Below, one piece after another: positions 1 through 64,000 of a DNA stretch of 64,000 bases; position 1 is the first letter of the stretch; the number at the start of each line of letters is the position of its first letter. Origin of the DNA: Trypanosoma brucei (taxonomy: Eukaryota); NCBI GenBank assembly GCA_000002445.1, contig CP000069.1, forward strand, positions 704,001 to 768,000. The letters run 5' to 3'. The notes beneath the pieces are model-generated. The model made no database searches. It saw only the letters and a list, made by a program, of their open reading frames with translations, and had not been told where the DNA came from. The translations under genes and the position numbers were made by a program.

Positions 1-536
1 GAGCTTCCATAAGCGCTACCTGAAGTCACTGGTAGATGGTGGCGGTTGTTCCCAATGTACTTCGGTCAACTGAACATAAGCAAGGGCAAGTACGCGAGAT
101 GTAGGGAGCGATCAAGCGAAGGGGAAGAAAACCAAAAAGGGAGAATAGTCAAGAAAGGACAGTCGAATCTTAGTTTCTGGAACTGCTCTCGCTTTTTTAG
201 CTTTAGTTCCTAACTTCTGAAGAATATCATATCCAAATACGAATATTATCAAATGGCTTGATGGTAGGTGGCCCGTATTTTTGCTTCTTTGTGTTTCTTG
301 CCTTCTCAGGCTTGGTTGTTAGACCTATGGTAGTAACAATTACATCATTGTTTTTCTTTCGACACCCCCGCACGGTGACGCCGATGGTAAGGTTACCGAC
401 GTGCGGGGTGCCACTTCGCTCCACTACTATTTCCATGATGTGTGACATAAACATGCTACTTATTATCTCGCTTACTCTTTTGAGCAAGGGTAAGTCTGTG
501 GAACGGTGATATTGTTGGTTTGACGACCCAAGCACT

Positions 537-2921
537 ATGTTGCGGCCATTCGTCGGGAGGATAGGACCGCTGGGAGGCCATGGGCACAGAAGGATGGTGT
601 GTAGCACCATCTGCCTGTTTCAGCGTGGCCAGTGGGGAAATGAAGGGTCCAGAGGAGATCAGCGCAACTACGACAATCGAGGTGGCCGAGGCGAGTGGGG
701 AGACCGGGGCGGTCAGCGTGGTGACAATCAGCGCGACTACGGAGATCAGCGCAACTACGACAATCGAGGTGGCCGAGGCGAGTGGGGAGACCGGGGCGGT
801 CAGCGTGGTGACAATCAGCGCGACTACGGAGATCAGCGCAACTACGACAATCGAGGTGGCCGAGGCGAGTGGGGAGACCGGGGCGGTCAGCGTGGTGACA
901 ATCAGCGCGACTACGGAGATCAGCGCAACTACGACAATCGAGGTGGCCGAGGCGAGTGGGGAGACCGGGGCGGTCAGCGTGGTGACAATCAGCGCGACTA
1001 CGGAGATCAGCGCAACTACGACAATCGAGGTGGCCGAGGCGAGTGGGGAGACCGGGGCGGTCAGCGTGGTGACAATCAGCGCGACTACGGAGATCAGCGC
1101 AACTACGACAATCGAGGTGGCCGAGGCGAGTGGGGAGACCGGGGCGGTCAGCGTGGTGACAATCAGCGCAACTACGACAATCGAGGTGGCCGAGGCGAGT
1201 GGGGAGACCGGGGCGGTCAGCGTGGTGGCAATCAGCGCGACAACTCTAACCAGTTCGGATACAGGAACGAGAGAGATGGTGGGATCGGACGGCAGCGGTC
1301 GGCGCGCGACAATTTTGGCGCCCATGACAATCGTGCTTCCGATGAACGTGGATCAACTGACCCCGCCGTGGGAGAAGTGTTTGATGAACAAGCTGCCAAG
1401 ATCCTCTACGAACTGAAACGCCGGTTTAAGAGCTCAAAAACCGGGAAAGAGAGAAGGGACGTACAACGTGAGGCCCGCCGCATCGTGCGGCGAGCGCGCG
1501 TCGACCCATCGACCCAGGACGAGAAATCGGTGACACTACTTCTCAACTGTGCCGCTACCTTCCGGTGCTATCCACATACAGAGGGAATCAAACAGGCTAC
1601 AGAATGGATGCGGAAAAATATTGACGGCTTGTCACCCCAAAACGTGGCCCTCTTCACGAACGCAATTGGAGCGCTCTCGGTAGTGGATAGCGATACCATT
1701 TTAATTAATGAGATATCTCCTGCAGTGGAAGCTTGTTACGGGCAAATGAACCCCGTGGAATTAGTGATGACCCTGCAAGCCTTCCAACGTGGGAGAATAA
1801 CAGAAAATGAAGACCTTCAGGTATCACTATTGCAGCAGTTAGTAACTTGTGTGCCGCAGATGCCGGCGCCCCAACTGTCCACCCTGGCGGGCGTCTTGGT
1901 GGACACACCTCTCCGGAAACGTGACGAAGCGACGTGGCAGGAGATCGCCAAAACTGTCGTCTCAAAGGCAGCCAGCGGTGCGGAGAACATGCATTCTCGA
2001 GAGGTTATAACGCTTCTAAAAGCCACACCGCGCCTTGGTGTCCCGGAAGACCACAGTTTCCATCTGGTTGATCGGGCCATTGCGACAGTGGGGTTCCACA
2101 CGGACGAGCAAATTGGGGAGCTTCTTGAAGCAGTATCATACTACCGTGATCCTCAAAAGACTTGTGGGAGGGAGCTGAACGAAAAACTCGACAAATTGGT
2201 TGATGCCCTATGGGCTCGTCTTCAGAAAGTGGCGCCCTTTGCGGATGCTGCAAGTGTTACAACGATCATGCGTGCCGCGCACAGGTCAGGTGTCGATGTT
2301 CCTCGTGACATTGTGAGCACTCTGGTTCAAGCGGTGATGAGGGAGCTCCGTTACCACCGTTTTACCTTCCGGCGAGTGGCGTCATTGTCTGAGGCTTTGG
2401 CGTTGCAGAAGGTACCCGCGAAGGAGCTACTCGTCATGCTTGGCGACTACTGCATCGGAAAGCGACCTCCACGGGAGGAGCGCGGCGAGAACACCCCCGT
2501 TGATGACCATAACTCAGGAATTGAAGAACGCATGGACATATATGCTCGCTTCCTTGGGGACTTGACAAAAGCGCGTATTGCACTAGAAAATGCCCACAGT
2601 TCCAACGCCGGAAACGGTGAACCGGGTTCAAGTGTTTCTCAGATTCTTGCACAGAGGCTGGAAGACAGCGTGGGCTCCGCCCCTCCGCGGGAGCTTCTCA
2701 AGTCTGTGCGAGCGATCTGCACCGCAGCTGACGACTGCCCGTTTCGAAATCGTGCGAATGACGGAAAGATCATAGCACTGTCTGAGCAACGGATTGCGAA
2801 GGAGGGCGCCAGTTTCATGGAGGGAGTGCGCAAGACGACCATGGAAAATTTTCTGTCGGCTGTTAGTGGCATTCCACAGGCGCAGAAGGTGGTTGAGGTA
2901 CTTTCCCACCAAACTAGGTAA
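537..2921 (+). CDS. RGG1: RGG-repeat RNA-binding protein. The N-terminus has about 7 copies of the 29-aa unit GDQRNYDNRGGRGEWGDRGGQRGDNQRDY, and the C-terminal half is helical. It is probably the mitochondrial oligo(U)-binding protein TbRGG1.
   Basis: Long + ORF whose N-terminus is encoded by the 87-bp tandem repeat at 657-1250, with RGG/RGD-rich Arg-Gly repeats. Its position just upstream of a RAC/AKT-like kinase and the tandem adenosine kinase genes matches what I recall of T. brucei chromosome 6. The true start may lie downstream of 537. Confidence 0.6.
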   Translation: MLRPFVGRIGPLGGHGHRRMVCSTICLFQRGQWGNEGSRGDQRNYDNRGGRGEWGDRGGQRGDNQRDYGDQRNYDNRGGRGEWGDRGGQRGDNQRDYGDQRNYDNRGGRGEWGDRGGQRGDNQRDYGDQRNYDNRGGRGEWGDRGGQRGDNQRDYGDQRNYDNRGGRGEWGDRGGQRGDNQRDYGDQRNYDNRGGRGEWGDRGGQRGDNQRNYDNRGGRGEWGDRGGQRGGNQRDNSNQFGYRNERDGGIGRQRSARDNFGAHDNRASDERGSTDPAVGEVFDEQAAKILYELKRRFKSSKTGKERRDVQREARRIVRRARVDPSTQDEKSVTLLLNCAATFRCYPHTEGIKQATEWMRKNIDGLSPQNVALFTNAIGALSVVDSDTILINEISPAVEACYGQMNPVELVMTLQAFQRGRITENEDLQVSLLQQLVTCVPQMPAPQLSTLAGVLVDTPLRKRDEATWQEIAKTVVSKAASGAENMHSREVITLLKATPRLGVPEDHSFHLVDRAIATVGFHTDEQIGELLEAVSYYRDPQKTCGRELNEKLDKLVDALWARLQKVAPFADAASVTTIMRAAHRSGVDVPRDIVSTLVQAVMRELRYHRFTFRRVASLSEALALQKVPAKELLVMLGDYCIGKRPPREERGENTPVDDHNSGIEERMDIYARFLGDLTKARIALENAHSSNAGNGEPGSSVSQILAQRLEDSVGSAPPRELLKSVRAICTAADDCPFRNRANDGKIIALSEQRIAKEGASFMEGVRKTTMENFLSAVSGIPQAQKVVEVLSHQTR
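657..1250 (+). repeat. 87-bp perfect tandem repeat. Six full units plus one truncated 69-nt unit and flanking partial units, all inside the RGG1 coding sequence.
   Basis: The motif gatcagcgcaactacgacaatcgaggtggccgaggcgagtggggagaccggggcggtcagcgtggtgacaatcagcgcgactacgga recurs at 657, 744, 831, 918, 1005 and 1092 with identical sequence. All three forward frames and the reverse frames stay open across it. Confidence 0.95.
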
Positions 2922-3431
2922 AAACACCTCCTTGGCAAGGTGGAGGTGGGCCTCTGCACAAACGCAATCACATGTAAGTGACATGTGCCAATCTGTAATA
3001 ATCCTTTACGTTCACAGAAATGCCTTTGTTATCCACATGCACATACACGAAGAGGCGGAGCGGAAAAGAGAAAAAAAAGATAAAAATAGGACCCTGAGGG
3101 GCTTCTATTTATCGGAAAATTTTCTTTTTCTTGAATCCACGACCTCCAGCGGCGCGCGTGTCAGGGTGACCTCACTAGGGGTGTGCTGACCGTAGGAGTA
3201 AAGTATAAACCGTATGTTTCTCTCATTTGTTCATTAGTGTTCCTTCGGGGATGGTTGACAGTAGGGCTACCAATGTATGGTAGTAGGAAGGTTCACCAAC
3301 GCTGAGACGCATTGTACATGCAGTCACTTATCTTCTTTTTCTTTTTTTGTGAACTTCTGAGACGGTTGAAGGGCCGTGAAGAGCAAATTTAGACTGACAA
3401 GAGGAATAAAATAGCTTGTAGGAGCTGATGC

Positions 3432-4649
3432 ATGTCTGGGCTATGGAGTTTTAGGGACAATGCCCCCTCATCGCATTGTGTTGGTGCGACAACGAGGGCG
3501 GTGTTGCCAGCTTCCGCCGACGAAATTGTATTGCAAGATGCACTGGTGGAGAGCAGTTCAATGCTGGTGGGAAATGCGGTACGTGGCTTCGAGACGGTCA
3601 CCGATGTTGGTTTGGTCGTTGAGGAAATGCAGGTAGAGTGGGTTGAGAAAACGCTGGGAATTCTTAAGAGTTCTTCGTATCACTTAAGCAATCAGTGCGA
3701 AAAGGGGTCTGAGTCGATGCTAAATCACCCTGGTGAGGGCTGTTCCTCGACAGCAACTTCTTTGAACCTGTTGGACGAAGAAGACATGGAAGTAGTGCGT
3801 TCACTACTGAAACCTCGCGATGATTGTGGCATCAAAGTTCGCGGGGCTACATCTAAGCGGAACTGTGGGCCCATTGAACCCTCATCGTCCGTGTTGCGCA
3901 CAGCGGGTACGGCACCGCGGAGGCGAGATCGACCGTGCGCCGCTGAACCACGCGAGGTAGACACTGTGCCTGTTGTAAGGGTTCAAGTAGCTCGAAAGAG
4001 CGGCACGCGGCCGTTTGTTGCTGCAGAACTGCTTGACTATCCGCTTAAACCATCATGGAACAACACCAGAGGTTCTGCCCAACGATTGAAAGAGCGCGTT
4101 CCTGCCACGCGCATGCCGCAGCGAGCAGCTGTTGGGCCAGCCAATCAGATTATCTGTGATTCCACAAGTTTTCTCATACCGGGGTCAAACATTTCGCTGA
4201 AACAGCCAAAGGAAGTGACATCGATTTGTAGGACGCGGAAGAAAGCGCCACTCTACGATGCGCTGCCACTACAGACGCAAGTTACCCTCTTGTCACTTGA
4301 GGCTACCCGACAAAGTGGGTGGCACCGTGATTTCTTGGATAAGTTCGACACAATCGCACGCAAGTGGCGCTCCCTTCACATGAGGAAGTTTGTTTGGGGG
4401 AGGTGGTGTTTTCGTCAAGGTAAAAGGGTTGGGGTGCCAATTTCCGTACTCGTAGCAGTGACTGACTCTTCCTTTCTCACCCCCCAGCGTGTAGGCTCTT
4501 TTCCACTATTAGCCGGCCATGCCATGAAGGCTATCGACGGTCCTGACGCTCGACTCCTCCGCTGGTACTTTGTGATGTGGGTGGCCGCCGTCCAAAGGGT
4601 GCAGGAGCAACGTTCATCTGCAGGAAGATTTGGTCCCATACATTCATAA
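3432..4649 (+). CDS. hypothetical protein with no recognisable domain
   Basis: 405-aa + ORF in the correct orientation for the polycistron. No motif recognised. Confidence 0.4.
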   Translation: MSGLWSFRDNAPSSHCVGATTRAVLPASADEIVLQDALVESSSMLVGNAVRGFETVTDVGLVVEEMQVEWVEKTLGILKSSSYHLSNQCEKGSESMLNHPGEGCSSTATSLNLLDEEDMEVVRSLLKPRDDCGIKVRGATSKRNCGPIEPSSSVLRTAGTAPRRRDRPCAAEPREVDTVPVVRVQVARKSGTRPFVAAELLDYPLKPSWNNTRGSAQRLKERVPATRMPQRAAVGPANQIICDSTSFLIPGSNISLKQPKEVTSICRTRKKAPLYDALPLQTQVTLLSLEATRQSGWHRDFLDKFDTIARKWRSLHMRKFVWGRWCFRQGKRVGVPISVLVAVTDSSFLTPQRVGSFPLLAGHAMKAIDGPDARLLRWYFVMWVAAVQRVQEQRSSAGRFGPIHS

Positions 4650-5320
4650 TACCAAAGAATAAAAAAGTAGATTGATACATATATAGATCTATGCAGAGAT
4701 ATGGATACGCACTCGAGTATGTGTGTGACTTCGTACCTGAATGTGAATGGAGATAGTGCTTTATTTCCTTATATGCTTGGAAGGTGCCACCGTACAGAGC
4801 ACATGCACTCTCAGCCACTGTTTGCCGCTGCGGTGGGTGGTAAAATGTCATCGTTGCGAGCTGTGTAGGTCGACCATCGCAGTGCCCAGGGTTTGAACGG
4901 CACCGGGCCTACATCGTTGCTAACTTTTTAACAGTTGTGGTTAACTTGTTTTCACCTCTTTTTTTTCTCGTCAGTCTGTGAAATACAGCAACCAAAAAAC
5001 ACAAAAGGAAAAGGTGCGATAGCAAGTGGGCCGGGTGAAAGTGTAGGTGGGGAGGGAAATCGTTCAATCACACTATATTCATCTGCTTATATATACAAGC
5101 ATTCACATCTGAATCTGGCCTACCTCCACTGCGACGTGCTGGAACCATCATTGAAAAGGACCGAAGCAGTTGTGCGAATATAGGTAACCATACAGTCAGT
5201 GGAAGATAGCAACTAGTCGGTACTGGGGCGGGGGAAAAAGAACAGAAAAGAGCCGTGTGGTGTGGTAGTTATCCGCGTCTAAAGGGAAGGGCACTACTGT
5301 ACGAGCAGCGCCGGTGACAA

Positions 5321-6697
5321 ATGACCATCGATTACTCAGGTTTTCTTGATGAACCGAGTGGAGCCTCCAGCGAGGTAACCGCATCGCGGTACTTTGAGAT
5401 CCGTGGGTCGATACTTTACTGCTGGACTTATAAACCCGAGAATCCAGGAGACAAACCGCTTAGCTCCATTGATCTTACGGACGTGCACATTACACGGGAT
5501 GAAGCTGATCGGAGGTCGTGGTCAGTCCAGGGTGGAAAACTCCGCAAGCCGCATATGTTCACTGCTGAAAATGAGGAGGAAAGGGAGGTTTGGATAGAGA
5601 AGATGGCACATCCAAACCCTGCTAACACTGAGATACTTCGCACGTTAGAGCAAACTAGTGATGGGGATGATACAGCTCCTCTTTGCAGTGGTGGAAGCAA
5701 CAGGGTGTCTTTGAACGACTTCCAATTTGCGGCGAAAATTGGGAAGGGATCATTCAGCTCTGTGTATGCTGCTACAGAGAAAGCTACTGGTAAAACTTAC
5801 GCAATTAAAAAAATGGAAAAAGAGGTGATTGAGCGCTACAACATGATCGATAACATTTCTGCAGAGAGGCTCATTCTTCAGAAGATTGATCATCCTTTCA
5901 TCGTGTCCCTTCATTATGCCTTTCAAACCAAAGGCAGCCTTTACCTTGTGATGGATTTCTTATCCGGAGGAGAACTATTCTTTCATCTCGAATCTGTGTC
6001 GGTTTTTGACGAGTGGCGTGCAAAGTTTTATTGCGGCGAGATTGCGCTCGCCCTTGGCTATCTTCACGCGCAAGACATCATTTACCGCGACTTAAAGCCC
6101 GAAAACGCAGTGCTTGACGCGGATGGACACGTGTGCCTTACCGACTTCGGGCTTGCCAAGATGGATGTACGCGATGCTTGTAATTTCACCTTCTGTGGGA
6201 CTCCAGAATATATAGCTCCAGAGTTTCTGCTTGGGAAGCCCCACGGGAAGGCGGTTGACTGGTGGTCGCTCGGTATTCTACTATACGAGATGCTGGAGGG
6301 CATACCACCCTTCTACAGCGAGAATGTAAGTGCCATGTATGATAAGATACTGAGCTCCGAACTGCAGTTTGGCGACGGTGAGGGCGGGAGCAACAACATG
6401 CCCCAAATATCGGAGGAGGCCCAAGACCTTCTCCGCCGGCTCTTAGACCGCAACCCCGACACCCGACTCCAGGATGTGGAGGAGCTGAAAGGTCACCCAT
6501 TCTTTCGTGACCTCGACTGGGAAAAGCTGTTCCGGCGAGAGATTGAACCCCCGTTCCGCCCAGACGGCAACGCGCTGAGTAATTTCGATCAAGAGTTCAC
6601 TTCTGCGGACCCTCCAATGGTACAACCGGACGATGAAGTAGTGGAGGACAAAAGCATATGCGGTTTCACGTTTAATGGGAGATCAAGACCTACATAG
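5321..6697 (+). CDS. AGC-family Ser/Thr protein kinase with an N-terminal PH domain, of the RAC/AKT (PKB) type
   Basis: N-terminal PH-like segment (YFEIRGSILYCW...EEREVWIEKM). Kinase motifs GKGSFSSV, AIKKM, YRDLKPENAVLD, DFGLAK and GTPEYIAPE are present. An AGC C-terminal extension carries the FxxF-type hydrophobic motif (ICGFTFNG). Confidence 0.85.
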   Translation: MTIDYSGFLDEPSGASSEVTASRYFEIRGSILYCWTYKPENPGDKPLSSIDLTDVHITRDEADRRSWSVQGGKLRKPHMFTAENEEEREVWIEKMAHPNPANTEILRTLEQTSDGDDTAPLCSGGSNRVSLNDFQFAAKIGKGSFSSVYAATEKATGKTYAIKKMEKEVIERYNMIDNISAERLILQKIDHPFIVSLHYAFQTKGSLYLVMDFLSGGELFFHLESVSVFDEWRAKFYCGEIALALGYLHAQDIIYRDLKPENAVLDADGHVCLTDFGLAKMDVRDACNFTFCGTPEYIAPEFLLGKPHGKAVDWWSLGILLYEMLEGIPPFYSENVSAMYDKILSSELQFGDGEGGSNNMPQISEEAQDLLRRLLDRNPDTRLQDVEELKGHPFFRDLDWEKLFRREIEPPFRPDGNALSNFDQEFTSADPPMVQPDDEVVEDKSICGFTFNGRSRPT

Positions 6698-8043
6698 CGT
6701 TTGCTTGCATCCACTCTTAGGTGTGGCGCCTTCGTTAGGGACCGCAGCACCGGCTGCTGTTTCCAGAGCATCTTCCCTTGCTTCATTTTCGTCCTCTGTT
6801 TTACCGTTATGTGTGTGTGTGTGCTACCGCGGTAAAGTAACCTAGCATGTTTGACGTTGTGTGCCACTTTTTTATGTGGACGAACGGTCCCACATGTTGG
6901 GAAATGTTAGTCCCTCAAGCACGTACGTGTACGAGAGAGGAATGAATGTATCGTATGCTATCTAGTAAATCCAACAAAAAGCATTCCCCTTTCTTTGACA
7001 CCTCCAGCATATTGCGCACCCTTTAAGGTTTGCCGGACGCGATCCTTCTACTTTCTACAGTTCGTTTGGCACAACGAATGGGACATTGTGAAGAAATCAG
7101 TTGTTCGGAACATAATATATTGCCCTTGATTAGCTTTGCAGACGTTTGTACGCCATGTGTACGTACAGAGCGAGTGGCACATCCTTGTCAGTGAATTGAA
7201 GAAACGGGGGAAAGTACACACTTCCTGAGTTAGAGCATGGCCTCACACATGTCTCTCTCCAGTCTTTTTTCGACTCTACCCTCTATTTTTTAGTTTTGAT
7301 ATTGTATTCCCTTTCATCGTCGCCCCAGTACTCGAGACACAGCTCACATTACTTATAGGTACCGCAGTCACTCCGCACTACAAGAAAAATACCAGCAACA
7401 AGTCAAAGTTTGAAATAAAGGGGAGGAAATGCGTAATTTAAGTGCTTTGCATGTACGGTGCATTTTTAATGTATTGGACCGATCCACGACGGTGACGCAA
7501 CTGTTACCCTCAGGATGCCACTACAGATTCGACCGCTCTAGCACCACACAGAGGGTCTACATTATGAATAACTCACAACATAACACATGAACAACGAATG
7601 AGGGAATAAATGATAAGATAAGGAAATGTCATTTGTGAAGAGCGCATTTATATTGTATGCATGGAAAGATGCACTTAATGTGGTTCGGTTTGTGTATTTC
7701 TAATTTGCTGCTGTAGTTGCTGACGTTTGTGGGCACTCGATAGTATTCTGTGTTTCGTATGAGGACCCCTACGTCTCTTCTTCCTTTCTTTGGCTCACGT
7801 TATCTGTAGGTTGTGCTGTACGCTCTGCCTTGACTGCTACTCGTATTGTTAGTCGGTTGTCGTTTTCACCCGTTACACTGCTGCCCTATATATATATATT
7901 GGCTTCGGTCCCACACTTTACTACATTATTTGTTAACCTACTGCTGTGATGCCCCTTCTATCATAGGAAAGGTATTATTAAGAAAAAGGCGTGGCGCGGG
8001 TGCCCCACTTCGTGGAAGAGAGTGGTTCTTAACGAATTAAGCT

Positions 8044-8610
8044 ATGCGGGCGTGGAGTAACCTGCTAGCGTCTGTGACGATGGCGCCGTTTTTTCTGCTA
8101 TGTTTTGTCTGCTCTTGCGTTTGGCCCGCCGTAGCTACTGCGGGAAGCATTCCCCTTGCTGTTGTGGGCAGTGTCATCACTTCAGAGGATGCGTACCGTT
8201 TTATTGAGGTTCAAGCTGTCGACGGCGCCACAGGAGCTGTTGTGCGCTCCGTGCCACTGGATGCAACGCTTACCTTTACTTTTCACGGTCTACCCCAAAC
8301 TGTAAGTGAGGTGCGGCTCTTGCCGAGGCTGCCTGAGCGGCGGTTTCGTCTCGATAGCAGTGCCTCTGTACTCACTGCGCCTTTGCGGACAAAAGATGGG
8401 GATGGGTGGCTCCACTTATCCGCGATTGTAGAGCAGCAAGATGGTTCACAAGCAGGGGATCAATTACCTGGGAGTATAAGTGCGGCAGTTATGGCAGCGA
8501 TGATTATTGCCCTTGCGGTGATTGGCCGATATCGATTGTTGTCGCTGTTTCAGTTTCCGGCTCCAAAACCGCCGAAGTTGCGTCGTGTAGCTGTGGCAGT
8601 GAATCGGTAA
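8044..8610 (+). CDS. hypothetical type-I membrane protein (copy 1) with an N-terminal signal peptide and a C-terminal TM helix
   Basis: 188-aa ORF with a hydrophobic N-terminus (MAPFFLLCFVCSCVWPAVATA) and a C-terminal hydrophobic stretch (AAVMAAMIIALAVIG) followed by basic residues. Confidence 0.5.
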   Translation: MRAWSNLLASVTMAPFFLLCFVCSCVWPAVATAGSIPLAVVGSVITSEDAYRFIEVQAVDGATGAVVRSVPLDATLTFTFHGLPQTVSEVRLLPRLPERRFRLDSSASVLTAPLRTKDGDGWLHLSAIVEQQDGSQAGDQLPGSISAAVMAAMIIALAVIGRYRLLSLFQFPAPKPPKLRRVAVAVNR

Positions 8611-9017
8611 GGCGAGTTTATGGACACGTGTGTGTTCTTGACTTTTCTCACATTCGTATTGCGGTGTGCTGTTGCGAGCATTTTGCATTTTCTGGTGTTG
8701 GTGTTGGTGTTGGTGCTGGGTATAGGGGTGCTACTGCTTGTTTATATGTATGTGTGCGTGTAACTCTCACTAGCATATGAACTCGAGTACTTTCTTCCTG
8801 CCTCTGCTGCTCGTCTGTTATCATGAAGCAGGTACCTCCTAACTCCACTGAGTTTGTAATTGGGCGCATTTTAACCTTCCTGTTGCGTTGCCACTGTAAC
8901 AGCACTGTACCCCTTTCCTTCACTTCTGTGCATATGTGCGTGCCAACAACTTTCCGACGACCCGCTGTCTTGTAGAAAGTAGCAACAGGTGAGCCCGTCA
9001 CGCCTTCTCCCCTGACG

Positions 9018-9770
9018 ATGCCCGCACGTGGCTGTGCCCCTGTTGATGAGCAGATCGCTGGGACAGACACGGAAGGACGACGCTACAGGTCAGTGGAGGA
9101 GATGTGGGGACGCGAGTTGCAGGGTAACTTGTACGACGCGAAGACAGGGTGGTATGGTAAGTCTCTCCAGTACTGGGGCAGCGTTCCGGCTACCGTCAGC
9201 GGTGTACTGGGCGGTATGGATCATGTGCATGATATCGACATCCGTGATTCACGCGCTTTCATATGCTGCTTGCCGGAGCGCGGCACTACACGTGCACTTG
9301 ACTGCGGTGCCGGTATTGGTCGAATCACCAAGTCCCTTTTGTGCCACTTATACGATGTGACAGATCTTCTGGAACCGGTGGCAAGCATGCTGGAGAAGGC
9401 GAAAGAGGAACTTGAGGGGTTTCCAGTGGGCGATTTCTTTCAGTCGTCGATGGAGACAGCGAAGCTTCAACCGAAGACATACGACCTCATTGTTATTCAA
9501 TGGGCGGCGATCTATCTGACAGACGAGGACTTTGTTGCTTTCTTGGTACGCTGCAAGGAGGCACTGACACCGAAGGGGTACATATTCTTCAAGGAGAATT
9601 GCGCGTCTGACGACGAGTTCATTGTTGACAAGGAGGACAGTAGCCTGACGCGATCCGACAAGCACTACAAGCGTATATTTGCCGCTGCCGGTATTGAGGT
9701 TGTTAAGGAGGCTATGCAAGGCGATTGGCCTGATGATCTGCTGAAGGTGAAGATGTACGCACTACGCTAA
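9018..9770 (+). CDS. alpha N-terminal protein methyltransferase, NTMT1/METTL11A family (copy 1)
   Basis: Family signature GWYGKSLQYW...VSGVLGG...DIDIRDSRAF. SAM-binding motif I LDCGAGIGRITKSLL. The 250-aa length is typical of the family. Confidence 0.8.
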   Translation: MPARGCAPVDEQIAGTDTEGRRYRSVEEMWGRELQGNLYDAKTGWYGKSLQYWGSVPATVSGVLGGMDHVHDIDIRDSRAFICCLPERGTTRALDCGAGIGRITKSLLCHLYDVTDLLEPVASMLEKAKEELEGFPVGDFFQSSMETAKLQPKTYDLIVIQWAAIYLTDEDFVAFLVRCKEALTPKGYIFFKENCASDDEFIVDKEDSSLTRSDKHYKRIFAAAGIEVVKEAMQGDWPDDLLKVKMYALR

Positions 9771-10144
9771 GCAGTTGGTCCTCCCACCGGTTGTTGATGT
9801 GTTCTCACTTCTTGTTGGCGCATTGCTGTTGTCGTCACTTTGTTTTGTTGTTCTTTGCATGGTTTATTTTTTTCAATTAGAGGCCACTACCTCTGCGTTG
9901 CCATCGCTTGGCTTACCCTAACGGTGGCACTGCCAACCCTCGTACTCGTCACACGGTGGTCTTCTACCTCTGCATGAATTTTTTGTGTTATTTTTCTTAA
10001 TGTCCGACTATTTATTGTTGTTACGTCCCTTAGCTACTTTTGTGTGTGTTTAGTGTTGTTACTTTTGTAGCGGGTAAATCAATTCACGGTTATCAGGTTA
10101 AATAGGGGTAGCCATAATCAGGACTCTGGTGTGTAAAGGCGTGC

Positions 10145-10591
10145 GTGCGTAGACAGAGAGATTACATCGAGATGTCTGCACTTGCGGAGGCCGAGCGCAT
10201 GGAGCGCGAAAAAGCCCTTATGGAGGGACAGCAGCGGGTGGACATGCTCCGTGAGACGGTACGTATAATGGCGAATCGGCAAGCCGTTCTCGTCGGGACG
10301 AAGCGCCGTCTGCAAATTTCCACCGGAGAGTTGCAGCGTCTCTCTTCTGACCACTGTGTGTATGAGAGTGTGGGCCGCGTGTTTCTCCGGACACCGGTGC
10401 CGGCGTTCATAGAGAAGCAGATGGAGGCTGCAGAGAGGTGCGAGGCCGAAGAGAAGCGGCTGATGAGTGAGAAGCAGAGAGTTGTGGAGCAACTGCAGAA
10501 GGATGAAGTGCAGCTCCGTGAAGCAGCACAGCAGTACATGGCTGAAATGAGTGCCCGTCGGCAGTTACAACAGCAGCAGCAGAAACAGTAA
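10145..10591 (+). CDS. prefoldin beta-type subunit-like coiled-coil protein (copy 1)
   Basis: 148 aa, arranged as coiled coil, then a beta-hairpin segment (CVYESVGRVFLRTPVP), then coiled coil, with a Q-rich tail. The assignment rests on this architecture only. Confidence 0.45.
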   Translation: MRRQRDYIEMSALAEAERMEREKALMEGQQRVDMLRETVRIMANRQAVLVGTKRRLQISTGELQRLSSDHCVYESVGRVFLRTPVPAFIEKQMEAAERCEAEEKRLMSEKQRVVEQLQKDEVQLREAAQQYMAEMSARRQLQQQQQKQ

Positions 10592-10948
10592 CAGCTACGC
10601 TCTGCCCGCAATCGGCGTTCTAGGTATCTGCCGATATTGTGCATTTCTGTTGTCTGAGGTGTGCGCTACAGAATGTGCTGCTTTGGAGTGCGGCACCCTA
10701 TCAGCAAGGGTCCGTTCCAAGTAGTTTTGGCGTGCGTGTGTGAGTTTGACTGTGATGCATGGGACACCGTATAATTTAACGTCTCAGTCACTGGTGATTT
10801 CTAGGTCTGTTTTCATTTGTGTGTACCCTGTTTTCTGTTTCCATTCCTGTTCTGGGTACATCTTCCTCTTTTGTTTCTCAAACCCGTTATGTGAACGTGG
10901 GGAGGAAGGGAGTGTGTGGCACTCGGTCGGTTGCGTTGAAGGTGAGGT

Positions 10949-13738
10949 TTGCTTGGACCGGCGATGCTGTGCAGCGGCCGCATTATTCTCAAGAAGAAAT
11001 GGATTCCTCCACTTGGTTACCGGCCGAAGGATTTCGAGAGAAAATTGCGTTCTCCGCGTTCGTCGAAACCGTGGCGCGACCGCCGCGCGGCATCGGGTGG
11101 GCAGATTGAGGTTTCACCGAGTACCGCGGCGACGAACATTCCGCGCGGTGACCTTGTCTTTAGGCCCCCGCTCGGTATTCGTGATGTGCGACCGGGCTCT
11201 CCTTCGGCGCTTCTTCCAACCTTTGGATTTTCAGAAGAGCATCTTGCTGCGCATGCTCTTCCCGCTGCGGGGTCGCAGGTGGAAGGCGGGGATGTGTTAG
11301 CTGTAGCGGACCCACGGTCAGCATCACATCTGACGCTACCATTTGGGAGGGCACTAAACGTTAATGTTGAAGAAATCAAGACATATGAGGAGGGACCTGT
11401 GCCCATACACCTTCAGCAATTCCGGCGTAGTAGGCGGGAAGCAGCCGATTCCATCATTCTACCTCGCCATATTAACCGACTGTTCCATAAAATAATGGGT
11501 TGGTCGGAAGACCTCGTGAAAGTGGAAATGGATGAAGCCCCAACCCCAAACACAGGTGGAGTGCCCTCTGACACCGCGGCAGTGCGTGCGAAGGAAGCAC
11601 AGGAGTCTGAAGTTCCGTTGCTGAGGATGAAATACGATAACGTTGTGGACAAGATGAAGTATGGTGTTCTTCTTGACAATTATGAGAAGGACAAGTTTGC
11701 GATCGAACACCAACTTGAGATTGCTGGCGAGAAGTTCGAGCGGAAGTTCCTTGACTGGGAGGGTATGCATGTTCTCGATCAGGACCCCAGTGCGGCAGTG
11801 CGCGAGGTGCTTGAGAACAAGGCATCAATAGTAATGGAACAACCATCCTCGTTTGCCATACCTGTAGTGAATCGTGACTGCTGCCGCGGGTGTGGTGCGC
11901 TTCTGCAGGACCAAGATGAGAACTCTTTCGGGTATGTGCGGAAAGGTGATGTGGAGCGGTACATCATTGAGAAACAACAGAAAATGAGGGCGCGTGCTGA
12001 GTACGCGGATCGAATGTCTGAGCTGCAGGCGCACTGGCGGAAACATGGTCGGCGTGTGGGCGAGGAGTGGCTGGATTTTATGACCCAGGAGGAATTTGAT
12101 GCCTTTTACCGAGATAGGAACGCGCCGTTTGTATGCCACCGCTGCCACGCGCTAGAGAACCTCGGGGTGGAGGGGCGGCGTCGCATATGGTCAGCACCGG
12201 ACTTCACTGACAAGTTGCGTGCCCTTCGTGAGAAGAAATGTGTAGTGGTTCTTGTTGTTGACGTAACAGATTTTCCTGGGACTATGGTGTATGACCTCCC
12301 GGGCCTCATATCGATGAACAATGATGTGATAATTGCTGTGAATAAGATGGATTGTGTTAGGAATCGCTCCTTCAACTACCGAGGCAAGGATCGTGCGGTC
12401 GCTGCTTGCCTTGTGACCGAGCGGTACGTGAGACGGTGGGTGACTGGGATCGCCGTTCAGTTTGGACTACCACGTCACCAGATAAAGGACGTGATTCCTT
12501 TGTCTGCGAAGCGTGGTTGGAATGTAGAGGCTCTAATAGCGGCTGTGGAGGAGGCCTCCAACCTCAACCTTCGGCGACCAACAAAACCCATACCGACGTA
12601 TTTCGTTGGTGTTGCGAATGTTGGGAAGTCCTCCGTTATTAACGCCATTGCCCACAAACTGTATGTGCCTCTGCCACCCCACCCGGAGAGTCGGAAGGTA
12701 TACTACACGAAGAAGGCACCGGATGGAAGTGAGTCTGTTTTCTGGCGGTGGTACACACCTCCTAATGTGAACCAGGCGGAAATGATTGACATTCCATCTC
12801 GGCACGACAAGAAAGCCTCGAAGCTGGTAACTACCTCCTCCTTGCCTGGTACCACGGTTGACGCTGTTGCAGTGCGCGTTTCGCTGAGTAAAGGCGCGGA
12901 GAAGGGCCGTGCACATCTGTTCGACACACCCGGCCTCCTTCCGCATTGGCACCGTCACTCACCCCTGACGCTACTACAGATGCGACGCACCCTCATTCGC
13001 AAGTTCCGCAATCCTCAGTGCTTTATCCTGGTGCCTGGGAACACATTGTTTCTCGGAGGCCTCTGTGCCGTGGACGTAGTGAAAGGAACGTCGCGCGGGA
13101 TGCTTTTCATGGTTTACACGTCGCAGAAGGTACGTAACGCCATCATTAACACAGACCGGTCGGATGAGTTTTGGAGGGAACAACTTGGTCGTGCGCTTGA
13201 CCCACCCGGATCTGTGGAACAAGTTGGTGATCTTCGGCTCACGGAGTCGAGGAGCTATTTGTTTGAATGCTACCAGCGTAACCGAAAGCGGCCAAAGGCG
13301 GATATCTATTTCTGCGGACTTGGCTGGGTTGCGTTCTGTGTGAATGAGCCCGCAGATGTGGTACTGCGTGTGCGGACCTTACCGGGAGTAGTGCATGGTG
13401 TGCGCGAACCGTTGCGGTACAAGGACCTACTGGCATTTAAAGGGTGGCCGAAACTGCGGCGTCGTTTCACTTCTGCCGGTGTTCCTAATGACGAGGAGGA
13501 TGATGACAACTCCATTGCCACCGTTGTACGACTGACTGCTGGAGGTGGTGCTTGTGGGTTATCCGCTGCACCTGTGTGCGGCTCACCGGAAGAAGATGTT
13601 GATGGTCCTGCAGTACGGGTTGTTCGCAAGTCGGTCTTGCCGAAACCCATTCCGGCGTCGTCCACTCCTTTCGACGGCGTTGTTGAGGAACTGAGCCTAT
13701 CGGGACAAGCGGGAGGCGGTACGGGTGCGGGGATGTGA
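10949..13738 (+). CDS. circularly permuted GTPase of the YqeH/NOA1 family (copy 1), a likely mitochondrial ribosome-assembly factor
   Basis: N-terminal zinc knuckle CCRGCGALLQDQDENSFGY...CHRCH as in YqeH. GTPase motifs occur in permuted order: G4 NKMD, G1 GVANVGKSSVINAI, and G3 DTPGL. Confidence 0.75.
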   Translation: MLGPAMLCSGRIILKKKWIPPLGYRPKDFERKLRSPRSSKPWRDRRAASGGQIEVSPSTAATNIPRGDLVFRPPLGIRDVRPGSPSALLPTFGFSEEHLAAHALPAAGSQVEGGDVLAVADPRSASHLTLPFGRALNVNVEEIKTYEEGPVPIHLQQFRRSRREAADSIILPRHINRLFHKIMGWSEDLVKVEMDEAPTPNTGGVPSDTAAVRAKEAQESEVPLLRMKYDNVVDKMKYGVLLDNYEKDKFAIEHQLEIAGEKFERKFLDWEGMHVLDQDPSAAVREVLENKASIVMEQPSSFAIPVVNRDCCRGCGALLQDQDENSFGYVRKGDVERYIIEKQQKMRARAEYADRMSELQAHWRKHGRRVGEEWLDFMTQEEFDAFYRDRNAPFVCHRCHALENLGVEGRRRIWSAPDFTDKLRALREKKCVVVLVVDVTDFPGTMVYDLPGLISMNNDVIIAVNKMDCVRNRSFNYRGKDRAVAACLVTERYVRRWVTGIAVQFGLPRHQIKDVIPLSAKRGWNVEALIAAVEEASNLNLRRPTKPIPTYFVGVANVGKSSVINAIAHKLYVPLPPHPESRKVYYTKKAPDGSESVFWRWYTPPNVNQAEMIDIPSRHDKKASKLVTTSSLPGTTVDAVAVRVSLSKGAEKGRAHLFDTPGLLPHWHRHSPLTLLQMRRTLIRKFRNPQCFILVPGNTLFLGGLCAVDVVKGTSRGMLFMVYTSQKVRNAIINTDRSDEFWREQLGRALDPPGSVEQVGDLRLTESRSYLFECYQRNRKRPKADIYFCGLGWVAFCVNEPADVVLRVRTLPGVVHGVREPLRYKDLLAFKGWPKLRRRFTSAGVPNDEEDDDNSIATVVRLTAGGGACGLSAAPVCGSPEEDVDGPAVRVVRKSVLPKPIPASSTPFDGVVEELSLSGQAGGGTGAGM

Positions 13739-14409
13739 GTCTGGCGTGCTACCGTTTGTGCGGAGAACCGACCGACCTTTGTGGGTATAACACAATGCAC
13801 TGATGTTTGATTCATCCTTTTTCATGTTGTCCCAACCGACTTACTTGTTCCGCTCCGTTCCGTTCTGTTGCGTTGTGCTGCTGATACTGCAATTTCTTTC
13901 TCGTCGCTTTTGTTGTCAATTTTCTTTATCGTGCTGCGGTGATCTGCAATGGAGGGGTATGCCGTCGCTGGGGATAGACGTTTGCATTTACATGGATAGT
14001 GTTTTCATAGCTGTTCTACCCCTGTTTCTGGAGACGCGGCATTGCTGTTGGCGTTACTTTATATGATTAGTTTTGGTTGTGTTCTGGGGGTGGATGTGCG
14101 ATGGACGGGTGTGCTGTCTGTCACCGAAGGCCGATGCGTTTTGGTACGCCGTGACTGATGTTACTGTTATTTTTTTAAAGGTTGCGTTGAGTTTCTATCG
14201 CCTTGATGTGTGTTGTTAGTGTCTTTTATTTTTGTTGTGTCACTCTTATTTTGCTGATTACTGCTTTATAGTGTAGCAGTTGTCATTCTCGATATCCTTT
14301 CTCCTTGATCTACTTCATTACGTGTAATATTACCCTGGTGGGATAACTCTGCCCAAGGCCGATAGTTATAACGCTAACAAGAATCATCTACTTTCAGTCA
14401 TCTAAAGGT

Positions 14410-15453
14410 TTGCAAATGTCATCCGCTCCTCTGAGGGTATACGTTCAGTGTAATCCATTACTTGACGTCTCGGCTCACGTGTCCGACGAATTTTTGGTCA
14501 AGTATGGTTTGGAGCGCGGTACGGCCATCTTGTTGTCTGAGCGCCAGAAAGGAATATTCGACGATATCGAGAAAATGCCCAATGTGCGGTATGTCCCTGG
14601 TGGATCTGGCTTGAACGTGGCGCGCGTTGCGCAGTGGATGCAGCAAGCGTATAAGGGGAAGTTTGTTACATATGTTGGCTGCATTGCAGATGATCGGTAC
14701 GGCAAGGTTCTGAAGGAAGCTGCCGAGCATGAAGGAATTGTGATGGCTGTTGAGCATACGACGAAAGCAGGGAGTGGTGCGTGTGCAGTTTGTATCACCG
14801 GCAAGGAACGCACTCTTGTTGCTGATCTTGGTGCAGCAAATCACCTCTCCAGTGAGCATATGCGCTCCCCTGCTGTCGTGAGGGCGATGGATGAATCCAG
14901 AATTTTCTATTTCTCCGGTTTCACGTTGACAGTTGACGTTAATCACGTTCTTCAGGCGTGCAGAAAGGCTCGTGAGGTGGATGGACTTTTTATGATCAAC
15001 TTATCGGCCCCTTTTATTATGCAATTCTTTTCCGCGCAACTTGGGGAGGTTCTGCCCTATACTGATATAATTGTGGCCAACCGACATGAGGCAAAGGAGT
15101 TTGCCAACATGATGAAGTGGGATACGGACTGTGTCGAGGAGATTGCAAGGCGAGCAGTATCTGAGGTTCCTTACACAGGCACAAAAGGTCGTGTTGTTGT
15201 GTTCACTCGTGATATTGAACCTACTGTAATTGCAACTAAGGATGGTGTGGAGACGGTTCCTGTACCTCAGTTAGATCAGGACAAAGTAATTGACATGAAT
15301 GGTGCTGGGGATGCATTTGTGGGTGGATTTTTGAGTGCTTATGCCGTTGGTAAGGATTTGCGGCGCTGTTGCGAAACTGGCCACTACACAGCACAAGAGG
15401 TTATCCAGCAAGACGGTTGCTCGTTCCCCGAGAAGCCCAGTTTCTCTCCTTGA
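14410..15453 (+). CDS. ADK: adenosine kinase (PfkB/ribokinase family), upstream tandem copy
   Basis: N-terminal PfkB motif GGSGLNVARVAQ and C-terminal motif DMNGAGDAFVGGFL. The 347-aa length is typical. T. brucei is known to carry tandem AK genes. Confidence 0.9.
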   Translation: MQMSSAPLRVYVQCNPLLDVSAHVSDEFLVKYGLERGTAILLSERQKGIFDDIEKMPNVRYVPGGSGLNVARVAQWMQQAYKGKFVTYVGCIADDRYGKVLKEAAEHEGIVMAVEHTTKAGSGACAVCITGKERTLVADLGAANHLSSEHMRSPAVVRAMDESRIFYFSGFTLTVDVNHVLQACRKAREVDGLFMINLSAPFIMQFFSAQLGEVLPYTDIIVANRHEAKEFANMMKWDTDCVEEIARRAVSEVPYTGTKGRVVVFTRDIEPTVIATKDGVETVPVPQLDQDKVIDMNGAGDAFVGGFLSAYAVGKDLRRCCETGHYTAQEVIQQDGCSFPEKPSFSP

Positions 15454-16110
15454 TGTTTTTTCACGTAAACACTTTGTTTAAAAATGTTATGTAACATAAA
15501 ATATATGTTGGTTTTTATCTTTTTTCTTTTCGGTTTCTGGTAAGTAAAGTTTAATGGGAAATATGGCGTAAGCGATATCATATCACTTTGTCTGAGGGAA
15601 GAAAGAATGAGGTCATAAATGGCAGATGGTAACAGTGTAATATCTTGAGTTGCTATCTATATTACCTTGTTTGTTTAAAAAAGGAGTTTGAAAGTGATGA
15701 TGCTGGTTGATTCACATCGTGTTTTTTTCACACTTTCTTTATTTCCTTTATCCTTCTTTTTTTTTCATAAAAGATGATTACATCCTATATTATGAGGGTT
15801 CAATATTATTGTTTCTACTTGTTGAGTTGTTTACGCTTGTATATCTACTCGTTTATTCCCAGGTGTGTACGCAGGCGGTGAGGAGGGTTGTAAGAAAACG
15901 GTAACGTAACAATTCTAACGGTTCCACATTTTTGCCTTTTTTTTTAAAGAATATATTAGGTCATGATGTTGTGCAGTTTTTGTTGAAGAGGGACATTTAC
16001 TTTATCTTCGATTACTCTTTTGAAGCACTAACGATGTAATGACCTGCCTCGCATAACACTACACTGAGCAAACTTGCTCACGTGAAGAATAAACGAATTC
16101 TGTATTTTGA

Positions 16111-16510
16111 TTGTGTCTGTGCCGTGGACGTAGTGAAAGGAACGTCGCGCGGGATGCTTTTCATGGTTTACACGTCGCAGAAGGTACGTAACGCCATCAT
16201 TAACACAGACCGGTCGGATGAGTTTTGGAGGGAACAACTTGGTCGTGCGCTTGACCCACCCGGATCTGTGGAACAAGTTGGTGATCTTCGGCTCACGGAG
16301 TCGAGGAGCTATTTGTTTGAATGCTACCAGCGTAACCGAAAGCGGCCAAAGGCGGATATCTATTTCTGCGGACTTGGCTGGGTTGCGTTCTGTGTGAATG
16401 AGCCCGCAGATGTGGTACTGCGTGTGCGGACCTTACCGGGAGTAGTGCATGGTGTGCGCGAACCGTTGCGGTACAAGGACCTACTGGCATTTAAAGGGTG
16501 GCCGAAACTG
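16111..16510 (+). pseudogene. 400-bp internal fragment of the YqeH-like GTPase gene, a third copy of 13070-13449, sitting at the duplication junction. It is part of the chimeric ORF 16082-16582.
   Basis: The ORF 16082-16582 translation (CAVDVVKGTSRGMLFMVYTSQ...LLAFKGWPKL) is identical to GTPase residues encoded at 13070-13449. It is then fused in frame to sequence homologous to 7645 onwards. There is no start context or N-terminal domain. Confidence 0.85.
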
Positions 16511-16909
16511 CATTTATATTGTATGCATGGAAAGATGCACTTAATGTGGTTCGGTTTGTGTATTTCTAATTTGCTGCTGTAGTTGCTGACGTTTGTGGGC
16601 ACTCGATAGTATTCTGTGTTTCGTATGAGGACCCCTACGTCTCTTCTTCCTTTCTTTGGCTCACGTTATCTGTAGGTTGTGCTGTACGCTCTGCCTTGAC
16701 TGCTACTCGTATTGTTAGTCGGTTGTCGTTTTCACCCGTTACACTGCTGCCCTATATATATATATTGGCTTCGGTCCCACACTTTACTACATTATTTGTT
16801 AACCTACTGCTGTGATGCCCCTTCTATCATAGGAAAGGTATTATTAAGAAAAAGGCGTGGCGCGGGTGCCCCACTTCGTGGAAGAGAGTGGTTCTTAACG
16901 AATTAAGCT

Positions 16910-17476
16910 ATGCGGGCGTGGAGTAACCTGCTAGCGTCTGTGACGATGGCGCCGTTTTTTCTGCTATGTTTTGTCTGCTCTTGCGTTTGGCCCGCCGTAG
17001 CTACTGCGGGAAGCATTCCCCTTGCTGTTGTGGGCAGTGTCATCACTTCAGAGGATGCGTACCGTTTTATTGAGGTTCAAGCTGTCGACGGCGCCACAGG
17101 AGCTGTTGTGCGCTCCGTGCCACTGGATGCAACGCTTACCTTTACTTTTCACGGTCTACCCCAAACTGTAAGTGAGGTGCGGCTCTTGCCGAGGCTGCCT
17201 GAGCGGCGGTTTCGTCTCGATAGCAGTGCCTCTGTACTCACTGCGCCTTTGCGGACAAAAGATGGGGATGGGTGGCTCCACTTATCCGCGATTGTAGAGC
17301 AGCAAGATGGTTCACAAGCAGGGGATCAATTACCTGGGAGTATAAGTGCGGCAGTTATGGCAGCGATGATTATTGCCCTTGCGGTGATTGGCCGATATCG
17401 ATTGTTGTCGCTGTTTCAGTTTCCGGCTCCAAAACCGCCGAAGTTGCGTCGTGTAGCTGTGGCAGTGAATCGGTAA
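16910..17476 (+). CDS. hypothetical type-I membrane protein (copy 2)
   Basis: Translation identical to 8044-8610. Confidence 0.5.
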   Translation: MRAWSNLLASVTMAPFFLLCFVCSCVWPAVATAGSIPLAVVGSVITSEDAYRFIEVQAVDGATGAVVRSVPLDATLTFTFHGLPQTVSEVRLLPRLPERRFRLDSSASVLTAPLRTKDGDGWLHLSAIVEQQDGSQAGDQLPGSISAAVMAAMIIALAVIGRYRLLSLFQFPAPKPPKLRRVAVAVNR

Positions 17477-17883
17477 GGCGAGTTTATGGACACGTGTGTG
17501 TTCTTGACTTTTCTCACATTCGTATTGCGGTGTGCTGTTGCGAGCATTTTGCATTTTCTGGTGTTGGTGTTGGTGTTGGTGCTGGGTATAGGGGTGCTAC
17601 TGCTTGTTTATATGTATGTGTGCGTGTAACTCTCACTAGCATATGAACTCGAGTACTTTCTTCCTGCCTCTGCTGCTCGTCTGTTATCATGAAGCAGGTA
17701 CCTCCTAACTCCACTGAGTTTGTAATTGGGCGCATTTTAACCTTCCTGTTGCGTTGCCACTGTAACAGCACTGTACCCCTTTCCTTCACTTCTGTGCATA
17801 TGTGCGTGCCAACAACTTTCCGACGACCCGCTGTCTTGTAGAAAGTAGCAACAGGTGAGCCCGTCACGCCTTCTCCCCTGACG

Positions 17884-18636
17884 ATGCCCGCACGTGGCTG
17901 TGCCCCTGTTGATGAGCAGATCGCTGGGACAGACACGGAAGGACGACGCTACAGGTCAGTGGAGGAGATGTGGGGACGCGAGTTGCAGGGTAACTTGTAC
18001 GACGCGAAGACAGGGTGGTATGGTAAGTCTCTCCAGTACTGGGGCAGCGTTCCGGCTACCGTCAGCGGTGTACTGGGCGGTATGGATCATGTGCATGATA
18101 TCGACATCCGTGATTCACGCGCTTTCATATGCTGCTTGCCGGAGCGCGGCACTACACGTGCACTTGACTGCGGTGCCGGTATTGGTCGAATCACCAAGTC
18201 CCTTTTGTGCCACTTATACGATGTGACAGATCTTCTGGAACCGGTGGCAAGCATGCTGGAGAAGGCGAAAGAGGAACTTGAGGGGTTTCCAGTGGGCGAT
18301 TTCTTTCAGTCGTCGATGGAGACAGCGAAGCTTCAACCGAAGACATACGACCTCATTGTTATTCAATGGGCGGCGATCTATCTGACAGACGAGGACTTTG
18401 TTGCTTTCTTGGTACGCTGCAAGGAGGCACTGACACCGAAGGGGTACATATTCTTCAAGGAGAATTGCGCGTCTGACGACGAGTTCATTGTTGACAAGGA
18501 GGACAGTAGCCTGACGCGATCCGACAAGCACTACAAGCGTATATTTGCCGCTGCCGGTATTGAGGTTGTTAAGGAGGCTATGCAAGGCGATTGGCCTGAT
18601 GATCTGCTGAAGGTGAAGATGTACGCACTACGCTAA
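17884..18636 (+). CDS. alpha N-terminal protein methyltransferase NTMT1 family (copy 2)
   Basis: Translation identical to 9018-9770. Confidence 0.8.
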   Translation: MPARGCAPVDEQIAGTDTEGRRYRSVEEMWGRELQGNLYDAKTGWYGKSLQYWGSVPATVSGVLGGMDHVHDIDIRDSRAFICCLPERGTTRALDCGAGIGRITKSLLCHLYDVTDLLEPVASMLEKAKEELEGFPVGDFFQSSMETAKLQPKTYDLIVIQWAAIYLTDEDFVAFLVRCKEALTPKGYIFFKENCASDDEFIVDKEDSSLTRSDKHYKRIFAAAGIEVVKEAMQGDWPDDLLKVKMYALR

Positions 18637-19010
18637 GCAGTTGGTCCTCCCACCGGTTGTTGATGTGTTCTCACTTCTTGTTGGCGCATTGCTGTTGTCG
18701 TCACTTTGTTTTGTTGTTCTTTGCATGGTTTATTTTTTTCAATTAGAGGCCACTACCTCTGCGTTGCCATCGCTTGGCTTACCCTAACGGTGGCACTGCC
18801 AACCCTCGTACTCGTCACACGGTGGTCTTCTACCTCTGCATGAATTTTTTGTGTTATTTTTCTTAATGTCCGACTATTTATTGTTGTTACGTCCCTTAGC
18901 TACTTTTGTGTGTGTTTAGTGTTGTTACTTTTGTAGCGGGTAAATCAATTCACGGTTATCAGGTTAAATAGGGGTAGCCATAATCAGGACTCTGGTGTGT
19001 AAAGGCGTGC

Positions 19011-19457
19011 GTGCGTAGACAGAGAGATTACATCGAGATGTCTGCACTTGCGGAGGCCGAGCGCATGGAGCGCGAAAAAGCCCTTATGGAGGGACAGCAG
19101 CGGGTGGACATGCTCCGTGAGACGGTACGTATAATGGCGAATCGGCAAGCCGTTCTCGTCGGGACGAAGCGCCGTCTGCAAATTTCCACCGGAGAGTTGC
19201 AGCGTCTCTCTTCTGACCACTGTGTGTATGAGAGTGTGGGCCGCGTGTTTCTCCGGACACCGGTGCCGGCGTTCATAGAGAAGCAGATGGAGGCTGCAGA
19301 GAGGTGCGAGGCCGAAGAGAAGCGGCTGATGAGTGAGAAGCAGAGAGTTGTGGAGCAACTGCAGAAGGATGAAGTGCAGCTCCGTGAAGCAGCACAGCAG
19401 TACATGGCTGAAATGAGTGCCCGTCGGCAGTTACAACAGCAGCAGCAGAAACAGTAA
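19011..19457 (+). CDS. prefoldin beta-like protein (copy 2)
   Basis: Translation identical to 10145-10591. Confidence 0.45.
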   Translation: MRRQRDYIEMSALAEAERMEREKALMEGQQRVDMLRETVRIMANRQAVLVGTKRRLQISTGELQRLSSDHCVYESVGRVFLRTPVPAFIEKQMEAAERCEAEEKRLMSEKQRVVEQLQKDEVQLREAAQQYMAEMSARRQLQQQQQKQ

Positions 19458-19814
19458 CAGCTACGCTCTGCCCGCAATCGGCGTTCTAGGTATCTGCCGA
19501 TATTGTGCATTTCTGTTGTCTGAGGTGTGCGCTACAGAATGTGCTGCTTTGGAGTGCGGCACCCTATCAGCAAGGGTCCGTTCCAAGTAGTTTTGGCGTG
19601 CGTGTGTGAGTTTGACTGTGATGCATGGGACACCGTATAATTTAACGTCTCAGTCACTGGTGATTTCTAGGTCTGTTTTCATTTGTGTGTACCCTGTTTT
19701 CTGTTTCCATTCCTGTTCTGGGTACATCTTCCTCTTTTGTTTCTCAAACCCGTTATGTGAACGTGGGGAGGAAGGGAGTGTGTGGCACTCGGTCGGTTGC
19801 GTTGAAGGTGAGGT

Positions 19815-22604
19815 TTGCTTGGACCGGCGATGCTGTGCAGCGGCCGCATTATTCTCAAGAAGAAATGGATTCCTCCACTTGGTTACCGGCCGAAGGATTT
19901 CGAGAGAAAATTGCGTTCTCCGCGTTCGTCGAAACCGTGGCGCGACCGCCGCGCGGCATCGGGTGGGCAGATTGAGGTTTCACCGAGTACCGCGGCGACG
20001 AACATTCCGCGCGGTGACCTTGTCTTTAGGCCCCCGCTCGGTATTCGTGATGTGCGACCGGGCTCTCCTTCGGCGCTTCTTCCAACCTTTGGATTTTCAG
20101 AAGAGCATCTTGCTGCGCATGCTCTTCCCGCTGCGGGGTCGCAGGTGGAAGGCGGGGATGTGTTAGCTGTAGCGGACCCACGGTCAGCATCACATCTGAC
20201 GCTACCATTTGGGAGGGCACTAAACGTTAATGTTGAAGAAATCAAGACATATGAGGAGGGACCTGTGCCCATACACCTTCAGCAATTCCGGCGTAGTAGG
20301 CGGGAAGCAGCCGATTCCATCATTCTACCTCGCCATATTAACCGACTGTTCCATAAAATAATGGGTTGGTCGGAAGACCTCGTGAAAGTGGAAATGGATG
20401 AAGCCCCAACCCCAAACACAGGTGGAGTGCCCTCTGACACCGCGGCAGTGCGTGCGAAGGAAGCACAGGAGTCTGAAGTTCCGTTGCTGAGGATGAAATA
20501 CGATAACGTTGTGGACAAGATGAAGTATGGTGTTCTTCTTGACAATTATGAGAAGGACAAGTTTGCGATCGAACACCAACTTGAGATTGCTGGCGAGAAG
20601 TTCGAGCGGAAGTTCCTTGACTGGGAGGGTATGCATGTTCTCGATCAGGACCCCAGTGCGGCAGTGCGCGAGGTGCTTGAGAACAAGGCATCAATAGTAA
20701 TGGAACAACCATCCTCGTTTGCCATACCTGTAGTGAATCGTGACTGCTGCCGCGGGTGTGGTGCGCTTCTGCAGGACCAAGATGAGAACTCTTTCGGGTA
20801 TGTGCGGAAAGGTGATGTGGAGCGGTACATCATTGAGAAACAACAGAAAATGAGGGCGCGTGCTGAGTACGCGGATCGAATGTCTGAGCTGCAGGCGCAC
20901 TGGCGGAAACATGGTCGGCGTGTGGGCGAGGAGTGGCTGGATTTTATGACCCAGGAGGAATTTGATGCCTTTTACCGAGATAGGAACGCGCCGTTTGTAT
21001 GCCACCGCTGCCACGCGCTAGAGAACCTCGGGGTGGAGGGGCGGCGTCGCATATGGTCAGCACCGGACTTCACTGACAAGTTGCGTGCCCTTCGTGAGAA
21101 GAAATGTGTAGTGGTTCTTGTTGTTGACGTAACAGATTTTCCTGGGACTATGGTGTATGACCTCCCGGGCCTCATATCGATGAACAATGATGTGATAATT
21201 GCTGTGAATAAGATGGATTGTGTTAGGAATCGCTCCTTCAACTACCGAGGCAAGGATCGTGCGGTCGCTGCTTGCCTTGTGACCGAGCGGTACGTGAGAC
21301 GGTGGGTGACTGGGATCGCCGTTCAGTTTGGACTACCACGTCACCAGATAAAGGACGTGATTCCTTTGTCTGCGAAGCGTGGTTGGAATGTAGAGGCTCT
21401 AATAGCGGCTGTGGAGGAGGCCTCCAACCTCAACCTTCGGCGACCAACAAAACCCATACCGACGTATTTCGTTGGTGTTGCGAATGTTGGGAAGTCCTCC
21501 GTTATTAACGCCATTGCCCACAAACTGTATGTGCCTCTGCCACCCCACCCGGAGAGTCGGAAGGTATACTACACGAAGAAGGCACCGGATGGAAGTGAGT
21601 CTGTTTTCTGGCGGTGGTACACACCTCCTAATGTGAACCAGGCGGAAATGATTGACATTCCATCTCGGCACGACAAGAAAGCCTCGAAGCTGGTAACTAC
21701 CTCCTCCTTGCCTGGTACCACGGTTGACGCTGTTGCAGTGCGCGTTTCGCTGAGTAAAGGCGCGGAGAAGGGCCGTGCACATCTGTTCGACACACCCGGC
21801 CTCCTTCCGCATTGGCACCGTCACTCACCCCTGACGCTACTACAGATGCGACGCACCCTCATTCGCAAGTTCCGCAATCCTCAGTGCTTTATCCTGGTGC
21901 CTGGGAACACATTGTTTCTCGGAGGCCTCTGTGCCGTGGACGTAGTGAAAGGAACGTCGCGCGGGATGCTTTTCATGGTTTACACGTCGCAGAAGGTACG
22001 TAACGCCATCATTAACACAGACCGGTCGGATGAGTTTTGGAGGGAACAACTTGGTCGTGCGCTTGACCCACCCGGATCTGTGGAACAAGTTGGTGATCTT
22101 CGGCTCACGGAGTCGAGGAGCTATTTGTTTGAATGCTACCAGCGTAACCGAAAGCGGCCAAAGGCGGATATCTATTTCTGCGGACTTGGCTGGGTTGCGT
22201 TCTGTGTGAATGAGCCCGCAGATGTGGTACTGCGTGTGCGGACCTTACCGGGAGTAGTGCATGGTGTGCGCGAACCGTTGCGGTACAAGGACCTACTGGC
22301 ATTTAAAGGGTGGCCGAAACTGCGGCGTCGTTTCACTTCTGCCGGTGTTCCTAATGACGAGGAGGATGATGACAACTCCATTGCCACCGTTGTACGACTG
22401 ACTGCTGGAGGTGGTGCTTGTGGGTTATCCGCTGCACCTGTGTGCGGCTCACCGGAAGAAGATGTTGATGGTCCTGCAGTACGGGTTGTTCGCAAGTCGG
22501 TCTTGCCGAAACCCATTCCGGCGTCGTCCACTCCTTTCGACGGCGTTGTTGAGGAACTGAGCCTATCGGGACAAGCGGGAGGCGGTACGGGTGCGGGGAT
22601 GTGA
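19815..22604 (+). CDS. YqeH/NOA1-type circularly permuted GTPase (copy 2)
   Basis: Translation identical to 10949-13738. Confidence 0.75.
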   Translation: MLGPAMLCSGRIILKKKWIPPLGYRPKDFERKLRSPRSSKPWRDRRAASGGQIEVSPSTAATNIPRGDLVFRPPLGIRDVRPGSPSALLPTFGFSEEHLAAHALPAAGSQVEGGDVLAVADPRSASHLTLPFGRALNVNVEEIKTYEEGPVPIHLQQFRRSRREAADSIILPRHINRLFHKIMGWSEDLVKVEMDEAPTPNTGGVPSDTAAVRAKEAQESEVPLLRMKYDNVVDKMKYGVLLDNYEKDKFAIEHQLEIAGEKFERKFLDWEGMHVLDQDPSAAVREVLENKASIVMEQPSSFAIPVVNRDCCRGCGALLQDQDENSFGYVRKGDVERYIIEKQQKMRARAEYADRMSELQAHWRKHGRRVGEEWLDFMTQEEFDAFYRDRNAPFVCHRCHALENLGVEGRRRIWSAPDFTDKLRALREKKCVVVLVVDVTDFPGTMVYDLPGLISMNNDVIIAVNKMDCVRNRSFNYRGKDRAVAACLVTERYVRRWVTGIAVQFGLPRHQIKDVIPLSAKRGWNVEALIAAVEEASNLNLRRPTKPIPTYFVGVANVGKSSVINAIAHKLYVPLPPHPESRKVYYTKKAPDGSESVFWRWYTPPNVNQAEMIDIPSRHDKKASKLVTTSSLPGTTVDAVAVRVSLSKGAEKGRAHLFDTPGLLPHWHRHSPLTLLQMRRTLIRKFRNPQCFILVPGNTLFLGGLCAVDVVKGTSRGMLFMVYTSQKVRNAIINTDRSDEFWREQLGRALDPPGSVEQVGDLRLTESRSYLFECYQRNRKRPKADIYFCGLGWVAFCVNEPADVVLRVRTLPGVVHGVREPLRYKDLLAFKGWPKLRRRFTSAGVPNDEEDDDNSIATVVRLTAGGGACGLSAAPVCGSPEEDVDGPAVRVVRKSVLPKPIPASSTPFDGVVEELSLSGQAGGGTGAGM

Positions 22605-23275
22605 GTCTGGCGTGCTACCGTTTGTGCGGAGAACCGACCGACCTTTGTGGGTATAACACAATGCACTGATGTTTGATTCATCCTTTTTCATGTTGTCCCA
22701 ACCGACTTACTTGTTCCGCTCCGTTCCGTTCTGTTGCGTTGTGCTGCTGATACTGCAATTTCTTTCTCGTCGCTTTTGTTGTCAATTTTCTTTATCGTGC
22801 TGCGGTGATCTGCAATGGAGGGGTATGCCGTCGCTGGGGATAGACGTTTGCATTTACATGGATAGTGTTTTCATAGCTGTTCTACCCCTGTTTCTGGAGA
22901 CGCGGCATTGCTGTTGGCGTTACTTTATATGATTAGTTTTGGTTGTGTTCTGGGGGTGGATGTGCGATGGACGGGTGTGCTGTCTGTCACCGAAGGCCGA
23001 TGCGTTTTGGTACGCCGTGACTGATGTTACTGTTATTTTTTTAAAGGTTGCGTTGAGTTTCTATCGCCTTGATGTGTGTTGTTAGTGTCTTTTATTTTTG
23101 TTGTGTCACTCTTATTTTGCTGATTACTGCTTTATAGTGTAGCAGTTGTCATTCTCGATATCCTTTCTCCTTGATCTACTTCATTACGTGTAATATTACC
23201 CTGGTGGGATAACTCTGCCCAAGGCCGATAGTTATAACGCTAACAAGAATCATCTACTTTCAGTCATCTAAAGGT

Positions 23276-24319
23276 TTGCAAATGTCATCCGCTCCTCTGA
23301 GGGTATACGTTCAGTGTAATCCATTACTTGACGTCTCGGCTCACGTGTCCGACGAATTTTTGGTCAAGTATGGTTTGGAGCGCGGTACGGCCATCTTGTT
23401 GTCTGAGCGCCAGAAAGGAATATTCGACGATATCGAGAAAATGCCCAATGTGCGGTATGTCCCTGGTGGATCTGGCTTGAACGTGGCGCGCGTTGCGCAG
23501 TGGATGCAGCAAGCGTATAAGGGGAAGTTTGTTACATATGTTGGCTGCATTGCAGATGATCGGTACGGCAAGGTTCTGAAGGAAGCTGCCGAGCATGAAG
23601 GAATTGTGATGGCTGTTGAGCATACGACGAAAGCAGGGAGTGGTGCGTGTGCAGTTTGTATCACCGGCAAGGAACGCACTCTTGTTGCTGATCTTGGTGC
23701 AGCAAATCACCTCTCCAGTGAGCATATGCGCTCCCCTGCTGTCGTGAGGGCGATGGATGAATCCAGAATTTTCTATTTCTCCGGTTTCACGTTGACAGTT
23801 GACGTTAATCACGTTCTTCAGGCGTGCAGAAAGGCTCGTGAGGTGGATGGACTTTTTATGATCAACTTATCGGCCCCTTTTATTATGCAATTCTTTTCCG
23901 CGCAACTTGGGGAGGTTCTGCCCTATACTGATATAATTGTGGCCAACCGACATGAGGCAAAGGAGTTTGCCAACATGATGAAGTGGGATACGGACTGTGT
24001 CGAGGAGATTGCAAGGCGAGCAGTATCTGAGGTTCCTTACACAGGCACAAAAGGTCGTGTTGTTGTGTTCACTCGTGATATTGAATCAACAGTGCTTGCA
24101 ACTAAGGATGGTGTGGAGACGGTTCCTGTACCTCAGTTAGATCAGGACAAAGTAATTGACATGAATGGTGCTGGGGATGCATTTATGGGTGGATTTTTGA
24201 GTGCTTATGCCGTTGGTAAGGATTTGCGGCGCTGTTGCGAAACTGGCCACTACACAGCACAAGAGGTTATCCAGCGTGACGGTTGCTCGTTCCCCGAGAA
24301 GCCCAGTTTCTCTCCTTGA
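23276..24319 (+). CDS. ADK: adenosine kinase, downstream tandem copy. It differs from copy 1 at four C-terminal residues: P to S, I to L, V to M, and Q to R.
   Basis: Same motifs as 14410-15453, with DMNGAGDAFMGGFL. The first nucleotide difference is at 24086, and the 3' flank is unrelated to that of copy 1. Confidence 0.9.
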   Translation: MQMSSAPLRVYVQCNPLLDVSAHVSDEFLVKYGLERGTAILLSERQKGIFDDIEKMPNVRYVPGGSGLNVARVAQWMQQAYKGKFVTYVGCIADDRYGKVLKEAAEHEGIVMAVEHTTKAGSGACAVCITGKERTLVADLGAANHLSSEHMRSPAVVRAMDESRIFYFSGFTLTVDVNHVLQACRKAREVDGLFMINLSAPFIMQFFSAQLGEVLPYTDIIVANRHEAKEFANMMKWDTDCVEEIARRAVSEVPYTGTKGRVVVFTRDIESTVLATKDGVETVPVPQLDQDKVIDMNGAGDAFMGGFLSAYAVGKDLRRCCETGHYTAQEVIQRDGCSFPEKPSFSP

Positions 24320-25689
24320 GTTTTTTTGTTTTCGTTGTCGGTTGTTAATGCCAAATACGGTGGTTGATATGATTTCGATGGTGTGGTTGATGATTTTTTT
24401 TTAAAATTTAGTATAATTGTTTTTTTTTGTAAAGGATGGTCGATAATGTTTGTTGATGTTCTTTATCTTTTTCGTTGTTTCAATTTTTTTTTAACACACA
24501 GTTTTATATGCTGTATGGTGGTGTTTTTTTGTGTGTGTGTGTTTGTTTGTGTGAGGGGTGAAAGCAGGTAGATAAACTTGTCGTTAATACCCCTCTTGTT
24601 GTTGTGTTTATGTTATTTAATTTTTATTTGACTTAGTTCGCGTTGGTGTTGGTGTTTTTTGTTTCGTTGTTAATTCAGCTGTTTGGTGCTTATGAGGTTC
24701 TAATTGAAAAGGTGATATTGATGTGTTTATCACTATGTTATAGGATCAAAAACAAATTCAATAATTTGTCTTTTGTACCACATTGGTGAACCTTCGCATC
24801 TATAATTCTTTTAATTTCTCTTTATTGCTTCCGTTGTATATCATTCTGTGTCTTTTTTACTTGGTTTTGATGAGTCGGTCTTCTGTCATAATATTTATTC
24901 CTTGTCTCTTCATTCTTTGAATTTGTAAACAATAATGATGGTAATGGGGATTATTTTTCTTTATCGTTGTCATCCCTATCAGCGTCCGTGTAGCCTTCTG
25001 TTTGTGCATTTTAATAAACATAGTTAATTTTGTTGTTACTATGTGGAGTTGAGTTTCGCATTATGTTGTAGATATTAGGTTTTTATAAGATCTCTGGGTC
25101 GTTTTGGAGCTGCTAGGGGATTGAACCGCAGTACGTGTGATGAGTAGCGACCCACTTCCGTTGCAAGTTTTTTTTTTTGATGTGGGGGAATGGGAGGGAA
25201 GAGAGGTGCTTACCTTATTGCTTCTGATGCCGAGGTTTCACGTTATCGCTGACCAAGTGGTTGCCCTTTCCTAGGATGTGCGGATAATTTAAAGTTAATG
25301 TCGTGATATGAGATGCCAAAATGGTCAGGGCTTTCGGGGTGTGTTGCTAAATTTTTTTTGAGGTACTTGCATGTCTCGGGTTCCGATTCTCTTTTCTGGT
25401 TGTTGCAAAATCTATGTGATTACATCGGTTGGCCGCGGAGCTCTGTTTGCTTGTAGTTTCGAGGGGCCGCTGTTTTGGATTGAGGGGAGGGGATATTTTG
25501 TGGAACCTTCCGGCATTTCGAAAAGTGTGTTGTTGTGGTGTGCTGTATATTAGGTTGATATTATCTGTGCAATGAAAGGTTGAGGCAAAGGGCTACAGGA
25601 ACTGTTCCTAGAATGCAGTCGGAATGTGTGCGATTTCAGCTAATATATATATATATATATAAGTAAGGGAGGGTAAGGAGTTTGTTCCG

Positions 25690-28600
25690 TTGCTTTCACA
25701 ATCCTCTGCGTTGTTGGTATTAGGGGGTTACAACATGTGTTGTTGTTTTTTCCCTTTCACTAATTACCCGACTTTTCACCGTTGTGCAGGGGCTATAGGG
25801 TGGACAGTTCCGCTGGTTAGTTTTGCTGTTATATATGTGATACTTTTTAACGTACCTATTTTTAAACTTTTCTCCCCCTGCTTTCCTCCCTCCGAAGCGC
25901 ATAGTGATTTTTTTTTTAAATATCTCTTCTCGTGGTTGAAAATGCATGGAAATTTTGTATTTACCGGCAAAAGCCGGCCCAACCGGCTCACCCTCTCTAA
26001 CGATCGTCAACCCTCAAAAAACGTTATTTTGAACAATGCTCGCGCCCAGCGTGAGCAGCGGCAGAAAGAAAAGAGGGAGTGTCAGGCGGCGACGTGCATC
26101 CAGAGAAACACACGAGGGTTATTGGCACGCATGGCTCTTGCTGAACTGGCGCGTGCTGCACTAAAGGAAATTAAAGAGACACAGGATGCAGCTGCTGATG
26201 GTGGTACCTCTCCCGAAGCGGATGAACCGTTAGAACGCCTTTGTTGGCTGTACGAGTTTGTTCGTCGTGGAGTAGTTGGTTTGTTGGTTTGTAGCGTACA
26301 GTTACGCGAATGCTCACAAATTTTATTGAATCGGTTGAGTGCTGTTTTGCGTGGTGGTGCCTTGGAGGAGCAACTGTTAGGTTTCCCCCACGCAATTATG
26401 CTGTTAATGAAGTTGACACTGGAAGCATACTTAACACCTTCCTGTGATGAGGAAGCCGTAGTAGAACGAAGTAGGGAGCATTTGCAGCCACTAGCATCAC
26501 TGTTTGCTGCTGCGAAGAAACTGGGTAACGGAGCCGACATACTTATCTGTGCACTTGATCTTGTCATTCGACACAATGCAACTCCCGATGAGGAAATTAT
26601 TTCTGCACTGTATGGTTTGTATGCTACTCTGTCACCCGCTGCAGCTGCGAGTAGCGTGCAATCTACTGCTAGTCGTACGTTGCTAGCTTACGCCGTAGGC
26701 TCGACTTCCAATGTTTCTTATTATCTTTCCCCTACAACGTGTGCGCTGAGTGTTCTGTTAGGCACCGTGCGCAGGGATTGTTACCCACGGGTGAGTGAGG
26801 AAACGAACGCGATATTCTTGGAGGCCATTGTGGACGTTACCCTGAAAATTTTAGAATCAACGGCGAGCTCGCCGCCGTTGCAGATTCTTGGGAAATTGGT
26901 GAGAGTCCTACCGTACTTCCACCACGGTGCTGATGAAGATGCACAGAAGCAAGTTTTACGGCGGAAATGGCTCATTTGTCTTTCACGCGCGACTCTCCTA
27001 TGCAGCTCCGAGGATGAACTTATTCGAGAGACGTTATCAGATTTTCACCATTCGCACACCGCCGCGCATCAGGAACATGCGGCCCACAAACACCTGTCAA
27101 CATACCTATTTAGTACGGGGTATGGCCTCCGTTTGCTTGAGGAGGGTCTGCGAACGAGTCTCTCGGCACATAGCACGGATTCTTTCTCCGACGTTAACCT
27201 TCTGTGTTGCGTGTTTATTTGGCCTCTCTACAAATTTGCCACTGCCTCTGCGCGCCAACGACTTGAGGCAACCACCATCATTTCAAAGTTTGTTTATTCT
27301 TCAGGCCTTTTGCGGTGTCTGTGGGATGTGTACCGAAATTGTCACAGCAGCACCTTCGAAAGCACAGCTGGAATGAGCGCAGCGGAGCTGTTGGAGTGCG
27401 TGGCCACTGGGAAGCTGCTTGACCTTCCTTCACCCGTTGCCCCACCCACAGAACTGCTCAGCAAGTTGTCGCTGCCTCGTTCCACGCACGGCCTGTTTTA
27501 CGATCCATACCCCGCTGTGTCGGTAACACTTTTTTGTCTGATGAGTTACTTTGTTGACGCAACAGGTTTCTTGGAAGGACTTGATCGCTGCGCGGTGATT
27601 GATCGTGCTGACACTCTGAAGCTTATTTTTGCACTCAAGGGGATTTTGTATCAGTCGTTCTTCCACGGTGTGTTGCCGTACAGCAAATGTGAAGTGGTGG
27701 CGCAGGGGGCCCTCACATTGTTTTTAAAGCTGCATGTCGTAGGTGAGGCTCAATCGTTTGTTCCGCACCCGTCGGTTTGGATAATTTGCCACGATCACCT
27801 ACTTCTAAAGACGTTTAAAAGTATTGAGTGTGGCACATGGTCCGCTATTGTGTCAAATGAAGATGATGAGGATTGTACCGAGGATGACAATGAAGAGCGG
27901 GAAGATGGACATTGGGCACCAAGTTTGCGTGAAGGGAACCATGAGTCGTACGTTTCCCTTCCATGGTGGAACGGGAGTCTTTCGTGGCCACAGGAGGAAC
28001 GTTGCATTCATGTTTTGCAGCGTATCCCCTTTACCGTTCCATTCGGAGCACGTGTCACCTTGTTAACATCCTTTCTCTCTAGCCACGTGGAACGCAGCCG
28101 TCCCACCACGTGGGGACACTTTGTGGTGCGTCGCGGTTGCACTTTTGCCGACGCTTTTGACCGCTTTGCTGATAACCCCGGTAGTAGTGATATGTATTAT
28201 GTCCGTTTCCGTGCGGCAAATGATTTGATGGAAGAGGGTTACGGCGACGGCGTCTACCGCGAATTTCTACTGTCCCTCTGCAAGGAGGGTTTTGCGGCGG
28301 AGCATGGGCTCTTTTGCTTGACGGATGCTGGATACGTTTATCCAAATCCTTTCAGCTGGGAGGTGACTGGTGATCGGGATCATCTCAAGCGTATCAAGTT
28401 TCTTGGTGCTATGGTAGGCCGAGGATTGCGTGATGGTGTTTTGCAAGATATTCCATTTGCTCTACATTTCCGTAATGCTATTCTGGGGCGCAGCAACTCC
28501 ATCAATAACCTAAGGAGCTTTGATAGTCAACTTTACCGTCACCTTGTTTCTCTTATGAGTTTGAGCGAGGAAGAAATTGAAAACCTTGAGCTCAACTTCA

Positions 28601-29196
28601 CGTACACCGTGGAGGCCCTTGATCGGGTGCACGAAGTGGAGCTTCTACACGGTGGTCGCAACATTGCTGTCACTCGCCGCAACTGTTTGAATTATATTCA
28701 CTTGATTGCAGACTTCAGACTTAATCGTGAAACAGCCAAGCAAACACGGGCATTTCGGAGTGGTCTGGAAAGTATCGTCCACCGAAGTTGGTTACGACTC
28801 TTTGATAGTAATGAGGTCATGAAGTTGTTCGGTGGTGATGTAGAGTGTAACATTGATGTGGAAGATTGGAAACAGCACACTCAATACCACGTTCCTGACG
28901 ACGCCACTAGCAAACCCGTACAAGTGTTCTGGGAGGTAGTGCAGTCTCTGCCGTTGGAACAGCAGAGGAAGCTTCTAAAGTTTTCCACTTCAATGAACCG
29001 CCCTCCGCTGCTTGGTTTCAAATTTCTCAACCCACCTTTCAAAATTCATGTCCTGTGGAATGAGGCAGAAGAGCGATTGCCATCTGCATCAACGTGTTTC
29101 TGCACTCTAAAGCTTCCACCGTACCAGACGTTCGGGGTAGCGCAGCAAAAGATAACAGCTGCAATTGAAGAGACGGATGACTTCGGTCTCAGTTGA
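25690..29196 (+). CDS. HECT-type E3 ubiquitin ligase with an N-terminal IQ motif (UBE3B/UBE3C-like). The true start is probably near 25942 (MHGNF...).
   Basis: The C-terminal HECT domain ends ...LPSASTCFCTLKLPPYQTFGVAQQKITAAIEETDDFGLS, with the catalytic Cys in the expected place. An IQ motif ATCIQRNTRGLLARMAL lies near the N-terminus. The first ~85 codons of the ORF are hydrophobic, low-complexity and T-rich, so they are likely 5' UTR. Confidence 0.85.
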   Translation: MLSQSSALLVLGGYNMCCCFFPFTNYPTFHRCAGAIGWTVPLVSFAVIYVILFNVPIFKLFSPCFPPSEAHSDFFFKYLFSWLKMHGNFVFTGKSRPNRLTLSNDRQPSKNVILNNARAQREQRQKEKRECQAATCIQRNTRGLLARMALAELARAALKEIKETQDAAADGGTSPEADEPLERLCWLYEFVRRGVVGLLVCSVQLRECSQILLNRLSAVLRGGALEEQLLGFPHAIMLLMKLTLEAYLTPSCDEEAVVERSREHLQPLASLFAAAKKLGNGADILICALDLVIRHNATPDEEIISALYGLYATLSPAAAASSVQSTASRTLLAYAVGSTSNVSYYLSPTTCALSVLLGTVRRDCYPRVSEETNAIFLEAIVDVTLKILESTASSPPLQILGKLVRVLPYFHHGADEDAQKQVLRRKWLICLSRATLLCSSEDELIRETLSDFHHSHTAAHQEHAAHKHLSTYLFSTGYGLRLLEEGLRTSLSAHSTDSFSDVNLLCCVFIWPLYKFATASARQRLEATTIISKFVYSSGLLRCLWDVYRNCHSSTFESTAGMSAAELLECVATGKLLDLPSPVAPPTELLSKLSLPRSTHGLFYDPYPAVSVTLFCLMSYFVDATGFLEGLDRCAVIDRADTLKLIFALKGILYQSFFHGVLPYSKCEVVAQGALTLFLKLHVVGEAQSFVPHPSVWIICHDHLLLKTFKSIECGTWSAIVSNEDDEDCTEDDNEEREDGHWAPSLREGNHESYVSLPWWNGSLSWPQEERCIHVLQRIPFTVPFGARVTLLTSFLSSHVERSRPTTWGHFVVRRGCTFADAFDRFADNPGSSDMYYVRFRAANDLMEEGYGDGVYREFLLSLCKEGFAAEHGLFCLTDAGYVYPNPFSWEVTGDRDHLKRIKFLGAMVGRGLRDGVLQDIPFALHFRNAILGRSNSINNLRSFDSQLYRHLVSLMSLSEEEIENLELNFTYTVEALDRVHEVELLHGGRNIAVTRRNCLNYIHLIADFRLNRETAKQTRAFRSGLESIVHRSWLRLFDSNEVMKLFGGDVECNIDVEDWKQHTQYHVPDDATSKPVQVFWEVVQSLPLEQQRKLLKFSTSMNRPPLLGFKFLNPPFKIHVLWNEAEERLPSASTCFCTLKLPPYQTFGVAQQKITAAIEETDDFGLS

Positions 29197-30022
29197 GCGG
29201 ATTGTTTCCCTCTTCGTTATCGTACACCTGAAAATATTGTGAAAGGGATGTCGAAATGACTGTTCCACACACAGGGGAGATGAAGTGGTTTCTGGCAGAG
29301 TAGTTTGTGCCTGTGTGTATGTATGTTGAGATAGATCGCTGCGATAACGGATGTGATCCTATTCTCGCTTAATACTCCTCCTTCCTTGTGTTTAAGGAAG
29401 AAATTAAAACCAGGGAGTTGAGGGAAGTTCCTTCCCTCACCCCAAAGCGCTTTCCCCTGGTTTTTTTTCTTTCAGAAGTTGTGCTTTGGTGTGCCAACGT
29501 ATCGCTTGTGGTGTGCGTGTATCTCGCGTGCTCGTATATGTGCGTTCATGCGCTACTGCATACCCAATTTTTTTTTCGACGAACCTCCATCGTCATTCGT
29601 CACTTTTGGCCTGCGCTGCAACCTTTTTTGAAAGAGAAAGTAATTAGTTGATGTATGTTTGATGGTGCTTATTACTTCAGTGTGCGCTCACAACCTTTTT
29701 TTTGGGGGGGGGGGTGAATGACGCCCTTTTGCCGTTGGGCACGTTTCACTTCCCCTTCAGATATTTCCTGGTCATTGCCCTTCCCTCTTCCCCAAATGTC
29801 TCTCCTTTTGTGTCTTTCTTATAAGTATTGCTGTTGTCTTCACTGCATCCCACTCTTTTCGTTGTTGCTTTTTGTTTTTCCATTTTATTTCACACGCAAG
29901 GAGAGGGGAAAGGGGGGGCCTTTCTTCTTGTGGTTTAGACCTAGACCTGTATTATTACTTCTCTCCCACTTCATATTCGTCGTGGTACATTATTGCTACT
30001 GCCGTTGTAATTTTCCTTGTGA

Positions 30023-32188
30023 ATGCTTAGCATCACACGGTGCATTCGGGGCTCGTTTATACTCAATGCACGCGTTGTCCCGGATTGGTGGCAGCCGTTT
30101 CATCGTGAGGAGCGGCATCGTACCGCTGTGGCTCGTATAGCGCATCTCCGCTCATCCACAGCCGACGGCGCTGCGGTCACCCGTGAGTCTGAGAGGGAAG
30201 CAGTACCCATCACGCTGCAAGAAGCGAACGAACTCGTTGACACATATACACGTAACCATAATGCAGAGGATCTCAGTTTGGTCCTTCAACACATCCGGGA
30301 AACACTACAAGAGTCGCTTGATAGTTTTCACTACCAATCACTCTTCCGCGTGTTTAACTACACACGGGATAAGGACAACGTCGAGCAGTTGCTCCTTATG
30401 ATGGTGCAGCGCGGTGAAGTCGATGCTGCCGTGTTTGCGCGTATCATTGACACATTTCACTGTCTGAGCCCCGTTAATGTCCTCAGTAGTATTCTTCGCG
30501 TGTTTGCGGCAGCACAAGATGCGTTAGGTAACGAGATATGTGGTGCGGATGGTTGTCCACTGCTCACATCTGTACTCCACCATGTGGCTAATAGCAGCGA
30601 CTACCCACCCACTGCATCCCTACTTGTGGTGGTGTGGATGCGCGCGTTAGGCGTGCAGCTCTGTGACTGGGACTACGTGCACATTTTTGCCGTACTTCTT
30701 TCGCATGCAGATGCGTTTCCGCGGGTACGGAGTACAATAGCGGTGTTTAATGACTTCCCTCGCGGTGAGGTCAGCCCACAGGCACTATTTCAGCGCCTGG
30801 AGGACCGCGGGGAACTGTCGCCAGCTTCTGGGCCGTTGAGTCTTCTTGTGGAGGCCATGCGTTCCTCGCTTCAGTTAGCTGGGGTGCCCCTGGAGACGCC
30901 TGTGAAAACTTGTGTGGTAAACACAAGAACGGCGGGTCTCTCCGCGATAATTGAGTTCGTTGTGGATGATATGGCATCCGCGGCGGCTGAGGGGAAACTT
31001 ATGGGCAATCTGCTTCATTGTTACCATGCACTTGCCTTGCTACAAAGCACGCTAAGAAATAATACAGCTGCTGTGGAAACTCTGCACCGTGTTGCTCGTG
31101 AGGTGAAACGTCGGGAGTCCACACTCGAAAAGGGGACCGATCATGCTTCACTGGCGGCAAGTAGTGAATGCGTTCATCATCATTATCTTATCGATATGGG
31201 AACACTGCTGCAACGTGTAAGTGCCCATACTTTGCAGGGAGTCCGTGTAGACTATGCCAAATCAGCGCAAAGTGCAAGTTCTGATGTTTCACAGAATGAC
31301 ATTGTGGCGGCGGAGAGTTATGCCATAGTGTTTGTGCGGAGCAACGATGAGGCGAGGGAAGCACTGCGTCAAGTAACTGAGAGTGTTGATCTCACACATC
31401 ATCGAACACGGCTCCAAACGAAGCTCATGTTTCGCCGCTTTGTGGAACTTTGTGCGCGGCACCCCAAAAAAAATTGTAAGATGACCCCCACAGGTCTTGA
31501 AGAGCGACGGAAGTGGGGTCGGTATTTGGACGCACGTGACACTTCTCTGGCTCTCTTTGGTTCAGCCAAGCAGGCACGTGATTCGATGAAGCATCTCTTT
31601 TATAACGACAACAAGATGCCAGAGCTCCGTAGCCCGGCAATAATTGAGAGAGACATGAATGATACGGCAGCCTTATTCAAATGGAAGCGCGCACCCACTG
31701 TCGCGTCACTGCGCCAACGTACATCAGTTCCTCATGTCCAATGCTCATCGCATGCTGTGCCGCGTCACCTTTGGGATCCCAATGTCTATAACCCCTATCC
31801 GCACGTTATGCTTTCTATTAGCCCTATGGAAGAAGAGCGCATCACTGATGATATTTTCCAAGAACTGTGGCGTGTCCTAATGAACCCTTCTCTCGTTGGG
31901 ACGGACCAGTGGTATTTGCGGGATGCAGAAATGTATTTGTTGCTGATGCGTTGTCTTATTCACCGCCTTGACTGGGAAGCCGCTGCCCACCTCACTATCA
32001 AAACTATGGAGAGTCTCACTTATACATACATGATGGACCATGAGGTAACGCTTATGTTCAAGGAGATTGGGGATCCTGCGGGTTGCTTGGCTTTCAAAGT
32101 TGCAACAAAGTTATTTGACGGGCGTATTCTTAAGGATGGACAGAGCAAACGCGAAAAATTCCACCAGGAACAGTTTGGTGAATTGTGA
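30023..32188 (+). CDS. hypothetical protein (721 aa, helical)
   Basis: Long + ORF in polycistron orientation with no recognisable motif. The N-terminus is Arg-rich and could be an organellar presequence. Confidence 0.5.
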   Translation: MLSITRCIRGSFILNARVVPDWWQPFHREERHRTAVARIAHLRSSTADGAAVTRESEREAVPITLQEANELVDTYTRNHNAEDLSLVLQHIRETLQESLDSFHYQSLFRVFNYTRDKDNVEQLLLMMVQRGEVDAAVFARIIDTFHCLSPVNVLSSILRVFAAAQDALGNEICGADGCPLLTSVLHHVANSSDYPPTASLLVVVWMRALGVQLCDWDYVHIFAVLLSHADAFPRVRSTIAVFNDFPRGEVSPQALFQRLEDRGELSPASGPLSLLVEAMRSSLQLAGVPLETPVKTCVVNTRTAGLSAIIEFVVDDMASAAAEGKLMGNLLHCYHALALLQSTLRNNTAAVETLHRVAREVKRRESTLEKGTDHASLAASSECVHHHYLIDMGTLLQRVSAHTLQGVRVDYAKSAQSASSDVSQNDIVAAESYAIVFVRSNDEAREALRQVTESVDLTHHRTRLQTKLMFRRFVELCARHPKKNCKMTPTGLEERRKWGRYLDARDTSLALFGSAKQARDSMKHLFYNDNKMPELRSPAIIERDMNDTAALFKWKRAPTVASLRQRTSVPHVQCSSHAVPRHLWDPNVYNPYPHVMLSISPMEEERITDDIFQELWRVLMNPSLVGTDQWYLRDAEMYLLLMRCLIHRLDWEAAAHLTIKTMESLTYTYMMDHEVTLMFKEIGDPAGCLAFKVATKLFDGRILKDGQSKREKFHQEQFGEL

Positions 32189-32624
32189 GGTTGTGTGATT
32201 TGCTCGCTCTGTGCTGTGCTGTGCTTTGGGTGGAAGTAATACAATGGTGAGCGATTTAAAGGAGTGCGCTTGGGCGCTATTGTTCGGTGTACTGAACTGT
32301 TTTGTTGAATTTCCTCGTTATCAGATACGACAAGGATTGGAGGATGGACGCTGAGGGAGCGAATCAAAAAAAAACAAAACAAAGATTCTCTCTTACGTGG
32401 AGAAGGACGCCTTGCGGTGTCTGATTCTTGCGGCTACTCATGCGTTTTAATGTGGGTAGAGCTACGAGCAACCCAAAGGTCTTCATTCTTCACCTTTTCC
32501 GCGTGTATTCATGTTTTTTCTCTTTTGCACTTGTGTTGGACGAAACGCCGTGCAAAGTAAATAAGTGAAGTGGACGGCCGTACACGTATCTAAGCAAATA
32601 AATTGATCACACCCAAATACAGCC

Positions 32625-34343
32625 ATGTCCTCTGTGTCAAGTGATCACATTGAGCTAATTCCTTCACTGAAAGGAGTGACGGTCTTTAGCGATCGTGCGC
32701 AACTTGCATTCGTTGCAAGCACCGCACTCGAATGCGGTACACATATAATCCACCTTCGGCCAGAAGGCAATTGGGAGGATATGATTACCAACACATTGCT
32801 GGTAAAAGTCCAAGACGGATCAAACCGCCACGTTGCGGTCCACGACGTTCGACTCAAACACACAGACCTAACGGAGGAAGTGCGAGAGGGGGTGAGAGTA
32901 CTTAAGGATTCGATCGATGAGTTGCAGGGGAAGATTGACGCAGTCACCGACAAGAAAAAGGTTCAAAGCGCCGTTGAAGCAGCTGTTGAGAAGATTGAGA
33001 AAAAACTCATGATTATGGGCGAGCGGGATTGCCCATCGCGTGCTCATAAACAGTTAACAGATACGACGGCGATCACGTTATTTCTCTCTCAACCATCATC
33101 GTGGATGGAGCTCATTTGTTTCATAAGCGGCCGCAAAAGACACGTTAGGGAGTGTTTGCTGGAGTTGAAGGATGAAGAGACGAAGCTTCAGGCGAGCTTG
33201 TCAAAACTCCAGGAAGAACTAGGAGAGATGCAACGTGGAAAGCGAAGGCAGCGCCGCAACACAACTGTTGAGGTAACGTTAACGGTTCGTGAGCAACCCA
33301 CCGAACTGAAACTTAACGTTAGTTTTGTTGTTACAGGAGCATCTTGGAAGCCATTATATGACATGCGTGTGAGCTCGAGTGCTTCAACTATGGATCTTAC
33401 GTACTACGCGCAGGTGCAGCAGCGTACGCCCATAGATTGGAATAAGGTTCAACTGAAGGTGAGTACGGCGGCACCCCATTTCGGAACTCAGCCGCCCAAA
33501 TTGGCAACGTGGAGGATTAGTCTCAAACCGCCTATTGCCAACTTGAAACCGCGTCTTCTAGCAATGAATTTGAGGGGGATGCCCATGCCGTGTGCTGCGA
33601 AGGCCGTGGACACGACTGATTGCAACGCCGCCCCCAGAGAGGCGAGGGTGAAGCAAGCCATCGTCTCTTCCTCGTCACCCTTCTCAGGTGCCATCAGTTC
33701 ATTCCATGTTCTTGGTCTTACCACAGTAAGAAATAACAACCGATTGGTAAAGGTTGCCATTGCGAAGCAGACATTTCCGGTCGAGTTGGAGTATCACGCA
33801 GTGCCGAAGAGCGATAAAAGGGTGTTTCGAACTGCAAAGGCAAAAAACACAAGTCCATACATATTCCTTCCGGGGAAAAGTCACATTTTTGTTGATAGCA
33901 CATTTATGTGTGGTTCGAGGTTGGATTTGGTACCGGCTGGGGCGGATTTCAGCGCTTCCCTTGGCGCCGACGAGAGAGTGGAGGTTGTGCGTAAGGAGGT
34001 CAAGCGTACTCGTTCCATAGTAACGAGAGTTGTGCGCTCCCCACTCGTGCGTATGGACCACGTATATGAATTTTCCGTGAAGGGAACAGTACAGAGGGAA
34101 ACTACGCTGCTGGTGCGTGACCAATGTCCCCTGTCACCTGATGATGAGGTGAAGGTGTGTGTTGTGGAGCCTAGTTCCAAGGCATTAAAGGGGAGATTAA
34201 CTGCCGACGGCATGAAATGTGCCATGGACCAGATGGGGATGATAGAATGGAAATTGAAACTTTCACCTGGGGCGAATAATCACGTATTTCGGTACGCGTT
34301 CCAGGTGGAGCACCCTGAGAGGTTGACTGTTCGAGGCGTGTGA
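32625..34343 (+). CDS. hypothetical protein, possibly of the DUF4139/DUF4140 (TIGR02231) family
   Basis: 572-aa ORF. The central motif VTGASWKPLYDMRV followed by a second-half beta-rich region resembles the ASWxPxYDxR signature of that family. This is a low-certainty recollection. Confidence 0.4.
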   Translation: MSSVSSDHIELIPSLKGVTVFSDRAQLAFVASTALECGTHIIHLRPEGNWEDMITNTLLVKVQDGSNRHVAVHDVRLKHTDLTEEVREGVRVLKDSIDELQGKIDAVTDKKKVQSAVEAAVEKIEKKLMIMGERDCPSRAHKQLTDTTAITLFLSQPSSWMELICFISGRKRHVRECLLELKDEETKLQASLSKLQEELGEMQRGKRRQRRNTTVEVTLTVREQPTELKLNVSFVVTGASWKPLYDMRVSSSASTMDLTYYAQVQQRTPIDWNKVQLKVSTAAPHFGTQPPKLATWRISLKPPIANLKPRLLAMNLRGMPMPCAAKAVDTTDCNAAPREARVKQAIVSSSSPFSGAISSFHVLGLTTVRNNNRLVKVAIAKQTFPVELEYHAVPKSDKRVFRTAKAKNTSPYIFLPGKSHIFVDSTFMCGSRLDLVPAGADFSASLGADERVEVVRKEVKRTRSIVTRVVRSPLVRMDHVYEFSVKGTVQRETTLLVRDQCPLSPDDEVKVCVVEPSSKALKGRLTADGMKCAMDQMGMIEWKLKLSPGANNHVFRYAFQVEHPERLTVRGV

Positions 34344-34349
34344 TCGGGA

Positions 34350-34370
34350 AATATATATATATATATATAT
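34350..34370. repeat. (AT)10 microsatellite
   Basis: atatatatatatatatatatat, 7 bp after the stop of CDS 32625-34343. Similar (TA)n tracts occur at 25643-25661, 37795-37812, 56249-56271, and at 7887-7900 with its duplicate at 16753-16766. Confidence 0.95.
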
Positions 34371-35325
34371 CCATTTGTTGATCTGTCCCTGCCATCAGAA
34401 GGTCTTGACTTAGTGTTTCTTTTTTTTTTTTTTTACAACTATCACTACGATTATTGCCGATATTACTATCTTCATCTGTTTGGAAGCATACGAAAAATAC
34501 TTTCTGTTATTGTGCGCGGAATATTCGTCACATCGTGAAAAATGTAAACTGAACAAAAAGGAAAAGGGGGTTAAGGAAGAGCTTTGTAAAGGTATTTCTA
34601 CGACATATACCTTGTTATTGTTATCGTTGTTGCTTTAATATATTTTTTGAATCAGTGCTCTACCTGTGGACGTGTGCATGTACCAGTTCCTCCCCATTTT
34701 CATATATATGTGCTTTTACATATGCATAGGTATGTTCTTTATGTGTTAATATGACTGTGAGCGGCGAGTGTGGTCAGACGTTTTTTTTTTTTGGAGGGGG
34801 GAAATATGATCTCTAGAAGAGAAATTGTTTTATTTAACATATAAAAATGGTGTGTGTGCATGCAATATATAGTTAACAACTTTATCTCCATACTGCTTCC
34901 TTTATTTTTTTTCTCGTTCGTGTAGCGTCCGTTCTCTTTTTTGTTCTCATATATTGTTGCCTTCTGCCTTGGGCTCTGTCCCCTCCTTTTAGAAACTGCT
35001 TGGTACTTTACTCTGCGTGTTGATATATTGTCTTTTCTTCCCTCTCTTTTCGACAATGTTGTTCCTTTCCTTTTTTGTTTTCTTCCATGCACATGGGTAC
35101 AAATACTATCCTGCCTATGCTGAGCCCTGGCTGCGGATTAAGGAGACGAAACCTCCTCCCCACTCCAGCAAGTTTCACAACTCACACTTGCATCACTTGC
35201 TTCTCTCCTAGCGGCCAACATTTCCAACTTTTAACCGGTAGTGCGCTTTGAATTGAGTCACACGACAAGCAAAAATTTTCCATAGAAGGTGGAACAGGAA
35301 GAGAAATATAAGGTTACAAAGAATA

Positions 35326-37341
35326 GTGACCATGGAAGAACTGCAGTGCGCTCTTCTCGGGTTTCACTCCGCGTCGTTACCCTTCGAGATATTGAAGGAT
35401 TCTCCGTGTGATGCCGGAGTTACTGGCACTTTCTCGCAGCTCCACCCATCCGAGCGGTCGTTGGTCGGGGAGGTGTTGCCACTCGGGGAGATGTGTCAAA
35501 CGTTACGGGCTCTTGCTACTGACTTTGCTGTTGGACGCACAGATGGGCTCTACATTTCAGCTATTGCATCCGCTGTCGTGCAAATACTGCGTAGTTACGA
35601 GGAATCCGTCCGAGCTGCTGTAACGCCGTCCTCGGTTGTGTCGCTCCGACCCACGTACTTTCTCGCTTTTTCACTTATCATGGAGATGGTTCAGCAGCAA
35701 AAGAATGCAGATCTTCTCCTTGTAACAATACAGTCGTTCCTTTCAAATCGGGAGATCCCCCAGAAGTTTAGGCTGTGGATGGGCGAGGCTGTGTGGATGT
35801 CTCTCCTTTATACCATTGGACACTATGTTGCTCATGGTGTTGTGCTCCATGGCCGCCGTGACTTCTTTATTTCTGTGAAGTCAAAGGGAGGAAAGGAGGA
35901 CCACACACTGCATAGTGATCTCCTTCCTCATGGCATACCCATGGAACTTGGCTTACTGATACTCTCAGTGGGAAAAGAGCGGCGGGTTCTGCTCAGTGAC
36001 GCTGAGAGTCACGGCAAGGAATATCTTGAGCAGCTTGCGTTGGGTGCGCAGGATGAGGCAGCGGATGCGGTGTTTAGGGCTATTTACCACCCATCGCTGT
36101 GTGTGAATGGTTTCCTCGTAGTGGATGAGCTGGAGACACGTGTTGAGGAAACGCATGCACTGTGGTCAAAGGCCTTGTGGCTTAAAGTTAGTAAACAGGT
36201 TGACCTGCGGAAACACATAGATGCGATGCGGGCGATGTTCTTGTGTCATCGCGGGGACTTTTGGCATACGTTTGTGGAGACCGCTTTTTCAACTTTTGTG
36301 GATGATACCATTTCACGATCGACGGTAACGGAGGCGGTGGTCAACCGGACTGCTGCGGATGCATTTGCATATGCACTGGAAATGTCAGGTTTAGGGGATG
36401 TGCGCGTGTTTGAGCGCTTCAGCACATTTGTGCGGCTCCCAATTGAGGCAGAGGAGGGTGAAGGAAGCGGGACTTTGCGCTCCATTGAGGATACGGCTCG
36501 AGCAATTCTGAGCTGCATGCGTGGCTTAGGGCTTCATTACGTTCCCCCGCGAGGTTTGCAACTTGTTGTGTCACCCAAGGCTATGGAGTACTATCAGCGT
36601 ATCTTTTCATTTCATATTGTGAGGCGCTTTTCACTACACGCACTTCATTCTGTTAGGGGTCTCTTTTCTGAGGCACTGCTAACGAACAAGAACCCGTCGC
36701 CGGAGCTCCGCCGTGCCTTTGCAATAATGCAATTGTTGTTATTTCTCCAAACCACATTGGGTTACTATCTCCAGGTGGATGTGATAGTGCTAAGAAATGC
36801 TGAACTTGACAAGGCAATGGCAAAGTGTAAGAGCGTGCAAGATGCAAAGAGGTGTTTAGATCGCTACGTATGGCATATTACCGAAGGCTCTTTTATTGCT
36901 GAAGGGTCTAATGCACTTTTTTCAGCGTGCGAGGCTCTTTTCCAGTGTTCGTTTGCCCTCTATGTGCTTTGCAAGCGTTACAGGCTAGTTTCGTGGGCTG
37001 TTGAAGGCTCACGGATTCCGATAGAAGTGTTGGCTGCACTTGCAGCTTTGGAGACTCGTGTGCATCAGGAAATTATTGCCGCGTTTACGGGGCACCTTTC
37101 GGGATCTTCAACACGTGGGAACGAGCGGGCTCTGTGGGCTCGCCTGGACTTTAACCGATTCCTCTCCGCGGGGTTGTATGGTGGACCTTCTACTGTATTT
37201 CAGCAACCCCAGCGGCCTGTGCCCAGTAGAAGTTTATCAAGTTCCTTAAAAAGTTTGCGGGGCCCCACGCAGAGCCGACTCCGCGGGGAGCGAACGACAA
37301 AAGGAACCAGTTCCCCCACACCGAAAGCAGGGCACCGGTAG
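35326..37341 (+). CDS. gamma-tubulin complex component (Spc97/Spc98, GCP family), GCP4-sized
   Basis: GRIP motifs are present: HGVVLHGRRDFFISV matches G-x-x-D-x-x-E/DFFI, and FLCHRGDFWHTFVETAF matches LLLxqGDF. The 671-aa length is close to GCP4. Confidence 0.55.
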   Translation: MTMEELQCALLGFHSASLPFEILKDSPCDAGVTGTFSQLHPSERSLVGEVLPLGEMCQTLRALATDFAVGRTDGLYISAIASAVVQILRSYEESVRAAVTPSSVVSLRPTYFLAFSLIMEMVQQQKNADLLLVTIQSFLSNREIPQKFRLWMGEAVWMSLLYTIGHYVAHGVVLHGRRDFFISVKSKGGKEDHTLHSDLLPHGIPMELGLLILSVGKERRVLLSDAESHGKEYLEQLALGAQDEAADAVFRAIYHPSLCVNGFLVVDELETRVEETHALWSKALWLKVSKQVDLRKHIDAMRAMFLCHRGDFWHTFVETAFSTFVDDTISRSTVTEAVVNRTAADAFAYALEMSGLGDVRVFERFSTFVRLPIEAEEGEGSGTLRSIEDTARAILSCMRGLGLHYVPPRGLQLVVSPKAMEYYQRIFSFHIVRRFSLHALHSVRGLFSEALLTNKNPSPELRRAFAIMQLLLFLQTTLGYYLQVDVIVLRNAELDKAMAKCKSVQDAKRCLDRYVWHITEGSFIAEGSNALFSACEALFQCSFALYVLCKRYRLVSWAVEGSRIPIEVLAALAALETRVHQEIIAAFTGHLSGSSTRGNERALWARLDFNRFLSAGLYGGPSTVFQQPQRPVPSRSLSSSLKSLRGPTQSRLRGERTTKGTSSPTPKAGHR

Positions 37342-38360
37342 GTAATATTCGGGTGGCTCTGGTGACCACGAAATTTGACATAGTTCCCCGATTATCCTTT
37401 CATATTTCTCGATCGCTTGTTTCTATACTTCACGAAATGCTATGTTTCCTTCGCTGTACTCAAGAAAAGTGAGGAGGCGAAGGCAAGTATGGTTTTGTGA
37501 ACATAACCCTCTTGTAACTGCTTGTAAATGTGTTCTTTATCGCTTTACACGGCTCTTTTTTTTTTTTCGTTGTTGTTGTTATTGAATGCACCTTTTTCTT
37601 TATGCCATTTCCTTTTTTCCTCATCGTAGAAGTTTGTTAAAGCAGACATAAACGGGTACGGGTGGATTCGGGGATATGGATTAGGAAAGGGATGTCCATA
37701 GTCGTTCAGCAACTATCTTTCTAGCGGTATCATACTATTCATTCTTAATGTCTTCTTCCCGCAGGTGTTTCGCGGCACGTCGACGACAGCTTACTATATA
37801 TATATATATATATTTCACTGTATTTGTGTCTGTACGCGCGTACAGAGTGTTTCTACAAACCGGTTGCTCAGGTGTGGCTCCCTCGTCCCACGCAACGCAT
37901 TGTTGAAAAGGTGGACTAAAGCCTTCTGTGCCGTGCAGCAGATGGTGGAAGCTGCATTTCCGTTTAAATCGTTCCCGTTTTCCTTTTCTTCTACATTCCC
38001 ATGCGCTTCCTCCTCTTCTTTCAATGTCGGGTCAGGCAGGGAAGACATTCAGCTGCTTGTACGGTGTTTTTGAGTGGTTGATATTTCACAAATGTGTGTG
38101 ACTTTTTGTAAGAAATAGTGTGTGTGTGTGTGTATGTGGAAATAACACATTATTTCATGTCTGCGTGCGCAAGCATCCTGATCCGAGTACTCGTTGGTTT
38201 GCTTTGCTAAATATTTGCTCCCACTTCTGCTAGTATCGTTTTTTTTTTTTTGCGCCATCTCCTCATTAATTAATTAATTATGATTTGCTCCGCTCCGTAA
38301 TCATCTAACTGTTTAGGTGTAGTTTCAACCGTGTGGGTGTGTTGTCTGTAACATTAGTAG

Positions 38361-38975
38361 ATGAAGAGACCATGGGGTGAGTCCGTTGGGACGCAGAGCA
38401 ATCACACTCGCACGGATGGAGTCCAAGAGCCGTCCGCTTCTGCTGAACTCGCTGCATCCGCAAATGATGACACGCAAGTGAGAAGTGACGGGCGTAACGT
38501 ACGTGTAAGAAGTTCAGGTTCTCCACGTACAATTGATACGGGTAATGGGGGCGGTTCAACAGTCGTATCACCACAGCGTCAGTTGAGTGACCAACGGTTA
38601 CCGCAAGCATCCTCGAGACATGAATTGCTGGAGGGCACTTCTGAGTTTCTGTTGCGTACGGAGGGGAATATTCCATGCTCCTTTGGTAATGTGCCGAAGG
38701 ATTCTATAGGTTATGAATCGCAGTGCTGTTGGAACTTGTACAATAATACGGGAACAACGCACTATGAACCACCATGGAGGACGTGCTTAGCTGTGGAGAA
38801 GAACCGGGAGAACCCCTATTATTTGCCATGGCTTGACTCCATGAAAATACCTCCACTGGATGAATTACTTTCGAAAGTAGACGAGCGGAAAAGCAAAGCA
38901 GCAACCTCTGGTGATGTGGACTCCGGCACGAACGATTCTAATGTAAAAGACGGATCTACGAAGCATGCGGATTAG
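38361..38975 (+). CDS. questionable small ORF of 204 aa, Ser/Gly/Thr-rich
   Basis: The only + ORF in the 2-kb gap 37342-39386. It is low-complexity and coding is uncertain. Confidence 0.2.
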   Translation: MKRPWGESVGTQSNHTRTDGVQEPSASAELAASANDDTQVRSDGRNVRVRSSGSPRTIDTGNGGGSTVVSPQRQLSDQRLPQASSRHELLEGTSEFLLRTEGNIPCSFGNVPKDSIGYESQCCWNLYNNTGTTHYEPPWRTCLAVEKNRENPYYLPWLDSMKIPPLDELLSKVDERKSKAATSGDVDSGTNDSNVKDGSTKHAD

Positions 38976-39386
38976 CCACGGTTACCAGCATAATTGCGGG
39001 TGCGTTTGCAAAGAGCAGCATCGTTCTCAAATGTTTCTCTCTCACTTTTTTTAATCCCTCAGTTTCACGGTACAGCGGGAGGCGTGCACAAGCTTTCGCT
39101 TAATAGTCGAAAGCTGCGTTGATTAAGCATGTAGGGGACATCCCTTCTCCGTACCGCTTGGATACGTATCTACTCATCTCTCTAATTTATTTGGTGAAAG
39201 TGTTCCTCTCATGTGCTCTTTACGTAGTGGTACTTTCTTCGTTTTTTTTAAATTTCTCATAATACTGTTGCCGTCGACGTGGTTACCGCTTTCTATTCAA
39301 ATTTATATAATTACTGATAGCCGTTCAGAAGTTATTAGCGACATTGATCGGGGCGTGAAGCGAGTAAAAGGTCAGTAAGGTGAAGT

Positions 39387-40070
39387 ATGCGTCGTGCACT
39401 TGTATTCACAGCTTTTGCTGCTAACTCAGCCGCAGCAGCTTTCGCTGCTTCTTTTGCCAAATCACACACGGCGGTGGTAACAAATCCAACGGTACCCCAA
39501 CCCGTCTACATGCAGCAACGCTTGGTATCGGACCAACGACTTTCTGAAGCCACTTTACGTGAGTTGGAGGATGAACGCCAACGCGCTGGACTACCAGAGA
39601 AACCGGAAATACCTGAGGGGTGGACAATAGACCGTAAGCCTGGTGTGACACATTTCACAATGCGCAAATCCCATGGGGACGAGGAAATTATCCTGCAACT
39701 CACAGGAGAAGATAGATCAAATGAAGAGATCACGCGCACTCTCGATGTTTTGGTGGTTAATGGCGGGAAGGCGTTGGTGTTTGGCATGAGTGTGGAGGAT
39801 GGCGAGTTTGTGATCAACAATGTCTGCTTCCGGCATGACGGAAAACTAGCCTTGGACACGTCGGCAGAAGCACAGTTTCAGAAGAGCCAGCTGTACATGG
39901 GCCCCGACTTGGCTGATCTGGAGGACCATCTTGTGGACAGCTTTACAAGCTATTTGAGTGCACGTGGCGTCAATGATACGCTGGCTAATTTCATTGACCA
40001 GTTCAGCTTGTGGTCAGAGCAGGCGGACTACGAAGAGTGGCTGAGCAGCATTAACAAATTTGTTTCGTAA
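39387..40070 (+). CDS. mitochondrial glycoprotein family protein (p32/gC1qR/MAM33-like)
   Basis: The presequence-like N-terminus MRRALVFTAFAANSAAAAFAASF, the acidic body and the C-terminus ...YLSARGVNDTLANFIDQFSLWSEQADYEEWLSSINKFVS align with human C1QBP ...FLADRGVDNTFADELVELSTALEHQEYITFLEDLKSFVK. Confidence 0.75.
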   Translation: MRRALVFTAFAANSAAAAFAASFAKSHTAVVTNPTVPQPVYMQQRLVSDQRLSEATLRELEDERQRAGLPEKPEIPEGWTIDRKPGVTHFTMRKSHGDEEIILQLTGEDRSNEEITRTLDVLVVNGGKALVFGMSVEDGEFVINNVCFRHDGKLALDTSAEAQFQKSQLYMGPDLADLEDHLVDSFTSYLSARGVNDTLANFIDQFSLWSEQADYEEWLSSINKFVS

Positions 40071-40873
40071 CGTAAAGAGGAGAGGAGGGGGGGGGGCGGG
40101 AGCACAACACAAAAAATAAAGAGAACTGTGGAAAAAAAACAAGAAAGGGGTCTATAACTAGACTGCTCCAGTAAACATCTTTGGTTCCATTGTTGCTGGT
40201 GTTGCAAAGCTACATTTAATGAATTCCTGACTTTTCTGTTTGACTCTCTTAGTTATTTTTGTTTGTGCGGAAATCATTTTTTTTTGTTTTTACTTCTCGG
40301 GTCGAAGGGGCAGCAAAAGTACCGGCAGAAAGACGATATCGAAGATGAAAATGAAGGGGAGGGGGAGGGGAGAACACGGCGGCGTGATGCTTGTGGTAGT
40401 GGACAGTGGAAGGACAAGGGAGGGGCGATGATGCGAAAAAATTCGGACAAGCATAAATAGTTGCTCATTTTTTTGTAAGGAAGGACCATGGAGAAGGTTT
40501 GGTGCCATGGATATGAGTCACATTATTTGGATACCTGTCGCACTTATGTGCCCTTTTCTTCTGTTCAAGATGAGGGAGAAATCCGATAATGGTCAACTTT
40601 TGTAGTTATTACTGATTTGGACGCCCAAATTGCTTCCCTCCACTTTTTTTCTTTTCATTCGTCTTCTTTCGTTCTTGTACGCTGCCCCCCCCTTCGTATT
40701 CGTAGTGCGGCGCGTAATGGTACTACTTCCTTTTTTTATTGCCTTTCTTCACCCATTTCTTTCCAAAATGTGGCTGACCTGCATCTTGATTTGAATTCTC
40801 TTATTTCACATATTATATCACCTGAACACGCGTATGCTAAAGTGAATAAGCGAAGACACTCCACACATTTGGG

Positions 40874-42271
40874 GTGTTGGTCCCATTTCCCCGCTCATCA
40901 GACGTATTGATTTCAAACGTGTGCATAGACATGGCTACAGAAGCGGAGGAATACGTGGGAGGTGTACCAATTATCGTGTCGCTAAGTAAGACGGACTGCA
41001 CCATTATGGAGGAACCACCTTCACTTTCATATTTGCTGCCGCGCACAACGGCGTTAATGGCAATACGCGATGATGTACAAAAGTTCTTTTCACCCTTCAT
41101 AGCTGCGCAAGTGGACACTCCACTACTGGTTTGGTTCACATACAATAATGAACCTGTTCCGTGGCAATACCCTGTTGGTGCTATAAAGGACAGTATCATA
41201 GCTCTAAAGTTGTGTGAGGGAAGTGGAGCGGATGTGCCTTTCCTTCCAGATACGGTGGCAGCGCTGCCCTCCCCCGCAGAATTGAACCCACACTCATTTA
41301 CTGTGCCATTATTGCTGGAGGCGCGTGTTACTTGTGTTTCGTCTGACAAACCTTTAGGAGTTCCATGTCCTGGGCAGGAGGACAATACGGCGTGTCGAAA
41401 CTCTGAACAAACCGTACGAGACTACTTAAAGCAAATAATGAAAGGAACATTTTCTGCCATGTATGGAAGCATAAAAGGGATAATGGACGCTCGCAACGAG
41501 GTCATCAACGATATGTTGAACTTCGCTTTGTGTACGCATATGGGGGAACCGTTGGTGCAGGCGTTAAGAGCGCACAACGAGCGTATGACAGTGCTGCGGC
41601 GTACAGTGCGCAACTTCTCAAATGTTGCTGTTATGATCAACATGCCTTTGGCGAATAAATTCATGCATTTTGCTCTTTTTCGTGTTCCTGCATCTACATG
41701 CATGGCGTCTCAGGGTGGTGGTTCTACTTTGAAGGGTGGAGATTTCAGGTCGAGTATATCGAGTGTGGAACAATCAAGTGGAATAGTGGAAAGTGTACAA
41801 ATTGGACAAAGCGTTGATGGTAATGACGGTGGAATGGGGGCGAGCAACGCGACAGTTGTAGCCGATGACTGTAATGTAACATTTGGAGAAATTATTTGGC
41901 GCGCTTTGCTAGTGCCGTGGTGTAGAAGAAGCAAACAAGCCGTTCCCGACGGTGCGCCTGCAGATCCTGCAGCGCCGTTCTTTCAAGCCTTATCACGCTT
42001 TTATGAAGGTATGAATGATTATGTAGCGTTAGGTGGTGTCGTTTCCTCTTCACAAGCGGGAGTACTGATCGACAAATTTATTTCGTGCAGTAATGCAGAA
42101 AATGATGCGGATGGAATATATGTTACGTCTTCCACCGCACCAACTCGGCGTCAACGCCTTGGTTTCGTTGTTCAAGGAACATGCCCTCCTCTTCAAACTC
42201 CAGTGAAGTATTTGCTGGAACGGTTTACATCCGCCGATGGGAGGTTGTACGTCACATTTACAGTGTTTTGA
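40874..42271 (+). CDS. ATG5: autophagy protein ATG5 homologue. The probable start is the Met of MATEAEEY (40931). It has a long insertion and C-terminal extension.
   Basis: The N-terminal segment EEPPSLSYLLPRTTALMAIRDDVQKFF...LLVWFTYNNEPVPWQYPVGAIKD matches the ATG5 UblA region (EPYYLLLPRVSYLTLV...VKKHF...[21 protein letters not shown]). Confidence 0.7.
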   Translation: MLVPFPRSSDVLISNVCIDMATEAEEYVGGVPIIVSLSKTDCTIMEEPPSLSYLLPRTTALMAIRDDVQKFFSPFIAAQVDTPLLVWFTYNNEPVPWQYPVGAIKDSIIALKLCEGSGADVPFLPDTVAALPSPAELNPHSFTVPLLLEARVTCVSSDKPLGVPCPGQEDNTACRNSEQTVRDYLKQIMKGTFSAMYGSIKGIMDARNEVINDMLNFALCTHMGEPLVQALRAHNERMTVLRRTVRNFSNVAVMINMPLANKFMHFALFRVPASTCMASQGGGSTLKGGDFRSSISSVEQSSGIVESVQIGQSVDGNDGGMGASNATVVADDCNVTFGEIIWRALLVPWCRRSKQAVPDGAPADPAAPFFQALSRFYEGMNDYVALGGVVSSSQAGVLIDKFISCSNAENDADGIYVTSSTAPTRRQRLGFVVQGTCPPLQTPVKYLLERFTSADGRLYVTFTVF

Positions 42272-42540
42272 TGGATCATATGAATTACATTTCCATGGGC
42301 GCTGAAATAGCTTCTACTACTGATAAGAAAGTGGGGCAAAGTGAGTGAGCTGCGGTTGTTGTGATTGGAGTTATTGTTTAATTGCCTCAGTGTCTCACAC
42401 GTTCACGTTTTGCATTTGTGAATACACTGTTGTTCTTCTGACTACCCTCCTGCTTCTTATTTATGTTGCATTTTTTCTTTTTGATAATCAAAATATTGTA
42501 TCATTTTACAGTTGCAAGGTAATAGTAGTGGCATCTGCTA

Positions 42541-43707
42541 ATGCGCAAGAAGAGCGTGCAAGAGACCGATGAGGTTCCGAACGAGAGATTACCTCACATT
42601 TTGTCGTCTTCTGATGATCCAACTGAAGTGAACAAAGCTCTCGTTGTACTTCTACGGAGACTTCGCGCAGGTGCCGGCGAACCCATTTCTCTCTCACCAG
42701 CAACTCTTAGTCAACTCCTCCGTATTCTTGTGGGGCGCACAGATGATGCGTGGTTGGAGGTGAGAAAGAAAATTGCTTTTGTGTTTAGCGAGTTACTATC
42801 AAAGGACAATGCGGATGTGCTGGCGGATGCACTGCTCTACGGACGGTTGCACACCACAACAAGCAGCGAAGCTCGCGCCAGTCGTATTGACTTTGGAGGC
42901 GTGGATGAAAATAGTGCGCCGGACCCGTTCACGTCACTGAAGAAAATGAAGGAAATTTTAGGAAAACTGGCAGAGGCACATGGTACGGTGGAGCGGTGTG
43001 TTCCTGCGGCCGATGTTTTCCGAACATTTTTGCGCCTCCCTGCTCTTTTGGAAGTCATTATGTCGCCAGAGCCGCTATTCGATGTTGAGGACAACGACGG
43101 ATCTGCTCCCGCCCACCACGCAACGAAGAAACGCTGCTTCAATGATACTTGCATTGGAATACTTTGTCGCAGTGCGCAGGCTTACACAACAGCCCTTTGC
43201 ACAGAAACTTGGCGCTCACTTTCCACTGCCTTATGCACAAATAAAGCTCTTTCGGCACCTTTGCTCTTGTGTTATTTCAACGAATTTGTGGGCATGTTCC
43301 TGGGCTGCTTGGAAGGTGATAACTTCGTGGCAAAGCTTCATGCTCTGGAGCTCATTGATGCCATTCTTGAAGATGCCGCTTTTCTCAAAGCACGCCCAAA
43401 GCTTGCAGAGTCTCCGGCGTTGCTTTGTGCGTTACTTCCCCTGACGAACTCACGGTCACAACACATTCGTTTCCTTACTTTTGATGCAATTAAAGTTTTC
43501 ATCGCAAAGGGAAACAAACCAGCCCCGATCCGTTATATTCTCTACATAAACCGTGAAACACTGGCACGCTATGTAGAGGATTACTCCCCCAATGAAGCAA
43601 CCATCGGGAAAGTGTTGAGTGCGGAGAAGGAAAAAATTCTGCGGAGTCTTCTTTCATTAGAACCACTGAGCCATGAGGAAGAAGTATTGTTGAATGCGTC
43701 GGCGTAG
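42541..43707 (+). CDS. MO25/CAB39-like armadillo scaffold protein
   Basis: C-terminal region NFVAKLHALELIDAIL...IRFLTFDAIKVFIAKGNKPAPIRYILYINRETLARYVEDY aligns with human MO25 NYVTKRQSLKLLGELIL...[40 protein letters not shown]. Confidence 0.75.
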   Translation: MRKKSVQETDEVPNERLPHILSSSDDPTEVNKALVVLLRRLRAGAGEPISLSPATLSQLLRILVGRTDDAWLEVRKKIAFVFSELLSKDNADVLADALLYGRLHTTTSSEARASRIDFGGVDENSAPDPFTSLKKMKEILGKLAEAHGTVERCVPAADVFRTFLRLPALLEVIMSPEPLFDVEDNDGSAPAHHATKKRCFNDTCIGILCRSAQAYTTALCTETWRSLSTALCTNKALSAPLLLCYFNEFVGMFLGCLEGDNFVAKLHALELIDAILEDAAFLKARPKLAESPALLCALLPLTNSRSQHIRFLTFDAIKVFIAKGNKPAPIRYILYINRETLARYVEDYSPNEATIGKVLSAEKEKILRSLLSLEPLSHEEEVLLNASA

Positions 43708-43724
43708 CGTTTGGGTGGAGGTGC

Positions 43725-43760
<36 letters not shown>

Positions 43761-43768
43761 CATGTGTG
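43725..43768. repeat. (TA)8(TG)10 compound microsatellite
   Basis: tatatatatatatatatgtgtgtgtgtgtgtgtgtgcatgtgtg, directly downstream of the MO25 stop. Confidence 0.95.
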
Positions 43769-44219
43769 TTTATGCTTGGTATTTGGTGTTTGAAGAATTG
43801 TTGGTGTCTTCATGTGTTAACCTCCGGCAATATTTTCCCTTTTGTTTGTTGTCCCCTTCGTCCCTGTCGCTGCATTTCTGATTTATATCCTCTTTCCCTT
43901 CCATCTTTGTGTCTCCTTTTTTTTTTCAAAAAAAAAAGAATATTGTTGTGGTGCTGTTCGTACCCCATTGTGAAATATTGTGTGCACGCTTGAGGGTAAA
44001 GTGTGATATTCAAATTTGACCACGGTAAAAGAAATAATAAAAGGTCAGAGTGTAACGCCAAGGGTTGAAAGAGTGCTGAAGTGGAGGTAGCGTTACATTG
44101 AAGGGTAACGTGACATTCATCAAGTGCAACGAGAACATTCTGGATATAAACAAACTTGATTTTTTAGCAGACGAGAAAAACCGTCGTCGTACTGTTGGTT
44201 CTATTGGTGACACTGTGGT

Positions 44220-45761
44220 ATGCCCCGTAGTGGTGATGCCAAGAGCAGCGGCAGTGAGGTTGCTTGCCGCACATTTGACCCATGTCAACTTAATTTATCT
44301 TCGGCAACGCCCGTGGGCTCAGGGGCAATTTCTCATGTAGTGCGCACAACCCTGCAGGGCGCGGCGAACACCCCAATAGCGGTGAAGATTCTGTCGAAAA
44401 TTCAACTACTTCAGCAGAAAAAAGTTCAGTCGGCGATGAATGAGAAACGTGCACTCTTAGACTTGGCACCACATCCCTTTATCGCTCGCTTGTACGGCAC
44501 GGCCCAATCCGAGGATGAGCTGTACTTTGTTATGGAACACCTCCCACACGGAGACCTTTTAGAGCATATCAGAACCCGGTATTCACGACATTCGTGCCGC
44601 CGACACTCTGAAGATGTTGCCAACACCCCGAGTGATCGTAATGGGCTGCAAACATCGTCTAGTTCCACTCCTTGTTTGGACTTCCACGACATTCAGCTCA
44701 TTACGGCGCAACTTGTCGTGGGGCTCGCTCACGTATTTGCGAAGGGTTTTGTGTTGCGTGACCTTAAACCTGAGAATATCGTGTTCGACGAAAAATATCG
44801 TGCGTGCCTGATCGACTTTGATACGGTGGATGTGGAGGGCCGCACCGCACTGCCCATATCCAACAAAGGAGTTGCGGTACGCAGCAAACGCTCCAGCGGT
44901 GAAGGGAAGGACGGAGCTAAGAAACGACTAACCATTTCATCCATACAGACGATGCGGCGCAATACCGCTAATTTTTGCGGGACAGCGCAATACGTCTCAC
45001 CTGAGATGGTAGGGGAGTGCCGCTGGAGTTACAGTAGTGACCTTTGGGCTCTTGGCACCGTTGTTTATGAGATGCTGTATGGGAAACATATGTTTTCGGG
45101 AGATAATGCCTTTAAGGTAATGAAGGCTGTGGTAAAGGGCGTTTCACCTGAGAATGTCCCCTTTCCTCGTGTGGATATCGGTCCAGAGTTTGACGCCTTT
45201 GAGCGCACGAAGGATTTCATAGTTCGGTTGTGCCACACAGATCCAACTCAGCGTCTTGGTGTGAATCCAATCACTGGAATGTTCGATCTGGATGTGCTAA
45301 GACAGCATGACATATTTGGGGATTTCTGTTGGGATGTTTTGGATGAGCACGTTCAGCAATACAGGCCCGTTGACATTTCCGCTAACCCCAATGAATGCGC
45401 GGCTCCCGCTTCGTTCCGCGGGCCGCTGCATCCGCAAATGTTGTCGGATCACACAGCTTCCCTGGAGTCTCACTACCACGCTGTGCCAGTTCATAACCCA
45501 GAATACGCTGAGTACGTTTATACGGCTACTGCCGATGTTAATCCGTTTGAGCGGTGGGCGTGTGGTGTTGTTGAGAAAGATGCTAATTATAATGTGGAAA
45601 ATGAGGCTGTAACGAGAGGGTTGGAGAAGGAAAGTGTTCCCAAGCTTAGCGCAGAAAACTCTGAGTGCGACGGCAGTGATGATGATGATGATGATATTTC
45701 CGTGATTGATGATGTTGGTGTGCAATACTTCAATAATGTTCATGAAGATTTCATGAAGTAA
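44220..45761 (+). CDS. Ser/Thr protein kinase, PDK1-like, with an acidic Asp-rich C-terminus
   Basis: Kinase motifs VAVKIL, LRDLKPENIVFD and IDFDT. Activation segment FCGTAQYVSPEMV...SDLWALGTVVYEML closely resembles PDK1 FVGTAQYVSPELL...SDLWALGCIIYQLV. The true start may be downstream of 44220. Confidence 0.7.
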   Translation: MPRSGDAKSSGSEVACRTFDPCQLNLSSATPVGSGAISHVVRTTLQGAANTPIAVKILSKIQLLQQKKVQSAMNEKRALLDLAPHPFIARLYGTAQSEDELYFVMEHLPHGDLLEHIRTRYSRHSCRRHSEDVANTPSDRNGLQTSSSSTPCLDFHDIQLITAQLVVGLAHVFAKGFVLRDLKPENIVFDEKYRACLIDFDTVDVEGRTALPISNKGVAVRSKRSSGEGKDGAKKRLTISSIQTMRRNTANFCGTAQYVSPEMVGECRWSYSSDLWALGTVVYEMLYGKHMFSGDNAFKVMKAVVKGVSPENVPFPRVDIGPEFDAFERTKDFIVRLCHTDPTQRLGVNPITGMFDLDVLRQHDIFGDFCWDVLDEHVQQYRPVDISANPNECAAPASFRGPLHPQMLSDHTASLESHYHAVPVHNPEYAEYVYTATADVNPFERWACGVVEKDANYNVENEAVTRGLEKESVPKLSAENSECDGSDDDDDDISVIDDVGVQYFNNVHEDFMK

Positions 45762-47702
45762 TGGTATTATGTGTGTGTGTGTGTGTATGTATGGGAGGCA
45801 TTCGTCACTCTATTTCCTTTGCAGTAATTCAGTTGTTACTTCGAGTTTTGTTCCTTTCTGAAGTGGTAGACACAATTAAGGTCTCTACCTTTTCTCTTCT
45901 TTTTTTTTCTCTCTGGGGGAATTATTCCCTCCTTCGTCTTTTTTTTTTAATATATCCTGACCCATTATTGTCGCGGTCTCCACTGGCCTGAAAAAAGTAC
46001 CCGAGAGGGCGAACATATGCGAAAGTTTTGTTGGATTAAATGTTGTTGTATTTGTTTTGCAACGTACATTCCCTCTTTTCTGATTTAGCTCCCTTACTCA
46101 AAATCGACACCATGCTTGTATGGTTTCGACGGTTGCAGTTGCGAAAAAAAAAAGAAAACAGTGGATATGGAGCAAAATCTAAGAAGGATTTCCCACTCCT
46201 TTTCTATTTTATTGCCTTGCGCTACAAAGCCAGCGTGGTCAATGCACTCGTAAGATATCAGCAGGATGAAACGTTGACCTTTGCAAGGAGAGTGGGGAAG
46301 AAATAACTTTGTTTACCCTACGCTCGCAATGGTTCCACTTATCCATTCGTATATTTATCTTTTTATCTATTTACATATGCTTGTATCTATTTATATGTAC
46401 GCATTCATTTATGAATATATGTGAGTTACCAACTGGCTTGTGGAGTGCCTTTGGTTACTGCGGTTTGATCCAGGAAATTAGTTGCATGTTGGTGGAGCGG
46501 AGTGGAGTGGAGTGAGAAGATAAATGGAGGGGGATTGCCTTTAACAGCAGCACTTTATGTAATATGGGTTCTTTGCAGGAAATTGCTTTCACTCATGAAC
46601 ATACCGCTCATAATTTCCGCACCATGTGATCTATTAACGGCATATTTTGATACTGGTAGTCGCAAAGGTTTTATTCCTTAACATATTAACCAAAAAATTA
46701 TGAAAAAAAAGTACACATGACGCGGTAGCGTTCGTCCCTCGCATCATACCACCTGACCTCTGGTGAGGCGCATGCCCAAAAGCGTGTGTACTTCAACTGC
46801 TTGTGCCACTTATTATTATTATTATTTTTTTTTTTCTTAAGGAGGGGAGGAGGGGTTGAGTGTGAGGCGTTAAGCTGCAGATGGTGATACGACCATATCG
46901 TGGAAACCGTGAGGGCAAAGGGTTGCATGATGTTTTATTCTCTTTGGATTTACCGTATGCAAAACAGATGATATGGGTTGTATAACATTACCTAGCTGAT
47001 CAAAGGAGTTGTGTATATTTGTGCGTTAACGCGTATTATACATTAATTGGAGGTGATAAAATGAATAAGCTTCAAATGTTTTCTATTCGTCTTTTATGTT
47101 TTGTTTTGCGTGTGTGTGTGTGTGTTTTCTTGCTTTTTTTTTAAGTTGTGGCACTGCAGCAGGGAAGTTGGTGAGGGTTGAGGTTGTATCATCGTCAGCG
47201 TTGCAAGTGATTGCGAACTGGCAGGAAGCGCCTCTTTTGAATTGAAAGCAACAAAGCTGATTTTTTTGAAAAAGAAATATATAAACATGCATATACAAGG
47301 TGTGTACAGTACAAGAGGAGAGTGAGCATGTTTTACGGTTGTAGGGGAATGCTCTGATGAGTTGCGCTTAGTGATATCCCGTGCGTAAATAGCAAAAAGA
47401 AAAGACTAACGAATACAAACACTTTTCTATTTTACCTTGACATGTCAGGCTTGCTCACACACTGTTTGAGTTTGCAATAGCACCAAAATCAGTGTTATTT
47501 CTTTTTGCATTTCTTCCCTTGTTTAAATTTTTTTATTGCTTCGTGTACTTTCTATTTTCCTTTTTCATAGAGTCTGTTAACCAAATTAAAAGGGGAGGTG
47601 AAGAAATAGGGGACGCTGCTTACAAGGATAGTATTTTAGAAATACATTCAGGTTGGTAAGCAGACACGACAAAGCGTTTTTCTCTCCCTGTTTTCTGCAA
47701 CC

Positions 47703-50702
47703 ATGATTGAGGTAAGCAGTTTGGAGCAACTGTTGTCTTTTATTCAGAGGGAAGCCATTCTCGTAGTTAAGTTCTATGCTGATTGGTGCGGGCCATGCAA
47801 GCAGATAGAGGGGCAGTATAACGTGTTGAGTCAAGTGTTCACAGCGGTAACATTTTGCACGTGCAATATTGACCGCAATCGAGCCTGCGCGGAGCGTTTT
47901 CAGGTGCAAAGTATACCAACATTCATAATTTGGTACCGTGGGCGTGTGGAAACGACAATCCGTGGAGGAGATTTACCCCAAGTGGAAAGAGTAATTGTCG
48001 ATTTGACCAGACAACAGCAGCATGGTGAAGTGGCGATTGCTTCGGCGTCACGGGAGCAATCTGCATCACGCCCAATCCACGAGATTTTGCTGGCGAAGAT
48101 GAATCAACTGGCGCAGACCATCAAGACCACCCCCGCAAACAAGGGTGCTGAACAAGGTGCTTGCGAAGCAGTTTATGCTCTTCTCGAAGCCGGCTGTGAG
48201 CAACAACCGTTCGGTGCTTTGTTGCTTCCCTACTTTGCTTGTGAGGGATTCAGTGCGGTTGCTGTGGATGCCCTGTTTGCTTACATTTCTTCCAAGGGTG
48301 AGCCATATTCCAAAGGCATTCAAATAATTGTCAATAGAATGATGACCCAATTGATTGAATTTTTCCTGGCTTCGACCTTGGACCAGACTCGCGAACTATG
48401 TATGATGCAGCGGGCAGTGTATTCTATGGTGACATGCCGTTCGGTTCTGCCTATATTTGTTCATTCACACCTCTTTTACAGCGATTCTTTTACTGATGGC
48501 TTACAACTTGAGTATGGGACTATCTTAGGTGCCATACTCGGTGTGGGTGTGTTTAGTCGCGCATCCCGCCCGCTTCCACCACTCTTGCGCATGGTTGAGT
48601 GGAGGGGCTATATGGACATGTTTCCTACAGAGTCGGAAGACCACTCTCAAAAAATATCGGACCTGCAGAGCAGCATGGAAACTGCATGTGATGCGAACAA
48701 ACGTATAGTCCTGGTGCTGCTCCAAAATAAACTGTCCCGTTTTCACACATTGCGGTTCATGGGGTCGGCCCTACGTCTCAACGCCGGGTACACCAGGACC
48801 ATGCACCATGATTTGCCTCTTTCCTCACGGTTCTTTATGTGCCAACTGAATGATGTGTTAATGGAGGCTGCGCTTCCTGTGTTCACGAAGGGATGTGATG
48901 CGTCATCTATTCCACCTGCTTATCTTTTGGAAGATCCGGGTGAGGAAACGGTCGTGGACTTTGGGGAAAGTGTAGAGCGCATCACCCATTATGATGAAAA
49001 CCGACCGCTTCCTTCCTTTCCATCACTTCAAGAACCCTTCAAACCTACTGTGCATCTCTTTTTCCTTGCGGCTCGCTCAATGATGCTTAGCGTGTCAGTT
49101 CTCATCGAGTTGCATGAACGAGTTGAACATGAATCATCACGACCGAACACCTCAACTCAACAACGTGCCTTGTGTATTGTGGAAAAGTCGCTCGTTGAAG
49201 GGCTGATTGGCTCCCACAGTCTTGGTCAGAAACGTGTGCGTTTGTTGAACGGAATTGCTGGGTGGCTTGTAAAAGTTATGGGCACGCTGGAGGATGGAAC
49301 TCTTTTACCTGAGCCACCTGAGACCTGGAAGTATTTACCACAGCAGTTAGTGGAAGTAGTCATTCGTGGCATGCAGCTTGCTCCACTAGACTATCCCGAC
49401 GTGGAAAATGTTATCTCACTTATGCTTGTTTTGATGGGGAACACAGTATACTTTCCTAAACCCCATACACATGCGCTTTTTCCAGACTTTCTTCTGCGGC
49501 TTTTGCGAAATGAGGATACGCAGCAAGCCTTAATGGCACACCGATGGTTTTCCCAGAATATCGTACGCAGTTGTGTTTTATGCTATATTGCGGTGGAGAA
49601 GTCCACCTACGAGAAAGTATCGGTGCGTTACACACTTTCACGGTGCACGAAATCATTTCTTTTGCACGAATCCTTGTGTCAACCTGTACGTGCAGAGTTT
49701 GAAGCAGGCGGGACGCTTTTGGAACGCTTTTCGCACATGGTCACTGCTGAGGTTAACGACGCAGTGGATCAACTGATTGGCACATTAACGCAAATGAACC
49801 GTCTCGTGCGTGAGGGTGCCGATCTCAGCGAAAATCCCAATCCTCATCGCGGTGATGGTGGAGGGAACGATGGCACTGCAGGTCGTGCCGCGACTGTTAA
49901 TCGTGGAACTCATAGGAATACGGAAAATGAGGAAGAAAGTGAAGATGAAACTGAGGGCTCACCTCAGTCTTACCATCAGCTTGGTCTGGGGTTAAAGCAG
50001 CGGATTCTTCTCTTTGAAGGTAGTGTGGACCTGTTCATTCAGTTGGCATCGAGTTTCCCCAAAGGCGTTGCCCAGAACATGGTGGCGCAGCAAATTAGCC
50101 AGATGTTGGCGCGAAGTCTTACTAGTTTTGTTGGAGCGGACAGTAAAAAACTGAAGATCGAGCATCCGGAGCGCTACGGTTTCCGACCTCGTGAAATACT
50201 TGGACGTATTGTTGAGTGTTTGGTACAGTTCGTTCGCTTAGAGAACTTCCTGCGATGTCTGTGTAACTGTGGTGTGCCGCAAAAGGATATCCTCCAGGCG
50301 ATGAAGGTAATTTCAGAACGCGGACTAGTTGGTGAGCATCTTGTGTGGAAATTGAATGAGATCGCTTCTTCCCTCCAAGCCATGTCGGCACGGGTACGTG
50401 AAGAGGAAGCCCTATGGGATGAAGCGCCGGAGTTTGCTCTCGACGCCTTACTTTCCACGCCGTTGCTTCGTCCCATAGCTCTGCCTTCTGATGTAAAGGA
50501 TTTGGACGATCTTGTGTATACAAATGAGGACACTCTTCATCACCTTTTGTTGTCGGAAAGCAAACACCCGTTTACTAAAGAGTATCTGGATGAAGAGATG
50601 GTGAAGGAGTTCAACGCACGTGAGGACGTTATGCAGGCGAGGGAGCGACTTCAAAACCGCATAGCCGAATGGTTGAGGAACGCGAAGGCGCACCGTGAAT
50701 GA
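47703..50702 (+). CDS. thioredoxin-domain protein fused to a ~850-aa helical region that ends in a degenerate U-box-like segment (possible Ufd2/E4-related)
   Basis: N-terminal Trx fold with active site WCGPC (VVKFYADWCGPCKQIE...VQSIPTFIIW). The C-terminus ...DDLVYTNEDTLHHLLLSESKHPFTKEYLDEEMVKEFNARED resembles the UFD2 U-box region HLLSDSTDPFNRMPLKLEDVTPNEELR. Confidence 0.6.
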   Translation: MIEVSSLEQLLSFIQREAILVVKFYADWCGPCKQIEGQYNVLSQVFTAVTFCTCNIDRNRACAERFQVQSIPTFIIWYRGRVETTIRGGDLPQVERVIVDLTRQQQHGEVAIASASREQSASRPIHEILLAKMNQLAQTIKTTPANKGAEQGACEAVYALLEAGCEQQPFGALLLPYFACEGFSAVAVDALFAYISSKGEPYSKGIQIIVNRMMTQLIEFFLASTLDQTRELCMMQRAVYSMVTCRSVLPIFVHSHLFYSDSFTDGLQLEYGTILGAILGVGVFSRASRPLPPLLRMVEWRGYMDMFPTESEDHSQKISDLQSSMETACDANKRIVLVLLQNKLSRFHTLRFMGSALRLNAGYTRTMHHDLPLSSRFFMCQLNDVLMEAALPVFTKGCDASSIPPAYLLEDPGEETVVDFGESVERITHYDENRPLPSFPSLQEPFKPTVHLFFLAARSMMLSVSVLIELHERVEHESSRPNTSTQQRALCIVEKSLVEGLIGSHSLGQKRVRLLNGIAGWLVKVMGTLEDGTLLPEPPETWKYLPQQLVEVVIRGMQLAPLDYPDVENVISLMLVLMGNTVYFPKPHTHALFPDFLLRLLRNEDTQQALMAHRWFSQNIVRSCVLCYIAVEKSTYEKVSVRYTLSRCTKSFLLHESLCQPVRAEFEAGGTLLERFSHMVTAEVNDAVDQLIGTLTQMNRLVREGADLSENPNPHRGDGGGNDGTAGRAATVNRGTHRNTENEEESEDETEGSPQSYHQLGLGLKQRILLFEGSVDLFIQLASSFPKGVAQNMVAQQISQMLARSLTSFVGADSKKLKIEHPERYGFRPREILGRIVECLVQFVRLENFLRCLCNCGVPQKDILQAMKVISERGLVGEHLVWKLNEIASSLQAMSARVREEEALWDEAPEFALDALLSTPLLRPIALPSDVKDLDDLVYTNEDTLHHLLLSESKHPFTKEYLDEEMVKEFNAREDVMQARERLQNRIAEWLRNAKAHRE

Positions 50703-51737
50703 TGCAGAAGAATGATAGAGAGTGCGTGTGCGTGTATGTGTGGTATTGTGCTGTTGGCTAGAAACGGCACCTTCTCTATGAGCTCCCCATTTTTTTGTTT
50801 TGCTGTGGGTAGTTATGACTTTCTGCATTCTTTTCGGTTGTGTGTTTCATCCGAGGTTTCTTTTCGTTTTCATTAGGGGTAAAGTGGGGGACGGTTGGCA
50901 CACTCCTTCATTTCCAGCTGTTTTAATTTTGGGGGGCTGATCGTTGAGAATTGTGGTTTGCGGTGTTACTTCCCTGCACACTTCGCGGTGCCGGACGTGT
51001 AGAGAAATTAAGTGCCATCATGTGAAGCCATTGGAGTGGTCGTGACCCAATGACCAGTGGTTATTGTTGGTGGGGTGGGTGCCCAGCGGTCGCGCCTGTT
51101 CGATGTAGTGCTTAACATTCTTTGTTGTTTTATTTCATCCATTCTTAAGAGTTTGTGTTCACTTTTGTGGCGTCGAGTGTTTATCTTTTAATTCCATTCG
51201 GTGCCTTTTTCCCCTGTTCCCGTTTGCGTTTTCAAACGGTTGTGCGGCAATCCGACAGAGGGTGAAAGCTGAAGGTTGGTGAGGGGACTATTTCTATGTG
51301 AGGGAATAGGAGTGGTATTGTGGAAGACTTGTTGCATGTCTTCACGTATATAACGCAATTTTCCCTGCTTTGCTGCAAGTGGATCGGCATGTTTTCAATC
51401 CACAAAAAAAATTTTTAAGCTTAAACCACTGGCCGACGCTTGTCGCTGATAAAGGAAACCGAGATGGTTCAGTGCGCCTTCAGCAAACTGGTGGCTGTGG
51501 CTTCCGCTTGGTGGGTTGTGCACCGCACTGTGTGTTTGCTTCCATGTTGTCCGTTACGTTGGGCCTGTTCCAACAACTGAATCAGCGGGAGTATGTATGC
51601 ACATATTTACCGAATTACGGATTGCGCTTATCTTTTGTTCATTCCCTGCTAATTTTCGCTACGTGATACGCCATTTATTGCGCGTTGTTTACAAAGCTGA
51701 TTTAGCGGCGGATAATATTCCGTCCCTCTCTTCTTGA

Positions 51738-53216
51738 ATGTTTCGTCTAGACGGCTGCCTGATGGGACGGTGGAGCCACCGAGACTTTTTGCGCGGTCGT
51801 ACAAAACTCGGTGGTTCCGTTCACACCCGACACACGCATGGCTCCCGCGGTCGCTACAAGCGGTTGAGCAGCATGTATGGTCTTAGGGATGGCCGGCGCC
51901 ATGCGTGGAATCATATGCACGGTGGGCTTGGTTTGAAGGCGGGAGGCGGGTTATTTGGCCTCCGTATCCCGCGGCAACATGCGCTTTCTACTCTGTCGAA
52001 GGAGGAGTACGATATCGCGCTGCACGGGCATCCCAACATTACAAACCCATATAGGTTGTACATGGATGAACATCCTGATTTGGAGAGTGTAATGCGTAAT
52101 GCCTGCTTGAAGGTGCAACTGGTATTGCTAATGCCCCGTGTACGGCGCACAGCTTTGCAAACCAATTCTCTGCCACCTTCATGGGAAGGCCTGCTGCGGC
52201 ATGTGGGAGAGGCATTGCAGGGTGAAATGAAGTTCTTAGGTCAAAGTAGAGGCGTCACAACTCACTTTACTACGATGTCCGCGTCGGCTACCTGCTCATG
52301 TTCTGCAAGTGATGCGCTTCGCGCTGCCGCTGTTTCCCTGTTTGAGGATCATGTTAGAGGGACCAAGTTGAAGGTGCAAGGGAGTAATTTGCTGCGTAGG
52401 GACGCTAAGGGGAGGTGCAGCAGATTCTTTGGTTCTGCGTTATCCAACCCTTGTATCCCCCTTTCCTTGTCAGCCCCAGCGTTAAAGGCGACGGCATTAC
52501 CCTCTTCCACACCACCGCAACTTCGGTCCGGTATCGGCGCGGCCAAAACCGAAGTGGCGCCCTCAGTGTTTAAACTATCGGAATACCATATGGACTCTAC
52601 AACACCTACCAAGAACTCCGACACCGCTGCCACTACTGTCACCACTAAGAGCGCGTATCACCTCACTCAGCGTGGTGCCCAACAACTCCTTTTGGACTTG
52701 CGGCATGATAATCCGGGTGCTCTCTGCATGTGCCTTCGCTTAGGTGAGATTATACACAATGGCGAGGACCTTCATGAGTGTGTTGGACAACAAAACGGTG
52801 GGGAACCCAAACGTAAACTGTTGCGAGAGGACCTTGATCCTGATGAAGTTGGTGTTTGGAAGCACCCTGCGACCTCAGTGGATGCGTTAATGCGCTGGCA
52901 GTACCTCAATTGGGACCCACGGGGACACTGTGCGGATGTGTTGCCCCACGATAAGCGTGTCCAGACAGTTTGCATATTTGTTGACGCTTCACGGGCGCGC
53001 TGCTACGGCGAGTTACCATCGACTGATACAAGTGATGGTGCACAGCAAAGGGTGTCGCGTTCACTGATGACTGAACAATTCTCCGAAAAGTTGTTAGAGA
53101 TGGATTACAAGTGTGTGGAGAGCAATGATCTTGTTGGGGCATTGGCAGGTTTGAAGCGCTGGTCGGTGGATTATCAGTGGCGAGCTGTTGACTCTCGGAT
53201 GCGAGCAGCGTGCTAG
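51738..53216 (+). CDS. hypothetical protein (492 aa). The true start is probably internal.
   Basis: Long + ORF with no motif recognised. Confidence 0.4.
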   Translation: MFRLDGCLMGRWSHRDFLRGRTKLGGSVHTRHTHGSRGRYKRLSSMYGLRDGRRHAWNHMHGGLGLKAGGGLFGLRIPRQHALSTLSKEEYDIALHGHPNITNPYRLYMDEHPDLESVMRNACLKVQLVLLMPRVRRTALQTNSLPPSWEGLLRHVGEALQGEMKFLGQSRGVTTHFTTMSASATCSCSASDALRAAAVSLFEDHVRGTKLKVQGSNLLRRDAKGRCSRFFGSALSNPCIPLSLSAPALKATALPSSTPPQLRSGIGAAKTEVAPSVFKLSEYHMDSTTPTKNSDTAATTVTTKSAYHLTQRGAQQLLLDLRHDNPGALCMCLRLGEIIHNGEDLHECVGQQNGGEPKRKLLREDLDPDEVGVWKHPATSVDALMRWQYLNWDPRGHCADVLPHDKRVQTVCIFVDASRARCYGELPSTDTSDGAQQRVSRSLMTEQFSEKLLEMDYKCVESNDLVGALAGLKRWSVDYQWRAVDSRMRAAC

Positions 53217-53375
53217 CACGAGTGGTGTTTTCTGCTCTGTTGTGAGCTGTATTTTTTTCGATGATGGAGAGGGGTGCAGTTCAGCAGTGGTTGTGCCATT
53301 TGGTACTCTTCACTTTCATAGGCGTGGGTGAGTCACAAAGTAGTTTGATGAGATGGATAACTGGGTACCCCTTCA

Positions 53376-54563
53376 TTGAGTTTTACTGTTAGTAACATAC
53401 GAATGTATGTATTTCGTTTCCATATATCGTCTTTCCACTCTTTTCTTGTTAACTTTTTGCAACCTTCAAGAGGGGTAGGTGAGCCATCACGCCTTCTGGA
53501 TCACCTTGAAACACACCCGTCATATATGCGACGCGTGACTTCCACCGCTGTGCACCGCACCGTTTCTTCAGTCCTGTCGCCGGCGCTCTTGCCGTCTTTC
53601 AATGGCACATTGCTGTTATCCGTTTGCTTTGCAAGTTGTTCAGCTGCACCGGTGAGAAATTTATACAAGCGCTTGGGACTTGACCATAAAGCAACATCCG
53701 AAGAAGTGAAGGCGGCGTACCGCCAACGTGCCCTTGAATGTCACCCCGACGTGGTGGATGATAACCGGAAGGCTCAAGCTGAGGTGGATTTTCGCGCAGT
53801 TTCTGAGGCTTACGACGTGTTAATCGACCCACAGAAACGCAAGGAGCACGACAAGGCACTTGGACTCGAGCGTACAGTACCTCCTGCAAAGAAGCAACAG
53901 GAGGGAGAAGGAGTGGGTTGCGATTCTAAGGGTTCATTTAATAGGGGAGTTACTCGGCCACGAAACCGGAAACCGTTCGTGCGGGGCGACGCAGATCGCA
54001 ACTTCCGTGAAGCATTTCACGGTATGTCGCTCGATCAAGTACTCTTTCGGGAGCGACTGAGGCAACGACGTATGCAAAAGCAGATGGAAGAAAAGGCAAA
54101 GGAGGGGGACGATGGCTCCCCCGCTGGACGTGAGGAGTCTATTCGGCGTGTGGCTGCTGCAGCGGCGGAGCGCTTTGCAGAAAAAGTGCGGCGACAGTAT
54201 GGACCAGGCATGTTGCGGCATGCGCGTGTGTACACAAGTTTGTCCCGTGATCCGCAGCCGCCACCGTCGGATTATATGCCCTTTCGCCCGTTCCATGGCT
54301 GGACTGTACCGAATGGTGTGCGGACGCCACCTGAACCGACTTTAGGTCCAACTGCAAAGGTGGAGGACGTGAAAGATGTGCAACTTGCAGAACCTGCGGT
54401 TGGTGATGCCAGCCACCAGCGGAAGTTGCCGAAACATTTCCCAGTGGTACAGGCACCGGATGGTTCTTCGTTGCTACGAGAGGAAGCCATTGCCTGTATG
54501 GAGCGGGAGCGGCGCTTACCACACAACATGGGAAAGTTGTACTCATATCACAGACCATACTAA
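53376..54563 (+). CDS. DnaJ (J-domain) protein. The probable start is MRRVTST (~53526), with a presequence-like N-terminus.
   Basis: J domain NLYKRLGLDHKATSEEVKAAYRQRALECHPDVV...AVSEAYDVLIDPQKRKEHD with an intact HPD tripeptide. Confidence 0.8.
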   Translation: MSFTVSNIRMYVFRFHISSFHSFLVNFLQPSRGVGEPSRLLDHLETHPSYMRRVTSTAVHRTVSSVLSPALLPSFNGTLLLSVCFASCSAAPVRNLYKRLGLDHKATSEEVKAAYRQRALECHPDVVDDNRKAQAEVDFRAVSEAYDVLIDPQKRKEHDKALGLERTVPPAKKQQEGEGVGCDSKGSFNRGVTRPRNRKPFVRGDADRNFREAFHGMSLDQVLFRERLRQRRMQKQMEEKAKEGDDGSPAGREESIRRVAAAAAERFAEKVRRQYGPGMLRHARVYTSLSRDPQPPPSDYMPFRPFHGWTVPNGVRTPPEPTLGPTAKVEDVKDVQLAEPAVGDASHQRKLPKHFPVVQAPDGSSLLREEAIACMERERRLPHNMGKLYSYHRPY

Positions 54564-55002
54564 CCGAGTCAGTAACTGAAGGGACTGCTGTGGTCCTCGG
54601 CTACTGGACAACTTTGTTATAACCTGGTGCGCTGGGTATTTAGGTTACTTTTCTTCTATTATTATTTTTCTTTGTTTGTCTGTGGGAATGATTGACGCAT
54701 TACGCCATTTACCCCTCCCTTCTTCAACTGGTGACGATATTAACCCTTCTATTTTACCGTTTAAATGTTTCCATTCACCTTCACACCACAAATGTGAAAT
54801 ACTGAGCGCATCCTTTGTCTACAAAAAATACACCACATCATAAAATATATGACGAGAAATACATATATTTCGATCAAAAAAAAAAGATCAACTAACAGCA
54901 GCAAATACGTATATATTGTAGAAGCCGAGAAAAGCCAAAGAAAAAGAAAAGAAATCAGTAGGGGAAGGTCAAAAAAAACACGACAACTCATTCGTTTCAG
55001 CA

Positions 55003-55724
55003 TGCGGCGGCAAATTCTTGGTGCTGCTTGTTTAGTTAAGGCGGCTGCAGCACCGGTCCTCACGGAGTCGGCCCGTGGCATTTACACTACATGGGCCTCG
55101 ATTCCACTGGAGCCGTGGGCAACGAAAGAGCCATGGCTGAAACGTCTCACCAATCAGTCGCGCTATCGTAGTTTTGAGTTTTGGCACGTGCCAGAGGCGA
55201 AGGCACCAACAGGTATTAAATTCTCCTCAGTGGAACTGTACCTCCTGAGTGGCATCGAAGATGATACCAACCGCCTCTTGAACTTAAGTTGGACGTACGA
55301 CTTTGACTCTTTCTGGAGGGACCGTGTGGACGCGCATGAGATGCTGTACAATTCTATCTACAAGAAACCTTCTTTCATTTCCGGGTTTTTGTTTGGAAAT
55401 TATTCAGACAATGAAGCTGGACGGAAACACATTGAGAAAAAGTTGAACTACCTCAAATCTGTGCTCCTTTGGGCTTTTGCTACGGAGCATTGCCACTCAG
55501 CCATTGTGAAGGCAAGATTCGTCATGCAACGTGATGTATGGAATGCTTTGGAGCGTGAGCGGTATCTTGCGGGTTGCTTGGAAGTGGTAGAGACCTTTAA
55601 GAAAGAAATACCTCAAGAGTTTGCAAAGAAGGCAATTGAAGAGCTCCAAAACGACCTTACGGCTATGCGGCACTGGGTATGGGACTGCCCGAATGTAAAG
55701 CGAGCGTTCCCACAGTTGTCGTAA
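55003..55724 (+). CDS. hypothetical protein. The ORF is drawn from 54849, but MRRQILGAACLVKAAAAPVL (55003) looks like the real start.
   Basis: + ORF 54849-55724. The first 50 codons are K/S-rich and low-complexity, so they are probably UTR. Confidence 0.4.
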
Positions 55725-55786
55725 TAGGAAGAAAGGAATTAAAAGTGTCAGTTTTCCTTTCCATAGTCGAACGGGGGGCTGCGGTG

Positions 55787-55808
55787 TCTGTGTGTGTGTG
55801 TGTGTGTG
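55787..55808. repeat. (TG)11 microsatellite followed by a G-rich tract
   Basis: tctgtgtgtgtgtgtgtgtgtggggtggggagggggga. Other (TG)n tracts occur at 38118-38134, 45770-45788 and 47110-47126. Confidence 0.9.
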
Positions 55809-57640
55809 GGGTGGGGAGGGGGGAGGAAAGTGAATAGCAAACAAAAGCGAAGAACCGAGCGAAAGCAAGAAGAAATAATTTTGAAAAAAAAACTATTGAA
55901 CATATTATTCGCTCGAGTCCATGAGAAATGAAGAGATCACAAGGGAATTGTACGGGGATATTTTATCTTTTTTTCTTCCCTCTATGCCTCCATAGCTGGG
56001 AGATCCAAGGGTGAATTCGAAACAAATACACTTGGGTTGATGTGAATGCGTTTTCTTTAAGTGTTCTTTACAAACTTTTCTCATTCATGTGGCCTCGTTT
56101 CGCTGGCTGCCATTTAGCACATATTTGAATTTAGTAACGGGAAGCCGGTTGTATTGCCCCCTTTTCCCCTATTATGAGGTACCTTCACTACGCCAACAAC
56201 GACACAAACGCGCCGCCACATCATCCTCCAATGACCATCGTATTATACATATATATATATATATATATATTGCGCATCATATTTCTCGATATCGCTCGGG
56301 ACTTAGCGCCAACGGAGTTGCTAAGTGAATGTAGATGATGTTGCAGTTGCGGTGGTGCCTGTCTGGAAAAAAAAAGAGAAGGCGTGTATGAGGGAGGAGG
56401 GGAAAGGGGAACTATGCCGTGTTTTCATCTTTGTAATATCTTTGGGTGTTTATTGGGTATATAAGTCTCGGAACAACCATTGGAGGATAGGGAGAGTGGA
56501 CTTTTTGAAAAAAGAAAAAGGTGGAGAAAAAGAAAGAAGGTAGGAACTATGGAAAAGACGTTTGCCGTGTATCGATGTATCACAAATCATCAGACGTGGT
56601 GGTGAAGTGCTCAAACCTGTCAGAAAATTGTTTTAGTTTACAAAAAAAAATAACAAAACGATTATCGTTACTTTCTCATCCCTGTATTTTTCCTTCATTT
56701 AGTTAGTAACAACACGCTTTTTTTCCCAGGTAAGCCCCGTGCGCACGGCGATGCAGTTCTAGTTCAGTGGGTTTCAAACAAAAAGGGGGTTTTCAAGTAA
56801 TCTCGTTATTATTTCCTCCCACTCTTTGCTCCTCCCAAGAATTCGTTACTTATCGGGTTGACACCTATTCTTTGCTTTGTACCTCCACGAGTGTTCGCAT
56901 TAATTTCATGTACGCACTTATTTCTTTACCTTTTCTTTTCTTTTCTGTTTTTTTTATATTTCTTTGCCTCGTATCTTATAGTGTTTATGTATATTTCGTT
57001 CGATTCATTGTAGTGTGGAAATGCTCTTAATGTTGCACAGTAGATTATTATTATATATATTTTTGACCCCCTCCCTTACGACCAGCAGCATGCGAGGAAG
57101 ACGTGGTTGTGGAATATCATGACATGAAGTGGCGGTAACTGCAGTCGCAATGAATTCATTTACATCCCTTCAAATCGTTCATATAGGGGAAATATGTGTA
57201 CGTTTGAAATGAAAAAAAAAAGGGAAGCAGTTCGGCCATCGAATGCGCAAGCGGTAAATACTTCTTTTGGCTCACACTTTCCTCCAAGTTTAGTCTTGAG
57301 TTATTTTAGTGCACTGCTCGTTAAGCGTTACCCGATTTAACGTTGGTACTTCTCTACCGGTTTATTATCGGTATTATTTTTCATGTGCGTCACTTTACTC
57401 CTTTTTTGATTGCTTTTAACTTACACCATTTGTTTTGTTAATGCGAATCTCACCTTCACCGATTGCCTGCAACAAACTTTTGTCTTTTTTTTCCTTTTTG
57501 AATTAAATGGTTTACTTTGCTCGCTTAACTGTTTCCCAAGTACGTCTGCTGGCCGGAAGGGCGAAGCGTGACGCGAAACTGTTCTTGTCGGTGCGAAGAA
57601 AAAAGGGGGAAAAACAATAAACAGCAGCAGAGAGAGTGCT

Positions 57641-58396
57641 GTGAAGGAAGAGACCAGAGACGAGGTAATTTCCCGCAGTGGAAAATTTGATGGTGATTGT
57701 GGCAGCGAAATGAGTTGGTTAACTCCTTCAGGTTCCTCATACTTTCTTTCCAAAGTGGTTGTAAACTCCGCACCGTGCGCTCCATTACATTTATTAGTGA
57801 TGCATCGATGCAGGGTTGCGTTTCCATGCGTGAATTACCGCCCTCTGCTTTGGCGCGGCATGTTGCAGGTCCCTTCGAGGCCAACAATATGTGATAATTC
57901 TCTCAAGGTACAGTTGCGCCACTCACGAATTAGTTCTTTCAAACAGGAGGGATATTACCGATTTGCAAGAGCCAAAGATATACATGTCGATGAATCATGC
58001 TTTACTTTGCTTACTGCGCGAGGTGGTGGGCCAGGTGGGCAAGGGTCGAACAGCAGCAGCAATAAGGTAGAAATGCGTGTTAACATGGCTTCTCTCAGCG
58101 AGTACTTTGATGAAGAATTGATTGGAAACATTAAAGCAAATGAATGCGGTAAAGCACTGACATCGGATGAGACACAGCTGATCATTTCAAGCCATGAACA
58201 CCGAAGTATGTACCAGAACAAAGAGGAATGCATTAGGCGGCTTCAGCAGATGATTCACGTGGCGTCATGGGTTCCTCCTGTGGAAGCTAACCCAATAAAG
58301 AAGCCCTCACATATCGTTTCTGAAAGAAAAAATGAGCGGAGAAAAAAAAGTGCAGTGAAAAAAATGCGTCAAACGGCTCGCAAAGGGCTGTGGTAA
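57641..58396 (+). CDS. peptidyl-tRNA hydrolase / class-I release-factor domain protein of the ICT1 / C12orf65 (mtRF-R) type
   Basis: Intact GGQ motif in ARGGGPGGQGSNSSSNKVEMRV, followed by the Lys/Arg-rich C-terminal tail (KKPSHIVSERKNERRKKSAVKKMRQTARKG) typical of ICT1-like proteins. The true start is probably internal. Confidence 0.7.
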   Translation: MKEETRDEVISRSGKFDGDCGSEMSWLTPSGSSYFLSKVVVNSAPCAPLHLLVMHRCRVAFPCVNYRPLLWRGMLQVPSRPTICDNSLKVQLRHSRISSFKQEGYYRFARAKDIHVDESCFTLLTARGGGPGGQGSNSSSNKVEMRVNMASLSEYFDEELIGNIKANECGKALTSDETQLIISSHEHRSMYQNKEECIRRLQQMIHVASWVPPVEANPIKKPSHIVSERKNERRKKSAVKKMRQTARKGLW

Positions 58397-58701
58397 CGTT
58401 TCTGCAGAGGAATTGTGTACACTCAAATGGTTATGAGTTCAACAGTTTTTTAGTTGTGTTTAAAAAAAAAACGTTTGTCACTACTTACTGCGATTTTACC
58501 TTTCCTTGAAGCTATATTTGTTTGATTTATTTCCATTTTTTATTTCCTGTTGCTCTATCTCCCCTTATAATGTAATAGTTAGTATTCAAGTCCATTCAAA
58601 TATAGAACTTTTGAACGTTGTTTTTTTTTTTTTCATCCCTTTAAAACAATATTTATATTTCTAATATCACATCTTATTGTGTTTAGCTGTTTGGTTCAGG
58701 T

Positions 58702-59142
58702 ATGTTAAGACGTTTGTTTACGCGCATGGCCCCGCGGGCAAAAAATCATGAGGAACTGATGAAGATGTTGCGCGAGGGTTCACAAGTGGGGAAGATGGCG
58801 GCATCGGAGGAAAGTGGCGTGACATTTCGCGACATCCGCACGGTTCCCATCGGTGAGTCAAATGAAGCAAAGCGGCGACGATTGCTCTATCAATCAACTT
58901 ATCGCGGAATGGTGGAGATGGACATTATTCTCGGGGCATTCGCGCGGCAAAACATTGAAACGTTGTCGGCTCCTCAACTGGAAGAATACGATGCGGTGTT
59001 AAGACATTTTGATAATGATTTGTATAAATGGCTCGTAATGGATGTTGAGGCCCCAGCGGAGGTTGCGCAGATTCCGGTATTTCAGTCACTGCATTCTTTT
59101 GTTAGGGATGAGCGGGAGAAGTTACTGAAATGTGCATCATAA
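58702..59142 (+). CDS. SDHAF2/SdhE-like protein (flavinylation factor of succinate dehydrogenase, Sdh5 family)
   Basis: RRRLLYQSTYRGMVEMDIILGAFARQNIETLSAPQLEEYDAVL...DLYKWL matches the SdhE/Sdh5 signature RR..L.Y.SRRRGM.ELDL.LG.F...L......F..LL...D.DLY.WL. The N-terminus MLRRLFTRMAPRA is presequence-like. Confidence 0.7.
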   Translation: MLRRLFTRMAPRAKNHEELMKMLREGSQVGKMAASEESGVTFRDIRTVPIGESNEAKRRRLLYQSTYRGMVEMDIILGAFARQNIETLSAPQLEEYDAVLRHFDNDLYKWLVMDVEAPAEVAQIPVFQSLHSFVRDEREKLLKCAS

Positions 59143-60291
59143 TTTAGCCTGAGCATATCGGTTTTGTTTTATTCTGCTTTTGTCGAAGTGGGAGGAGGGG
59201 GGGGGGGTTGAGCAGGTGGAGTGACTTAAAAAAAAAAAAGAAGCAAAATAAGGGTGTTTGTAGTTTTGCCAAGTGACTTCGCTACTTTCTACTGTCTGGT
59301 AAGTTGATTATATGCCCAGTTGCGCGTAAACGCTCGTGGAGCCGAGGTCATGTAATAGAAAAAACACCTAAAATTTAGTATTGGGGAATTTATTGTCATT
59401 ACCTACTGTGTGCGTGGCAACGCACATTGCCTCGTTTAGTTTGTTCCTCTTTTGTTGGTATCATTATCTTGATCATTACTATCATTATTGTTATAGCTAT
59501 TTTTTCATTGTCGTAATGGTTTTTGTATGTTTTTTTTTTTTACGATGCGTATCTATGTTTATTTTCCTTTTTTTTCTTTACTTCTTTCTCAATTTGATTT
59601 GAATATCTGTCCCTTCTTTCTCTTCGCGATAACAAAATATGTCTTTTTTTTTCTTTTACTATTATCCGACACTTCCCTATTTTTCACTGCTGCTGTGCGT
59701 CTGCAAGCACCACCATATATTCTGTGCAAGTTTTTGTTATTATTTCATTTGTACCCAATTTAGCAGACACGAGCCGGGTGAATGTGTGCGTCAGCTTGCA
59801 AAATTCATATTGGTAGCATCAAGTAAATAAGTTTATTTGGTTCTATGCGCTCTTATGAGAGGAAAGGAAAAAAAAAACGGCAAGTTTGTGGGTGAAGGGG
59901 GATCGACACTTTTAAAAAGGGAGCAGAAGAGAACGGAAGAGAGGTGAAAGTTAAAGGAAGGGATGCTGCAAATATTTCACACAGGAAACGAATAAACTTG
60001 AGAGAAAAGCATATGCTTATGTGAAGGAAAAGGGGACTTGGGGAAATAGGCAAAAGTCGAGTTCTCTTACGAGGACTAAACAAATAAAGAAAGGTATAAA
60101 CATATTTGAAATGGGTAAGAAAGGGATAAATAACAAAACGCTCACCACTCAGTAAAGAAAAAGTCGGGACAACGTGTGTGGGAAACAATGTCATGGGCAA
60201 ATGTGTGTGTGTGTGGAGAGAGAGAGGGGGGGGGGAATTATTTGTTTGTCGTCCTGCAGGGGTACTAAACAAAAAGATGACATAAAATAAC

Positions 60292-62991
60292 TTGTGCTGC
60301 ATCGTTGCTTACTCGCTGTGGATAAGTGCTTGTTCTCTTTTTCTTTCTTTATCTTTGGTTACTCCTATTCATAGAGAGAAATTCAGGGTGTGGGAGAGAT
60401 TGGGCTGCTACGTTCGTGTCAACGATATGGCGGAAATGCTGAACGAAACAGTCGTTTCCCCGCGGAAGTGGTATGTTCACGTGGCGGTTCAGTCATTCGA
60501 AGGAGAGTCGTGGGCCATGGTAAAGGGTGAGACAGCAAGGAATACCGCAGTTACTGCAGAACAATCAATGACGGTTGATACTGAAGGGAATCGGGAGAGA
60601 AATGAAAACTCCACAAGATCAGTGCTACTCCCATGTACGGATGCTATAAATAAGTTTTCCTCTGGTGTTGGGGGCGCCATGAATTCGGATAATTTCCTGA
60701 ACATCGTGCGGGAGTGCAACAGTGACGAGTCGTTAGTTAGCCGTGTGGCGGACGTTGGATTTGTTCTTAAACCATTTAGGGATAATGGCGGTAATGGCAG
60801 TTGTGAGAAGAACCGTGGCACTGTGGGTGGTGGTGACCGGCCTGCAGAAATGCACTACCAGCTTGTTCAATCTATTGACCCACTTCTAAAGGACGTATTG
60901 GAGCCACCTGTTTCTGCCGTTATCGATGACTGTGTTGATGCCACGGTGCTCGTTTACGGGGCTACGCAAGAGATGAAACACCTGGGCGTTGTTGGTACAC
61001 CGTCAGCGTGTGGTTTGTTGCCGAAAAGCATCTGCATGATCGTTAATAAGTGTTCTCAACATCGCAAGCAGACTCTGCTGGAGCGTGCGGCTACGGCCGA
61101 GTCAAATTCAACAGGTGGCTCAACGAACCTCACTGGCAGCAACATTTCTGGGGAGGGGACTCATAGAGGAAAAGATCATTGTTTTGTTGACGCTGAAGCA
61201 TCATTTATCGCTTTTGACAGAACCAATGTGGCGGATTTGTTGGACCTGAGTAATATCGACGTGGAAATTAGCTTTAATATGGCCCGGAAGGAAACACAAC
61301 CCAATAACGGTGGTGAAGACAGCACTTCTCAAGAATCACGCTGTGGTGTAACTTCCACCGGAGCCTGCATTAAAAACGCGCGTTCGCTGCCCGTTAATAA
61401 CGTAAATGATGCTCTCAAGGCACTTGATATTGGCCTCGAAAGCCTTGCTTCTGCTGTGAATAATGGTTTACTACCCTCAGAGATTGGTACGTCGCTGCTA
61501 TTTTCGCTTACTTTCTTCACGGACGACGGGCATGTGGCCACCTTCCGTATATTTTGTTTAGCCGAAGATGCTGCTGTTCAGGATTGGATCGTGTCATCGG
61601 TGCTATCAAGAAGTTCTGGTCCTCATAATGGCCCGGAACCACCGGTGTTACGTCACAATGCCGTGGCACTACTGATGCCTCTTCTGTGCCAGGGAAATGC
61701 ATTCGCGTCAGTGTTGCTTTGTGTATACAATTCTGTTACGGCACTTCAGCGACTCTCACGCGACTTAACTTTTGCCATCGCCGCACAAAAGCTCACCACA
61801 GCACCGTGTCCAGTGTCCCTTGTTGGAAGGAAGGGAATACCTTCGCTTGCCTGCGGCTCAGGGAGTCGCTTGCCGAATACCGGTCAGCGGAGTTTTTCAT
61901 CTGATAAGCACAAACGAGGCTCTGTGGTCTCGAAAAAGGAGCGACGAGTTGATCCTACCCACGTGGACTCTCCATTGAGCGGACTCACTCCACGCTCCGG
62001 CGTGTGTGTTCCGCTTAGTATGGACGATCAACTGATTCACGAGGAGGAATTAAGCAAAGCGTGTCAGGGGGAACGTTTTGTCGATATGCCCTTGCATAGG
62101 GCCAGTGGTGTTGAAGCACCATATTCAATTATTTTAACAACTGCAAAGAAGGAAACACGAGTGCTGCTGGGTCGCTCTCCACCAGCTCTCGCGGCTGAAT
62201 CGGGAGTGGCAGGCAACTTGAGTCATGGCGCTGAAACTGCTGCAGATTTGAATCTGGCATGTAGTGGTGAAGGTTGCCGTCATTCCTCTTCAGAGGCCGC
62301 CAACCTTTCCACTCGTGGGTCAGATGGAACTTTAAATAAGGTAGATGATGGTTGTCCCAGTGGAATAAAGAAAGTTGTAGATGCCGAACACAATGCTATG
62401 AAAGGCGTTTCATGCTCGGGAGTGCTGCAATTACCTTCTTTTGGTGACGGCGGGATTGAAAATGTTTCAAACAAAAGCGAAATTGGGAATGCCAAACCTA
62501 CAATGGGAAAGAATATAGATTATACTGCTAATTCCAGTGGCATCAGCAACTGCCAGGCGACGAGTCCCACTTCTGCAAATGTTTCTGATGCCCAACGCTT
62601 GCGATTCAAAGATATCCTGTGCAGGGATGAGGAACGACATGATGTGGGCAATGTCGATGTCCCCGCAACTTCTTCTGCATCCCCTCCACAGGGTGGAAAT
62701 GGTTCTGAAGCGGTTGCAGAGGGCCGAACAGTTTCCTCACTGGACCCTCATTCCACTTCAAGCGAGATGGAGTTACTTGTTGATGAATTTATTTGTTTCT
62801 ACCGTGATTCCTGCGCAACAAAAGACCGAGTGGCTCACCTGGAAAGGGAATTAGCTCGCGCCCGCAAAGCACTTGAGGGGAAACGGGAGTTGGAGGAAAA
62901 ACTGGCTCGGCAGCAGGACTTGACGGAAAAACTTCGTGAGCAGGTGGCTCTTTTGCTTGCTGAAAGAGAGTTGTACTGTGGGACGAGGTGA
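60292..62991 (+). CDS. hypothetical protein with a C-terminal coiled coil. The probable start is MAEMLNET (~60426).
   Basis: 899-aa + ORF, Ser/Gly-rich in the middle, with C-terminal heptad repeats (RELARARKALEGKRELEEKLARQQDLTEKLREQVALL). Confidence 0.5.
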   Translation: MCCIVAYSLWISACSLFLSLSLVTPIHREKFRVWERLGCYVRVNDMAEMLNETVVSPRKWYVHVAVQSFEGESWAMVKGETARNTAVTAEQSMTVDTEGNRERNENSTRSVLLPCTDAINKFSSGVGGAMNSDNFLNIVRECNSDESLVSRVADVGFVLKPFRDNGGNGSCEKNRGTVGGGDRPAEMHYQLVQSIDPLLKDVLEPPVSAVIDDCVDATVLVYGATQEMKHLGVVGTPSACGLLPKSICMIVNKCSQHRKQTLLERAATAESNSTGGSTNLTGSNISGEGTHRGKDHCFVDAEASFIAFDRTNVADLLDLSNIDVEISFNMARKETQPNNGGEDSTSQESRCGVTSTGACIKNARSLPVNNVNDALKALDIGLESLASAVNNGLLPSEIGTSLLFSLTFFTDDGHVATFRIFCLAEDAAVQDWIVSSVLSRSSGPHNGPEPPVLRHNAVALLMPLLCQGNAFASVLLCVYNSVTALQRLSRDLTFAIAAQKLTTAPCPVSLVGRKGIPSLACGSGSRLPNTGQRSFSSDKHKRGSVVSKKERRVDPTHVDSPLSGLTPRSGVCVPLSMDDQLIHEEELSKACQGERFVDMPLHRASGVEAPYSIILTTAKKETRVLLGRSPPALAAESGVAGNLSHGAETAADLNLACSGEGCRHSSSEAANLSTRGSDGTLNKVDDGCPSGIKKVVDAEHNAMKGVSCSGVLQLPSFGDGGIENVSNKSEIGNAKPTMGKNIDYTANSSGISNCQATSPTSANVSDAQRLRFKDILCRDEERHDVGNVDVPATSSASPPQGGNGSEAVAEGRTVSSLDPHSTSSEMELLVDEFICFYRDSCATKDRVAHLERELARARKALEGKRELEEKLARQQDLTEKLREQVALLLAERELYCGTR

Positions 62992-63271
62992 AAAAGAGGA
63001 GGGAAGTAATGACGACATGGCGGAGAATCGAAGCTAATCAAATTATTAAGGTATGGGATCACGGGGAATATATGGATTTAAGATGTAAAAGAAATAATAA
63101 AGGAAGTAAAGTAAAAGAGCTTGTGGAGGATATTTAAAAAAAAATAATAGATGGTGGTGACATAAGTTATGATTTTTGACGAGGAAATTATGTGGAGGAG
63201 GCATTGATTGTAATGTTTCTTGTGCTTTCCACAACTTCCTCTTTCTTTCTTTCTTTGCGCGGATCTGCACA

Positions 63272-63316
63272 TGTGTTTGTGTGTTTGTGTGTGTGTGTGT
63301 GTGTGTGCTTGTGTGT
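63272..63316. repeat. (TG)n microsatellite, imperfect
   Basis: gtgtttgtgtgtttgtgtgtgtgtgtgtgtgtgtgcttgtgtgt. Confidence 0.9.
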
Positions 63317-64000
63317 ATATAAATATGCATAAATATGTGTTAAGAGTCCTGTTGATTAATGTTACACACATTTGGTCGTATTACTTAATGAAGAAATAAT
63401 GAAGATATGTGAAAGCACGCGCATGTATGAAAGAGTATGCGTTTAGGTAGAGGAGTAGTTTCTTTTTCTTTTTTCTTTATTTATCTTGGTGCACATGGTG
63501 CCGGGTGCTCATCTGCACTTCGTCTCTCCTGTATTTACCCATCGTATCAGCAAAGCGATATTGATGCAGTTTTTTTTTCTTGTGATTTTGTTTGTCATAA
63601 TCACTTTTTGTTTTCTTTCAAGTTATTTTCATCTTTTTTTTTTTTGGTGGGTTCACCTGCTTCTCTTGATTTTGTTCCTTTTTGTGAGATAACTCTTTTT
63701 TTTTTTTATTCAGCTTTTATCATATCTGCGTATAATAGCAAAAAAAAACAACACGCACACACTCACGTGCATACGCATATGCGTCAATTCATCCGCCTTT
63801 CTTTCAGTCTTTTCACTCTCTCCCGTCGCAAATTTCTTTTTTTCTTCTTTTTTTCTTCTTTTTTTCTTTTTGACTTTATTAAAATATATTTATATATTTA
63901 TATATTTATATATTTTTTTTCCTTTTCCTTTTCCCTTCCCATTTCCCTCAGAAGCGCATGCGAGAGCACACTCCTTGAATGGGGTTTTCATGTTCCAATC

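What the first reader, a model, noticed from the sequence alone, without database searches (positions are those of the whole stretch)
657..1250. Perfect 87-bp tandem array encoding a 29-aa RGG/DY repeat in a putative mitochondrial RNA-binding protein
There are six full nucleotide-identical 87-bp units plus one truncated 69-nt unit. Identity at the DNA level, not merely the protein level, indicates recent expansion or homogenisation. Copy number is therefore likely polymorphic and possibly collapsed in this assembly. The unit encodes GDQRNYDNRGGRGEWGDRGGQRGDNQRDY, whose RGG boxes with regularly spaced Tyr and Trp are typical of nucleic-acid-binding, phase-separating low-complexity domains. Its position and architecture fit TbRGG1, an oligo(U)-binding factor associated with RNA editing.
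Basis: partly seen in the sequence, partly recalled or inferred. Interest (0 to 1): 0.5.

Follow-up and report, generated by a model that had tools for sequence, protein, structure and literature searches.

The report
RGG repeat array of trypanosome KRGG1

Summary
Window 654-1244 is 7 x 87 bp minus one 18-bp junction deletion. Units 1-5 are nucleotide-identical, unit 6 differs at one base (1170), and the 69-nt last unit differs at two (1228, 1242). The array is in frame in a 794-aa ORF (537-2921, +) and encodes GDQRNYDNRGGRGEWGDRGGQRGDNQRDY.

From Met20 the protein is 100% identical to XP_845344.1/Q584T3 (Tb927.6.2230, T. brucei TREU927). It shares a 90% cluster with O47955, 'mitochondrial oligo U binding protein TBRGG1'.

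The rest of the protein is a RESC6-like all-helical repeat domain. The array is predicted to be disordered.

Copy number is polymorphic. DAL972 and the 1998 TBRGG1 record have 5 units, and a T. b. equiperdum assembly has 7 full units. A 2023 paper reports that ORFs cloned from strain 29.13 lack aa 170-221, exactly the 52 aa extra here. I found no sign of collapse in this assembly.

T. cruzi (60-bp unit) and T. vivax (about 63-bp unit) orthologues carry their own homogenised arrays, which indicates concerted evolution.

The literature already covers RNA binding by the RGG domain, PRMT1 methylation, essentiality and RESC association. Verdict: correct, ordinary, already known.

The parts
537..2921 (+). 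KRGG1/TbRGG1 coding sequence (794 aa plus stop), using the upstream ATG. The deposited TREU927 model starts at Met20, window 594.
   Evidence: ORF list. Identity to XP_845344.1 from Met20. Orthologues start at the upstream Met. Published residue numbering (ARR 313-315, LLLN 334-337) matches the 794-aa model.
537..653 (+). N-terminal 39 aa, Arg-rich and almost acid-free (6 R+K, 1 D+E). Putative mitochondrial presequence ending in the conserved FQRGQWG.
   Evidence: Composition. Conserved in T. cruzi and T. vivax orthologues. Mitochondrial location is from the literature. The cleavage site was not determined.
654..1088 (+). Five nucleotide-identical 87-bp units, each encoding GDQRNYDNRGGRGEWGDRGGQRGDNQRDY.
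1089..1175 (+). Sixth 87-bp unit with one difference (1170 G>A, D>N). This base marks the junction of an 18-bp in-frame deletion between the intra-unit ATCAGCGC sub-repeats.
   Evidence: The deletion is absent from the DAL972 and T. b. equiperdum arrays.
1176..1244 (+). Terminal 69-nt unit (unit positions 19-87) with 2 differences (1228, 1242). The GGC variant at unit position 71 and the terminal AAC are shared with the last unit of the other alleles.
1245..1370 (+). Non-repetitive G/R/D/N-rich linker (aa 237-278), predicted disordered.
   Evidence: pLDDT below 50 for residues 1-278.
1371..2918 (+). RESC6-like all-alpha tandem helical-repeat (ARM/HEAT-like) domain, aa 279-794. It contains the functionally tested ARR (1473-1481) and LLLN (1536-1547) motifs.
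   Evidence: Precomputed PF26188:RESC6 on orthologues. PDB sequence hit to RESC6 8fn4_6, E=4.9e-5. AF2 model with 27 helices, pLDDT mostly 85-96. Top Foldseek hits are RESC6 8fni_6 (E=2.9e-10) and 8fn4_6. Mutagenesis is in PMC9891254.

Best explanation
The array is the coding sequence of the intrinsically disordered N-terminal RGG/RG domain of KRGG1 (TbRGG1, Tb927.6.2230). KRGG1 is a nuclear-encoded mitochondrial RNA-binding protein of Trypanosoma brucei.

Proposed mechanism. After import through the basic N-terminal presequence, about seven 29-aa modules form a flexible, multivalent RNA-binding tail. Each module has 6 Arg (two RGG triplets plus two further RG), 6 acidic residues, 2 Tyr and 1 Trp, so its net charge is zero. 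Published work shows that the RGG domain alone binds RNA and that TbPRMT1 methylates it in vitro. [quoted passage not shown] Together the two domains would hold the protein on editing substrates and shift transcript-specific editing: on loss of KRGG1, edited A6 falls and edited ND8 rises.

DNA level. The array behaves as a coding minisatellite kept homogeneous by unequal exchange or slippage. This produces the 5-unit and 7-unit alleles within the T. brucei group and different unit lengths in other Trypanosoma species.

What is shown here: the repeat anatomy, the identity of the protein, the domain architecture, predicted disorder, allele differences and lineage-specific units.

What comes from the literature: RNA binding, methylation, essentiality and RESC association.

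What is inferred: that multivalency is the reason for the repeats, and that recombination or slippage is the homogenising process.
For: Anatomy of the array and its reading frame.

Identity to the TREU927 protein and shared cluster with TBRGG1 O47955. Orthologues are named TBRGG1 in T. cruzi, T. theileri, T. rangeli, T. grayi, T. vivax, Novymonas and Leptomonas.

Disordered residues 1-278 followed by a confident helical domain. RESC6 is the best match by sequence and by fold.

Alleles: DAL972 has 5 units with alternating GAC/GGC. T. b. equiperdum has 7 full units. The 1998 record has 5 units. Clones from strain 29.13 lack aa 170-221. Flanking coding DNA differs by only 4-5 of 1677 nt between these strains, so the array changed on a within-species time scale.

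T. cruzi has 60 bp x 9.7 copies at 97% and T. vivax has about 63 bp x 6.7 copies at 95%.

Composition is conserved across species despite different units: G 0.24-0.40, R 0.15-0.20, almost no K, aromatic residues 0.07-0.15 (about 0.10 in most), small net charge.

Functional literature.
Against: Nothing contradicts the identification.

The mechanistic part is less secure. Which RNAs the domain binds in vivo is unknown; oligo(U) and G-quadruplex-containing pre-mRNA have both been proposed. KRGG1's association with RESC is RNase-sensitive, and KRGG1 is not counted as a RESC subunit.

The published functional clones carried the 5-unit form, so two of the units here are dispensable. No experiment I found deletes the whole array in vivo.

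The local Pfam library gave no hit for this protein. The RESC6 assignment therefore rests on precomputed annotations, a modest PDB sequence E-value and the fold match.
Confidence: 0.9

Rival explanations
1. Assembly artefact: the array length or uniformity in this window results from mis-assembly (collapse or false expansion) of near-identical units, and the true locus differs.
For: Five units carry no distinguishing variants. Many orthologue gene models are cut or marked partial at the array: T. theileri, T. rangeli, T. grayi, T. melophagium and T. congolense. The T. b. equiperdum model is broken by a 1-nt deletion inside the array. Other T. brucei records have 5 units.
Against: The array is only 591 bp with unique flanks. 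The translated sequence equals the deposited TREU927 protein. An independent assembly of a close relative also has 7 units. The 18-bp junction deletion is in frame and specific, which is not what collapse produces. The 5- versus 7-unit difference was seen by direct cloning and sequencing in two laboratories, so it reflects real alleles.
Confidence: 0.04
2. The repeat is a non-coding minisatellite, or is read in another frame or strand. Candidate ORFs are 580-1416 (+), 278 aa, and 456-1325 (-), 289 aa.
For: Three frames are open across the array.
Against: Those frames are open only because the unit lacks stops. Their products (ISATTTIEVAEASGETGAVSVVT..., and SVVALIVTTLTAPVSPLASATSIVVVALI... on the minus strand) end just outside the array. 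Only the 537 frame continues into a 558-aa conserved domain with orthologues across kinetoplastids. All array changes in intact alleles preserve that frame: 87-bp units and the 18-bp deletion. Every credible gene in the window is on the + strand. No Rfam family or tRNA was found.
Confidence: 0.01
3. The protein is the same, but the array has a different primary role. It would act as a methylation-regulated, charge-neutral, aromatic-rich scaffold for protein-protein contacts or condensate formation, or for recognising G-quadruplex structure in pre-edited mRNAs, rather than as an oligo(U) binder.
For: Each unit has zero net charge (6 R versus 5 D + 1 E) and regularly spaced Tyr/Trp. This balance is kept in T. 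cruzi and T. vivax units. The protein is a tight TbPRMT1 substrate with 1:1 binding by ITC. The 2023 paper proposes G-quadruplex recognition. RGG domains of another trypanosome protein (SCD6) control RNP granules (title and abstract).
Against: The RGG domain alone was reported to bind RNA (Vanhamme 1998 as cited). I found no data on condensates or G4 binding for KRGG1. The two roles are not mutually exclusive.
Confidence: 0.25

Closest known systems
TbRGG1 / KRGG1 (Tb927.6.2230; UniProt Q584T3; original record O47955, Vanhamme et al. 1998)
   Same: It is this gene. The product is 100% identical from Met20 to the TREU927 protein. It has the same RGG array, the same RESC6-like domain, and the same neighbours (405-aa ORF and PH-domain kinase downstream) as in DAL972 and T. 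b. equiperdum.
   Different: The ORF read here starts 19 codons upstream of the deposited TREU927 model. The array has 7 units with an 18-bp junction deletion, against 5 units in DAL972, O47955 and clones from strain 29.13.
[quoted passage not shown]
   Same: The C-terminal 515 aa share the right-handed helical-repeat fold and show weak sequence homology. Carnes et al. 2023 reached the same conclusion.
   Different: The RESC6 match covers only the C-terminal helical domain, not the RGG array. Identity is about 15-17%. KRGG1 associates with RESC in an RNase-sensitive way and is not counted as a subunit.
RGG/RG-motif RNA-binding domains (e.g. FMRP, FUS, nucleolin; in T. brucei RESC13/TbRGG2, KRGG3, RBP16)
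   Same: Clustered RGG/RG, Gly-rich, disordered, a PRMT1 substrate, and RNA binding by the isolated domain.
   Different: The array is built from long, exact 29-aa modules. It is charge-balanced by Asp/Glu, rich in Asn/Gln and has no Lys. By my own recollection, classical RGG boxes are strongly basic.
Coding minisatellites under concerted evolution in trypanosomatid genes
   Same: Head-to-tail units of a multiple of 3 nt, near-100% identity between units, copy-number differences between strains, and different units in sister species.
   Different: The array is short (5-7 units) and lies in an essential housekeeping RNA-processing factor. By my own recollection, such arrays are more typical of surface or cytoskeletal antigens.

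Membership tests
TbRGG1/KRGG1 orthologue group | Sequence identity to the reference T. brucei protein | tested here: met
   Window protein residues 20-794 equal XP_845344.1/Q584T3 exactly. It shares a 90% cluster with O47955 TBRGG1. It is 93% identical over 100% coverage to DAL972, the gap being due to the array.
TbRGG1/KRGG1 orthologue group | N-terminal RGG repeat domain followed by a RESC6-like helical-repeat domain | tested here: met
   15 RGG and 33 RG in aa 40-245. PF26188:RESC6 on orthologues. RESC6 is the top hit by PDB sequence and by fold. The local Pfam scan itself returned nothing.
TbRGG1/KRGG1 orthologue group | Conserved gene neighbourhood | tested here: met
   In the DAL972 and T. 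b. equiperdum loci, the downstream 405-aa ORF and PH+kinase gene match window ORFs 3432-4649 and 5321-6697.
TbRGG1/KRGG1 orthologue group | Mitochondrial localisation and oligo(U)/RNA binding | not testable with these tools
   Only a basic, acid-poor N-terminus is visible. Localisation and binding come from Vanhamme 1998 as cited and from database names.
RGG/RG-motif domain (Thandapani et al. 2013 definition, recalled from memory: RGG or RG repeats spaced by 0-4 residues) | Clusters of three or more RG/RGG with spacers of 4 residues or fewer | tested here: met
   Each unit contains R-G-G-R-G-EWGD-R-G-GQ-R-G, i.e. four RG with spacers of 1, 4 and 2 residues. The two RGG triplets are 6 residues apart, so the strict di-RGG spacing is not met but tri-RG is.
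RGG/RG-motif domain | Arginine methylation by a type I PRMT | not testable with these tools
   Literature only: in vitro methylation by TbPRMT1 and methyl-peptides by MS; MBP-TbRGG1 used as a PRMT1 substrate. Site-to-RGG mapping was not available to me.
RGG/RG-motif domain | Intrinsic disorder | tested here: met
   AF2 pLDDT of 24-39 (means of 10-residue blocks) over residues 1-278 and no secondary structure. This is a prediction, not a measurement.
Coding minisatellite under concerted evolution | Copy-number and variant-pattern differences between close strains, with lineage-specific units in sister species | tested here: met
   7 units (window), 5 (DAL972), 7 (T. b. equiperdum), 5 (O47955), with different GAC/GGC/AGC patterns. 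Flanks are at least 99.7% identical. T. cruzi has 60-bp and T. vivax about 63-bp units.

The most novel reading that the evidence does not exclude
The 5- versus 7-unit alleles, and the uniform versus alternating Asp/Gly variant patterns, may not be neutral. Repeat number would set the valency of a charge-neutral, methylation-tunable RGG tail. It would thereby shift transcript-specific editing outcomes (A6 versus ND8) between T. brucei strains or subspecies. Separately, charge balance and aromatic spacing persist across species whose units have different lengths and sequences. This would mean that selection acts on a compositional 'grammar' rather than on sequence.
Probability: 0.1. Interest if true: 0.45.

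Novelty: already known. Interest (0 to 1): 0.12.

Why it matters
KRGG1 is essential for kinetoplastid mitochondrial RNA editing, a parasite-specific process of drug-target interest. The gene, its RGG repeats, their RNA binding and methylation, and even a repeat-number difference between strains are already published.

The practical value here is modest.
- The reference allele has two more units than the form used in functional studies.
- Many orthologue gene models are truncated or broken at this array.
- The deposited TREU927 start codon is probably 19 codons too far downstream.

Tried and rejected
Local Pfam scans of the full protein and of both halves gave no meaningful hit. The only result was DUF1045 at E=0.14, below its cutoff. 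I relied instead on precomputed PF26188, PDB sequence search and fold search.

The exact 794-aa sequence is not in the protein collection, because the deposited TREU927 model starts at Met20. No encoding contig is on record for that TREU927 protein, so the window's strain is inferred from protein identity only.

The alternative-frame ORFs 580-1416 (+) and 456-1325 (-) were rejected as stop-free artefacts of the repeat.

No tRNA and no Rfam family was found in the window.

A G-quadruplex pattern with four or more runs of GGG was not found on the coding strand of the array.

In the composition table, the rows for P0006, P0008 and P0011 are invalid, because those models lack the N-terminal region. 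P0013 and P0014 gave no row at all because the anchor motif was not found. All five were ignored.
Full report
**Observation**

The sequence at 654-1244 is a head-to-tail array with an 87-bp period. TRF reports 654-1176, 6.0 copies, 99% matches, score 1039. It also reports a 69-bp relation over 1093-1238, which reflects a shortened last unit.

Direct comparison shows:
- Units 1-5 (654-1088) are identical base for base.
- Unit 6 (1089-1175) differs at 1170 (G>A, Asp>Asn).
- A final unit of 69 nt (1176-1244) lacks the first 18 nt of the unit and differs at 1228 (A>G, Asp>Gly) and 1242 (T>A, Tyr>Asn).

Each unit begins GGAGATCAGCGCAACTAC and ends AATCAGCGCGACTAC. The 1170 difference and the missing 18 nt are therefore most simply a single in-frame deletion between the two ATCAGCGC sub-repeats. 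That is my inference from the sequence.

The 29-aa unit GDQRNYDNRGGRGEWGDRGGQRGDNQRDY is exactly as stated. Chance is not an issue: about 9e-44 exact 87-mer pairs are expected in 64 kb.

**What it belongs to**

The array is in frame within a 794-aa ORF at 537-2921 on the + strand. Two other long ORFs across the array, 580-1416 (+) and 456-1325 (-), exist only because the unit has no stop codon in those frames. They end just outside the repeat.

A protein search returned TBRGG1 orthologues from many trypanosomatids. The exact-sequence look-up found a 90% cluster that holds:
- the T. b. gambiense DAL972 protein (742 aa);
- the TREU927 protein XP_845344.1/Q584T3 (775 aa);
- a truncated T. b. equiperdum 'RGG protein' (437 aa);
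- O47955, 'Mitochondrial oligo U binding protein TBRGG1' (679 aa).

The window protein from Met20 onward is identical to the TREU927 record. The window is therefore TREU927 chromosome 6 or something indistinguishable from it at this locus. The literature equates Tb927.6.2230 with RGG1/TbRGG1/KRGG1.

**Architecture**

- Residues 1-39 are basic and nearly acid-free (6 R+K, 1 D+E). They are conserved in position and character in T. cruzi and T. vivax, as expected for a mitochondrial presequence.
- Residues 40-236 are the array, with 15 RGG and 33 RG overall.
- Residues 237-278 are a non-repetitive G/R/D-rich linker.

An AlphaFold2 model built on 14 orthologues gives pLDDT below 50 for residues 1-278. 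It gives a confident all-helical repeat domain (27 helices, pLDDT mostly 85-96) for about 279-794.

- by sequence, 8fn4_6, E=4.9e-5;
- by fold, 8fni_6 E=2.9e-10 and 8fn4_6 E=1.4e-8, followed by RESC8 and helical-repeat mitoribosomal proteins.

Orthologues carry the precomputed domain PF26188:RESC6. The local Pfam library returned nothing for this protein.

This reproduces Carnes et al. 2023 (PMC9891254), who reported KRGG1-RESC6 homology and an ARM/HEAT-like fold. Their residue numbers (ARR 313-315, LLLN 334-337) coincide with the 794-aa ORF read from ATG 537.

**Array evolution**

Within the T. brucei group the array differs while the flanks are nearly identical:
- DAL972 has 5 units with GAC/GGC alternating at unit position 71 and no 18-bp deletion. 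The 1677 nt of downstream coding sequence differ at only 5 positions.
- A T. b. equiperdum assembly has 7 full-length units with GAC/GGC and one AGC variant. It also has a 1-nt deletion in unit 4 that breaks the frame and explains the truncated 437-aa gene model. Downstream divergence is 4/1677.
- The 1998 record has 5 units with Gly>Arg and Gly>Ser variants.

Carnes et al. state that the ORF cloned from strain 29.13 lacks aa 170-221 relative to Tb927.6.2230. They add that an independently made plasmid from another laboratory carries the same form. Removing those 52 residues from the window protein gives a 5-unit, 742-aa protein. It differs from DAL972 at only four residues.

I found no indication that this assembly is collapsed. 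It carries the longest intact allele seen.

Other species carry their own homogenised arrays:
- T. cruzi: 60 bp x 9.7 copies, 97% matches, unit GGQRGGGRRDYGDQGNQGDY.
- T. vivax: 60/63 bp x 6.7 copies, 95% matches.
- T. congolense: about 11-aa GDYGDRRGGNQ units.

Several orthologue models are partial or begin after the array, which suggests assembly or annotation trouble there.

Within the T. brucei unit the two halves (15 + 14 aa) are related but well diverged at the DNA level, and six Arg use four different codons. The unit is therefore old, while the identity between units is recent. This is the signature of concerted evolution by unequal exchange or slippage, which I infer.

**How it most likely works**

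From the literature:
- The N-terminal RGG domain alone binds RNA (Vanhamme 1998, cited).
- It is methylated in vitro by TbPRMT1, and methylated peptides were seen by MS.
- MBP-TbRGG1 binds the PRMT1 ENZ-PRO heterotetramer 1:1.
- KRGG1 is essential in bloodstream forms. Its loss lowers edited A6 and raises edited ND8.
- Mutations in the helical domain abolish function and RESC association.
- Association with RESC is RNase-sensitive.

From the sequence: each unit has 6 Arg, 5 Asp + 1 Glu, 2 Tyr and 1 Trp, giving zero net charge. The whole low-complexity region has a net charge of only +4 over 244 residues.

The same compositional pattern holds in orthologues with unrelated unit lengths:

| Property | Range across orthologues |
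|---|---|
| Gly | 0.24-0.40 |
| Arg | 0.15-0.20 |
| Lys | almost none |
| Aromatic residues | 0.07-0.15 (about 0.10 in most) |
| Net charge | small positive |

My best reading is a disordered, multivalent, methylation-tunable RNA-binding tail tethered to a RESC6-like module that engages RESC. The functional clones used in published work carried only 5 units, so at least two units are dispensable. Whether the preferred ligand is U-tracts or G-quadruplex-containing pre-mRNA (proposed), and whether the domain drives condensation, remains untested.

**Comparison with what is known, and verdict**

This is not a relative of TbRGG1/KRGG1. It is that gene. The only small additions are:
- the exact anatomy of the TREU927 allele, including the 18-bp junction deletion;
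- the 5- versus 7-unit allele comparison at the DNA level;
- the probable mis-set start codon in the deposited TREU927 model;
- the conserved charge-neutral composition.

Novelty: already known. Interest: low.

**Context noticed in passing**

- All credible genes in the 64-kb window are on the + strand.
- A 7.8-kb segment carrying three genes is tandemly duplicated almost perfectly.
- The editing accessory factor p22 is encoded about 38 kb downstream.
- No tRNA or Rfam family was found.

Noticed in passing
window 7644-15463 and 16510-24329: There is a near-perfect 7.8-kb tandem segmental duplication at offset 8866 bp, with 12 mismatches in 7820 nt, all in the last ~250 nt. Each copy carries three genes: a 250-aa Methyltransf_PK (NTM1-like) protein, a 929-aa YqeH-like GTPase, and a 347-aa PfkB-family kinase. 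From memory, the kinase is probably the tandemly duplicated T. brucei adenosine kinase. An extra 396-nt fragment (13062-13457) is repeated at 16116-16511, just upstream of copy 2.
   Followed up: partly
window 537-596: The deposited TREU927 protein (XP_845344.1) starts at Met20 (ATG at 594). The DAL972 and O47955 records and the T. cruzi and T. vivax orthologues start at the upstream Met (ATG 537). The residue numbering in PMC9891254 also fits the 794-aa model. The upstream 19 codons form the basic start of the putative mitochondrial presequence, so the deposited start is probably too far downstream. The spliced-leader site was not determined.
   Followed up: partly
L004 2290-2376 (T. b. equiperdum GCA_003543875.1, CM010677.1): Unit 4 of a 7-unit array has a 1-nt deletion (GGTGAC>GGGAC) that shifts the frame. 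The annotated gene is cut to 437 aa starting at an internal Met. This is either a sequencing indel error or a disrupted allele of an otherwise essential gene.
   Followed up: partly
window 39387-40070 (+): A 227-aa MAM33-family ORF is near-identical over residues 47-227 to PDB 3JV1 (E=2.3e-119). 3JV1 is T. brucei p22, a COII-specific RNA-editing accessory factor. A second editing accessory factor therefore lies about 38 kb downstream of KRGG1, on the same strand.
   Followed up: partly
window 1-64000: All ORFs of 200 aa or more that look genuine are on the + strand, consistent with one trypanosomatid polycistronic unit. They include a PH-domain AGC-type kinase (5321-6697), a HECT E3 ligase (25690-29196), a DUF4139 protein, a gamma-tubulin complex component, ATG5, Mo25, a second protein kinase, a thioredoxin-Ufd2 fusion (47703-50702) and a DnaJ protein. 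There are no tRNAs or Rfam hits.
   Followed up: partly
orthologue records P0003, P0004, P0005, P0006, P0008, P0009: Many KRGG1 orthologue gene models are flawed. T. theileri and T. rangeli are flagged partial. T. grayi and T. melophagium begin after the array. T. congolense has an odd N-terminus. T. vivax Y486 has an internal gap. This suggests that the repeat array commonly breaks assemblies or annotations.
   Followed up: no
window 654-1244 (protein aa 40-236): The RGG unit is charge-neutral (6 Arg versus 5 Asp + 1 Glu). The near-neutral, Lys-free, roughly 10%-aromatic composition is kept in T. cruzi, T. vivax and leishmaniine orthologues whose repeat units differ in length and sequence. 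From my own recollection, this differs from classical strongly basic RGG boxes.
   Followed up: partly

What the first reader, a model, noticed from the sequence alone, without database searches (positions are those of the whole stretch)
7645..24319. 8,866-bp direct tandem duplication of a five-gene block whose long ORFs translate identically in both copies
Every six-frame ORF of at least 60 aa between 7846 and 14946, on both strands and including non-coding frames, recurs with identical translation and at a constant +8866 offset in 16712-23812. The stretches I compared base by base at both ends match, and the first nucleotide difference seen is 15220 vs 24086. The unit carries a membrane protein, an NTMT1-type methyltransferase, a prefoldin-like protein, a YqeH/NOA1 GTPase and most of adenosine kinase. 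Near-zero divergence over 7.5 kb, even in intergenic DNA, means either a very recent duplication or ongoing concerted evolution by gene conversion. It is also a region where assemblies can collapse or mis-join. T. brucei is known to carry tandem adenosine kinase genes, which fits. What is visible here is that the intervening four genes are co-duplicated at sequence identity.
Basis: seen in the sequence. Interest (0 to 1): 0.7.

Follow-up and report, generated by a model that had tools for sequence, protein, structure and literature searches.

The report
Trypanosoma brucei adenosine-kinase block duplication
This is the known tandem adenosine-kinase locus of Trypanosoma brucei chromosome 6: a real five-gene duplication whose two copies are kept identical by ongoing recombination between them, which is typical of this parasite and not surprising.

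Summary
Window 7644-15219 equals 16510-24085 exactly: 7,576 bp with no differences, at offset +8,866. Similarity continues with 8 substitutions and one 1-bp gap to 15461/24326, which is 8 nt past the adenosine kinase (AK) stop codon.

The 8,866-bp period is not all repeat. It also holds a 654-bp unique spacer and a 396-bp identical fragment of the NOA1-like GTPase gene. That fragment joins copy 2 through a 2-bp microhomology.

The two AK proteins are exactly Q584S6 and Q584S0 of T. b. brucei TREU927, the published "tandem gene". T. vivax and T. cruzi carry single copies, so the duplication arose in the T. brucei lineage.

The same junctions occur in T. b. gambiense and in two T. equiperdum assemblies. 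Strain-specific variants sit in both copies of each strain. The AK 3' ends differ by about 3.3%, and those differences are shared across subspecies. This supports concerted evolution and rules out a very recent duplication.

A long-read BoTat assembly has no AK1 or spacer at the locus, so the locus is structurally polymorphic.

One caveat remains. An alternative gene order that differs only in the path through the 396-bp repeat cannot be excluded without long reads.

Interest is low: a known locus of a known kind.

The parts
7644..15461 (+). Copy 1 of the duplicated segment (7,818 bp). 7644-15219 is the tract identical to copy 2.
   Evidence: exact run 7644-15219 = 16510-24085. BLAST 7644-15461 vs 16510-24326 gives 99.885%.
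16510..24326 (+). Copy 2 of the duplicated segment. 16510-24085 is identical to copy 1.
8044..8610 (+). Gene M1: 188-aa protein with hydrophobic N- and C-terminal stretches and no Pfam family. Copy M2 is at 16910-17476.
   Evidence: identical ORFs; no Pfam match; called as a gene in the gambiense and equiperdum annotations.
9018..9770 (+). Gene N1: N-terminal protein methyltransferase (NTM1/NTMT1 type), 250 aa. Copy N2 is at 17884-18636.
   Evidence: PF05891 Methyltransf_PK, E = 9.3e-64, full length.
10172..10591 (+). Gene P1: prefoldin-type subunit, 139 aa. Copy P2 is at 19038-19457.
   Evidence: PF01920 Prefoldin_2, E = 8.6e-10.
10964..13738 (+). Gene G1: YqeH/NOA1-like GTPase, 924 aa from the ATG at 10964. 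Copy G2 is at 19830-22604.
   Evidence: MMR_HSR1 above its cutoff, YqeH-like_C just below its cutoff. Tb927.6.2290 is named a NOA1 homologue found with mitoribosomal small-subunit precursors. Orthologues are 73% identical in T. vivax and T. cruzi.
14416..15453 (+). AK1: adenosine kinase, 345 aa, equal to Q584S6 (the peptide DIEPTVIATK isoform).
   Evidence: exact match to P0121 (AAZ11792/XP_845351). PfkB, E = 1.4e-54.
23282..24319 (+). AK2: adenosine kinase, 345 aa, equal to Q584S0 (the peptide DIESTVLATK isoform).
   Evidence: exact match to P0122 (AAZ11798/XP_845357); that peptide was assigned to Q584S0 by mass spectrometry.
15220..15461 (+). Unhomogenised right edge (partner 24086-24326). 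It holds 8 substitutions (15220, 15222, 15225, 15228, 15229, 15319, 15410, 15411) and a 1-bp gap after the stop codon. These give P/S, I/L, V/M and Q/R differences.
   Evidence: The same AK1-type and AK2-type states occur in T. b. gambiense.
15462..16115 (+). Spacer S: 654-bp AK1-specific 3' flank. It has no counterpart after AK2 and none elsewhere in the window.
   Evidence: the local alignment score against the AK2 flank is no better than for shuffled sequence. S is present in the gambiense and equiperdum OVI assemblies and absent from the BoTat locus.
16116..16511 (+). Fragment F (Gb'): 396-bp, 100% identical third copy of GTPase codons (13062-13457 = 21928-22323). It lies inside the pseudogene ORF 16082-16582.
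   Evidence: 100%, 396 bp; (YqeH-like_C hit on the ORF).
16510..16511 (+). Junction J1: GTPase position 13457 joined to 7644 through the 2-bp microhomology 'gc'.
   Evidence: sequence; the 40-mer across J1 is identical in T. b. gambiense (L001:5749) and T. b. equiperdum BoTat (L007:8619).
24327..25689 (+). Flank T: AK2-specific 3' flank leading to the HECT ubiquitin-ligase gene.
   Evidence: HECT follows the single AK gene in T. vivax and T. cruzi.

Best explanation
This is a T. brucei-lineage tandem segmental duplication inside one polycistronic transcription unit on chromosome 6. The unit carries a membrane protein, an NTM1 methyltransferase, a prefoldin subunit, a NOA1-like GTPase and adenosine kinase.

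**Age.** The duplication is not young.
- Its junctions are shared by T. b. brucei 927, T. b. gambiense and T. equiperdum.
- The AK 3' ends have diverged by about 3.3%.

**Homogenisation.** The 7.6-kb perfect identity is maintained by recurrent recombination between the copies, either gene conversion or unequal crossing-over. This is concerted evolution. Homogenisation stops about 240 bp short of the right-hand end of homology. As a result the two AK isoforms keep 4 amino-acid differences and entirely different 3' flanks.

**Likely effect (inferred).** Dosage of five genes is doubled in an organism without gene-specific promoters. The two AK genes probably carry different 3'UTRs.

**Structural variation.** The repeated modules also drive rearrangement. 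The BoTat long-read assembly equals this locus minus the 3,054 bp that holds the GTPase 3' end, AK1, the spacer and the 396-bp fragment. Recombination between direct repeats would produce exactly that.

**Origin (inferred, weakly).** Either one replication-type event left a 654-bp insert and a 396-bp templated fragment at the junction, or two nested duplications were followed by repeat recombination.
For: **Shown**

- Exact 7,576-bp identity, with the boundary at 15219/15220.
- Single-copy order N..P-G-AK-HECT in T. vivax and G..AK-HECT in T. cruzi.
- Junction J1 is identical in gambiense and BoTat. Junction S|13062 is identical in gambiense and OVI.
- Window vs BoTat over 5.8 kb: 13 substitutions and 3 indels are strain-specific yet present in both copies of each strain. 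Only 3 BoTat differences are in one copy. No site groups copy 1 with copy 1 across strains.
- The same pattern holds with gambiense added, including a gambiense-private variant (9222) in both gambiense copies.
- At the orthologue divergence of 0.26%, about 20 paralogue differences are expected in 7,576 bp and none is seen (P about 3e-9). At the AK 3'-end rate, about 250 are expected.
- The AK1-type and AK2-type 3'-end states are shared by 927 and gambiense.
- BoTat has K-[M N P G'(854 aa)]-[M N P G AK2]-T without AK1 or spacer, in a gap-free long-read contig.

**From the literature**

- AK is described as a tandem gene with 4/345 differences.
- Concerted evolution and multi-gene segmental duplications are described as common in T. 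brucei.
Against: - Identity of copies within an assembly can be inflated by collapsed consensus or by polishing with multi-mapped reads. The gambiense and OVI assemblies are gapped or collapsed here, so only 927 and BoTat give independent two-copy sequence.
- The order shown in the window (spacer - 396-bp fragment - copy 2) is seen only in the window. Gambiense and BoTat show GTPase 5' part - 396 bp - J1. Gambiense and OVI show spacer - 396 bp - GTPase 3' end.
- The left edge shows no divergent zone, unlike the right edge, so a simple 'edge effect' does not fully explain the asymmetry.
- The origin of the spacer is unknown.
- No expression data were examined. The dosage and 3'UTR effects are inferred.
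Confidence: 0.8

Rival explanations
1. The duplication is very recent and the copies have simply had no time to diverge. No gene conversion is needed.
For: Zero differences over 7,576 bp, including intergenic DNA.
Against: - The exact junctions are shared by 927, gambiense, OVI and BoTat, so the event predates their split.
- After that split, 16 or more mutational events came to occupy both copies in each strain.
- The last 242 bp differ by 3.3%, and those differences are shared across subspecies.
Confidence: 0.04
2. The content is real but the reference order is a mis-join through the 396-bp repeat. The true structure would be two separate simple tandem duplications: K-[M N P G-truncated]-J1-[M N P G AK1 spacer]-[GTPase fragment AK2]-T. 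That is a 5,814-bp four-gene duplication followed by a ~3,054-bp AK duplication, not one 8,866-bp five-gene unit.
For: - This arrangement has exactly the same segment content and the same three novel junctions as the window.
- Gambiense and BoTat contigs run GTPase 5' part - 396 bp - J1 - M.
- Gambiense and OVI contigs run spacer - 396 bp - GTPase 3' end - AK.
- No assembly other than the window shows spacer - 396 bp - J1. A look-up of the ORF spanning it found nothing.
- BoTat would derive from this order by recombination across 2.2 kb of identity.
Against: - The window matches a finished clone-based reference. A 396-bp repeat is short enough for single Sanger reads to span.
- The gambiense contigs are flanked by gaps and contain an impossible AK1-spacer-AK1-spacer cycle that looks like collapse.
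- OVI is a short-read assembly with a gap exactly at 13061.
- BoTat derives equally well from the window's order, by recombination between the two 396-bp copies.
Confidence: 0.2
3. The perfect identity is an assembly artefact: the consensus of a collapsed repeat was written twice. The real copies would differ at the usual 0.2-3%.
For: Repeats of 7.6 kb exceed Sanger read and small-insert spans.
Against: - The BoTat long-read assembly resolves two copies that are also nearly identical to each other while differing from 927 at 16 events.
- The gambiense assembly keeps private single-copy differences in AK (14928, 15165, 15239), which shows that assemblers do separate the copies when differences exist.
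- The 927 assembly itself kept the 8 differences at the AK 3' end.
Confidence: 0.06

Closest known systems
TbAK tandem gene of Trypanosoma brucei (Q584S6/Q584S0; I recall the gene names as Tb927.6.2300 and Tb927.6.2360)
   Same: The proteins are exactly the same sequences. The literature states that AK is a tandem gene whose two products differ at 4 of 345 residues. Crystal structures exist for this enzyme (2XTB, 3OTX, 4N08).
   Different: The papers I could read treat only the AK genes. I found no description of the four co-duplicated genes, the junction fragment, the different 3' flanks or the homogenisation pattern. The original 2007 paper was not available to read.
Multi-gene tandem segmental duplications of T. 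brucei catalogued by Jackson (2007, PMC1855330; 2010, PMC2854126)
   Same: They are head-to-tail repeats of several unrelated genes within a polycistronic unit, often with near-zero distance between copies. Examples are the 4-gene dynamin/LRRP/aminopeptidase pair on chromosome 3 and the 6,350-bp 3-gene S7/nicotinamidase pair. Concerted evolution by unequal crossing-over and gene conversion is described as pervasive.
   Different: This block does not appear among the chromosome 6 entries of the 2007 catalogue. It is also not in the 2010 list of subspecies-specific duplications. That absence fits its presence in both brucei and gambiense.
Classical concerted evolution with escape at the repeat edge, and repeat-mediated copy-number change, as in human alpha-globin or other segmental duplications (general knowledge, not tested here)
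   Same: Paralogues are more alike within a genome than orthologues are between genomes. Divergence is confined to the border of homology. Deletion variants are bounded by direct repeats.
   Different: This is a different organism, and here the copies sit in a promoter-less polycistron, so copy number is a main lever on expression (stated in the abstract of PMC1855330). Only one edge shows divergence.

Membership tests
Tandem segmental duplication under concerted evolution | Two head-to-tail copies in the same orientation with a novel junction | tested here: met
   constant offset +8866, same strand, junction 13457|7644 with 2-bp microhomology.
Tandem segmental duplication under concerted evolution | Single copy in outgroup species at the syntenic position | tested here: met
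   T. vivax and T. cruzi have one P/G/AK followed by HECT within +/-10 kb. T. congolense could not be examined at the DNA level; only one AK sequence was listed for it.
Tandem segmental duplication under concerted evolution | Paralogues within a genome are more similar than orthologues between genomes, although the duplication predates the split | tested here: met
   16 events between 927 and BoTat are present in both copies, and no sites support copy-wise orthology. Junction 40-mers are shared. Caveat: this rests on assemblies, not reads.
Tandem segmental duplication under concerted evolution | Copy number and order confirmed by molecules that span the repeat | not testable with these tools
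   No read data are available. Only BoTat is a gap-free long-read contig, and it shows a different structure.
TbAK tandem gene (T. b. brucei TREU927) | Two AK genes encoding Q584S6 and Q584S0, differing at 4 of 345 residues | tested here: met
   exact matches to P0121 and P0122; P/S, I/L, V/M, Q/R.
Assembly artefact (false duplication) | Junction sequences absent from independent assemblies of related strains | tested here: not met
   J1 is present in gambiense and BoTat. The spacer|13062 junction is present in gambiense and OVI.
Assembly artefact (mis-join through an internal repeat) | Connectivity through the 396-bp three-copy repeat differs from that in other assemblies | tested here: inconclusive
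   other assemblies show the alternative paths, but two of them are gapped or collapsed and BoTat lacks the AK1 module altogether.
NTM1/NTMT1 N-terminal methyltransferase (gene N) | Full-length match to PF05891 above the gathering score | tested here: met
   215 bits against a cutoff of 27, profile positions 3-218 of 218.
YqeH/NOA1 circularly permuted GTPase (gene G) | GTPase domain plus YqeH-like C-terminal domain | tested here: inconclusive
   MMR_HSR1 33 bits (cutoff 21.9) but only a short stretch. YqeH-like_C 23.9 bits, below the 27.7 cutoff, in the full protein; 28.0 bits, above the cutoff, in the fragment ORF. A preprint calls Tb927.6.2290 a NOA1 homologue.
PfkB-family adenosine kinase (AK1, AK2) | Full-length PfkB domain and identity to the crystallised enzyme | tested here: met
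   (186 bits); 100% identity to the T. b. rhodesiense AK chains 2XTB/3OTX.

The most novel reading that the evidence does not exclude
The locus is a three-module, recombination-prone structure that produces adenosine kinase copy-number and arrangement variants among T. brucei lineages. BoTat, which has lost AK1, is one example. Selection keeps the AK 3' ends and 3'UTRs distinct against a background of conversion, which yields two differently regulated isoforms. AK activates adenosine-analogue prodrugs such as cordycepin and tubercidin derivatives, so such variants could change drug sensitivity in the field.
Probability: 0.25. Interest if true: 0.45.

Novelty: already known. Interest (0 to 1): 0.22.

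Why it matters
**Enzyme.** AK is the high-affinity adenosine salvage enzyme of a purine-auxotrophic parasite. It also activates adenosine-analogue drug candidates: AK knockdown reduced susceptibility about 20-fold to one compound and about 3-fold to another.

**Practical consequences.**
- The two AK genes sit in a recombining 8.9-kb repeat together with four passenger genes. This matters for knock-out design, RNAi specificity and read mapping.
- Short-read assemblies collapse this region.
- Copy-number calls across isolates need care here.

**Worked example.** The locus is a clean case of concerted evolution over several unrelated genes, with one edge that escapes. It does not change current understanding of trypanosome genome evolution.

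Tried and rejected
- **Origin of the 654-bp spacer.** Sensitive blastn against the whole window and a local alignment against the AK2 flank gave nothing above shuffled controls. Its origin stays unknown.
- **RNA genes in 6500-26000.** There were no Rfam matches at E <= 0.1, so snoRNA-cluster repeats are not involved.
- **Exact-protein look-ups.** AK2, the full GTPase and the junction-spanning ORF found no record. The source contig itself seems not to be retrievable, so there is no independent copy of the window's arrangement.
- **T. b. gambiense as a test of gene order.** Its scaffold has two gaps and an AK1-spacer cycle whose two spacer copies are identical. It cannot decide between arrangements.
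- **T. equiperdum OVI.** It is collapsed to one copy with a 10-N gap at 13061, and its AK is a chimaera of AK1 and AK2 states.
- **Ancestral states of the four AK differences.** Outgroup proteins give a mixed picture, so neither isoform is simply ancestral.
- **Literature.** The 2007 TbAK paper is not held. Jackson's array catalogue does not list the block. Papers that cite the gene IDs do not discuss the duplication.
- **'Simple tandem duplication of 8,866 bp'.** I rejected this as the origin. A simple event would leave the same flank after both AK genes and no GTPase fragment at the junction.
Full report
**1. Observation**

A base-by-base comparison at offset +8866 shows that window 7644-15219 is identical to 16510-24085. 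That is 7,576 bp without a mismatch.

BLAST extends the similarity to 15461/24326: 7,818 bp, 8 mismatches and one 1-bp gap. The end point is 8 nt beyond the adenosine kinase (AK) stop codon at 15453/24319. All genes are on the + strand.

The 8,866-bp period is not wholly repeated. After copy 1 comes a 654-bp spacer (15462-16115) with no detectable similarity to the flank of AK2 or to anything else in the window. Next comes a 396-bp piece (16116-16511) that is a third, 100% identical copy of GTPase codons 13062-13457. This fragment abuts copy 2 with a 2-bp overlap, 'gc'. It creates a pseudogene ORF at 16082-16582.

**2. What the genes are and where the window comes from**

Pfam identifies:

| Coordinates | Product | Pfam result |
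|---|---|---|
| 9018-9770 | NTM1-type methyltransferase | PF05891, 9e-64 |
| 10172-10591 | prefoldin subunit | Prefoldin_2 |
| 10964-13738 | GTPase | MMR_HSR1 and YqeH-like_C signals |
| 14416-15453 and 23282-24319 | AK1 and AK2 | PfkB |
| 8044-8610 | 188-aa protein | no family |

A 2026 preprint names Tb927.6.2290 a NOA1 homologue that co-purifies with mitoribosomal small-subunit precursors. By position this should be GTPase copy 1, which is my inference.

AK1 and AK2 are exactly Q584S6 and Q584S0 of T. b. brucei TREU927. [quoted passage not shown]

**3. Age and lineage**

- T. vivax has N..P-G-AK-HECT and T. cruzi has G..AK-HECT. Each gene is single-copy within the 21 kb examined. The duplication therefore arose on the T. 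brucei branch.
- The 40-mer across junction J1 (13457|7644) is identical in T. b. gambiense DAL972 and T. b. equiperdum BoTat.
- The 40-mer across the spacer|13062 junction is identical in gambiense and T. equiperdum OVI.

The rearrangement therefore predates the divergence of these lineages.

**4. Recent duplication or concerted evolution?**

I aligned both copies from the window and from the gap-free BoTat long-read contig over 5.8 kb.

- 13 substitutions and 3 indels distinguish the strains but are present in both copies of each strain.
- Only three BoTat differences are in one copy. At least one of these is a 1-bp deletion typical of long-read error.
- No site groups copy 1 with copy 1 across strains.

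Adding gambiense for 7681-9745 gives the same picture. It includes a gambiense-private base (9222) in both gambiense copies.

At the observed orthologue divergence of 0.26%, about 20 paralogue differences would be expected in 7,576 bp. None is seen (P about 3e-9).

The last 242 bp of the repeat differ by 3.3%. The AK1-type and AK2-type states there are the same in 927 and gambiense. That part is far older than the subspecies split and has escaped homogenisation.

Together these results rule out 'too young to have diverged'. They support recurrent gene conversion or unequal crossing-over. Jackson (2007) describes this behaviour as pervasive in T. brucei tandem arrays.

Gambiense keeps three private single-copy differences in AK: 14928, 15165 and 15239. 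Homogenisation therefore looks episodic, not continuous.

**5. Structural variation**

The BoTat contig reads K-[M N P G'(854 aa, truncated at J1)]-[M N P G AK2-type]-T, with no AK1 and no spacer. It equals the window minus 3,054 bp. That loss is the expected product of recombination between direct repeats.

BoTat and OVI are independent East African derivatives of T. brucei. OVI still has the spacer and an AK1-type end. I therefore read BoTat as a derived loss, but this is an inference.

**6. Caveat on the order**

An arrangement that differs only in the path through the 396-bp repeat has identical content and identical junctions. It would read K-[M N P G-truncated]-J1-[M N P G AK1 spacer]-[GTPase fragment AK2]-T.

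- Gambiense and BoTat show GTPase 5' part - 396 bp - J1.
- Gambiense and OVI show spacer - 396 bp - GTPase 3' end.
- Only the window shows spacer - 396 bp - J1.

The gambiense and OVI assemblies are gapped or collapsed exactly here. BoTat is uninformative because it lacks the AK1 module. I give the alternative about 20%. If it were true, the 'five-gene 8,866-bp unit' would really be a 5.8-kb four-gene duplication next to a 3-kb AK duplication. The conclusions on age and concerted evolution would stand.

**7. Origin (inferred)**

A simple tandem duplication cannot give different flanks after the two AK genes plus a GTPase fragment at the junction. There are two candidate histories:

- One replication-type event with template switches duplicated 7644-15461 and left the spacer and a templated 396-bp piece at the junction.
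- Two nested duplications were followed by repeat recombination.

The homology boundary lies within 8 nt of the AK stop codon, and five substitutions cluster in 10 bp at 15220-15229. Neither history explains these two features.

**8. Function (inferred)**

Trypanosome genes lack individual promoters, and tandem duplication is thought to raise dosage (abstract of PMC1855330). AK, the adenosine salvage enzyme and prodrug activator, is the most plausible selected gene. The other four are likely passengers. The two AK genes have unrelated 3' flanks, which in trypanosomes usually carry the regulatory information (general knowledge). Differential regulation was not tested here.

**9. Comparison with what is known, and verdict**

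The AK tandem is published. Multi-gene segmental duplications with near-zero distance, and concerted evolution, are documented for T. brucei.

This particular block is missing from the chromosome 6 entries of Jackson's 2007 catalogue. It is also absent from the 2010 list of subspecies-specific duplications. I found no paper that discusses the intervening genes.

The new details are the junction anatomy, the one-sided escape from homogenisation, the cross-strain evidence for concerted evolution and the BoTat deletion variant. These are refinements of a known locus of a known kind. Interest is low.

Noticed in passing
window 654-1241 (ORF 537-2921, + strand): An 87-bp tandem repeat of about 6-7 copies at 99% identity encodes GDQRNYDNRGGRGEWGDRGGQRGDNQRDY units at the N-terminus of a 794-aa protein. 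From memory this resembles the RGG-repeat RNA-binding protein TbRGG1 of chromosome 6. That identification was not tested.
   Followed up: partly
L001 (T. b. gambiense DAL972, FN554969.1) 7859-7959 and 11847-11946: The public gambiense chromosome 6 scaffold has two N gaps inside this locus. Its contig runs AK1 end - spacer - GTPase fragment - AK1 - spacer, which looks like a collapsed cycle. Its annotation therefore shows two adjacent AK genes and a truncated 854-aa GTPase, which probably does not reflect the real order.
   Followed up: partly
L006/L008 (T. equiperdum OVI, CZPT02001752.1): The short-read assembly collapses the duplication to one copy, with a 10-N gap exactly at window position 13061. 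It reports a chimaeric AK that is AK1-type at 15220-15229 and AK2-type from 15319 on.
   Followed up: yes
L005/L007 (T. b. equiperdum BoTat, CM010677.1): 1-bp deletions at the equivalents of window 11349 (GTPase copy 2) and 15411 (AK) break or extend the ORFs. AK is annotated as 374 aa and the full GTPase is not called. These are probably long-read indel errors, not real pseudogenes.
   Followed up: partly
window 15220-15229 vs 24086-24095: Five of the eight AK1/AK2 substitutions fall within 10 bp (cctactgtaatt vs tcaacagtgctt). This cluster looks like a single multi-nucleotide event or a short patch copied from a diverged donor, not independent point mutations.
   Followed up: no
window 15444: Inside the otherwise unhomogenised AK 3' end, this site is C in both 927 copies and T in both gambiense copies. 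It may reflect a separate short conversion tract or a shared polymorphism.
   Followed up: no
L003/L004 (T. cruzi) 3325-9461: In T. cruzi, two amastin genes and an epimerase/dehydratase-family gene lie between the GTPase and AK. In T. brucei and T. vivax the GTPase and AK are adjacent.
   Followed up: no
window 24535-24552 and 25644-25662: Short (TG)n and (TA)n microsatellites lie in the AK2-HECT intergenic region.
   Followed up: no

What the first reader, a model, noticed from the sequence alone, without database searches (positions are those of the whole stretch)
15220..16110. The two adenosine kinase paralogues are identical for 85 % of their length and then diverge, with unrelated 3' flanks
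ADK-1 (14410-15453) and ADK-2 (23276-24319) are identical up to codon ~270. The last ~230 bp have clustered substitutions giving P/S, I/L, V/M and Q/R differences. Downstream sequences (15454 onwards vs 24320 onwards) share no similarity. This pattern marks the edge of a gene-conversion or duplication tract lying inside the ADK coding region. In trypanosomatids mRNA abundance is set mainly by 3' UTRs, so two near-identical enzymes with completely different 3' UTRs are candidates for differential, perhaps stage-specific, expression. The V-to-M change sits inside the conserved anion-hole motif DMNGAGDAF(V/M)GGFL, next to the catalytic region.
Basis: partly seen in the sequence, partly recalled or inferred. 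Interest (0 to 1): 0.55.

Follow-up and report, generated by a model that had tools for sequence, protein, structure and literature searches.

The report
Trypanosome adenosine kinase duplicates, homogenised except tail
The two adenosine kinase genes of Trypanosoma brucei are the last genes of a duplicated five-gene block that recombination keeps identical, except for the final 234 bases of the kinase gene and everything after its stop codon; this is an ordinary, largely known kind of trypanosome gene duplication with a modest untested hint of isoform-specific expression.

Summary
ADK-1 (ATG 14416-15453) and ADK-2 (23282-24319) differ at 8 bases, all in 15220-15411, giving P269S, I272L, V302M and Q332R. 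The 3' flanks are unrelated.

The window is T. b. brucei TREU927 chromosome 6 (Tb927.6.2300 and Tb927.6.2360). The genes end a 7.8-kb five-gene block (7644-15461 = 16510-24326). The first 7,576 bp are 100% identical, and homology stops at the ADK stop codon.

Comparison with T. b. gambiense and a gapless T. b. equiperdum assembly supports concerted evolution. About 20 strain-specific changes are shared by both copies within each genome. The 8 tail differences are identical in both subspecies, so they are old (dS about 0.07) and not sequencing errors.

Outgroups have one ADK; HECT follows it in T. cruzi and T. theileri. ADK-2 therefore keeps the ancestral flank, and ADK-1 has a new one (annotated 3' UTR 195 nt). 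The equiperdum assembly lacks ADK-1, as expected from deletion between 396-bp repeats.

The four-residue difference was published in 2009. Stage-specific expression is plausible but rests on one SILAC peptide, about 70-fold bloodstream-enriched. This is a new, well-resolved example of a known phenomenon, of low to moderate interest.

The parts
7644..15461 (+). Copy 1 of the duplicated five-gene block: 188-aa ORF 8044-8610, methyltransferase 9018-9770, prefoldin 10172-10591, YqeH/MMR_HSR1-like GTPase ORF 10949-13738, ADK-1.
   Evidence: Self-BLAST: 7644-15461 = 16510-24326, 7,818 bp, 8 mismatches, 1 gap. ORFs. Pfam labels of orthologous genes.
16510..24326 (+). Copy 2 of the same block, ending in ADK-2. 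It is followed by the ancestral downstream context (HECT ligase, ATG 25942).
   Evidence: HECT follows the single ADK in T. cruzi and T. theileri.
14416..15453 (+). ADK-1 CDS (Tb927.6.2300 type; P269, I272, V302, Q332).
   Evidence: PfkB domain.
23282..24319 (+). ADK-2 CDS (Tb927.6.2360 type; S269, L272, M302, R332). This is the form in PDB 2XTB, 3OTX, 4N08 and 4N09.
15220..15453 (+). Unhomogenised tail of ADK-1 (partner 24086-24319): 8 fixed paralogue-specific substitutions, 5 of them within 10 bp (15220-15229). dS 0.070, dN 0.026.
15462..16115 (+). Spacer B, a unique 654-bp sequence at the duplication junction. It supplies the ADK-1 3' UTR (annotated 195 nt, about 15454-15647) and a polypyrimidine tract plus AG (15751-15766, AG at 15772), probably the next trans-splice signal.
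   Evidence: No similarity to Y, X or the intergenic region. UTR sequence from TriTrypDB as reproduced in S2 Text of PMC5568443. Polypyrimidine tracts. Present after the ADK-1 type in DAL972 and in OVI; absent in IVM.
16116..16511 (+). Third, 100% identical copy of an internal 396-bp piece of the GTPase ORF (= 13062-13457 = 21928-22323). It is joined to the start of copy 2 with a 2-bp (GC) overlap and forms a chimeric ORF at 16082-16582.
13062..13457 (+). Direct-repeat partner of the 396-bp fragment. Recombination between it and 16116-16511 would delete ADK-1 plus B and give exactly the structure seen in T. b. equiperdum IVM-t1.
24320..25941 (+). Flank Y, the 1.6-kb intergenic region downstream of ADK-2 leading to HECT. 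It contains the ADK-2 3' UTR (length not determined here; polypyrimidine tracts at 25168, 25387, 25746 and 25867-25893).

Best explanation
The two ADK genes are the last genes of two copies of a lineage-specific tandem segmental duplication (period 8,866 bp, five genes) on T. brucei chromosome 6. Shown: the copies evolve in concert, because recombination between them keeps 7.6 kb identical within each genome while the genomes drift apart. Inferred: that recombination is gene conversion and/or unequal sister-chromatid exchange. Shown: homogenisation stops about 234 bp before the ADK stop codon, and the tail retains an older set of 8 substitutions that predates the brucei/gambiense split. Shown: homology of any kind ends at the stop codon, which is the original duplication breakpoint. 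ADK-2 kept the ancestral 3' flank leading to the HECT gene. ADK-1 acquired a new 3' UTR and processing signals from a 654-bp junction spacer B, followed by a 396-bp GTPase-gene fragment. Inferred: the tail escapes homogenisation because it is a short terminal stretch next to non-homology. It is broken into identity blocks of 89, 90 and 42 bp by a dense mismatch cluster, and these are too short for efficient homologous recombination. Selection on the isoform differences may add to this. Inferred: the different 3' UTRs (about 0.2 kb annotated for ADK-1; probably 0.7-1.4 kb for ADK-2) allow separate post-transcriptional control, but this has not been demonstrated.
For: Block structure and exact boundaries. 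Non-random clustering of differences: (P about 8e-13; about 250 differences would be expected in the identical 7,576 bp at the tail rate). Concerted evolution: in 13458-15461, sites 13963, 14052, 14122, 14275, 14520 and 15444 differ between TREU927 and DAL972 but are the same in both paralogues of each genome, while the 8 tail sites are paralogue-specific and identical in both subspecies. Elsewhere in the block, 6 of 6 DAL972-specific changes (including a 4-bp and a 6-bp indel) and 9 of 9 IVM-specific substitutions are present in both copies. Single origin: the same junctions occur in other assemblies, namely 13457|7644 in TREU927, DAL972 and IVM, and B|13062 and ADK-1|B in DAL972 and OVI. Ancestral state: a single ADK in T. 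vivax, T. cruzi and T. theileri, with the GTPase upstream and HECT downstream in the latter two. Real isoforms. ADK-1 is transcribed and polyadenylated within B: a 195-nt annotated UTR, with a polypyrimidine tract plus AG about 100 nt downstream. The general phenomenon is documented for T. brucei arrays.
Against: (1) The left edge of the block shows no comparable unhomogenised zone. Site 7768, 124 bp from that edge, is homogenised in DAL972, so a simple symmetric edge effect is insufficient. (2) Site 15444, which lies inside the tail and 10 bp from the stop, behaves as homogenised, and this is hard to reconcile with a tail that never converts. (3) DAL972 has gaps and mis-joins through the 396-bp repeat, and OVI is collapsed, so only TREU927 and IVM give reliable structures. 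(4) Sequence-level collapse of near-identical copies during assembly cannot be fully excluded for TREU927. (5) No copy-specific RNA data could be retrieved.
Confidence: 0.8

Rival explanations
1. Functional subfunctionalisation. ADK-1 and ADK-2 are maintained as distinct isoforms: their four differences beside the ATP / substrate-inhibition pocket are protected from homogenisation by selection, and the unrelated 3' UTRs give stage-specific expression (ADK-1 mainly in bloodstream forms). This adds to the structural explanation rather than replacing it.
For: All four variant residues flank ATP-pocket contacts listed for TbrAK (E268/T270, F301, I330), and substrate inhibition occurs at the ATP site. 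The 8 differences are fixed across two subspecies while neighbouring sites, including 15444, are homogenised. In Urbaniak 2012 SILAC, a separate Tb927.6.2300 group has one peptide and 8.1% coverage, which matches the 28-aa ADK-1-specific C-terminal peptide, with PCF/BSF = 0.014. The flanks are unrelated and UTR lengths probably differ strongly. PGKB/PGKC is a precedent.
Against: dN/dS of 0.37 in the tail is unremarkable, with 4 synonymous changes alongside 4 replacements. The substitutions are conservative, and the field regards the isoforms as equivalent. A gapless assembly of T. b. equiperdum lacks ADK-1 altogether, so ADK-1 is dispensable at least in that bloodstream-only lineage. The SILAC value rests on a single peptide from two separately maintained 427 lines, and another study flags it as an outlier. 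Total ADK is unchanged between stages in a same-strain study. There is no UA(U)6 motif, no VSG 16-mer, no Rfam element and no unusual UTR fold.
Confidence: 0.2
2. Two-step history without need for an edge effect. An older small duplication (a 3,054-bp unit = 13062-15461 plus B) created ADK-1 and ADK-2, which then diverged. A much younger rearrangement copied 7644-13457 into the second unit, and a crossover or conversion inside ADK near 15220 replaced most of one ADK. Identity upstream of 15220 would then reflect mainly youth.
For: This explains the asymmetry between the clean left edge and the diverged right edge, the odd 396-bp fragment and its 2-bp microhomology junction, and the tail dS of 0.07, which is well above the 0.3-0.7% inter-strain divergence.
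Against: All junctions are shared by TREU927, DAL972 and/or IVM, so the rearrangements predate the split of these strains. Yet about 20 strain-specific changes are present in both copies, which requires continuing homogenisation after the split. Youth alone therefore cannot explain the identity. The model needs several rearrangement steps.
Confidence: 0.3
3. Assembly artefact. The perfect identity of 7.6 kb is a consensus of collapsed reads from two similar copies, and only differences within one read length of the unique flank (the last roughly 240 bp) were assigned to the correct copy.
For: All differences lie within a Sanger read length of the unique 3' flanks. Two other assemblies of this locus are visibly mis-assembled.
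Against: No differences appear within a read length of the unique left flanks either. The gapless long-read IVM assembly also has identical copies carrying 9 shared strain-specific substitutions. DAL972 resolves copy-specific differences at 14928 and 15165, deeper in the repeat. The locus ID Tb06.4M18.780 suggests clone-based sequencing, but that is my inference.
Confidence: 0.05

Closest known systems
T. brucei phosphoglycerate kinase locus (PGKB/PGKC)
   Same: Tandemly linked, highly similar enzyme genes in one polycistronic unit, with coding regions related by recombination and completely different 3' UTRs. For PGK, those UTRs determine stage-specific expression (as stated in PMC5568443 and PMC3344917).
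   Different: PGKB carries UA(U)6 motifs bound by RBP10, and isoform-specific regulation is shown by many unique peptides. Neither ADK flank has UA(U)6, ADK mRNA is in the unbound set, and regulation rests on one peptide. PGK isoforms also differ in targeting signals, whereas the ADK isoforms differ by four conservative residues. The ADK genes are not adjacent and are separated by four other duplicated genes.
Concerted evolution of T. brucei tandem gene arrays (Jackson 2007, BMC Evol Biol 7:54; DAL972 genome paper)
   Same: Duplicates are identical or mosaic within a genome. Gene conversion tracts can span start or stop codons. [quoted passage not shown] Copies can be subspecies-specific.
   Different: Those surveys covered arrays of more than 3 directly repeated genes, and this locus is not mentioned in them. 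Here the unit is a five-gene, 8.9-kb segment present twice, with a junction made of a unique spacer plus an internal gene fragment, and a sharply defined old tail.
Characterised T. b. rhodesiense / T. b. brucei adenosine kinase (TbrAK; PDB 2XTB, 3OTX, 4N08, 4N09)
   Same: ADK-2 is that protein (S269, L272, M302, R332), apart from expression-tag residues and S2A in the rhodesiense construct. ADK-1 differs from it at 4 of 345 residues. Both have the G62-G63 switch and the D293-D299 anion-hole heptad.
   Different: No structure of the ADK-1 isoform is in the PDB copy searched, and I found no ADK-1-specific kinetics in the papers I could read. Its V302 matches the consensus of other adenosine kinases, while M302 in ADK-2 is the derived state. 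S269 and R332 in ADK-2 are shared with T. congolense.

Membership tests
PfkB-family adenosine kinase (EC 2.7.1.20) | PfkB carbohydrate/nucleoside kinase domain over the full length, with close identity to an experimentally characterised AK | tested here: met
   Precomputed PF00294 on all homologues. 99-100% identity over 345 aa to solved TbAK/TbrAK chains, E about 1e-233.
PfkB-family adenosine kinase (EC 2.7.1.20) | Gly-Gly lid switch (G62 G63), anion-hole heptad DMNGAGD (293-299) and catalytic D299, intact in both copies | tested here: met
   These residues are invariant columns in the 13-sequence alignment. The motif definition comes from PMC3101181. Both copies are identical there; V/M302 lies outside the heptad.
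Concerted evolution of tandem duplicates by gene conversion or unequal exchange | Paralogues within a genome are more alike than orthologues between genomes | tested here: met
   About 20 strain-specific changes are shared by both copies in DAL972 and/or IVM, against 0 differences between the TREU927 copies over 7,576 bp.
Concerted evolution of tandem duplicates by gene conversion or unequal exchange | A single origin of the duplication (shared junctions), so that identity is not due to independent recent duplications | tested here: met
   Junction 13457|7644 occurs in TREU927, DAL972 and IVM. B|13062 and ADK-1|B occur in TREU927, DAL972 and OVI.
Concerted evolution of tandem duplicates by gene conversion or unequal exchange | A discrete tract boundary with a significantly non-random distribution of differences | tested here: met
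   All 8 differences lie in the last 242 of 7,818 bp, P about 8e-13.
Concerted evolution of tandem duplicates by gene conversion or unequal exchange | Directly observed mosaic or converted copies in some strains | tested here: inconclusive
   T. equiperdum OVI has a P269/I272 + M302/R332 chimera. However, that contig has a gap and a collapsed repeat, so the chimera may be an assembly product.
Stage-regulated paralogue pair controlled by distinct 3' UTRs (PGKB/PGKC type) | Unrelated 3' UTRs on otherwise near-identical genes | tested here: met
   ADK-1 UTR is annotated at 195 nt inside spacer B.
Stage-regulated paralogue pair controlled by distinct 3' UTRs (PGKB/PGKC type) | A recognised regulatory element in one UTR (for example the RBP10 UA(U)6 motif or the VSG 16-mer) | tested here: not met
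   No UA(U)6 in either flank. ADK is listed among mRNAs less than 0.7x enriched with RBP10. No VSG 16-mer, no Rfam family, and UTR fold z = 0.0.
Stage-regulated paralogue pair controlled by distinct 3' UTRs (PGKB/PGKC type) | Copy-specific difference in mRNA or protein abundance between life-cycle stages | tested here: inconclusive
   One ADK-1-specific peptide has PCF/BSF 0.014. The shared protein group has LS/PC 0.81 in a same-strain study. RNA data sets retrieved either merge the two genes or use 5' tags that cannot separate them.

The most novel reading that the evidence does not exclude
ADK-1 is a T. brucei-lineage-specific, bloodstream-stage-biased adenosine kinase isoform. The segmental duplication gave it a new short 3' UTR. 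Its four substitutions beside the ATP / substrate-inhibition pocket (P269, I272, V302, Q332) are kept from being erased by the otherwise pervasive homogenisation because they tune substrate inhibition or activator sensitivity. If so, studies done only on ADK-2 (all solved structures and the hyperactivator work) would miss part of the parasite's adenosine-salvage and drug-activation capacity.
Probability: 0.12. Interest if true: 0.55.

Novelty: new member of a known kind. Interest (0 to 1): 0.3.

Why it matters
Adenosine kinase activates several trypanocidal adenosine analogues (cordycepin and tubercidin derivatives). It is also the target of a hyperactivator compound, so copy number and isoform content bear on drug action and resistance.

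This analysis shows three things:
- The two genes are not independent loci. They are linked by ongoing recombination.
- One of them (ADK-1) can be lost by a simple recombination between 396-bp repeats, and it is absent from one sequenced strain.
- Only ADK-2 has a solved structure in the PDB copy searched.

The locus is also a clean small example of where a homogenised tract ends relative to a duplication breakpoint. None of this overturns current understanding, because tandem duplicates with concerted evolution and divergent terminal UTRs are a well-described feature of trypanosome genomes.

Tried and rejected
- **Hidden similarity between the two 3' flanks, or between spacer B and the sequence upstream of copy 1:** word-7 BLAST and Smith-Waterman with shuffles found nothing above chance.
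- **Ectopic donor in the window for the 5-in-10-bp cluster:** none within 6 mismatches.
- **Structured or known RNA elements in the flanks:** no Rfam hit at gathering threshold; the ADK-1 UTR fold has z = 0.0; no UA(U)6 in either flank, with isolated PUF-type and ATTTA matches left uninterpreted; no VSG 16-mer.
- **Remnant in flank Y of the extra gene between ADK and HECT in T. cruzi and T. theileri:** no tblastn hit.
- **DAL972 'adjacent ADK genes':** rejected as evidence of a different arrangement, because the adjacency spans an N-gap and the assembly jumps through the 396-bp repeat.
- **OVI chimeric ADK as proof of conversion:** set aside because the contig is gapped and collapsed.
- **Copy-specific expression data:** Siegel 2010 has no held supplements. 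Jensen 2014 and Dejung 2016 have no entries. Kolev 2010 merges the two genes. The Gunasekera 2012 peptide tables are truncated before the isoform-specific peptides, and its SLT values are 5' tags that cannot distinguish the copies.
- **Lüscher 2007 (PMC2151413):** not held in the library.
- **Purine-response stem-loop (NT8-type) in either UTR:** could not be tested, because the cap on new papers was reached before I could retrieve the element's sequence.
Full report
**1. The observation**

The listed start is a TTG. The real start is the ATG two codons later (14416 / 23282), giving 345-aa proteins that are exact matches to XP_845351 (Q584S6) and XP_845357 (Q584S0; locus Tb927.6.2360) of Trypanosoma brucei brucei TREU927; Tb927.6.2300 for the first follows from the coordinates and length. 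The window is therefore TREU927 chromosome 6.

The genes differ at exactly eight nucleotides: 15220, 15222, 15225, 15228, 15229, 15319, 15410 and 15411. These give P269S, two synonymous changes, I272L, V302M and Q332R. After the stop codon the sequences share only a short T-run and are then unrelated. A word-7 BLAST and a Smith-Waterman test with shuffled controls find nothing above chance between the two flanks.

**2.

A self-comparison of the window shows that the ADK genes are the tail of a much larger repeat. Positions 7644-15461 equal 16510-24326: 7,818 bp, a period of 8,866 bp, 8 mismatches and one gap in the terminal T-run. Each copy carries five ORFs:
- a 188-aa ORF;
- a 250-aa methyltransferase;
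- a prefoldin subunit;
- a 929-aa ORF for a YqeH/MMR_HSR1-like GTPase;
- ADK.

The first 7,576 bp are 100% identical, intergenic DNA included. All eight mismatches lie in the last 242 bp (P about 8e-13). At the tail's rate, about 250 differences would be expected in the identical part.

Between the copies lie two elements:
- a unique 654-bp spacer, here called B (15462-16115);
- a third, perfect copy of an internal 396-bp piece of the GTPase ORF (16116-16511 = 13062-13457 = 21928-22323). It is joined to the first base of copy 2 through a 2-bp overlap.

Two edges therefore need to be kept apart. The edge of the perfectly identical tract is inside the ADK CDS, between 15219 and 15220. The edge of all homology is at the ADK stop codon.

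**3. Are the differences real, and is the identity real?**

The differences are real:
- The ADK-1 protein is identical in the independently sequenced T. b. gambiense DAL972.
- The ADK-2 form is the one cloned and crystallised from T. b. rhodesiense and T. b. brucei (PDB 2XTB, 3OTX, 4N08, 4N09).
- Kuettel et al. [quoted passage not shown] They assigned peptide DIESTVLATK to Q584S0, which is ADK-2.
- Urbaniak et al. 2012 list a separate Tb927.6.2300 protein group with one peptide and 8.1% coverage. That coverage equals 28 of 345 residues. It matches only the ADK-1-specific C-terminal tryptic peptide, which exists because Q332 removes a cleavage site.

For the identity, I aligned the block from three other assemblies.
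- In 13458-15461, sites 13963, 14052, 14122, 14275, 14520 and 15444 differ between TREU927 and DAL972 but are the same in both paralogues of each genome. The eight tail sites are paralogue-specific and identical in the two subspecies.
- Elsewhere in the block, all six DAL972-specific changes (including 4-bp and 6-bp indels) are present in both copies. So are all nine substitutions specific to the gapless long-read T. b. equiperdum IVM-t1 assembly.
- The novel junctions are shared among assemblies, so the duplication arose once.

Together these results show concerted evolution. The copies have been homogenised repeatedly since the strains diverged, and the tail has not. Tail divergence (dS 0.070, dN 0.026, dN/dS 0.37) is an order of magnitude above the 0.3-0.7% divergence between strains.

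Assembly collapse is unlikely for three reasons. The long-read assembly shows the same pattern. DAL972 resolves copy-specific differences deeper in the repeat (14928, 15165). The left edge, which is equally close to unique sequence, shows none.

**4. Polarity and history**

T. vivax, T. cruzi and T. theileri each have a single ADK. The GTPase gene lies upstream, and in T. cruzi and T. theileri the HECT ligase lies downstream. Only one T. congolense ADK is on record. ADK-2, which is followed by HECT (ATG 25942), therefore keeps the ancestral downstream context. The ADK-1 / B junction is derived.

Protein polarisation is mixed:
- V302 (ADK-1) is the state in every outgroup except T. congolense, which has A, so M302 is derived.
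- S269 and R332 (ADK-2) are shared with T. congolense.
Both copies have therefore changed.

The IVM-t1 assembly reads kinase, 188aa, MT, PFD, GTPase truncated at 13457, 188aa, MT, PFD, GTPase, then one ADK of the ADK-2 type. It contains no 20-mer of spacer B across the equivalent of window 4811-34388. That is exactly the product of recombination between the 396-bp direct repeats. I interpret it as a deletion of ADK-1 plus B; this is an inference, based on the age of the tail and my own knowledge that T. equiperdum derives from T. brucei.

The DAL972 and OVI assemblies have gaps and take other paths through the 396-bp repeat. The apparent adjacency of the two ADKs in DAL972, and the chimeric P/I/M/R ADK in OVI, are therefore not reliable.

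**5. Why the tail escapes homogenisation (inference)**

The tail is the last 234 bp of homology before unrelated sequence. A dense cluster (five changes in 10 bp) and two further sites cut it into identity blocks of 89, 90 and 42 bp. From general knowledge of homologous recombination in T. brucei, efficiency is length-dependent and mismatch-sensitive. Such blocks should rarely support resolution of a conversion or crossover, so the tail stays linked to its own flank.

Two facts do not fit a simple edge effect:
- The left edge has no such zone; site 7768, 124 bp from that edge, is homogenised.
- Site 15444, inside the tail, behaves as homogenised.

Possible explanations are a two-step history (an older 3,054-bp unit and a younger left part), a self-reinforcing mismatch barrier, or selection on the isoforms. 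I cannot separate these with the data available.

**6. The 3' UTRs and expression**

The TriTrypDB 3' UTR of Tb927.6.2300, reproduced in S2 Text of Mugo and Clayton 2017, is 195 nt and matches window 15453-15647. About 100 nt downstream lie a polypyrimidine tract (15751-15766) and an AG (15772). From general knowledge of trypanosome mRNA processing, this spacing is expected for coupled polyadenylation and trans-splicing. Spacer B therefore appears to supply both the ADK-1 UTR and the splice signal for the next, chimeric ORF (16082-16582).

The ADK-2 UTR could not be retrieved. Polypyrimidine tracts in Y suggest 0.7-1.4 kb, but that is inference only.

Evidence on regulation is as follows:
- That S2 Text lists mRNAs less than 0.7x enriched with RBP10, so ADK is not an RBP10 target. 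Neither flank has UA(U)6.
- There is no Rfam element, VSG 16-mer or unusual fold.
- In a same-strain SILAC study, the shared ADK group has LS/PC = 0.81.
- In Urbaniak 2012, the ADK-1-specific peptide has PCF/BSF = 0.014 and ranks among ESAGs and VSGs. Gunasekera's comparison flags this gene as discordant between the studies.

That one value is the only direct hint of isoform-specific stage regulation. It could equally reflect loss or conversion of ADK-1 in the procyclic line, and the IVM deletion shows such loss is easy. ADK-2-specific peptides are seen in bloodstream forms. A C-terminal phosphosite assigned to Tb927.6.2360 is also reported.

**7. The protein differences**

Kuettel et al. 2011 define the anion hole as D293-D299. 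They list these ATP-pocket contacts: D266, I267, E268, T270, V283, L286, Q288, V291, F301, H323, Q327 and I330. The four variant residues (269, 272, 302, 332) each sit one or two positions from such contacts. Substrate inhibition occurs by adenosine binding in the ATP site.

However, V/M302 is next to the heptad, not inside it. The changes are conservative, and a 2023 review describes the isoforms as considered functionally equivalent.

**8. Comparison with what is known, and verdict**

Concerted evolution of T. brucei tandem duplicates, with divergent or curtailed flanks on terminal copies, is documented (Jackson 2007 and the DAL972 genome paper). The PGKB/PGKC pair is the classic case of near-identical enzymes with unrelated, regulatory 3' UTRs. 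The ADK isoforms and their four differences are published.

In the literature I could search, I did not find the following described:
- the five-gene block;
- the exact boundaries;
- the cross-strain proof of homogenisation up to 15219;
- the derived nature of the ADK-1 UTR;
- the 396-bp-repeat deletion that removes ADK-1 in IVM-t1.

These are new details of a known kind of system, so I rate novelty as 'new member of a known kind' and interest at about 0.3. The most novel reading still open is a selected, bloodstream-biased ADK-1 isoform with altered substrate inhibition. I give it roughly 12% probability.

Noticed in passing
window 16082-16582 (+): A chimeric 166-aa ORF. It has a short N-terminus from spacer B, 132 residues identical to the C-terminal part of the GTPase ORF (the 396-bp fragment), and a novel 23-residue tail read from the start of block copy 2. 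Five protein accessions lie between the two ADKs in GenBank, so it is probably annotated as a gene. It is likely a pseudogene or junction by-product.
   Followed up: partly
L003 and L009 (T. b. equiperdum IVM-t1, CM010677.1), equivalent to window 4811-34388: This gapless assembly has the block duplicated, but the first GTPase gene is truncated at 13457 and there is a single ADK of the ADK-2 type, with no ADK-1 and no spacer B. This matches deletion between the 396-bp direct repeats. The ADK there carries a frameshift near the 3' end, probably a long-read indel error.
   Followed up: yes
window 15444 (third base of F343 in ADK-1) and 24310: This synonymous site is C in both TREU927 copies but T in both DAL972 copies and in IVM. 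It therefore looks homogenised, although it lies 33 bp beyond the last paralogue-specific site and 10 bp before the end of homology. Unexplained; it could be a parallel mutation or a very short repair patch.
   Followed up: partly
L004 / L010 (T. equiperdum OVI, CZPT02001752.1): The single assembled ADK is a mosaic: ADK-1 bases at 15220-15229 and ADK-2 bases at 15319-15411. The contig has a 10-N gap and a collapsed repeat, so this could be a real recombinant or an assembly chimera.
   Followed up: partly
L001 (T. b. gambiense DAL972, FN554969.1) 7859-7959 and 11847-11946: There are two N-gaps and alternative joins through the 396-bp repeat. Spacer B appears twice, and the two ADK genes appear adjacent only across a gap. 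The DAL972 ADK-2 also has an extra K275R change (window-equivalent 15239), plus copy-specific differences at 14928 and 15165.
   Followed up: partly
window 654-1244 (+): A near-perfect tandem array of an 87-bp unit (about 6-7 copies, 99% identity). It is G-rich and in frame as 29-residue repeats rich in G, R, D, N and Q, presumably inside a coding region at the start of the window.
   Followed up: no
L006, L007 (T. cruzi) and L008 (T. theileri), around the ADK gene: In these outgroups, amastin genes and an NAD-dependent epimerase lie between the GTPase gene and ADK, and an extra ORF (397 or 522 aa, related at their C-termini) lies between ADK and HECT. None of these is present at the T. brucei locus, and no remnant was detected in flank Y.
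   Followed up: partly
window 43741-43773 and 63288-63320: A 33-bp direct repeat with 2 mismatches. It was the only other intra-window similarity found by self-BLAST.
   Followed up: no

What the first reader, a model, noticed from the sequence alone, without database searches (positions are those of the whole stretch)
16082..16582. Third copy of a 400-bp internal GTPase fragment inserted exactly at the duplication junction, creating a chimeric ORF
Between the ADK-1 3' flank (unique, 15454-16110) and the start of duplicate copy 2 (16511) lies a 400-bp segment identical to 13070-13449, an internal piece of the YqeH-like GTPase. That makes three copies of this piece, at 13070, 16111 and 21936. 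The fragment ends precisely where homology to 7645 begins, with breakpoint aaactg|catttat. It reads through in frame as a 166-aa chimeric ORF (16082-16582). So this is not a clean unit|unit tandem junction. It looks like a templated insertion at a breakpoint, as in replication-based (MMBIR/FoSTeS-like) rearrangement, or the scar of two successive events. A GTPase-domain fragment carrying the G-domain C-terminal region could also be expressed as a truncated polypeptide from the polycistron.
Basis: seen in the sequence. Interest (0 to 1): 0.65.

Follow-up and report, generated by a model that had tools for sequence, protein, structure and literature searches.

The report
Third GTPase fragment at duplication junction
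A perfect 396-bp third copy of an internal piece of a mitochondrial-type GTPase gene really sits at the joint between two copies of a duplicated gene block on Trypanosoma brucei chromosome 6, but it is most likely the leftover overlap of successive ordinary duplications (or a repeat mis-ordering in the reference assembly), not clear proof of an exotic one-step copying error.

Summary
13062-13457 = 16116-16511 = 21928-22323 (396 bp, 100% identical). The large repeat is 7644-15461 = 16510-24326. The ORF 16082-16582 is open.

The window is T. b. brucei TREU927 chromosome 6. "ADK" is adenosine kinase (AK). The GTPase is the NOA1/YqeH-like homologue. The fragment's ATG-started ORF (16154-16582, 142 aa) is already annotated as hypothetical protein Q584S5. 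The fragment encodes the C-terminal YqeH-like domain, not the G domain.

Both junctions also occur in T. b. gambiense DAL972, and one each in two T. equiperdum assemblies. There they sit in other contexts (GTPase-F-block start; AK1 flank-F-GTPase 3' end). No other assembly shows TREU927's AK1 flank-F-block start. Swapping the two segments between the three F copies gives a sequence with identical k-mers up to k=397, so the order is fragile to both assembly and recombination.

Copies evolve in concert, so 100% identity does not date the event. The AK 3' tails carry old differences shared across subspecies.

Best reading (~0.55): successive duplications whose extents overlap by 396 bp. A single template-switch event remains possible (~0.3). 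Interest is low to moderate.

The parts
7644..15461 (+). Copy 1 of the large repeat: T. brucei-specific 188-aa gene (8044-8610), N-terminal methyltransferase (9018-9770), prefoldin subunit, NOA1/YqeH-like GTPase (10964-13738), adenosine kinase AK1 (14416-15453)
16510..24326 (+). Copy 2 of the large repeat (period 8,866 bp): same genes, GTPase 19830-22604, AK2 23282-24319
13062..13457 (+). F1: source copy of the 396-bp segment inside GTPase copy 1 (codons 700-831, YqeH-like C-terminal domain)
16116..16511 (+). F2: the third copy, an island between U and the start of copy 2; 100% identical to F1 and F3
21928..22323 (+). F3: the same segment inside GTPase copy 2
15462..16115 (+). U: 654-bp unique sequence after AK1 (its 3' flank). 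It has no match elsewhere in the window, in the AK2 flank R, or in the outgroup loci. Origin unknown.
16115..16116 (+). Junction B (U | position 13062-equivalent). Also present in DAL972 and T. equiperdum OVI.
16510..16511 (+). Junction C: 'GC' shared by the end of F and the start of the block (13457-equivalent | 7644-equivalent). Also present in DAL972 and IVM-t1.
16154..16582 (+). Annotated 142-aa CDS (AAZ11793.1 / XP_845352.1 / Q584S5, 'hypothetical protein, conserved'; probably Tb927.6.2310 by accession order). It consists of 119 aa of GTPase C-terminal domain plus a 23-aa tail, HLYCMHGKMHLMWFGLCISNLLL, read from the block's upstream intergenic DNA. The GTG-started ORF 16082-16582 is the mechanical version.
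15220..15461 (+). Diverged right edge of the repeat (AK 3' tail): 8 mismatches and 1 indel against 24086-24326, giving the 4 amino-acid differences between AK1 and AK2. All 8 are shared with DAL972.
15733..15773 (+). 34-nt polypyrimidine tract followed by AG (15772-15773) inside U: a plausible spliced-leader acceptor for whatever lies downstream of U (inferred from sequence only)
16640..16675 (+). Polypyrimidine tract and AG upstream of the 188-aa gene of copy 2. It would set the polyadenylation region of an F2 transcript close to its stop codon (inferred).

Best explanation
Notation: y = 7644-13061, F = 13062-13457, x = 13458-16115 (GTPase 3' end, AK1, U), z = GTPase 3' end, AK2 and the downstream flank R. 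The window reads L-y-F-x-F-y-F-z.

The 396-bp piece is the stretch shared by two different duplication units at the T. brucei chromosome-6 adenosine kinase locus.
- One unit is the AK unit. Its left breakpoint lies inside the GTPase at 13062 and it created junction B (U|13062).
- The other unit carries the upstream four-gene block. Its right breakpoint lies inside the GTPase at 13457 and it created junction C (13457|7644, 2-bp GC microhomology).
The two extents overlap by 396 bp, so that piece exists three times.

Simplest path to the TREU927 order (inferred):
1. An older AK-unit duplication gives L-y-F-x-F-z.
2. A plain tandem duplication of the 8,866-bp block 7644-16509 follows.
3. One 3,054-bp AK unit is lost by homologous recombination.
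An alternative route is an unequal crossover in F between haplotypes that each carry only one of the duplications.

The three identical F copies, and the long near-identical repeats around them, are then kept identical by gene conversion. They also let the intervening segments be deleted, expanded or re-ordered. The F2 ORF is a by-product: a C-terminal-domain fragment with a 23-aa read-through tail. It is probably transcribed, because everything in the polycistron is, but is most likely without function.

Shown: the anatomy, the sharing of junctions among subspecies, concerted evolution, the old AK tail divergence, and a single-copy ancestral state. Inferred: the order and number of events, and the lack of function.
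For: Anatomy.
Identity of the locus: the window is TREU927 chromosome 6, AK1/AK2 are Q584S6/Q584S0 and the fragment ORF is Q584S5. PMC2724708 reports the tandem AK genes differing in 4 of 345 aa. A bioRxiv preprint (10.64898/2026.08.02.742330) names Tb927.6.2290 as the NOA1 homologue.
Ancestral state: T. vivax and T. cruzi have one block and one AK after the GTPase. T. congolense has a single AK cluster.
Junctions in other genomes: DAL972 has GTPase-F|y in one ungapped contig and U|F-GTPase 3' end-AK1 in another. OVI has U|F-GTPase 3' end-AK2-R. IVM-t1 has L-y-F|y-F-z with no AK1 or U. So each junction is seen as the joint of a plain tandem unit.
Different history of the AK part: the 8 tail differences are shared by TREU927 and DAL972, and derived residues lie on both paralogs (AK1 Q332, AK2 M302).
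Concerted evolution: strain-specific SNPs and indels are shared by both copies within each strain, in the AK part and in the upstream block.
Precedent: homologous crossover between near-identical repeats deleting genes on T. brucei chromosome 6 is documented at another locus (PMC4689576).
Against: The TREU927 order needs at least three ordinary events under this model, whereas one complex event would produce it directly.
The AK-unit junction itself carries a 654-bp filler (U) of unknown origin, so at least one of the 'ordinary' events was not clean.
The comparator assemblies are weak for a 396-bp repeat. OVI is 2x150-bp Velvet/SSAKE. IVM-t1 is mostly 2x300-bp MiSeq with only 7,508 PacBio reads. 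DAL972 has gaps in the region. All arrangements share one repeat graph, so their contexts could be arbitrary traversals.
F2 shows no divergence, and there are no strain-specific sites in F that could show it has been homogenised rather than being young.
The edge-asymmetry argument (diverged right edge, perfect left edge) applies equally under either model.
Confidence: 0.55

Rival explanations
1. One-step replicative template switching (MMBIR/FoSTeS-like). While copying a single-copy locus, the nascent strand left the template 8 bp after the AK stop codon (15461). It copied 654 bp from an unknown source (U), jumped to 13062 and copied 396 bp, then jumped back to 7644 (GC microhomology) and continued. 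This produced a tandem duplication of 7644-15461 with a two-part filler. Other strains' arrangements are then deletion derivatives through F x F recombination, or misassemblies.
For: The finished TREU927 sequence has exactly this anatomy: one duplicated unit with identical end points in both copies, and a filler made of a nearby templated piece in direct orientation plus another insert. There is 2-bp microhomology at junction C. Outgroups have a single AK, so no earlier AK duplication is required. It is the most parsimonious route to the TREU927 order. The conflicting assemblies are technically weak.
Against: No other assembly shows the U-F-y adjacency. DAL972, whose Sanger reads can span 396 bp, shows both alternative contexts. 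The mismatch cluster next to junction A is old, shared between subspecies and derived on both copies, so it is not a mutational footprint of error-prone synthesis. No microhomology is seen on the testable side of junction B. The source of U was not found.
Confidence: 0.3
2. Repeat-order error in the reference. This concerns the order only, not the origin, so it is compatible with the best explanation. On this view the U-F-y adjacency does not exist in the TREU927 genome. The true order is L-y-F-y-F-x-F-z: one GTPase truncated at junction C, one full GTPase, AK1, U, a GTPase 3' fragment, then AK2. The two segments between the three F copies were swapped during finishing.
For: Swapping x and y gives a sequence of the same length with identical k-mer content up to k=397. 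DAL972, OVI and IVM-t1 show only the contexts expected from the swapped order or its one-unit contractions. The swapped order needs only two simple tandem duplications.
Against: TREU927 chromosome 6 is a finished Sanger sequence. As far as I know, its reads of 600-800 bp can span 396 bp plus flanks, which should have exposed a wrong join. The comparators are drafts. The DAL972 contig U-F-x-F is itself a collapsed path, so that assembly is not error-free here.
Confidence: 0.3
3. The fragment is a functional gene: a stand-alone YqeH-like C-terminal domain protein of 142 aa, expressed from the polycistron and retained by selection. Selection would then explain its perfect conservation.
For: The ORF is open and annotated. 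It matches PF21516 just above the curated cut-off (28.0 vs 27.7 bits). A strong polypyrimidine tract and AG lie about 380 nt upstream of its ATG.
Against: It lacks the G domain and the N-terminal part. Its 23-aa tail is read from intergenic DNA. The ORF differs among assemblies (142 aa in TREU927, 212 aa in DAL972 and OVI, absent as a separate ORF in IVM-t1). No assembled transcript contig in the collection carries it. Perfect identity is explained by concerted evolution. A database search of the 166-aa ORF returned only fragments of the orthologous GTPase from other kinetoplastids.
Confidence: 0.05

Closest known systems
Trypanosomatid tandem gene arrays and segmental duplications under concerted evolution (Jackson 2007, PMC1855330; T. 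b. gambiense genome paper, PMC2854126)
   Same: Head-to-tail repeats lie inside one polycistron. Copies are homogenised within a strain while flanks and 3' UTRs differ. Copy number and content vary between subspecies.
   Different: Two units of different extent overlap here, so a 396-bp intragenic piece is triplicated and one copy stands alone at a joint. Neither paper mentions this locus.
Complex tandem duplications with templated insertions at the breakpoint (FoSTeS/MMBIR; human CNV literature, from my own knowledge)
   Same: A nearby templated segment in direct orientation sits exactly at the duplication joint, with 2-bp microhomology at one switch and a second insert of other origin.
   Different: Co-origin of the junctions is not shown. 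The nearby mismatch cluster is old paralog divergence, not a synthesis footprint. Other strains show the junctions in simple contexts.
Known tandem adenosine kinase genes of T. brucei (Tb927.6.2300 / Tb927.6.2360; Q584S6 / Q584S0; PMC2724708)
   Same: These are the same two genes with the same 4 amino-acid differences. AK2 here carries the peptide DIESTVLATK that the paper assigns to Q584S0.
   Different: In the papers I could search, AK is called simply a 'tandem gene'. None describes the five intervening ORFs, the GTPase fragment or the structural differences among subspecies.
Repeat-mediated deletion by homologous crossover on T. brucei chromosome 6 (AdoMetDC locus, PMC4689576)
   Same: Near-identical direct repeats flanking unique genes act as substrates for deletion.
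   Different: It is a different locus, with longer repeats (4.8 kb). Here the deletions and re-ordering are inferred from assemblies, not observed experimentally.

Membership tests
MMBIR/FoSTeS-type complex duplication junction | The inserted segment at the joint is templated from nearby sequence | tested here: met
   16116-16511 is 100% identical to 13062-13457, 3 kb upstream, in direct orientation
MMBIR/FoSTeS-type complex duplication junction | Microhomology at every template switch | tested here: inconclusive
   Junction C has 2 bp (GC). Junction B has none on the only side that can be compared. Junction A and the source of U cannot be examined because the source of U is unknown.
MMBIR/FoSTeS-type complex duplication junction | All junctions arose in one event, so they always occur together and in the same order in carriers | tested here: inconclusive
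   DAL972, OVI and IVM-t1 assemblies show junctions B and C in other contexts, and IVM-t1 shows C without B. However, these assemblies cannot reliably resolve a 396-bp repeat.
MMBIR/FoSTeS-type complex duplication junction | Excess of new point mutations next to the junctions on the newly synthesised copy | tested here: not met
   The only mismatch cluster (15220-15461) is shared by TREU927 and DAL972 and has derived states on both paralogs. There are no mismatches next to junctions B or C.
Trypanosomatid tandem array under concerted evolution | Direct head-to-tail repeats on the coding strand of one polycistron | tested here: met
   All ORFs with family matches are on the + strand. The repeat period is 8,866 bp and the AK unit is 3,054 bp.
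Trypanosomatid tandem array under concerted evolution | Strain-specific variants are shared by the copies within a strain | tested here: met
   Positions 13963, 14052, 14122, 14275 and 14520, and 7768, 7887-7890, 8092, 8693-8698, 8931 and 9222
Trypanosomatid tandem array under concerted evolution | Duplication is lineage-specific relative to outgroups | tested here: met
   T. vivax and T. cruzi loci have a single block and a single AK. T. congolense has a single AK cluster.
YqeH/NOA1 circularly permuted GTPase (for the F2 ORF) | G domain with GTP-binding motifs | tested here: not met
   The ORF matches only PF21516 (C-terminal domain). In the full protein, the G-domain matches lie at aa 422-689, outside F (aa 700-831).
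Assembly artefact (repeat permutation) | An alternative order with the same length and the same short-read content exists | tested here: met
   The swapped arrangement has identical k-mers up to k=397
Assembly artefact (repeat permutation) | Reads or clones from the same strain contradict the published order | not testable with these tools
   No TREU927 reads are accessible. The TREU927 record is not in the contig index.

The most novel reading that the evidence does not exclude
The structure is a genuine one-step template-switching product (15461 -> unknown 654-bp source -> 13062-13457 -> 7644). It would be fixed before the split of T. brucei subspecies and since kept perfect by gene conversion. 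That would make it a clean, datable footprint of MMBIR-like replication restart creating a multigene duplication in the core of a trypanosome chromosome. The simpler arrangements seen in other strains would then be F-mediated deletion derivatives that change AK and NOA1 gene dosage.
Probability: 0.3. Interest if true: 0.45.

Novelty: new member of a known kind. Interest (0 to 1): 0.25.

Why it matters
Scientifically this is a small point. It is one more complex joint in a genome full of tandem and segmental duplications, and the ORF is already in the annotation.

It has some practical weight, for three reasons.
- The locus holds adenosine kinase, the enzyme that activates adenosine-analogue trypanocides and a recurrent hit in resistance screens.
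- It also holds the NOA1-like mitoribosome assembly GTPase.
- Depending on the true order, a strain has either two full GTPase genes plus a fragment, or one truncated and one full gene. AK copy number appears to differ among assemblies.

Anyone doing knock-outs, copy-number calling or read mapping on Tb927.6.2290-2360 should know two things. Three perfect 396-bp repeats and 7.6 kb of perfect duplication make the reference order unverifiable with short reads. The repeats are also likely substrates for deletion.

Tried and rejected
1. Old independent pseudogene: rejected, because F2 is 100% identical to F1 and F3. Identity also cannot date the event, because concerted evolution is demonstrated.
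2. Retroposed or mobile-element-borne fragment: no poly(A), no target-site duplication, and no repeat-element similarity in the window.
3. Non-coding RNA in U, F or the junction: no Rfam hit in 7000-26000.
4. U as a diverged copy of the AK2 flank R, or as an ancestral 3' UTR recognisable in outgroups: only low-complexity matches.
5. Error-prone synthesis as the cause of the AK-tail mismatch cluster: rejected.
6. Finding the junction ORFs in more strains. The 166-aa ORF search gave only distant kinetoplastid GTPase fragments. Exact look-ups of AK2, the 924-aa GTPase and the 142-aa ORF found no indexed contig. Only DAL972, OVI and IVM-t1 were reachable.
7. Logan contigs carrying the GTPase (ERR7929156-164) run straight through F. 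However, they have transcript-like, recurrent ends, so they are probably RNA-seq assemblies and say nothing about the DNA junctions.
8. Literature. No searchable paper mentions Tb927.6.2310-2350 or this junction. The tandem-array and gambiense genome papers do not cover the locus. The Luscher 2007 AK paper is not held.
9. The chromosome-6 deletion in PMC4689576 is a different locus, Tb927.6.4400-4460.

Full report
1. THE OBSERVATION

A self-comparison of the window gives one large direct repeat, 7644-15461 = 16510-24326 (7,818 bp, 99.885%). It also gives a 396-bp segment present three times at 100% identity: 13062-13457, 16116-16511 and 21928-22323.

The two large copies are perfectly identical over 7644-15219. 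All 8 mismatches and the single indel lie in the last 242 bp, 15220-15461.

Between the copies lie 654 bp of unique sequence (U, 15462-16115) and then the 396-bp segment (F2). The last two bases of F2, 'GC' (16510-16511), are also the first two bases of copy 2. That is a 2-bp microhomology, aaact[gc]atttat. At the U|F2 joint no microhomology is visible on the side that can be compared.

ORF 16082-16582 (GTG start, 166 aa) is open and reads F2 in the GTPase frame.

2. WHAT THE SEQUENCE IS

The 142-aa ATG-started version of the ORF (16154-16582) is an exact match to AAZ11793.1 / XP_845352.1 / UniProt Q584S5, 'hypothetical protein, conserved', of T. brucei brucei TREU927, on a 1,618,915-bp record. 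The window is therefore TREU927 chromosome 6, and the chimeric ORF is already an annotated gene. By accession order, between AK1 (AAZ11792) and the 188-aa gene (AAZ11794), it is probably Tb927.6.2310. That assignment is inferred.

'ADK' is adenosine kinase (PfkB). The two copies are Q584S6 and Q584S0, the known tandem AK genes Tb927.6.2300/2360, which differ in 4 of 345 residues. The Q584S0-specific peptide DIESTVLATK is in the downstream copy here.

The GTPase is the YqeH-like protein that a 2026 preprint calls the NOA1 homologue, Tb927.6.2290.

F covers codons 700-831 of the 924-aa protein. This is the YqeH-like C-terminal domain (PF21516), not the G domain, whose matches lie at aa 422-689. 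The 'chimeric' part of the annotated ORF is only a 23-aa tail read from the intergenic DNA upstream of the 188-aa gene.

3. THE ANCESTRAL STATE

In T. vivax and T. cruzi the locus holds one copy of the block (kinase ... prefoldin - GTPase) and one AK downstream. T. congolense has a single AK cluster. The duplications are therefore specific to the T. brucei group.

4. OTHER T. BRUCEI-GROUP GENOMES

Notation: y = 7644-13061, F = 13062-13457, x = 13458-16115 (GTPase 3' end, AK1, U), z = GTPase 3' end, AK2, flank R. The window reads L-y-F-x-F-y-F-z.

- T. b. gambiense DAL972 (L001) contains both junctions at the same base pairs, in three contigs separated by N runs. One contig reads y-F|y, a full-length 5' GTPase running into junction C and annotated as an 854-aa protein. 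Another reads U|F-GTPase 3' end-AK1-U|F....
- T. equiperdum OVI (L002) reads ...y [N10] U|F-GTPase 3' end-AK2-R.
- T. equiperdum IVM-t1 (L003) reads L-y-F|y-F-z, with no AK1, no U and no junction B.

Junction C is thus shared by three genomes and junction B by three. Both junctions predate the split of the subspecies. Only TREU927 shows the U-F-y adjacency that makes F2 look like an isolated insert.

5. HOW MUCH THESE COMPARISONS CAN BEAR

With three identical F copies, the two segments between them can be exchanged. The swapped order L-y-F-y-F-x-F-z has the same length as the window and identical k-mer content up to k=397. No read shorter than 398 bp can tell the two orders apart, and every arrangement shares one assembly graph.

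- OVI was assembled from 2x150-bp reads with Velvet and SSAKE.
- IVM-t1 was assembled from 2x300-bp reads plus only 7,508 PacBio reads, with chromosomes built against TREU927.
- DAL972 is a Sanger whole-genome draft. Its reads could span F, but it has gaps here, and one contig is a collapsed circular path.
- TREU927 is the finished sequence and the most trustworthy of the four.

I therefore put the probability that U-F-y is real in TREU927 at about 0.65. The comparator contexts are suggestive, not decisive.

6. DATING AND CONCERTED EVOLUTION

The eight differences in the AK 3' tail are all shared by TREU927 and DAL972. Against outgroups, the derived residues fall on both paralogs (AK1 Q332, AK2 M302). 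This is old, two-sided paralog divergence. It is not a footprint of error-prone synthesis at a recent junction.

Upstream of position 15220, strain-specific variants are shared by both copies within each strain. This holds in the AK part (13963, 14052, 14122, 14275, 14520) and in the four-gene block (7768, 7887-7890, 8092, 8693-8698, 8931, 9222). The copies therefore evolve in concert. F itself has no strain-specific site, so whether F2 has been homogenised cannot be shown.

7. MECHANISM

The best-supported reading (about 0.55) is that successive ordinary events made F triplicated.
- An AK-unit duplication had its left breakpoint at 13062 (junction B, with U between the units).
- A duplication carrying the upstream block had its right breakpoint at 13457 (junction C, GC microhomology).
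- The extents overlap by 396 bp.

The swapped order needs just these two events. The TREU927 order needs one more step. That step could be a tandem duplication of the 8,866-bp block 7644-16509 followed by loss of one 3,054-bp AK unit. It could instead be an unequal crossover in F between haplotypes carrying one duplication each.

The one-step template-switch model (about 0.3) produces the TREU927 order directly and cannot be excluded. The 654-bp U is of unknown origin, which means at least one junction is not simple under any model.

A reference mis-ordering (about 0.3) is a separate question about the order, not the origin.

A functional stand-alone C-terminal-domain protein is unlikely (about 0.05). 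A 34-nt polypyrimidine tract with AG at 15772 could give the ORF a spliced-leader site, and polycistronic transcription guarantees that it is transcribed.

8. COMPARISON WITH WHAT IS KNOWN, AND VERDICT

The closest known things are three:
- trypanosomatid tandem arrays and segmental duplications under gene conversion (PMC1855330, PMC2854126);
- the published tandem AK genes (PMC2724708);
- FoSTeS/MMBIR junctions from the human CNV literature (my own knowledge).

For the last, one defining feature is met (templated insert), two are inconclusive (microhomology at all switches; single origin of all junctions), and one is not met (mutation excess on the new copy).

No searchable paper describes this junction. 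It is a real, correctly spotted structure in a reference genome. It is ordinary in kind and modest in interest. Its main practical consequence is that gene content and order across Tb927.6.2290-2360 cannot be trusted from short reads and probably vary among strains.

Noticed in passing
window 654-1241 (within ORF 537-2921, + strand): About six near-perfect 87-bp (29-codon) tandem repeats sit inside a 794-aa ORF and encode a G/R/D/Q-rich unit. The T. equiperdum OVI contig aligns to several registers of the array, so copy number may differ between strains.
   Followed up: partly
window 15220-15461 vs 24086-24326: All differences between the two 7.8-kb copies are packed into the last 242 bp. Five of them fall in four consecutive AK codons (CCT ACT GTA ATT vs TCA ACA GTG CTT). 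They are conserved between TREU927 and DAL972, as if the two AK isoforms are kept apart while everything upstream is homogenised.
   Followed up: yes
L002 (T. equiperdum OVI) AK gene, window-equivalent 15220-15411: The single assembled OVI AK is a mosaic. It is AK1-like at 15220-15229 but AK2-like at 15319-15411, and it is followed by the AK2 flank. This is either a real conversion tract or a collapsed short-read consensus.
   Followed up: no
L003 (T. equiperdum IVM-t1) 15399-16523: The only AK gene in this assembly is called as 374 aa, with a frameshifted C-terminus (…VIQRTVARSPRSP…). This is probably a one-base indel error at window-equivalent 15411. AK1 and U are absent from the locus as assembled.
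   Followed up: partly
window 15462-16115: The 654-bp AK1 flank (U) has no detectable relative in the window, in the AK2 flank or in the outgroup loci. Because outgroups have one AK, either U or the start of the AK2 flank must be a later acquisition.
   Followed up: partly
L005-L014 (Logan contigs from ERR7929156-164), window-equivalents 5188-9862 and 10053-14218: Contigs from different runs end at nearly the same positions (about 9859-9862 and 14212-14218) and start near 10053-10065. These look like mRNA processing sites, which suggests the runs are RNA-seq assemblies that bridge neighbouring genes of the polycistron.
   Followed up: no
L016/L017 (T. cruzi) and L015 (T. vivax) vs window 9770-14416: Synteny differs outside the duplication. 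T. cruzi has a gene of about 706 aa between the methyltransferase and prefoldin genes, and T. vivax a gene of about 715 aa upstream of prefoldin at the matching position (no methyltransferase gene is called in that locus). T. cruzi also has amastin genes and an epimerase gene between the GTPase and AK. None of these is called at the corresponding places in the T. brucei window.
   Followed up: no
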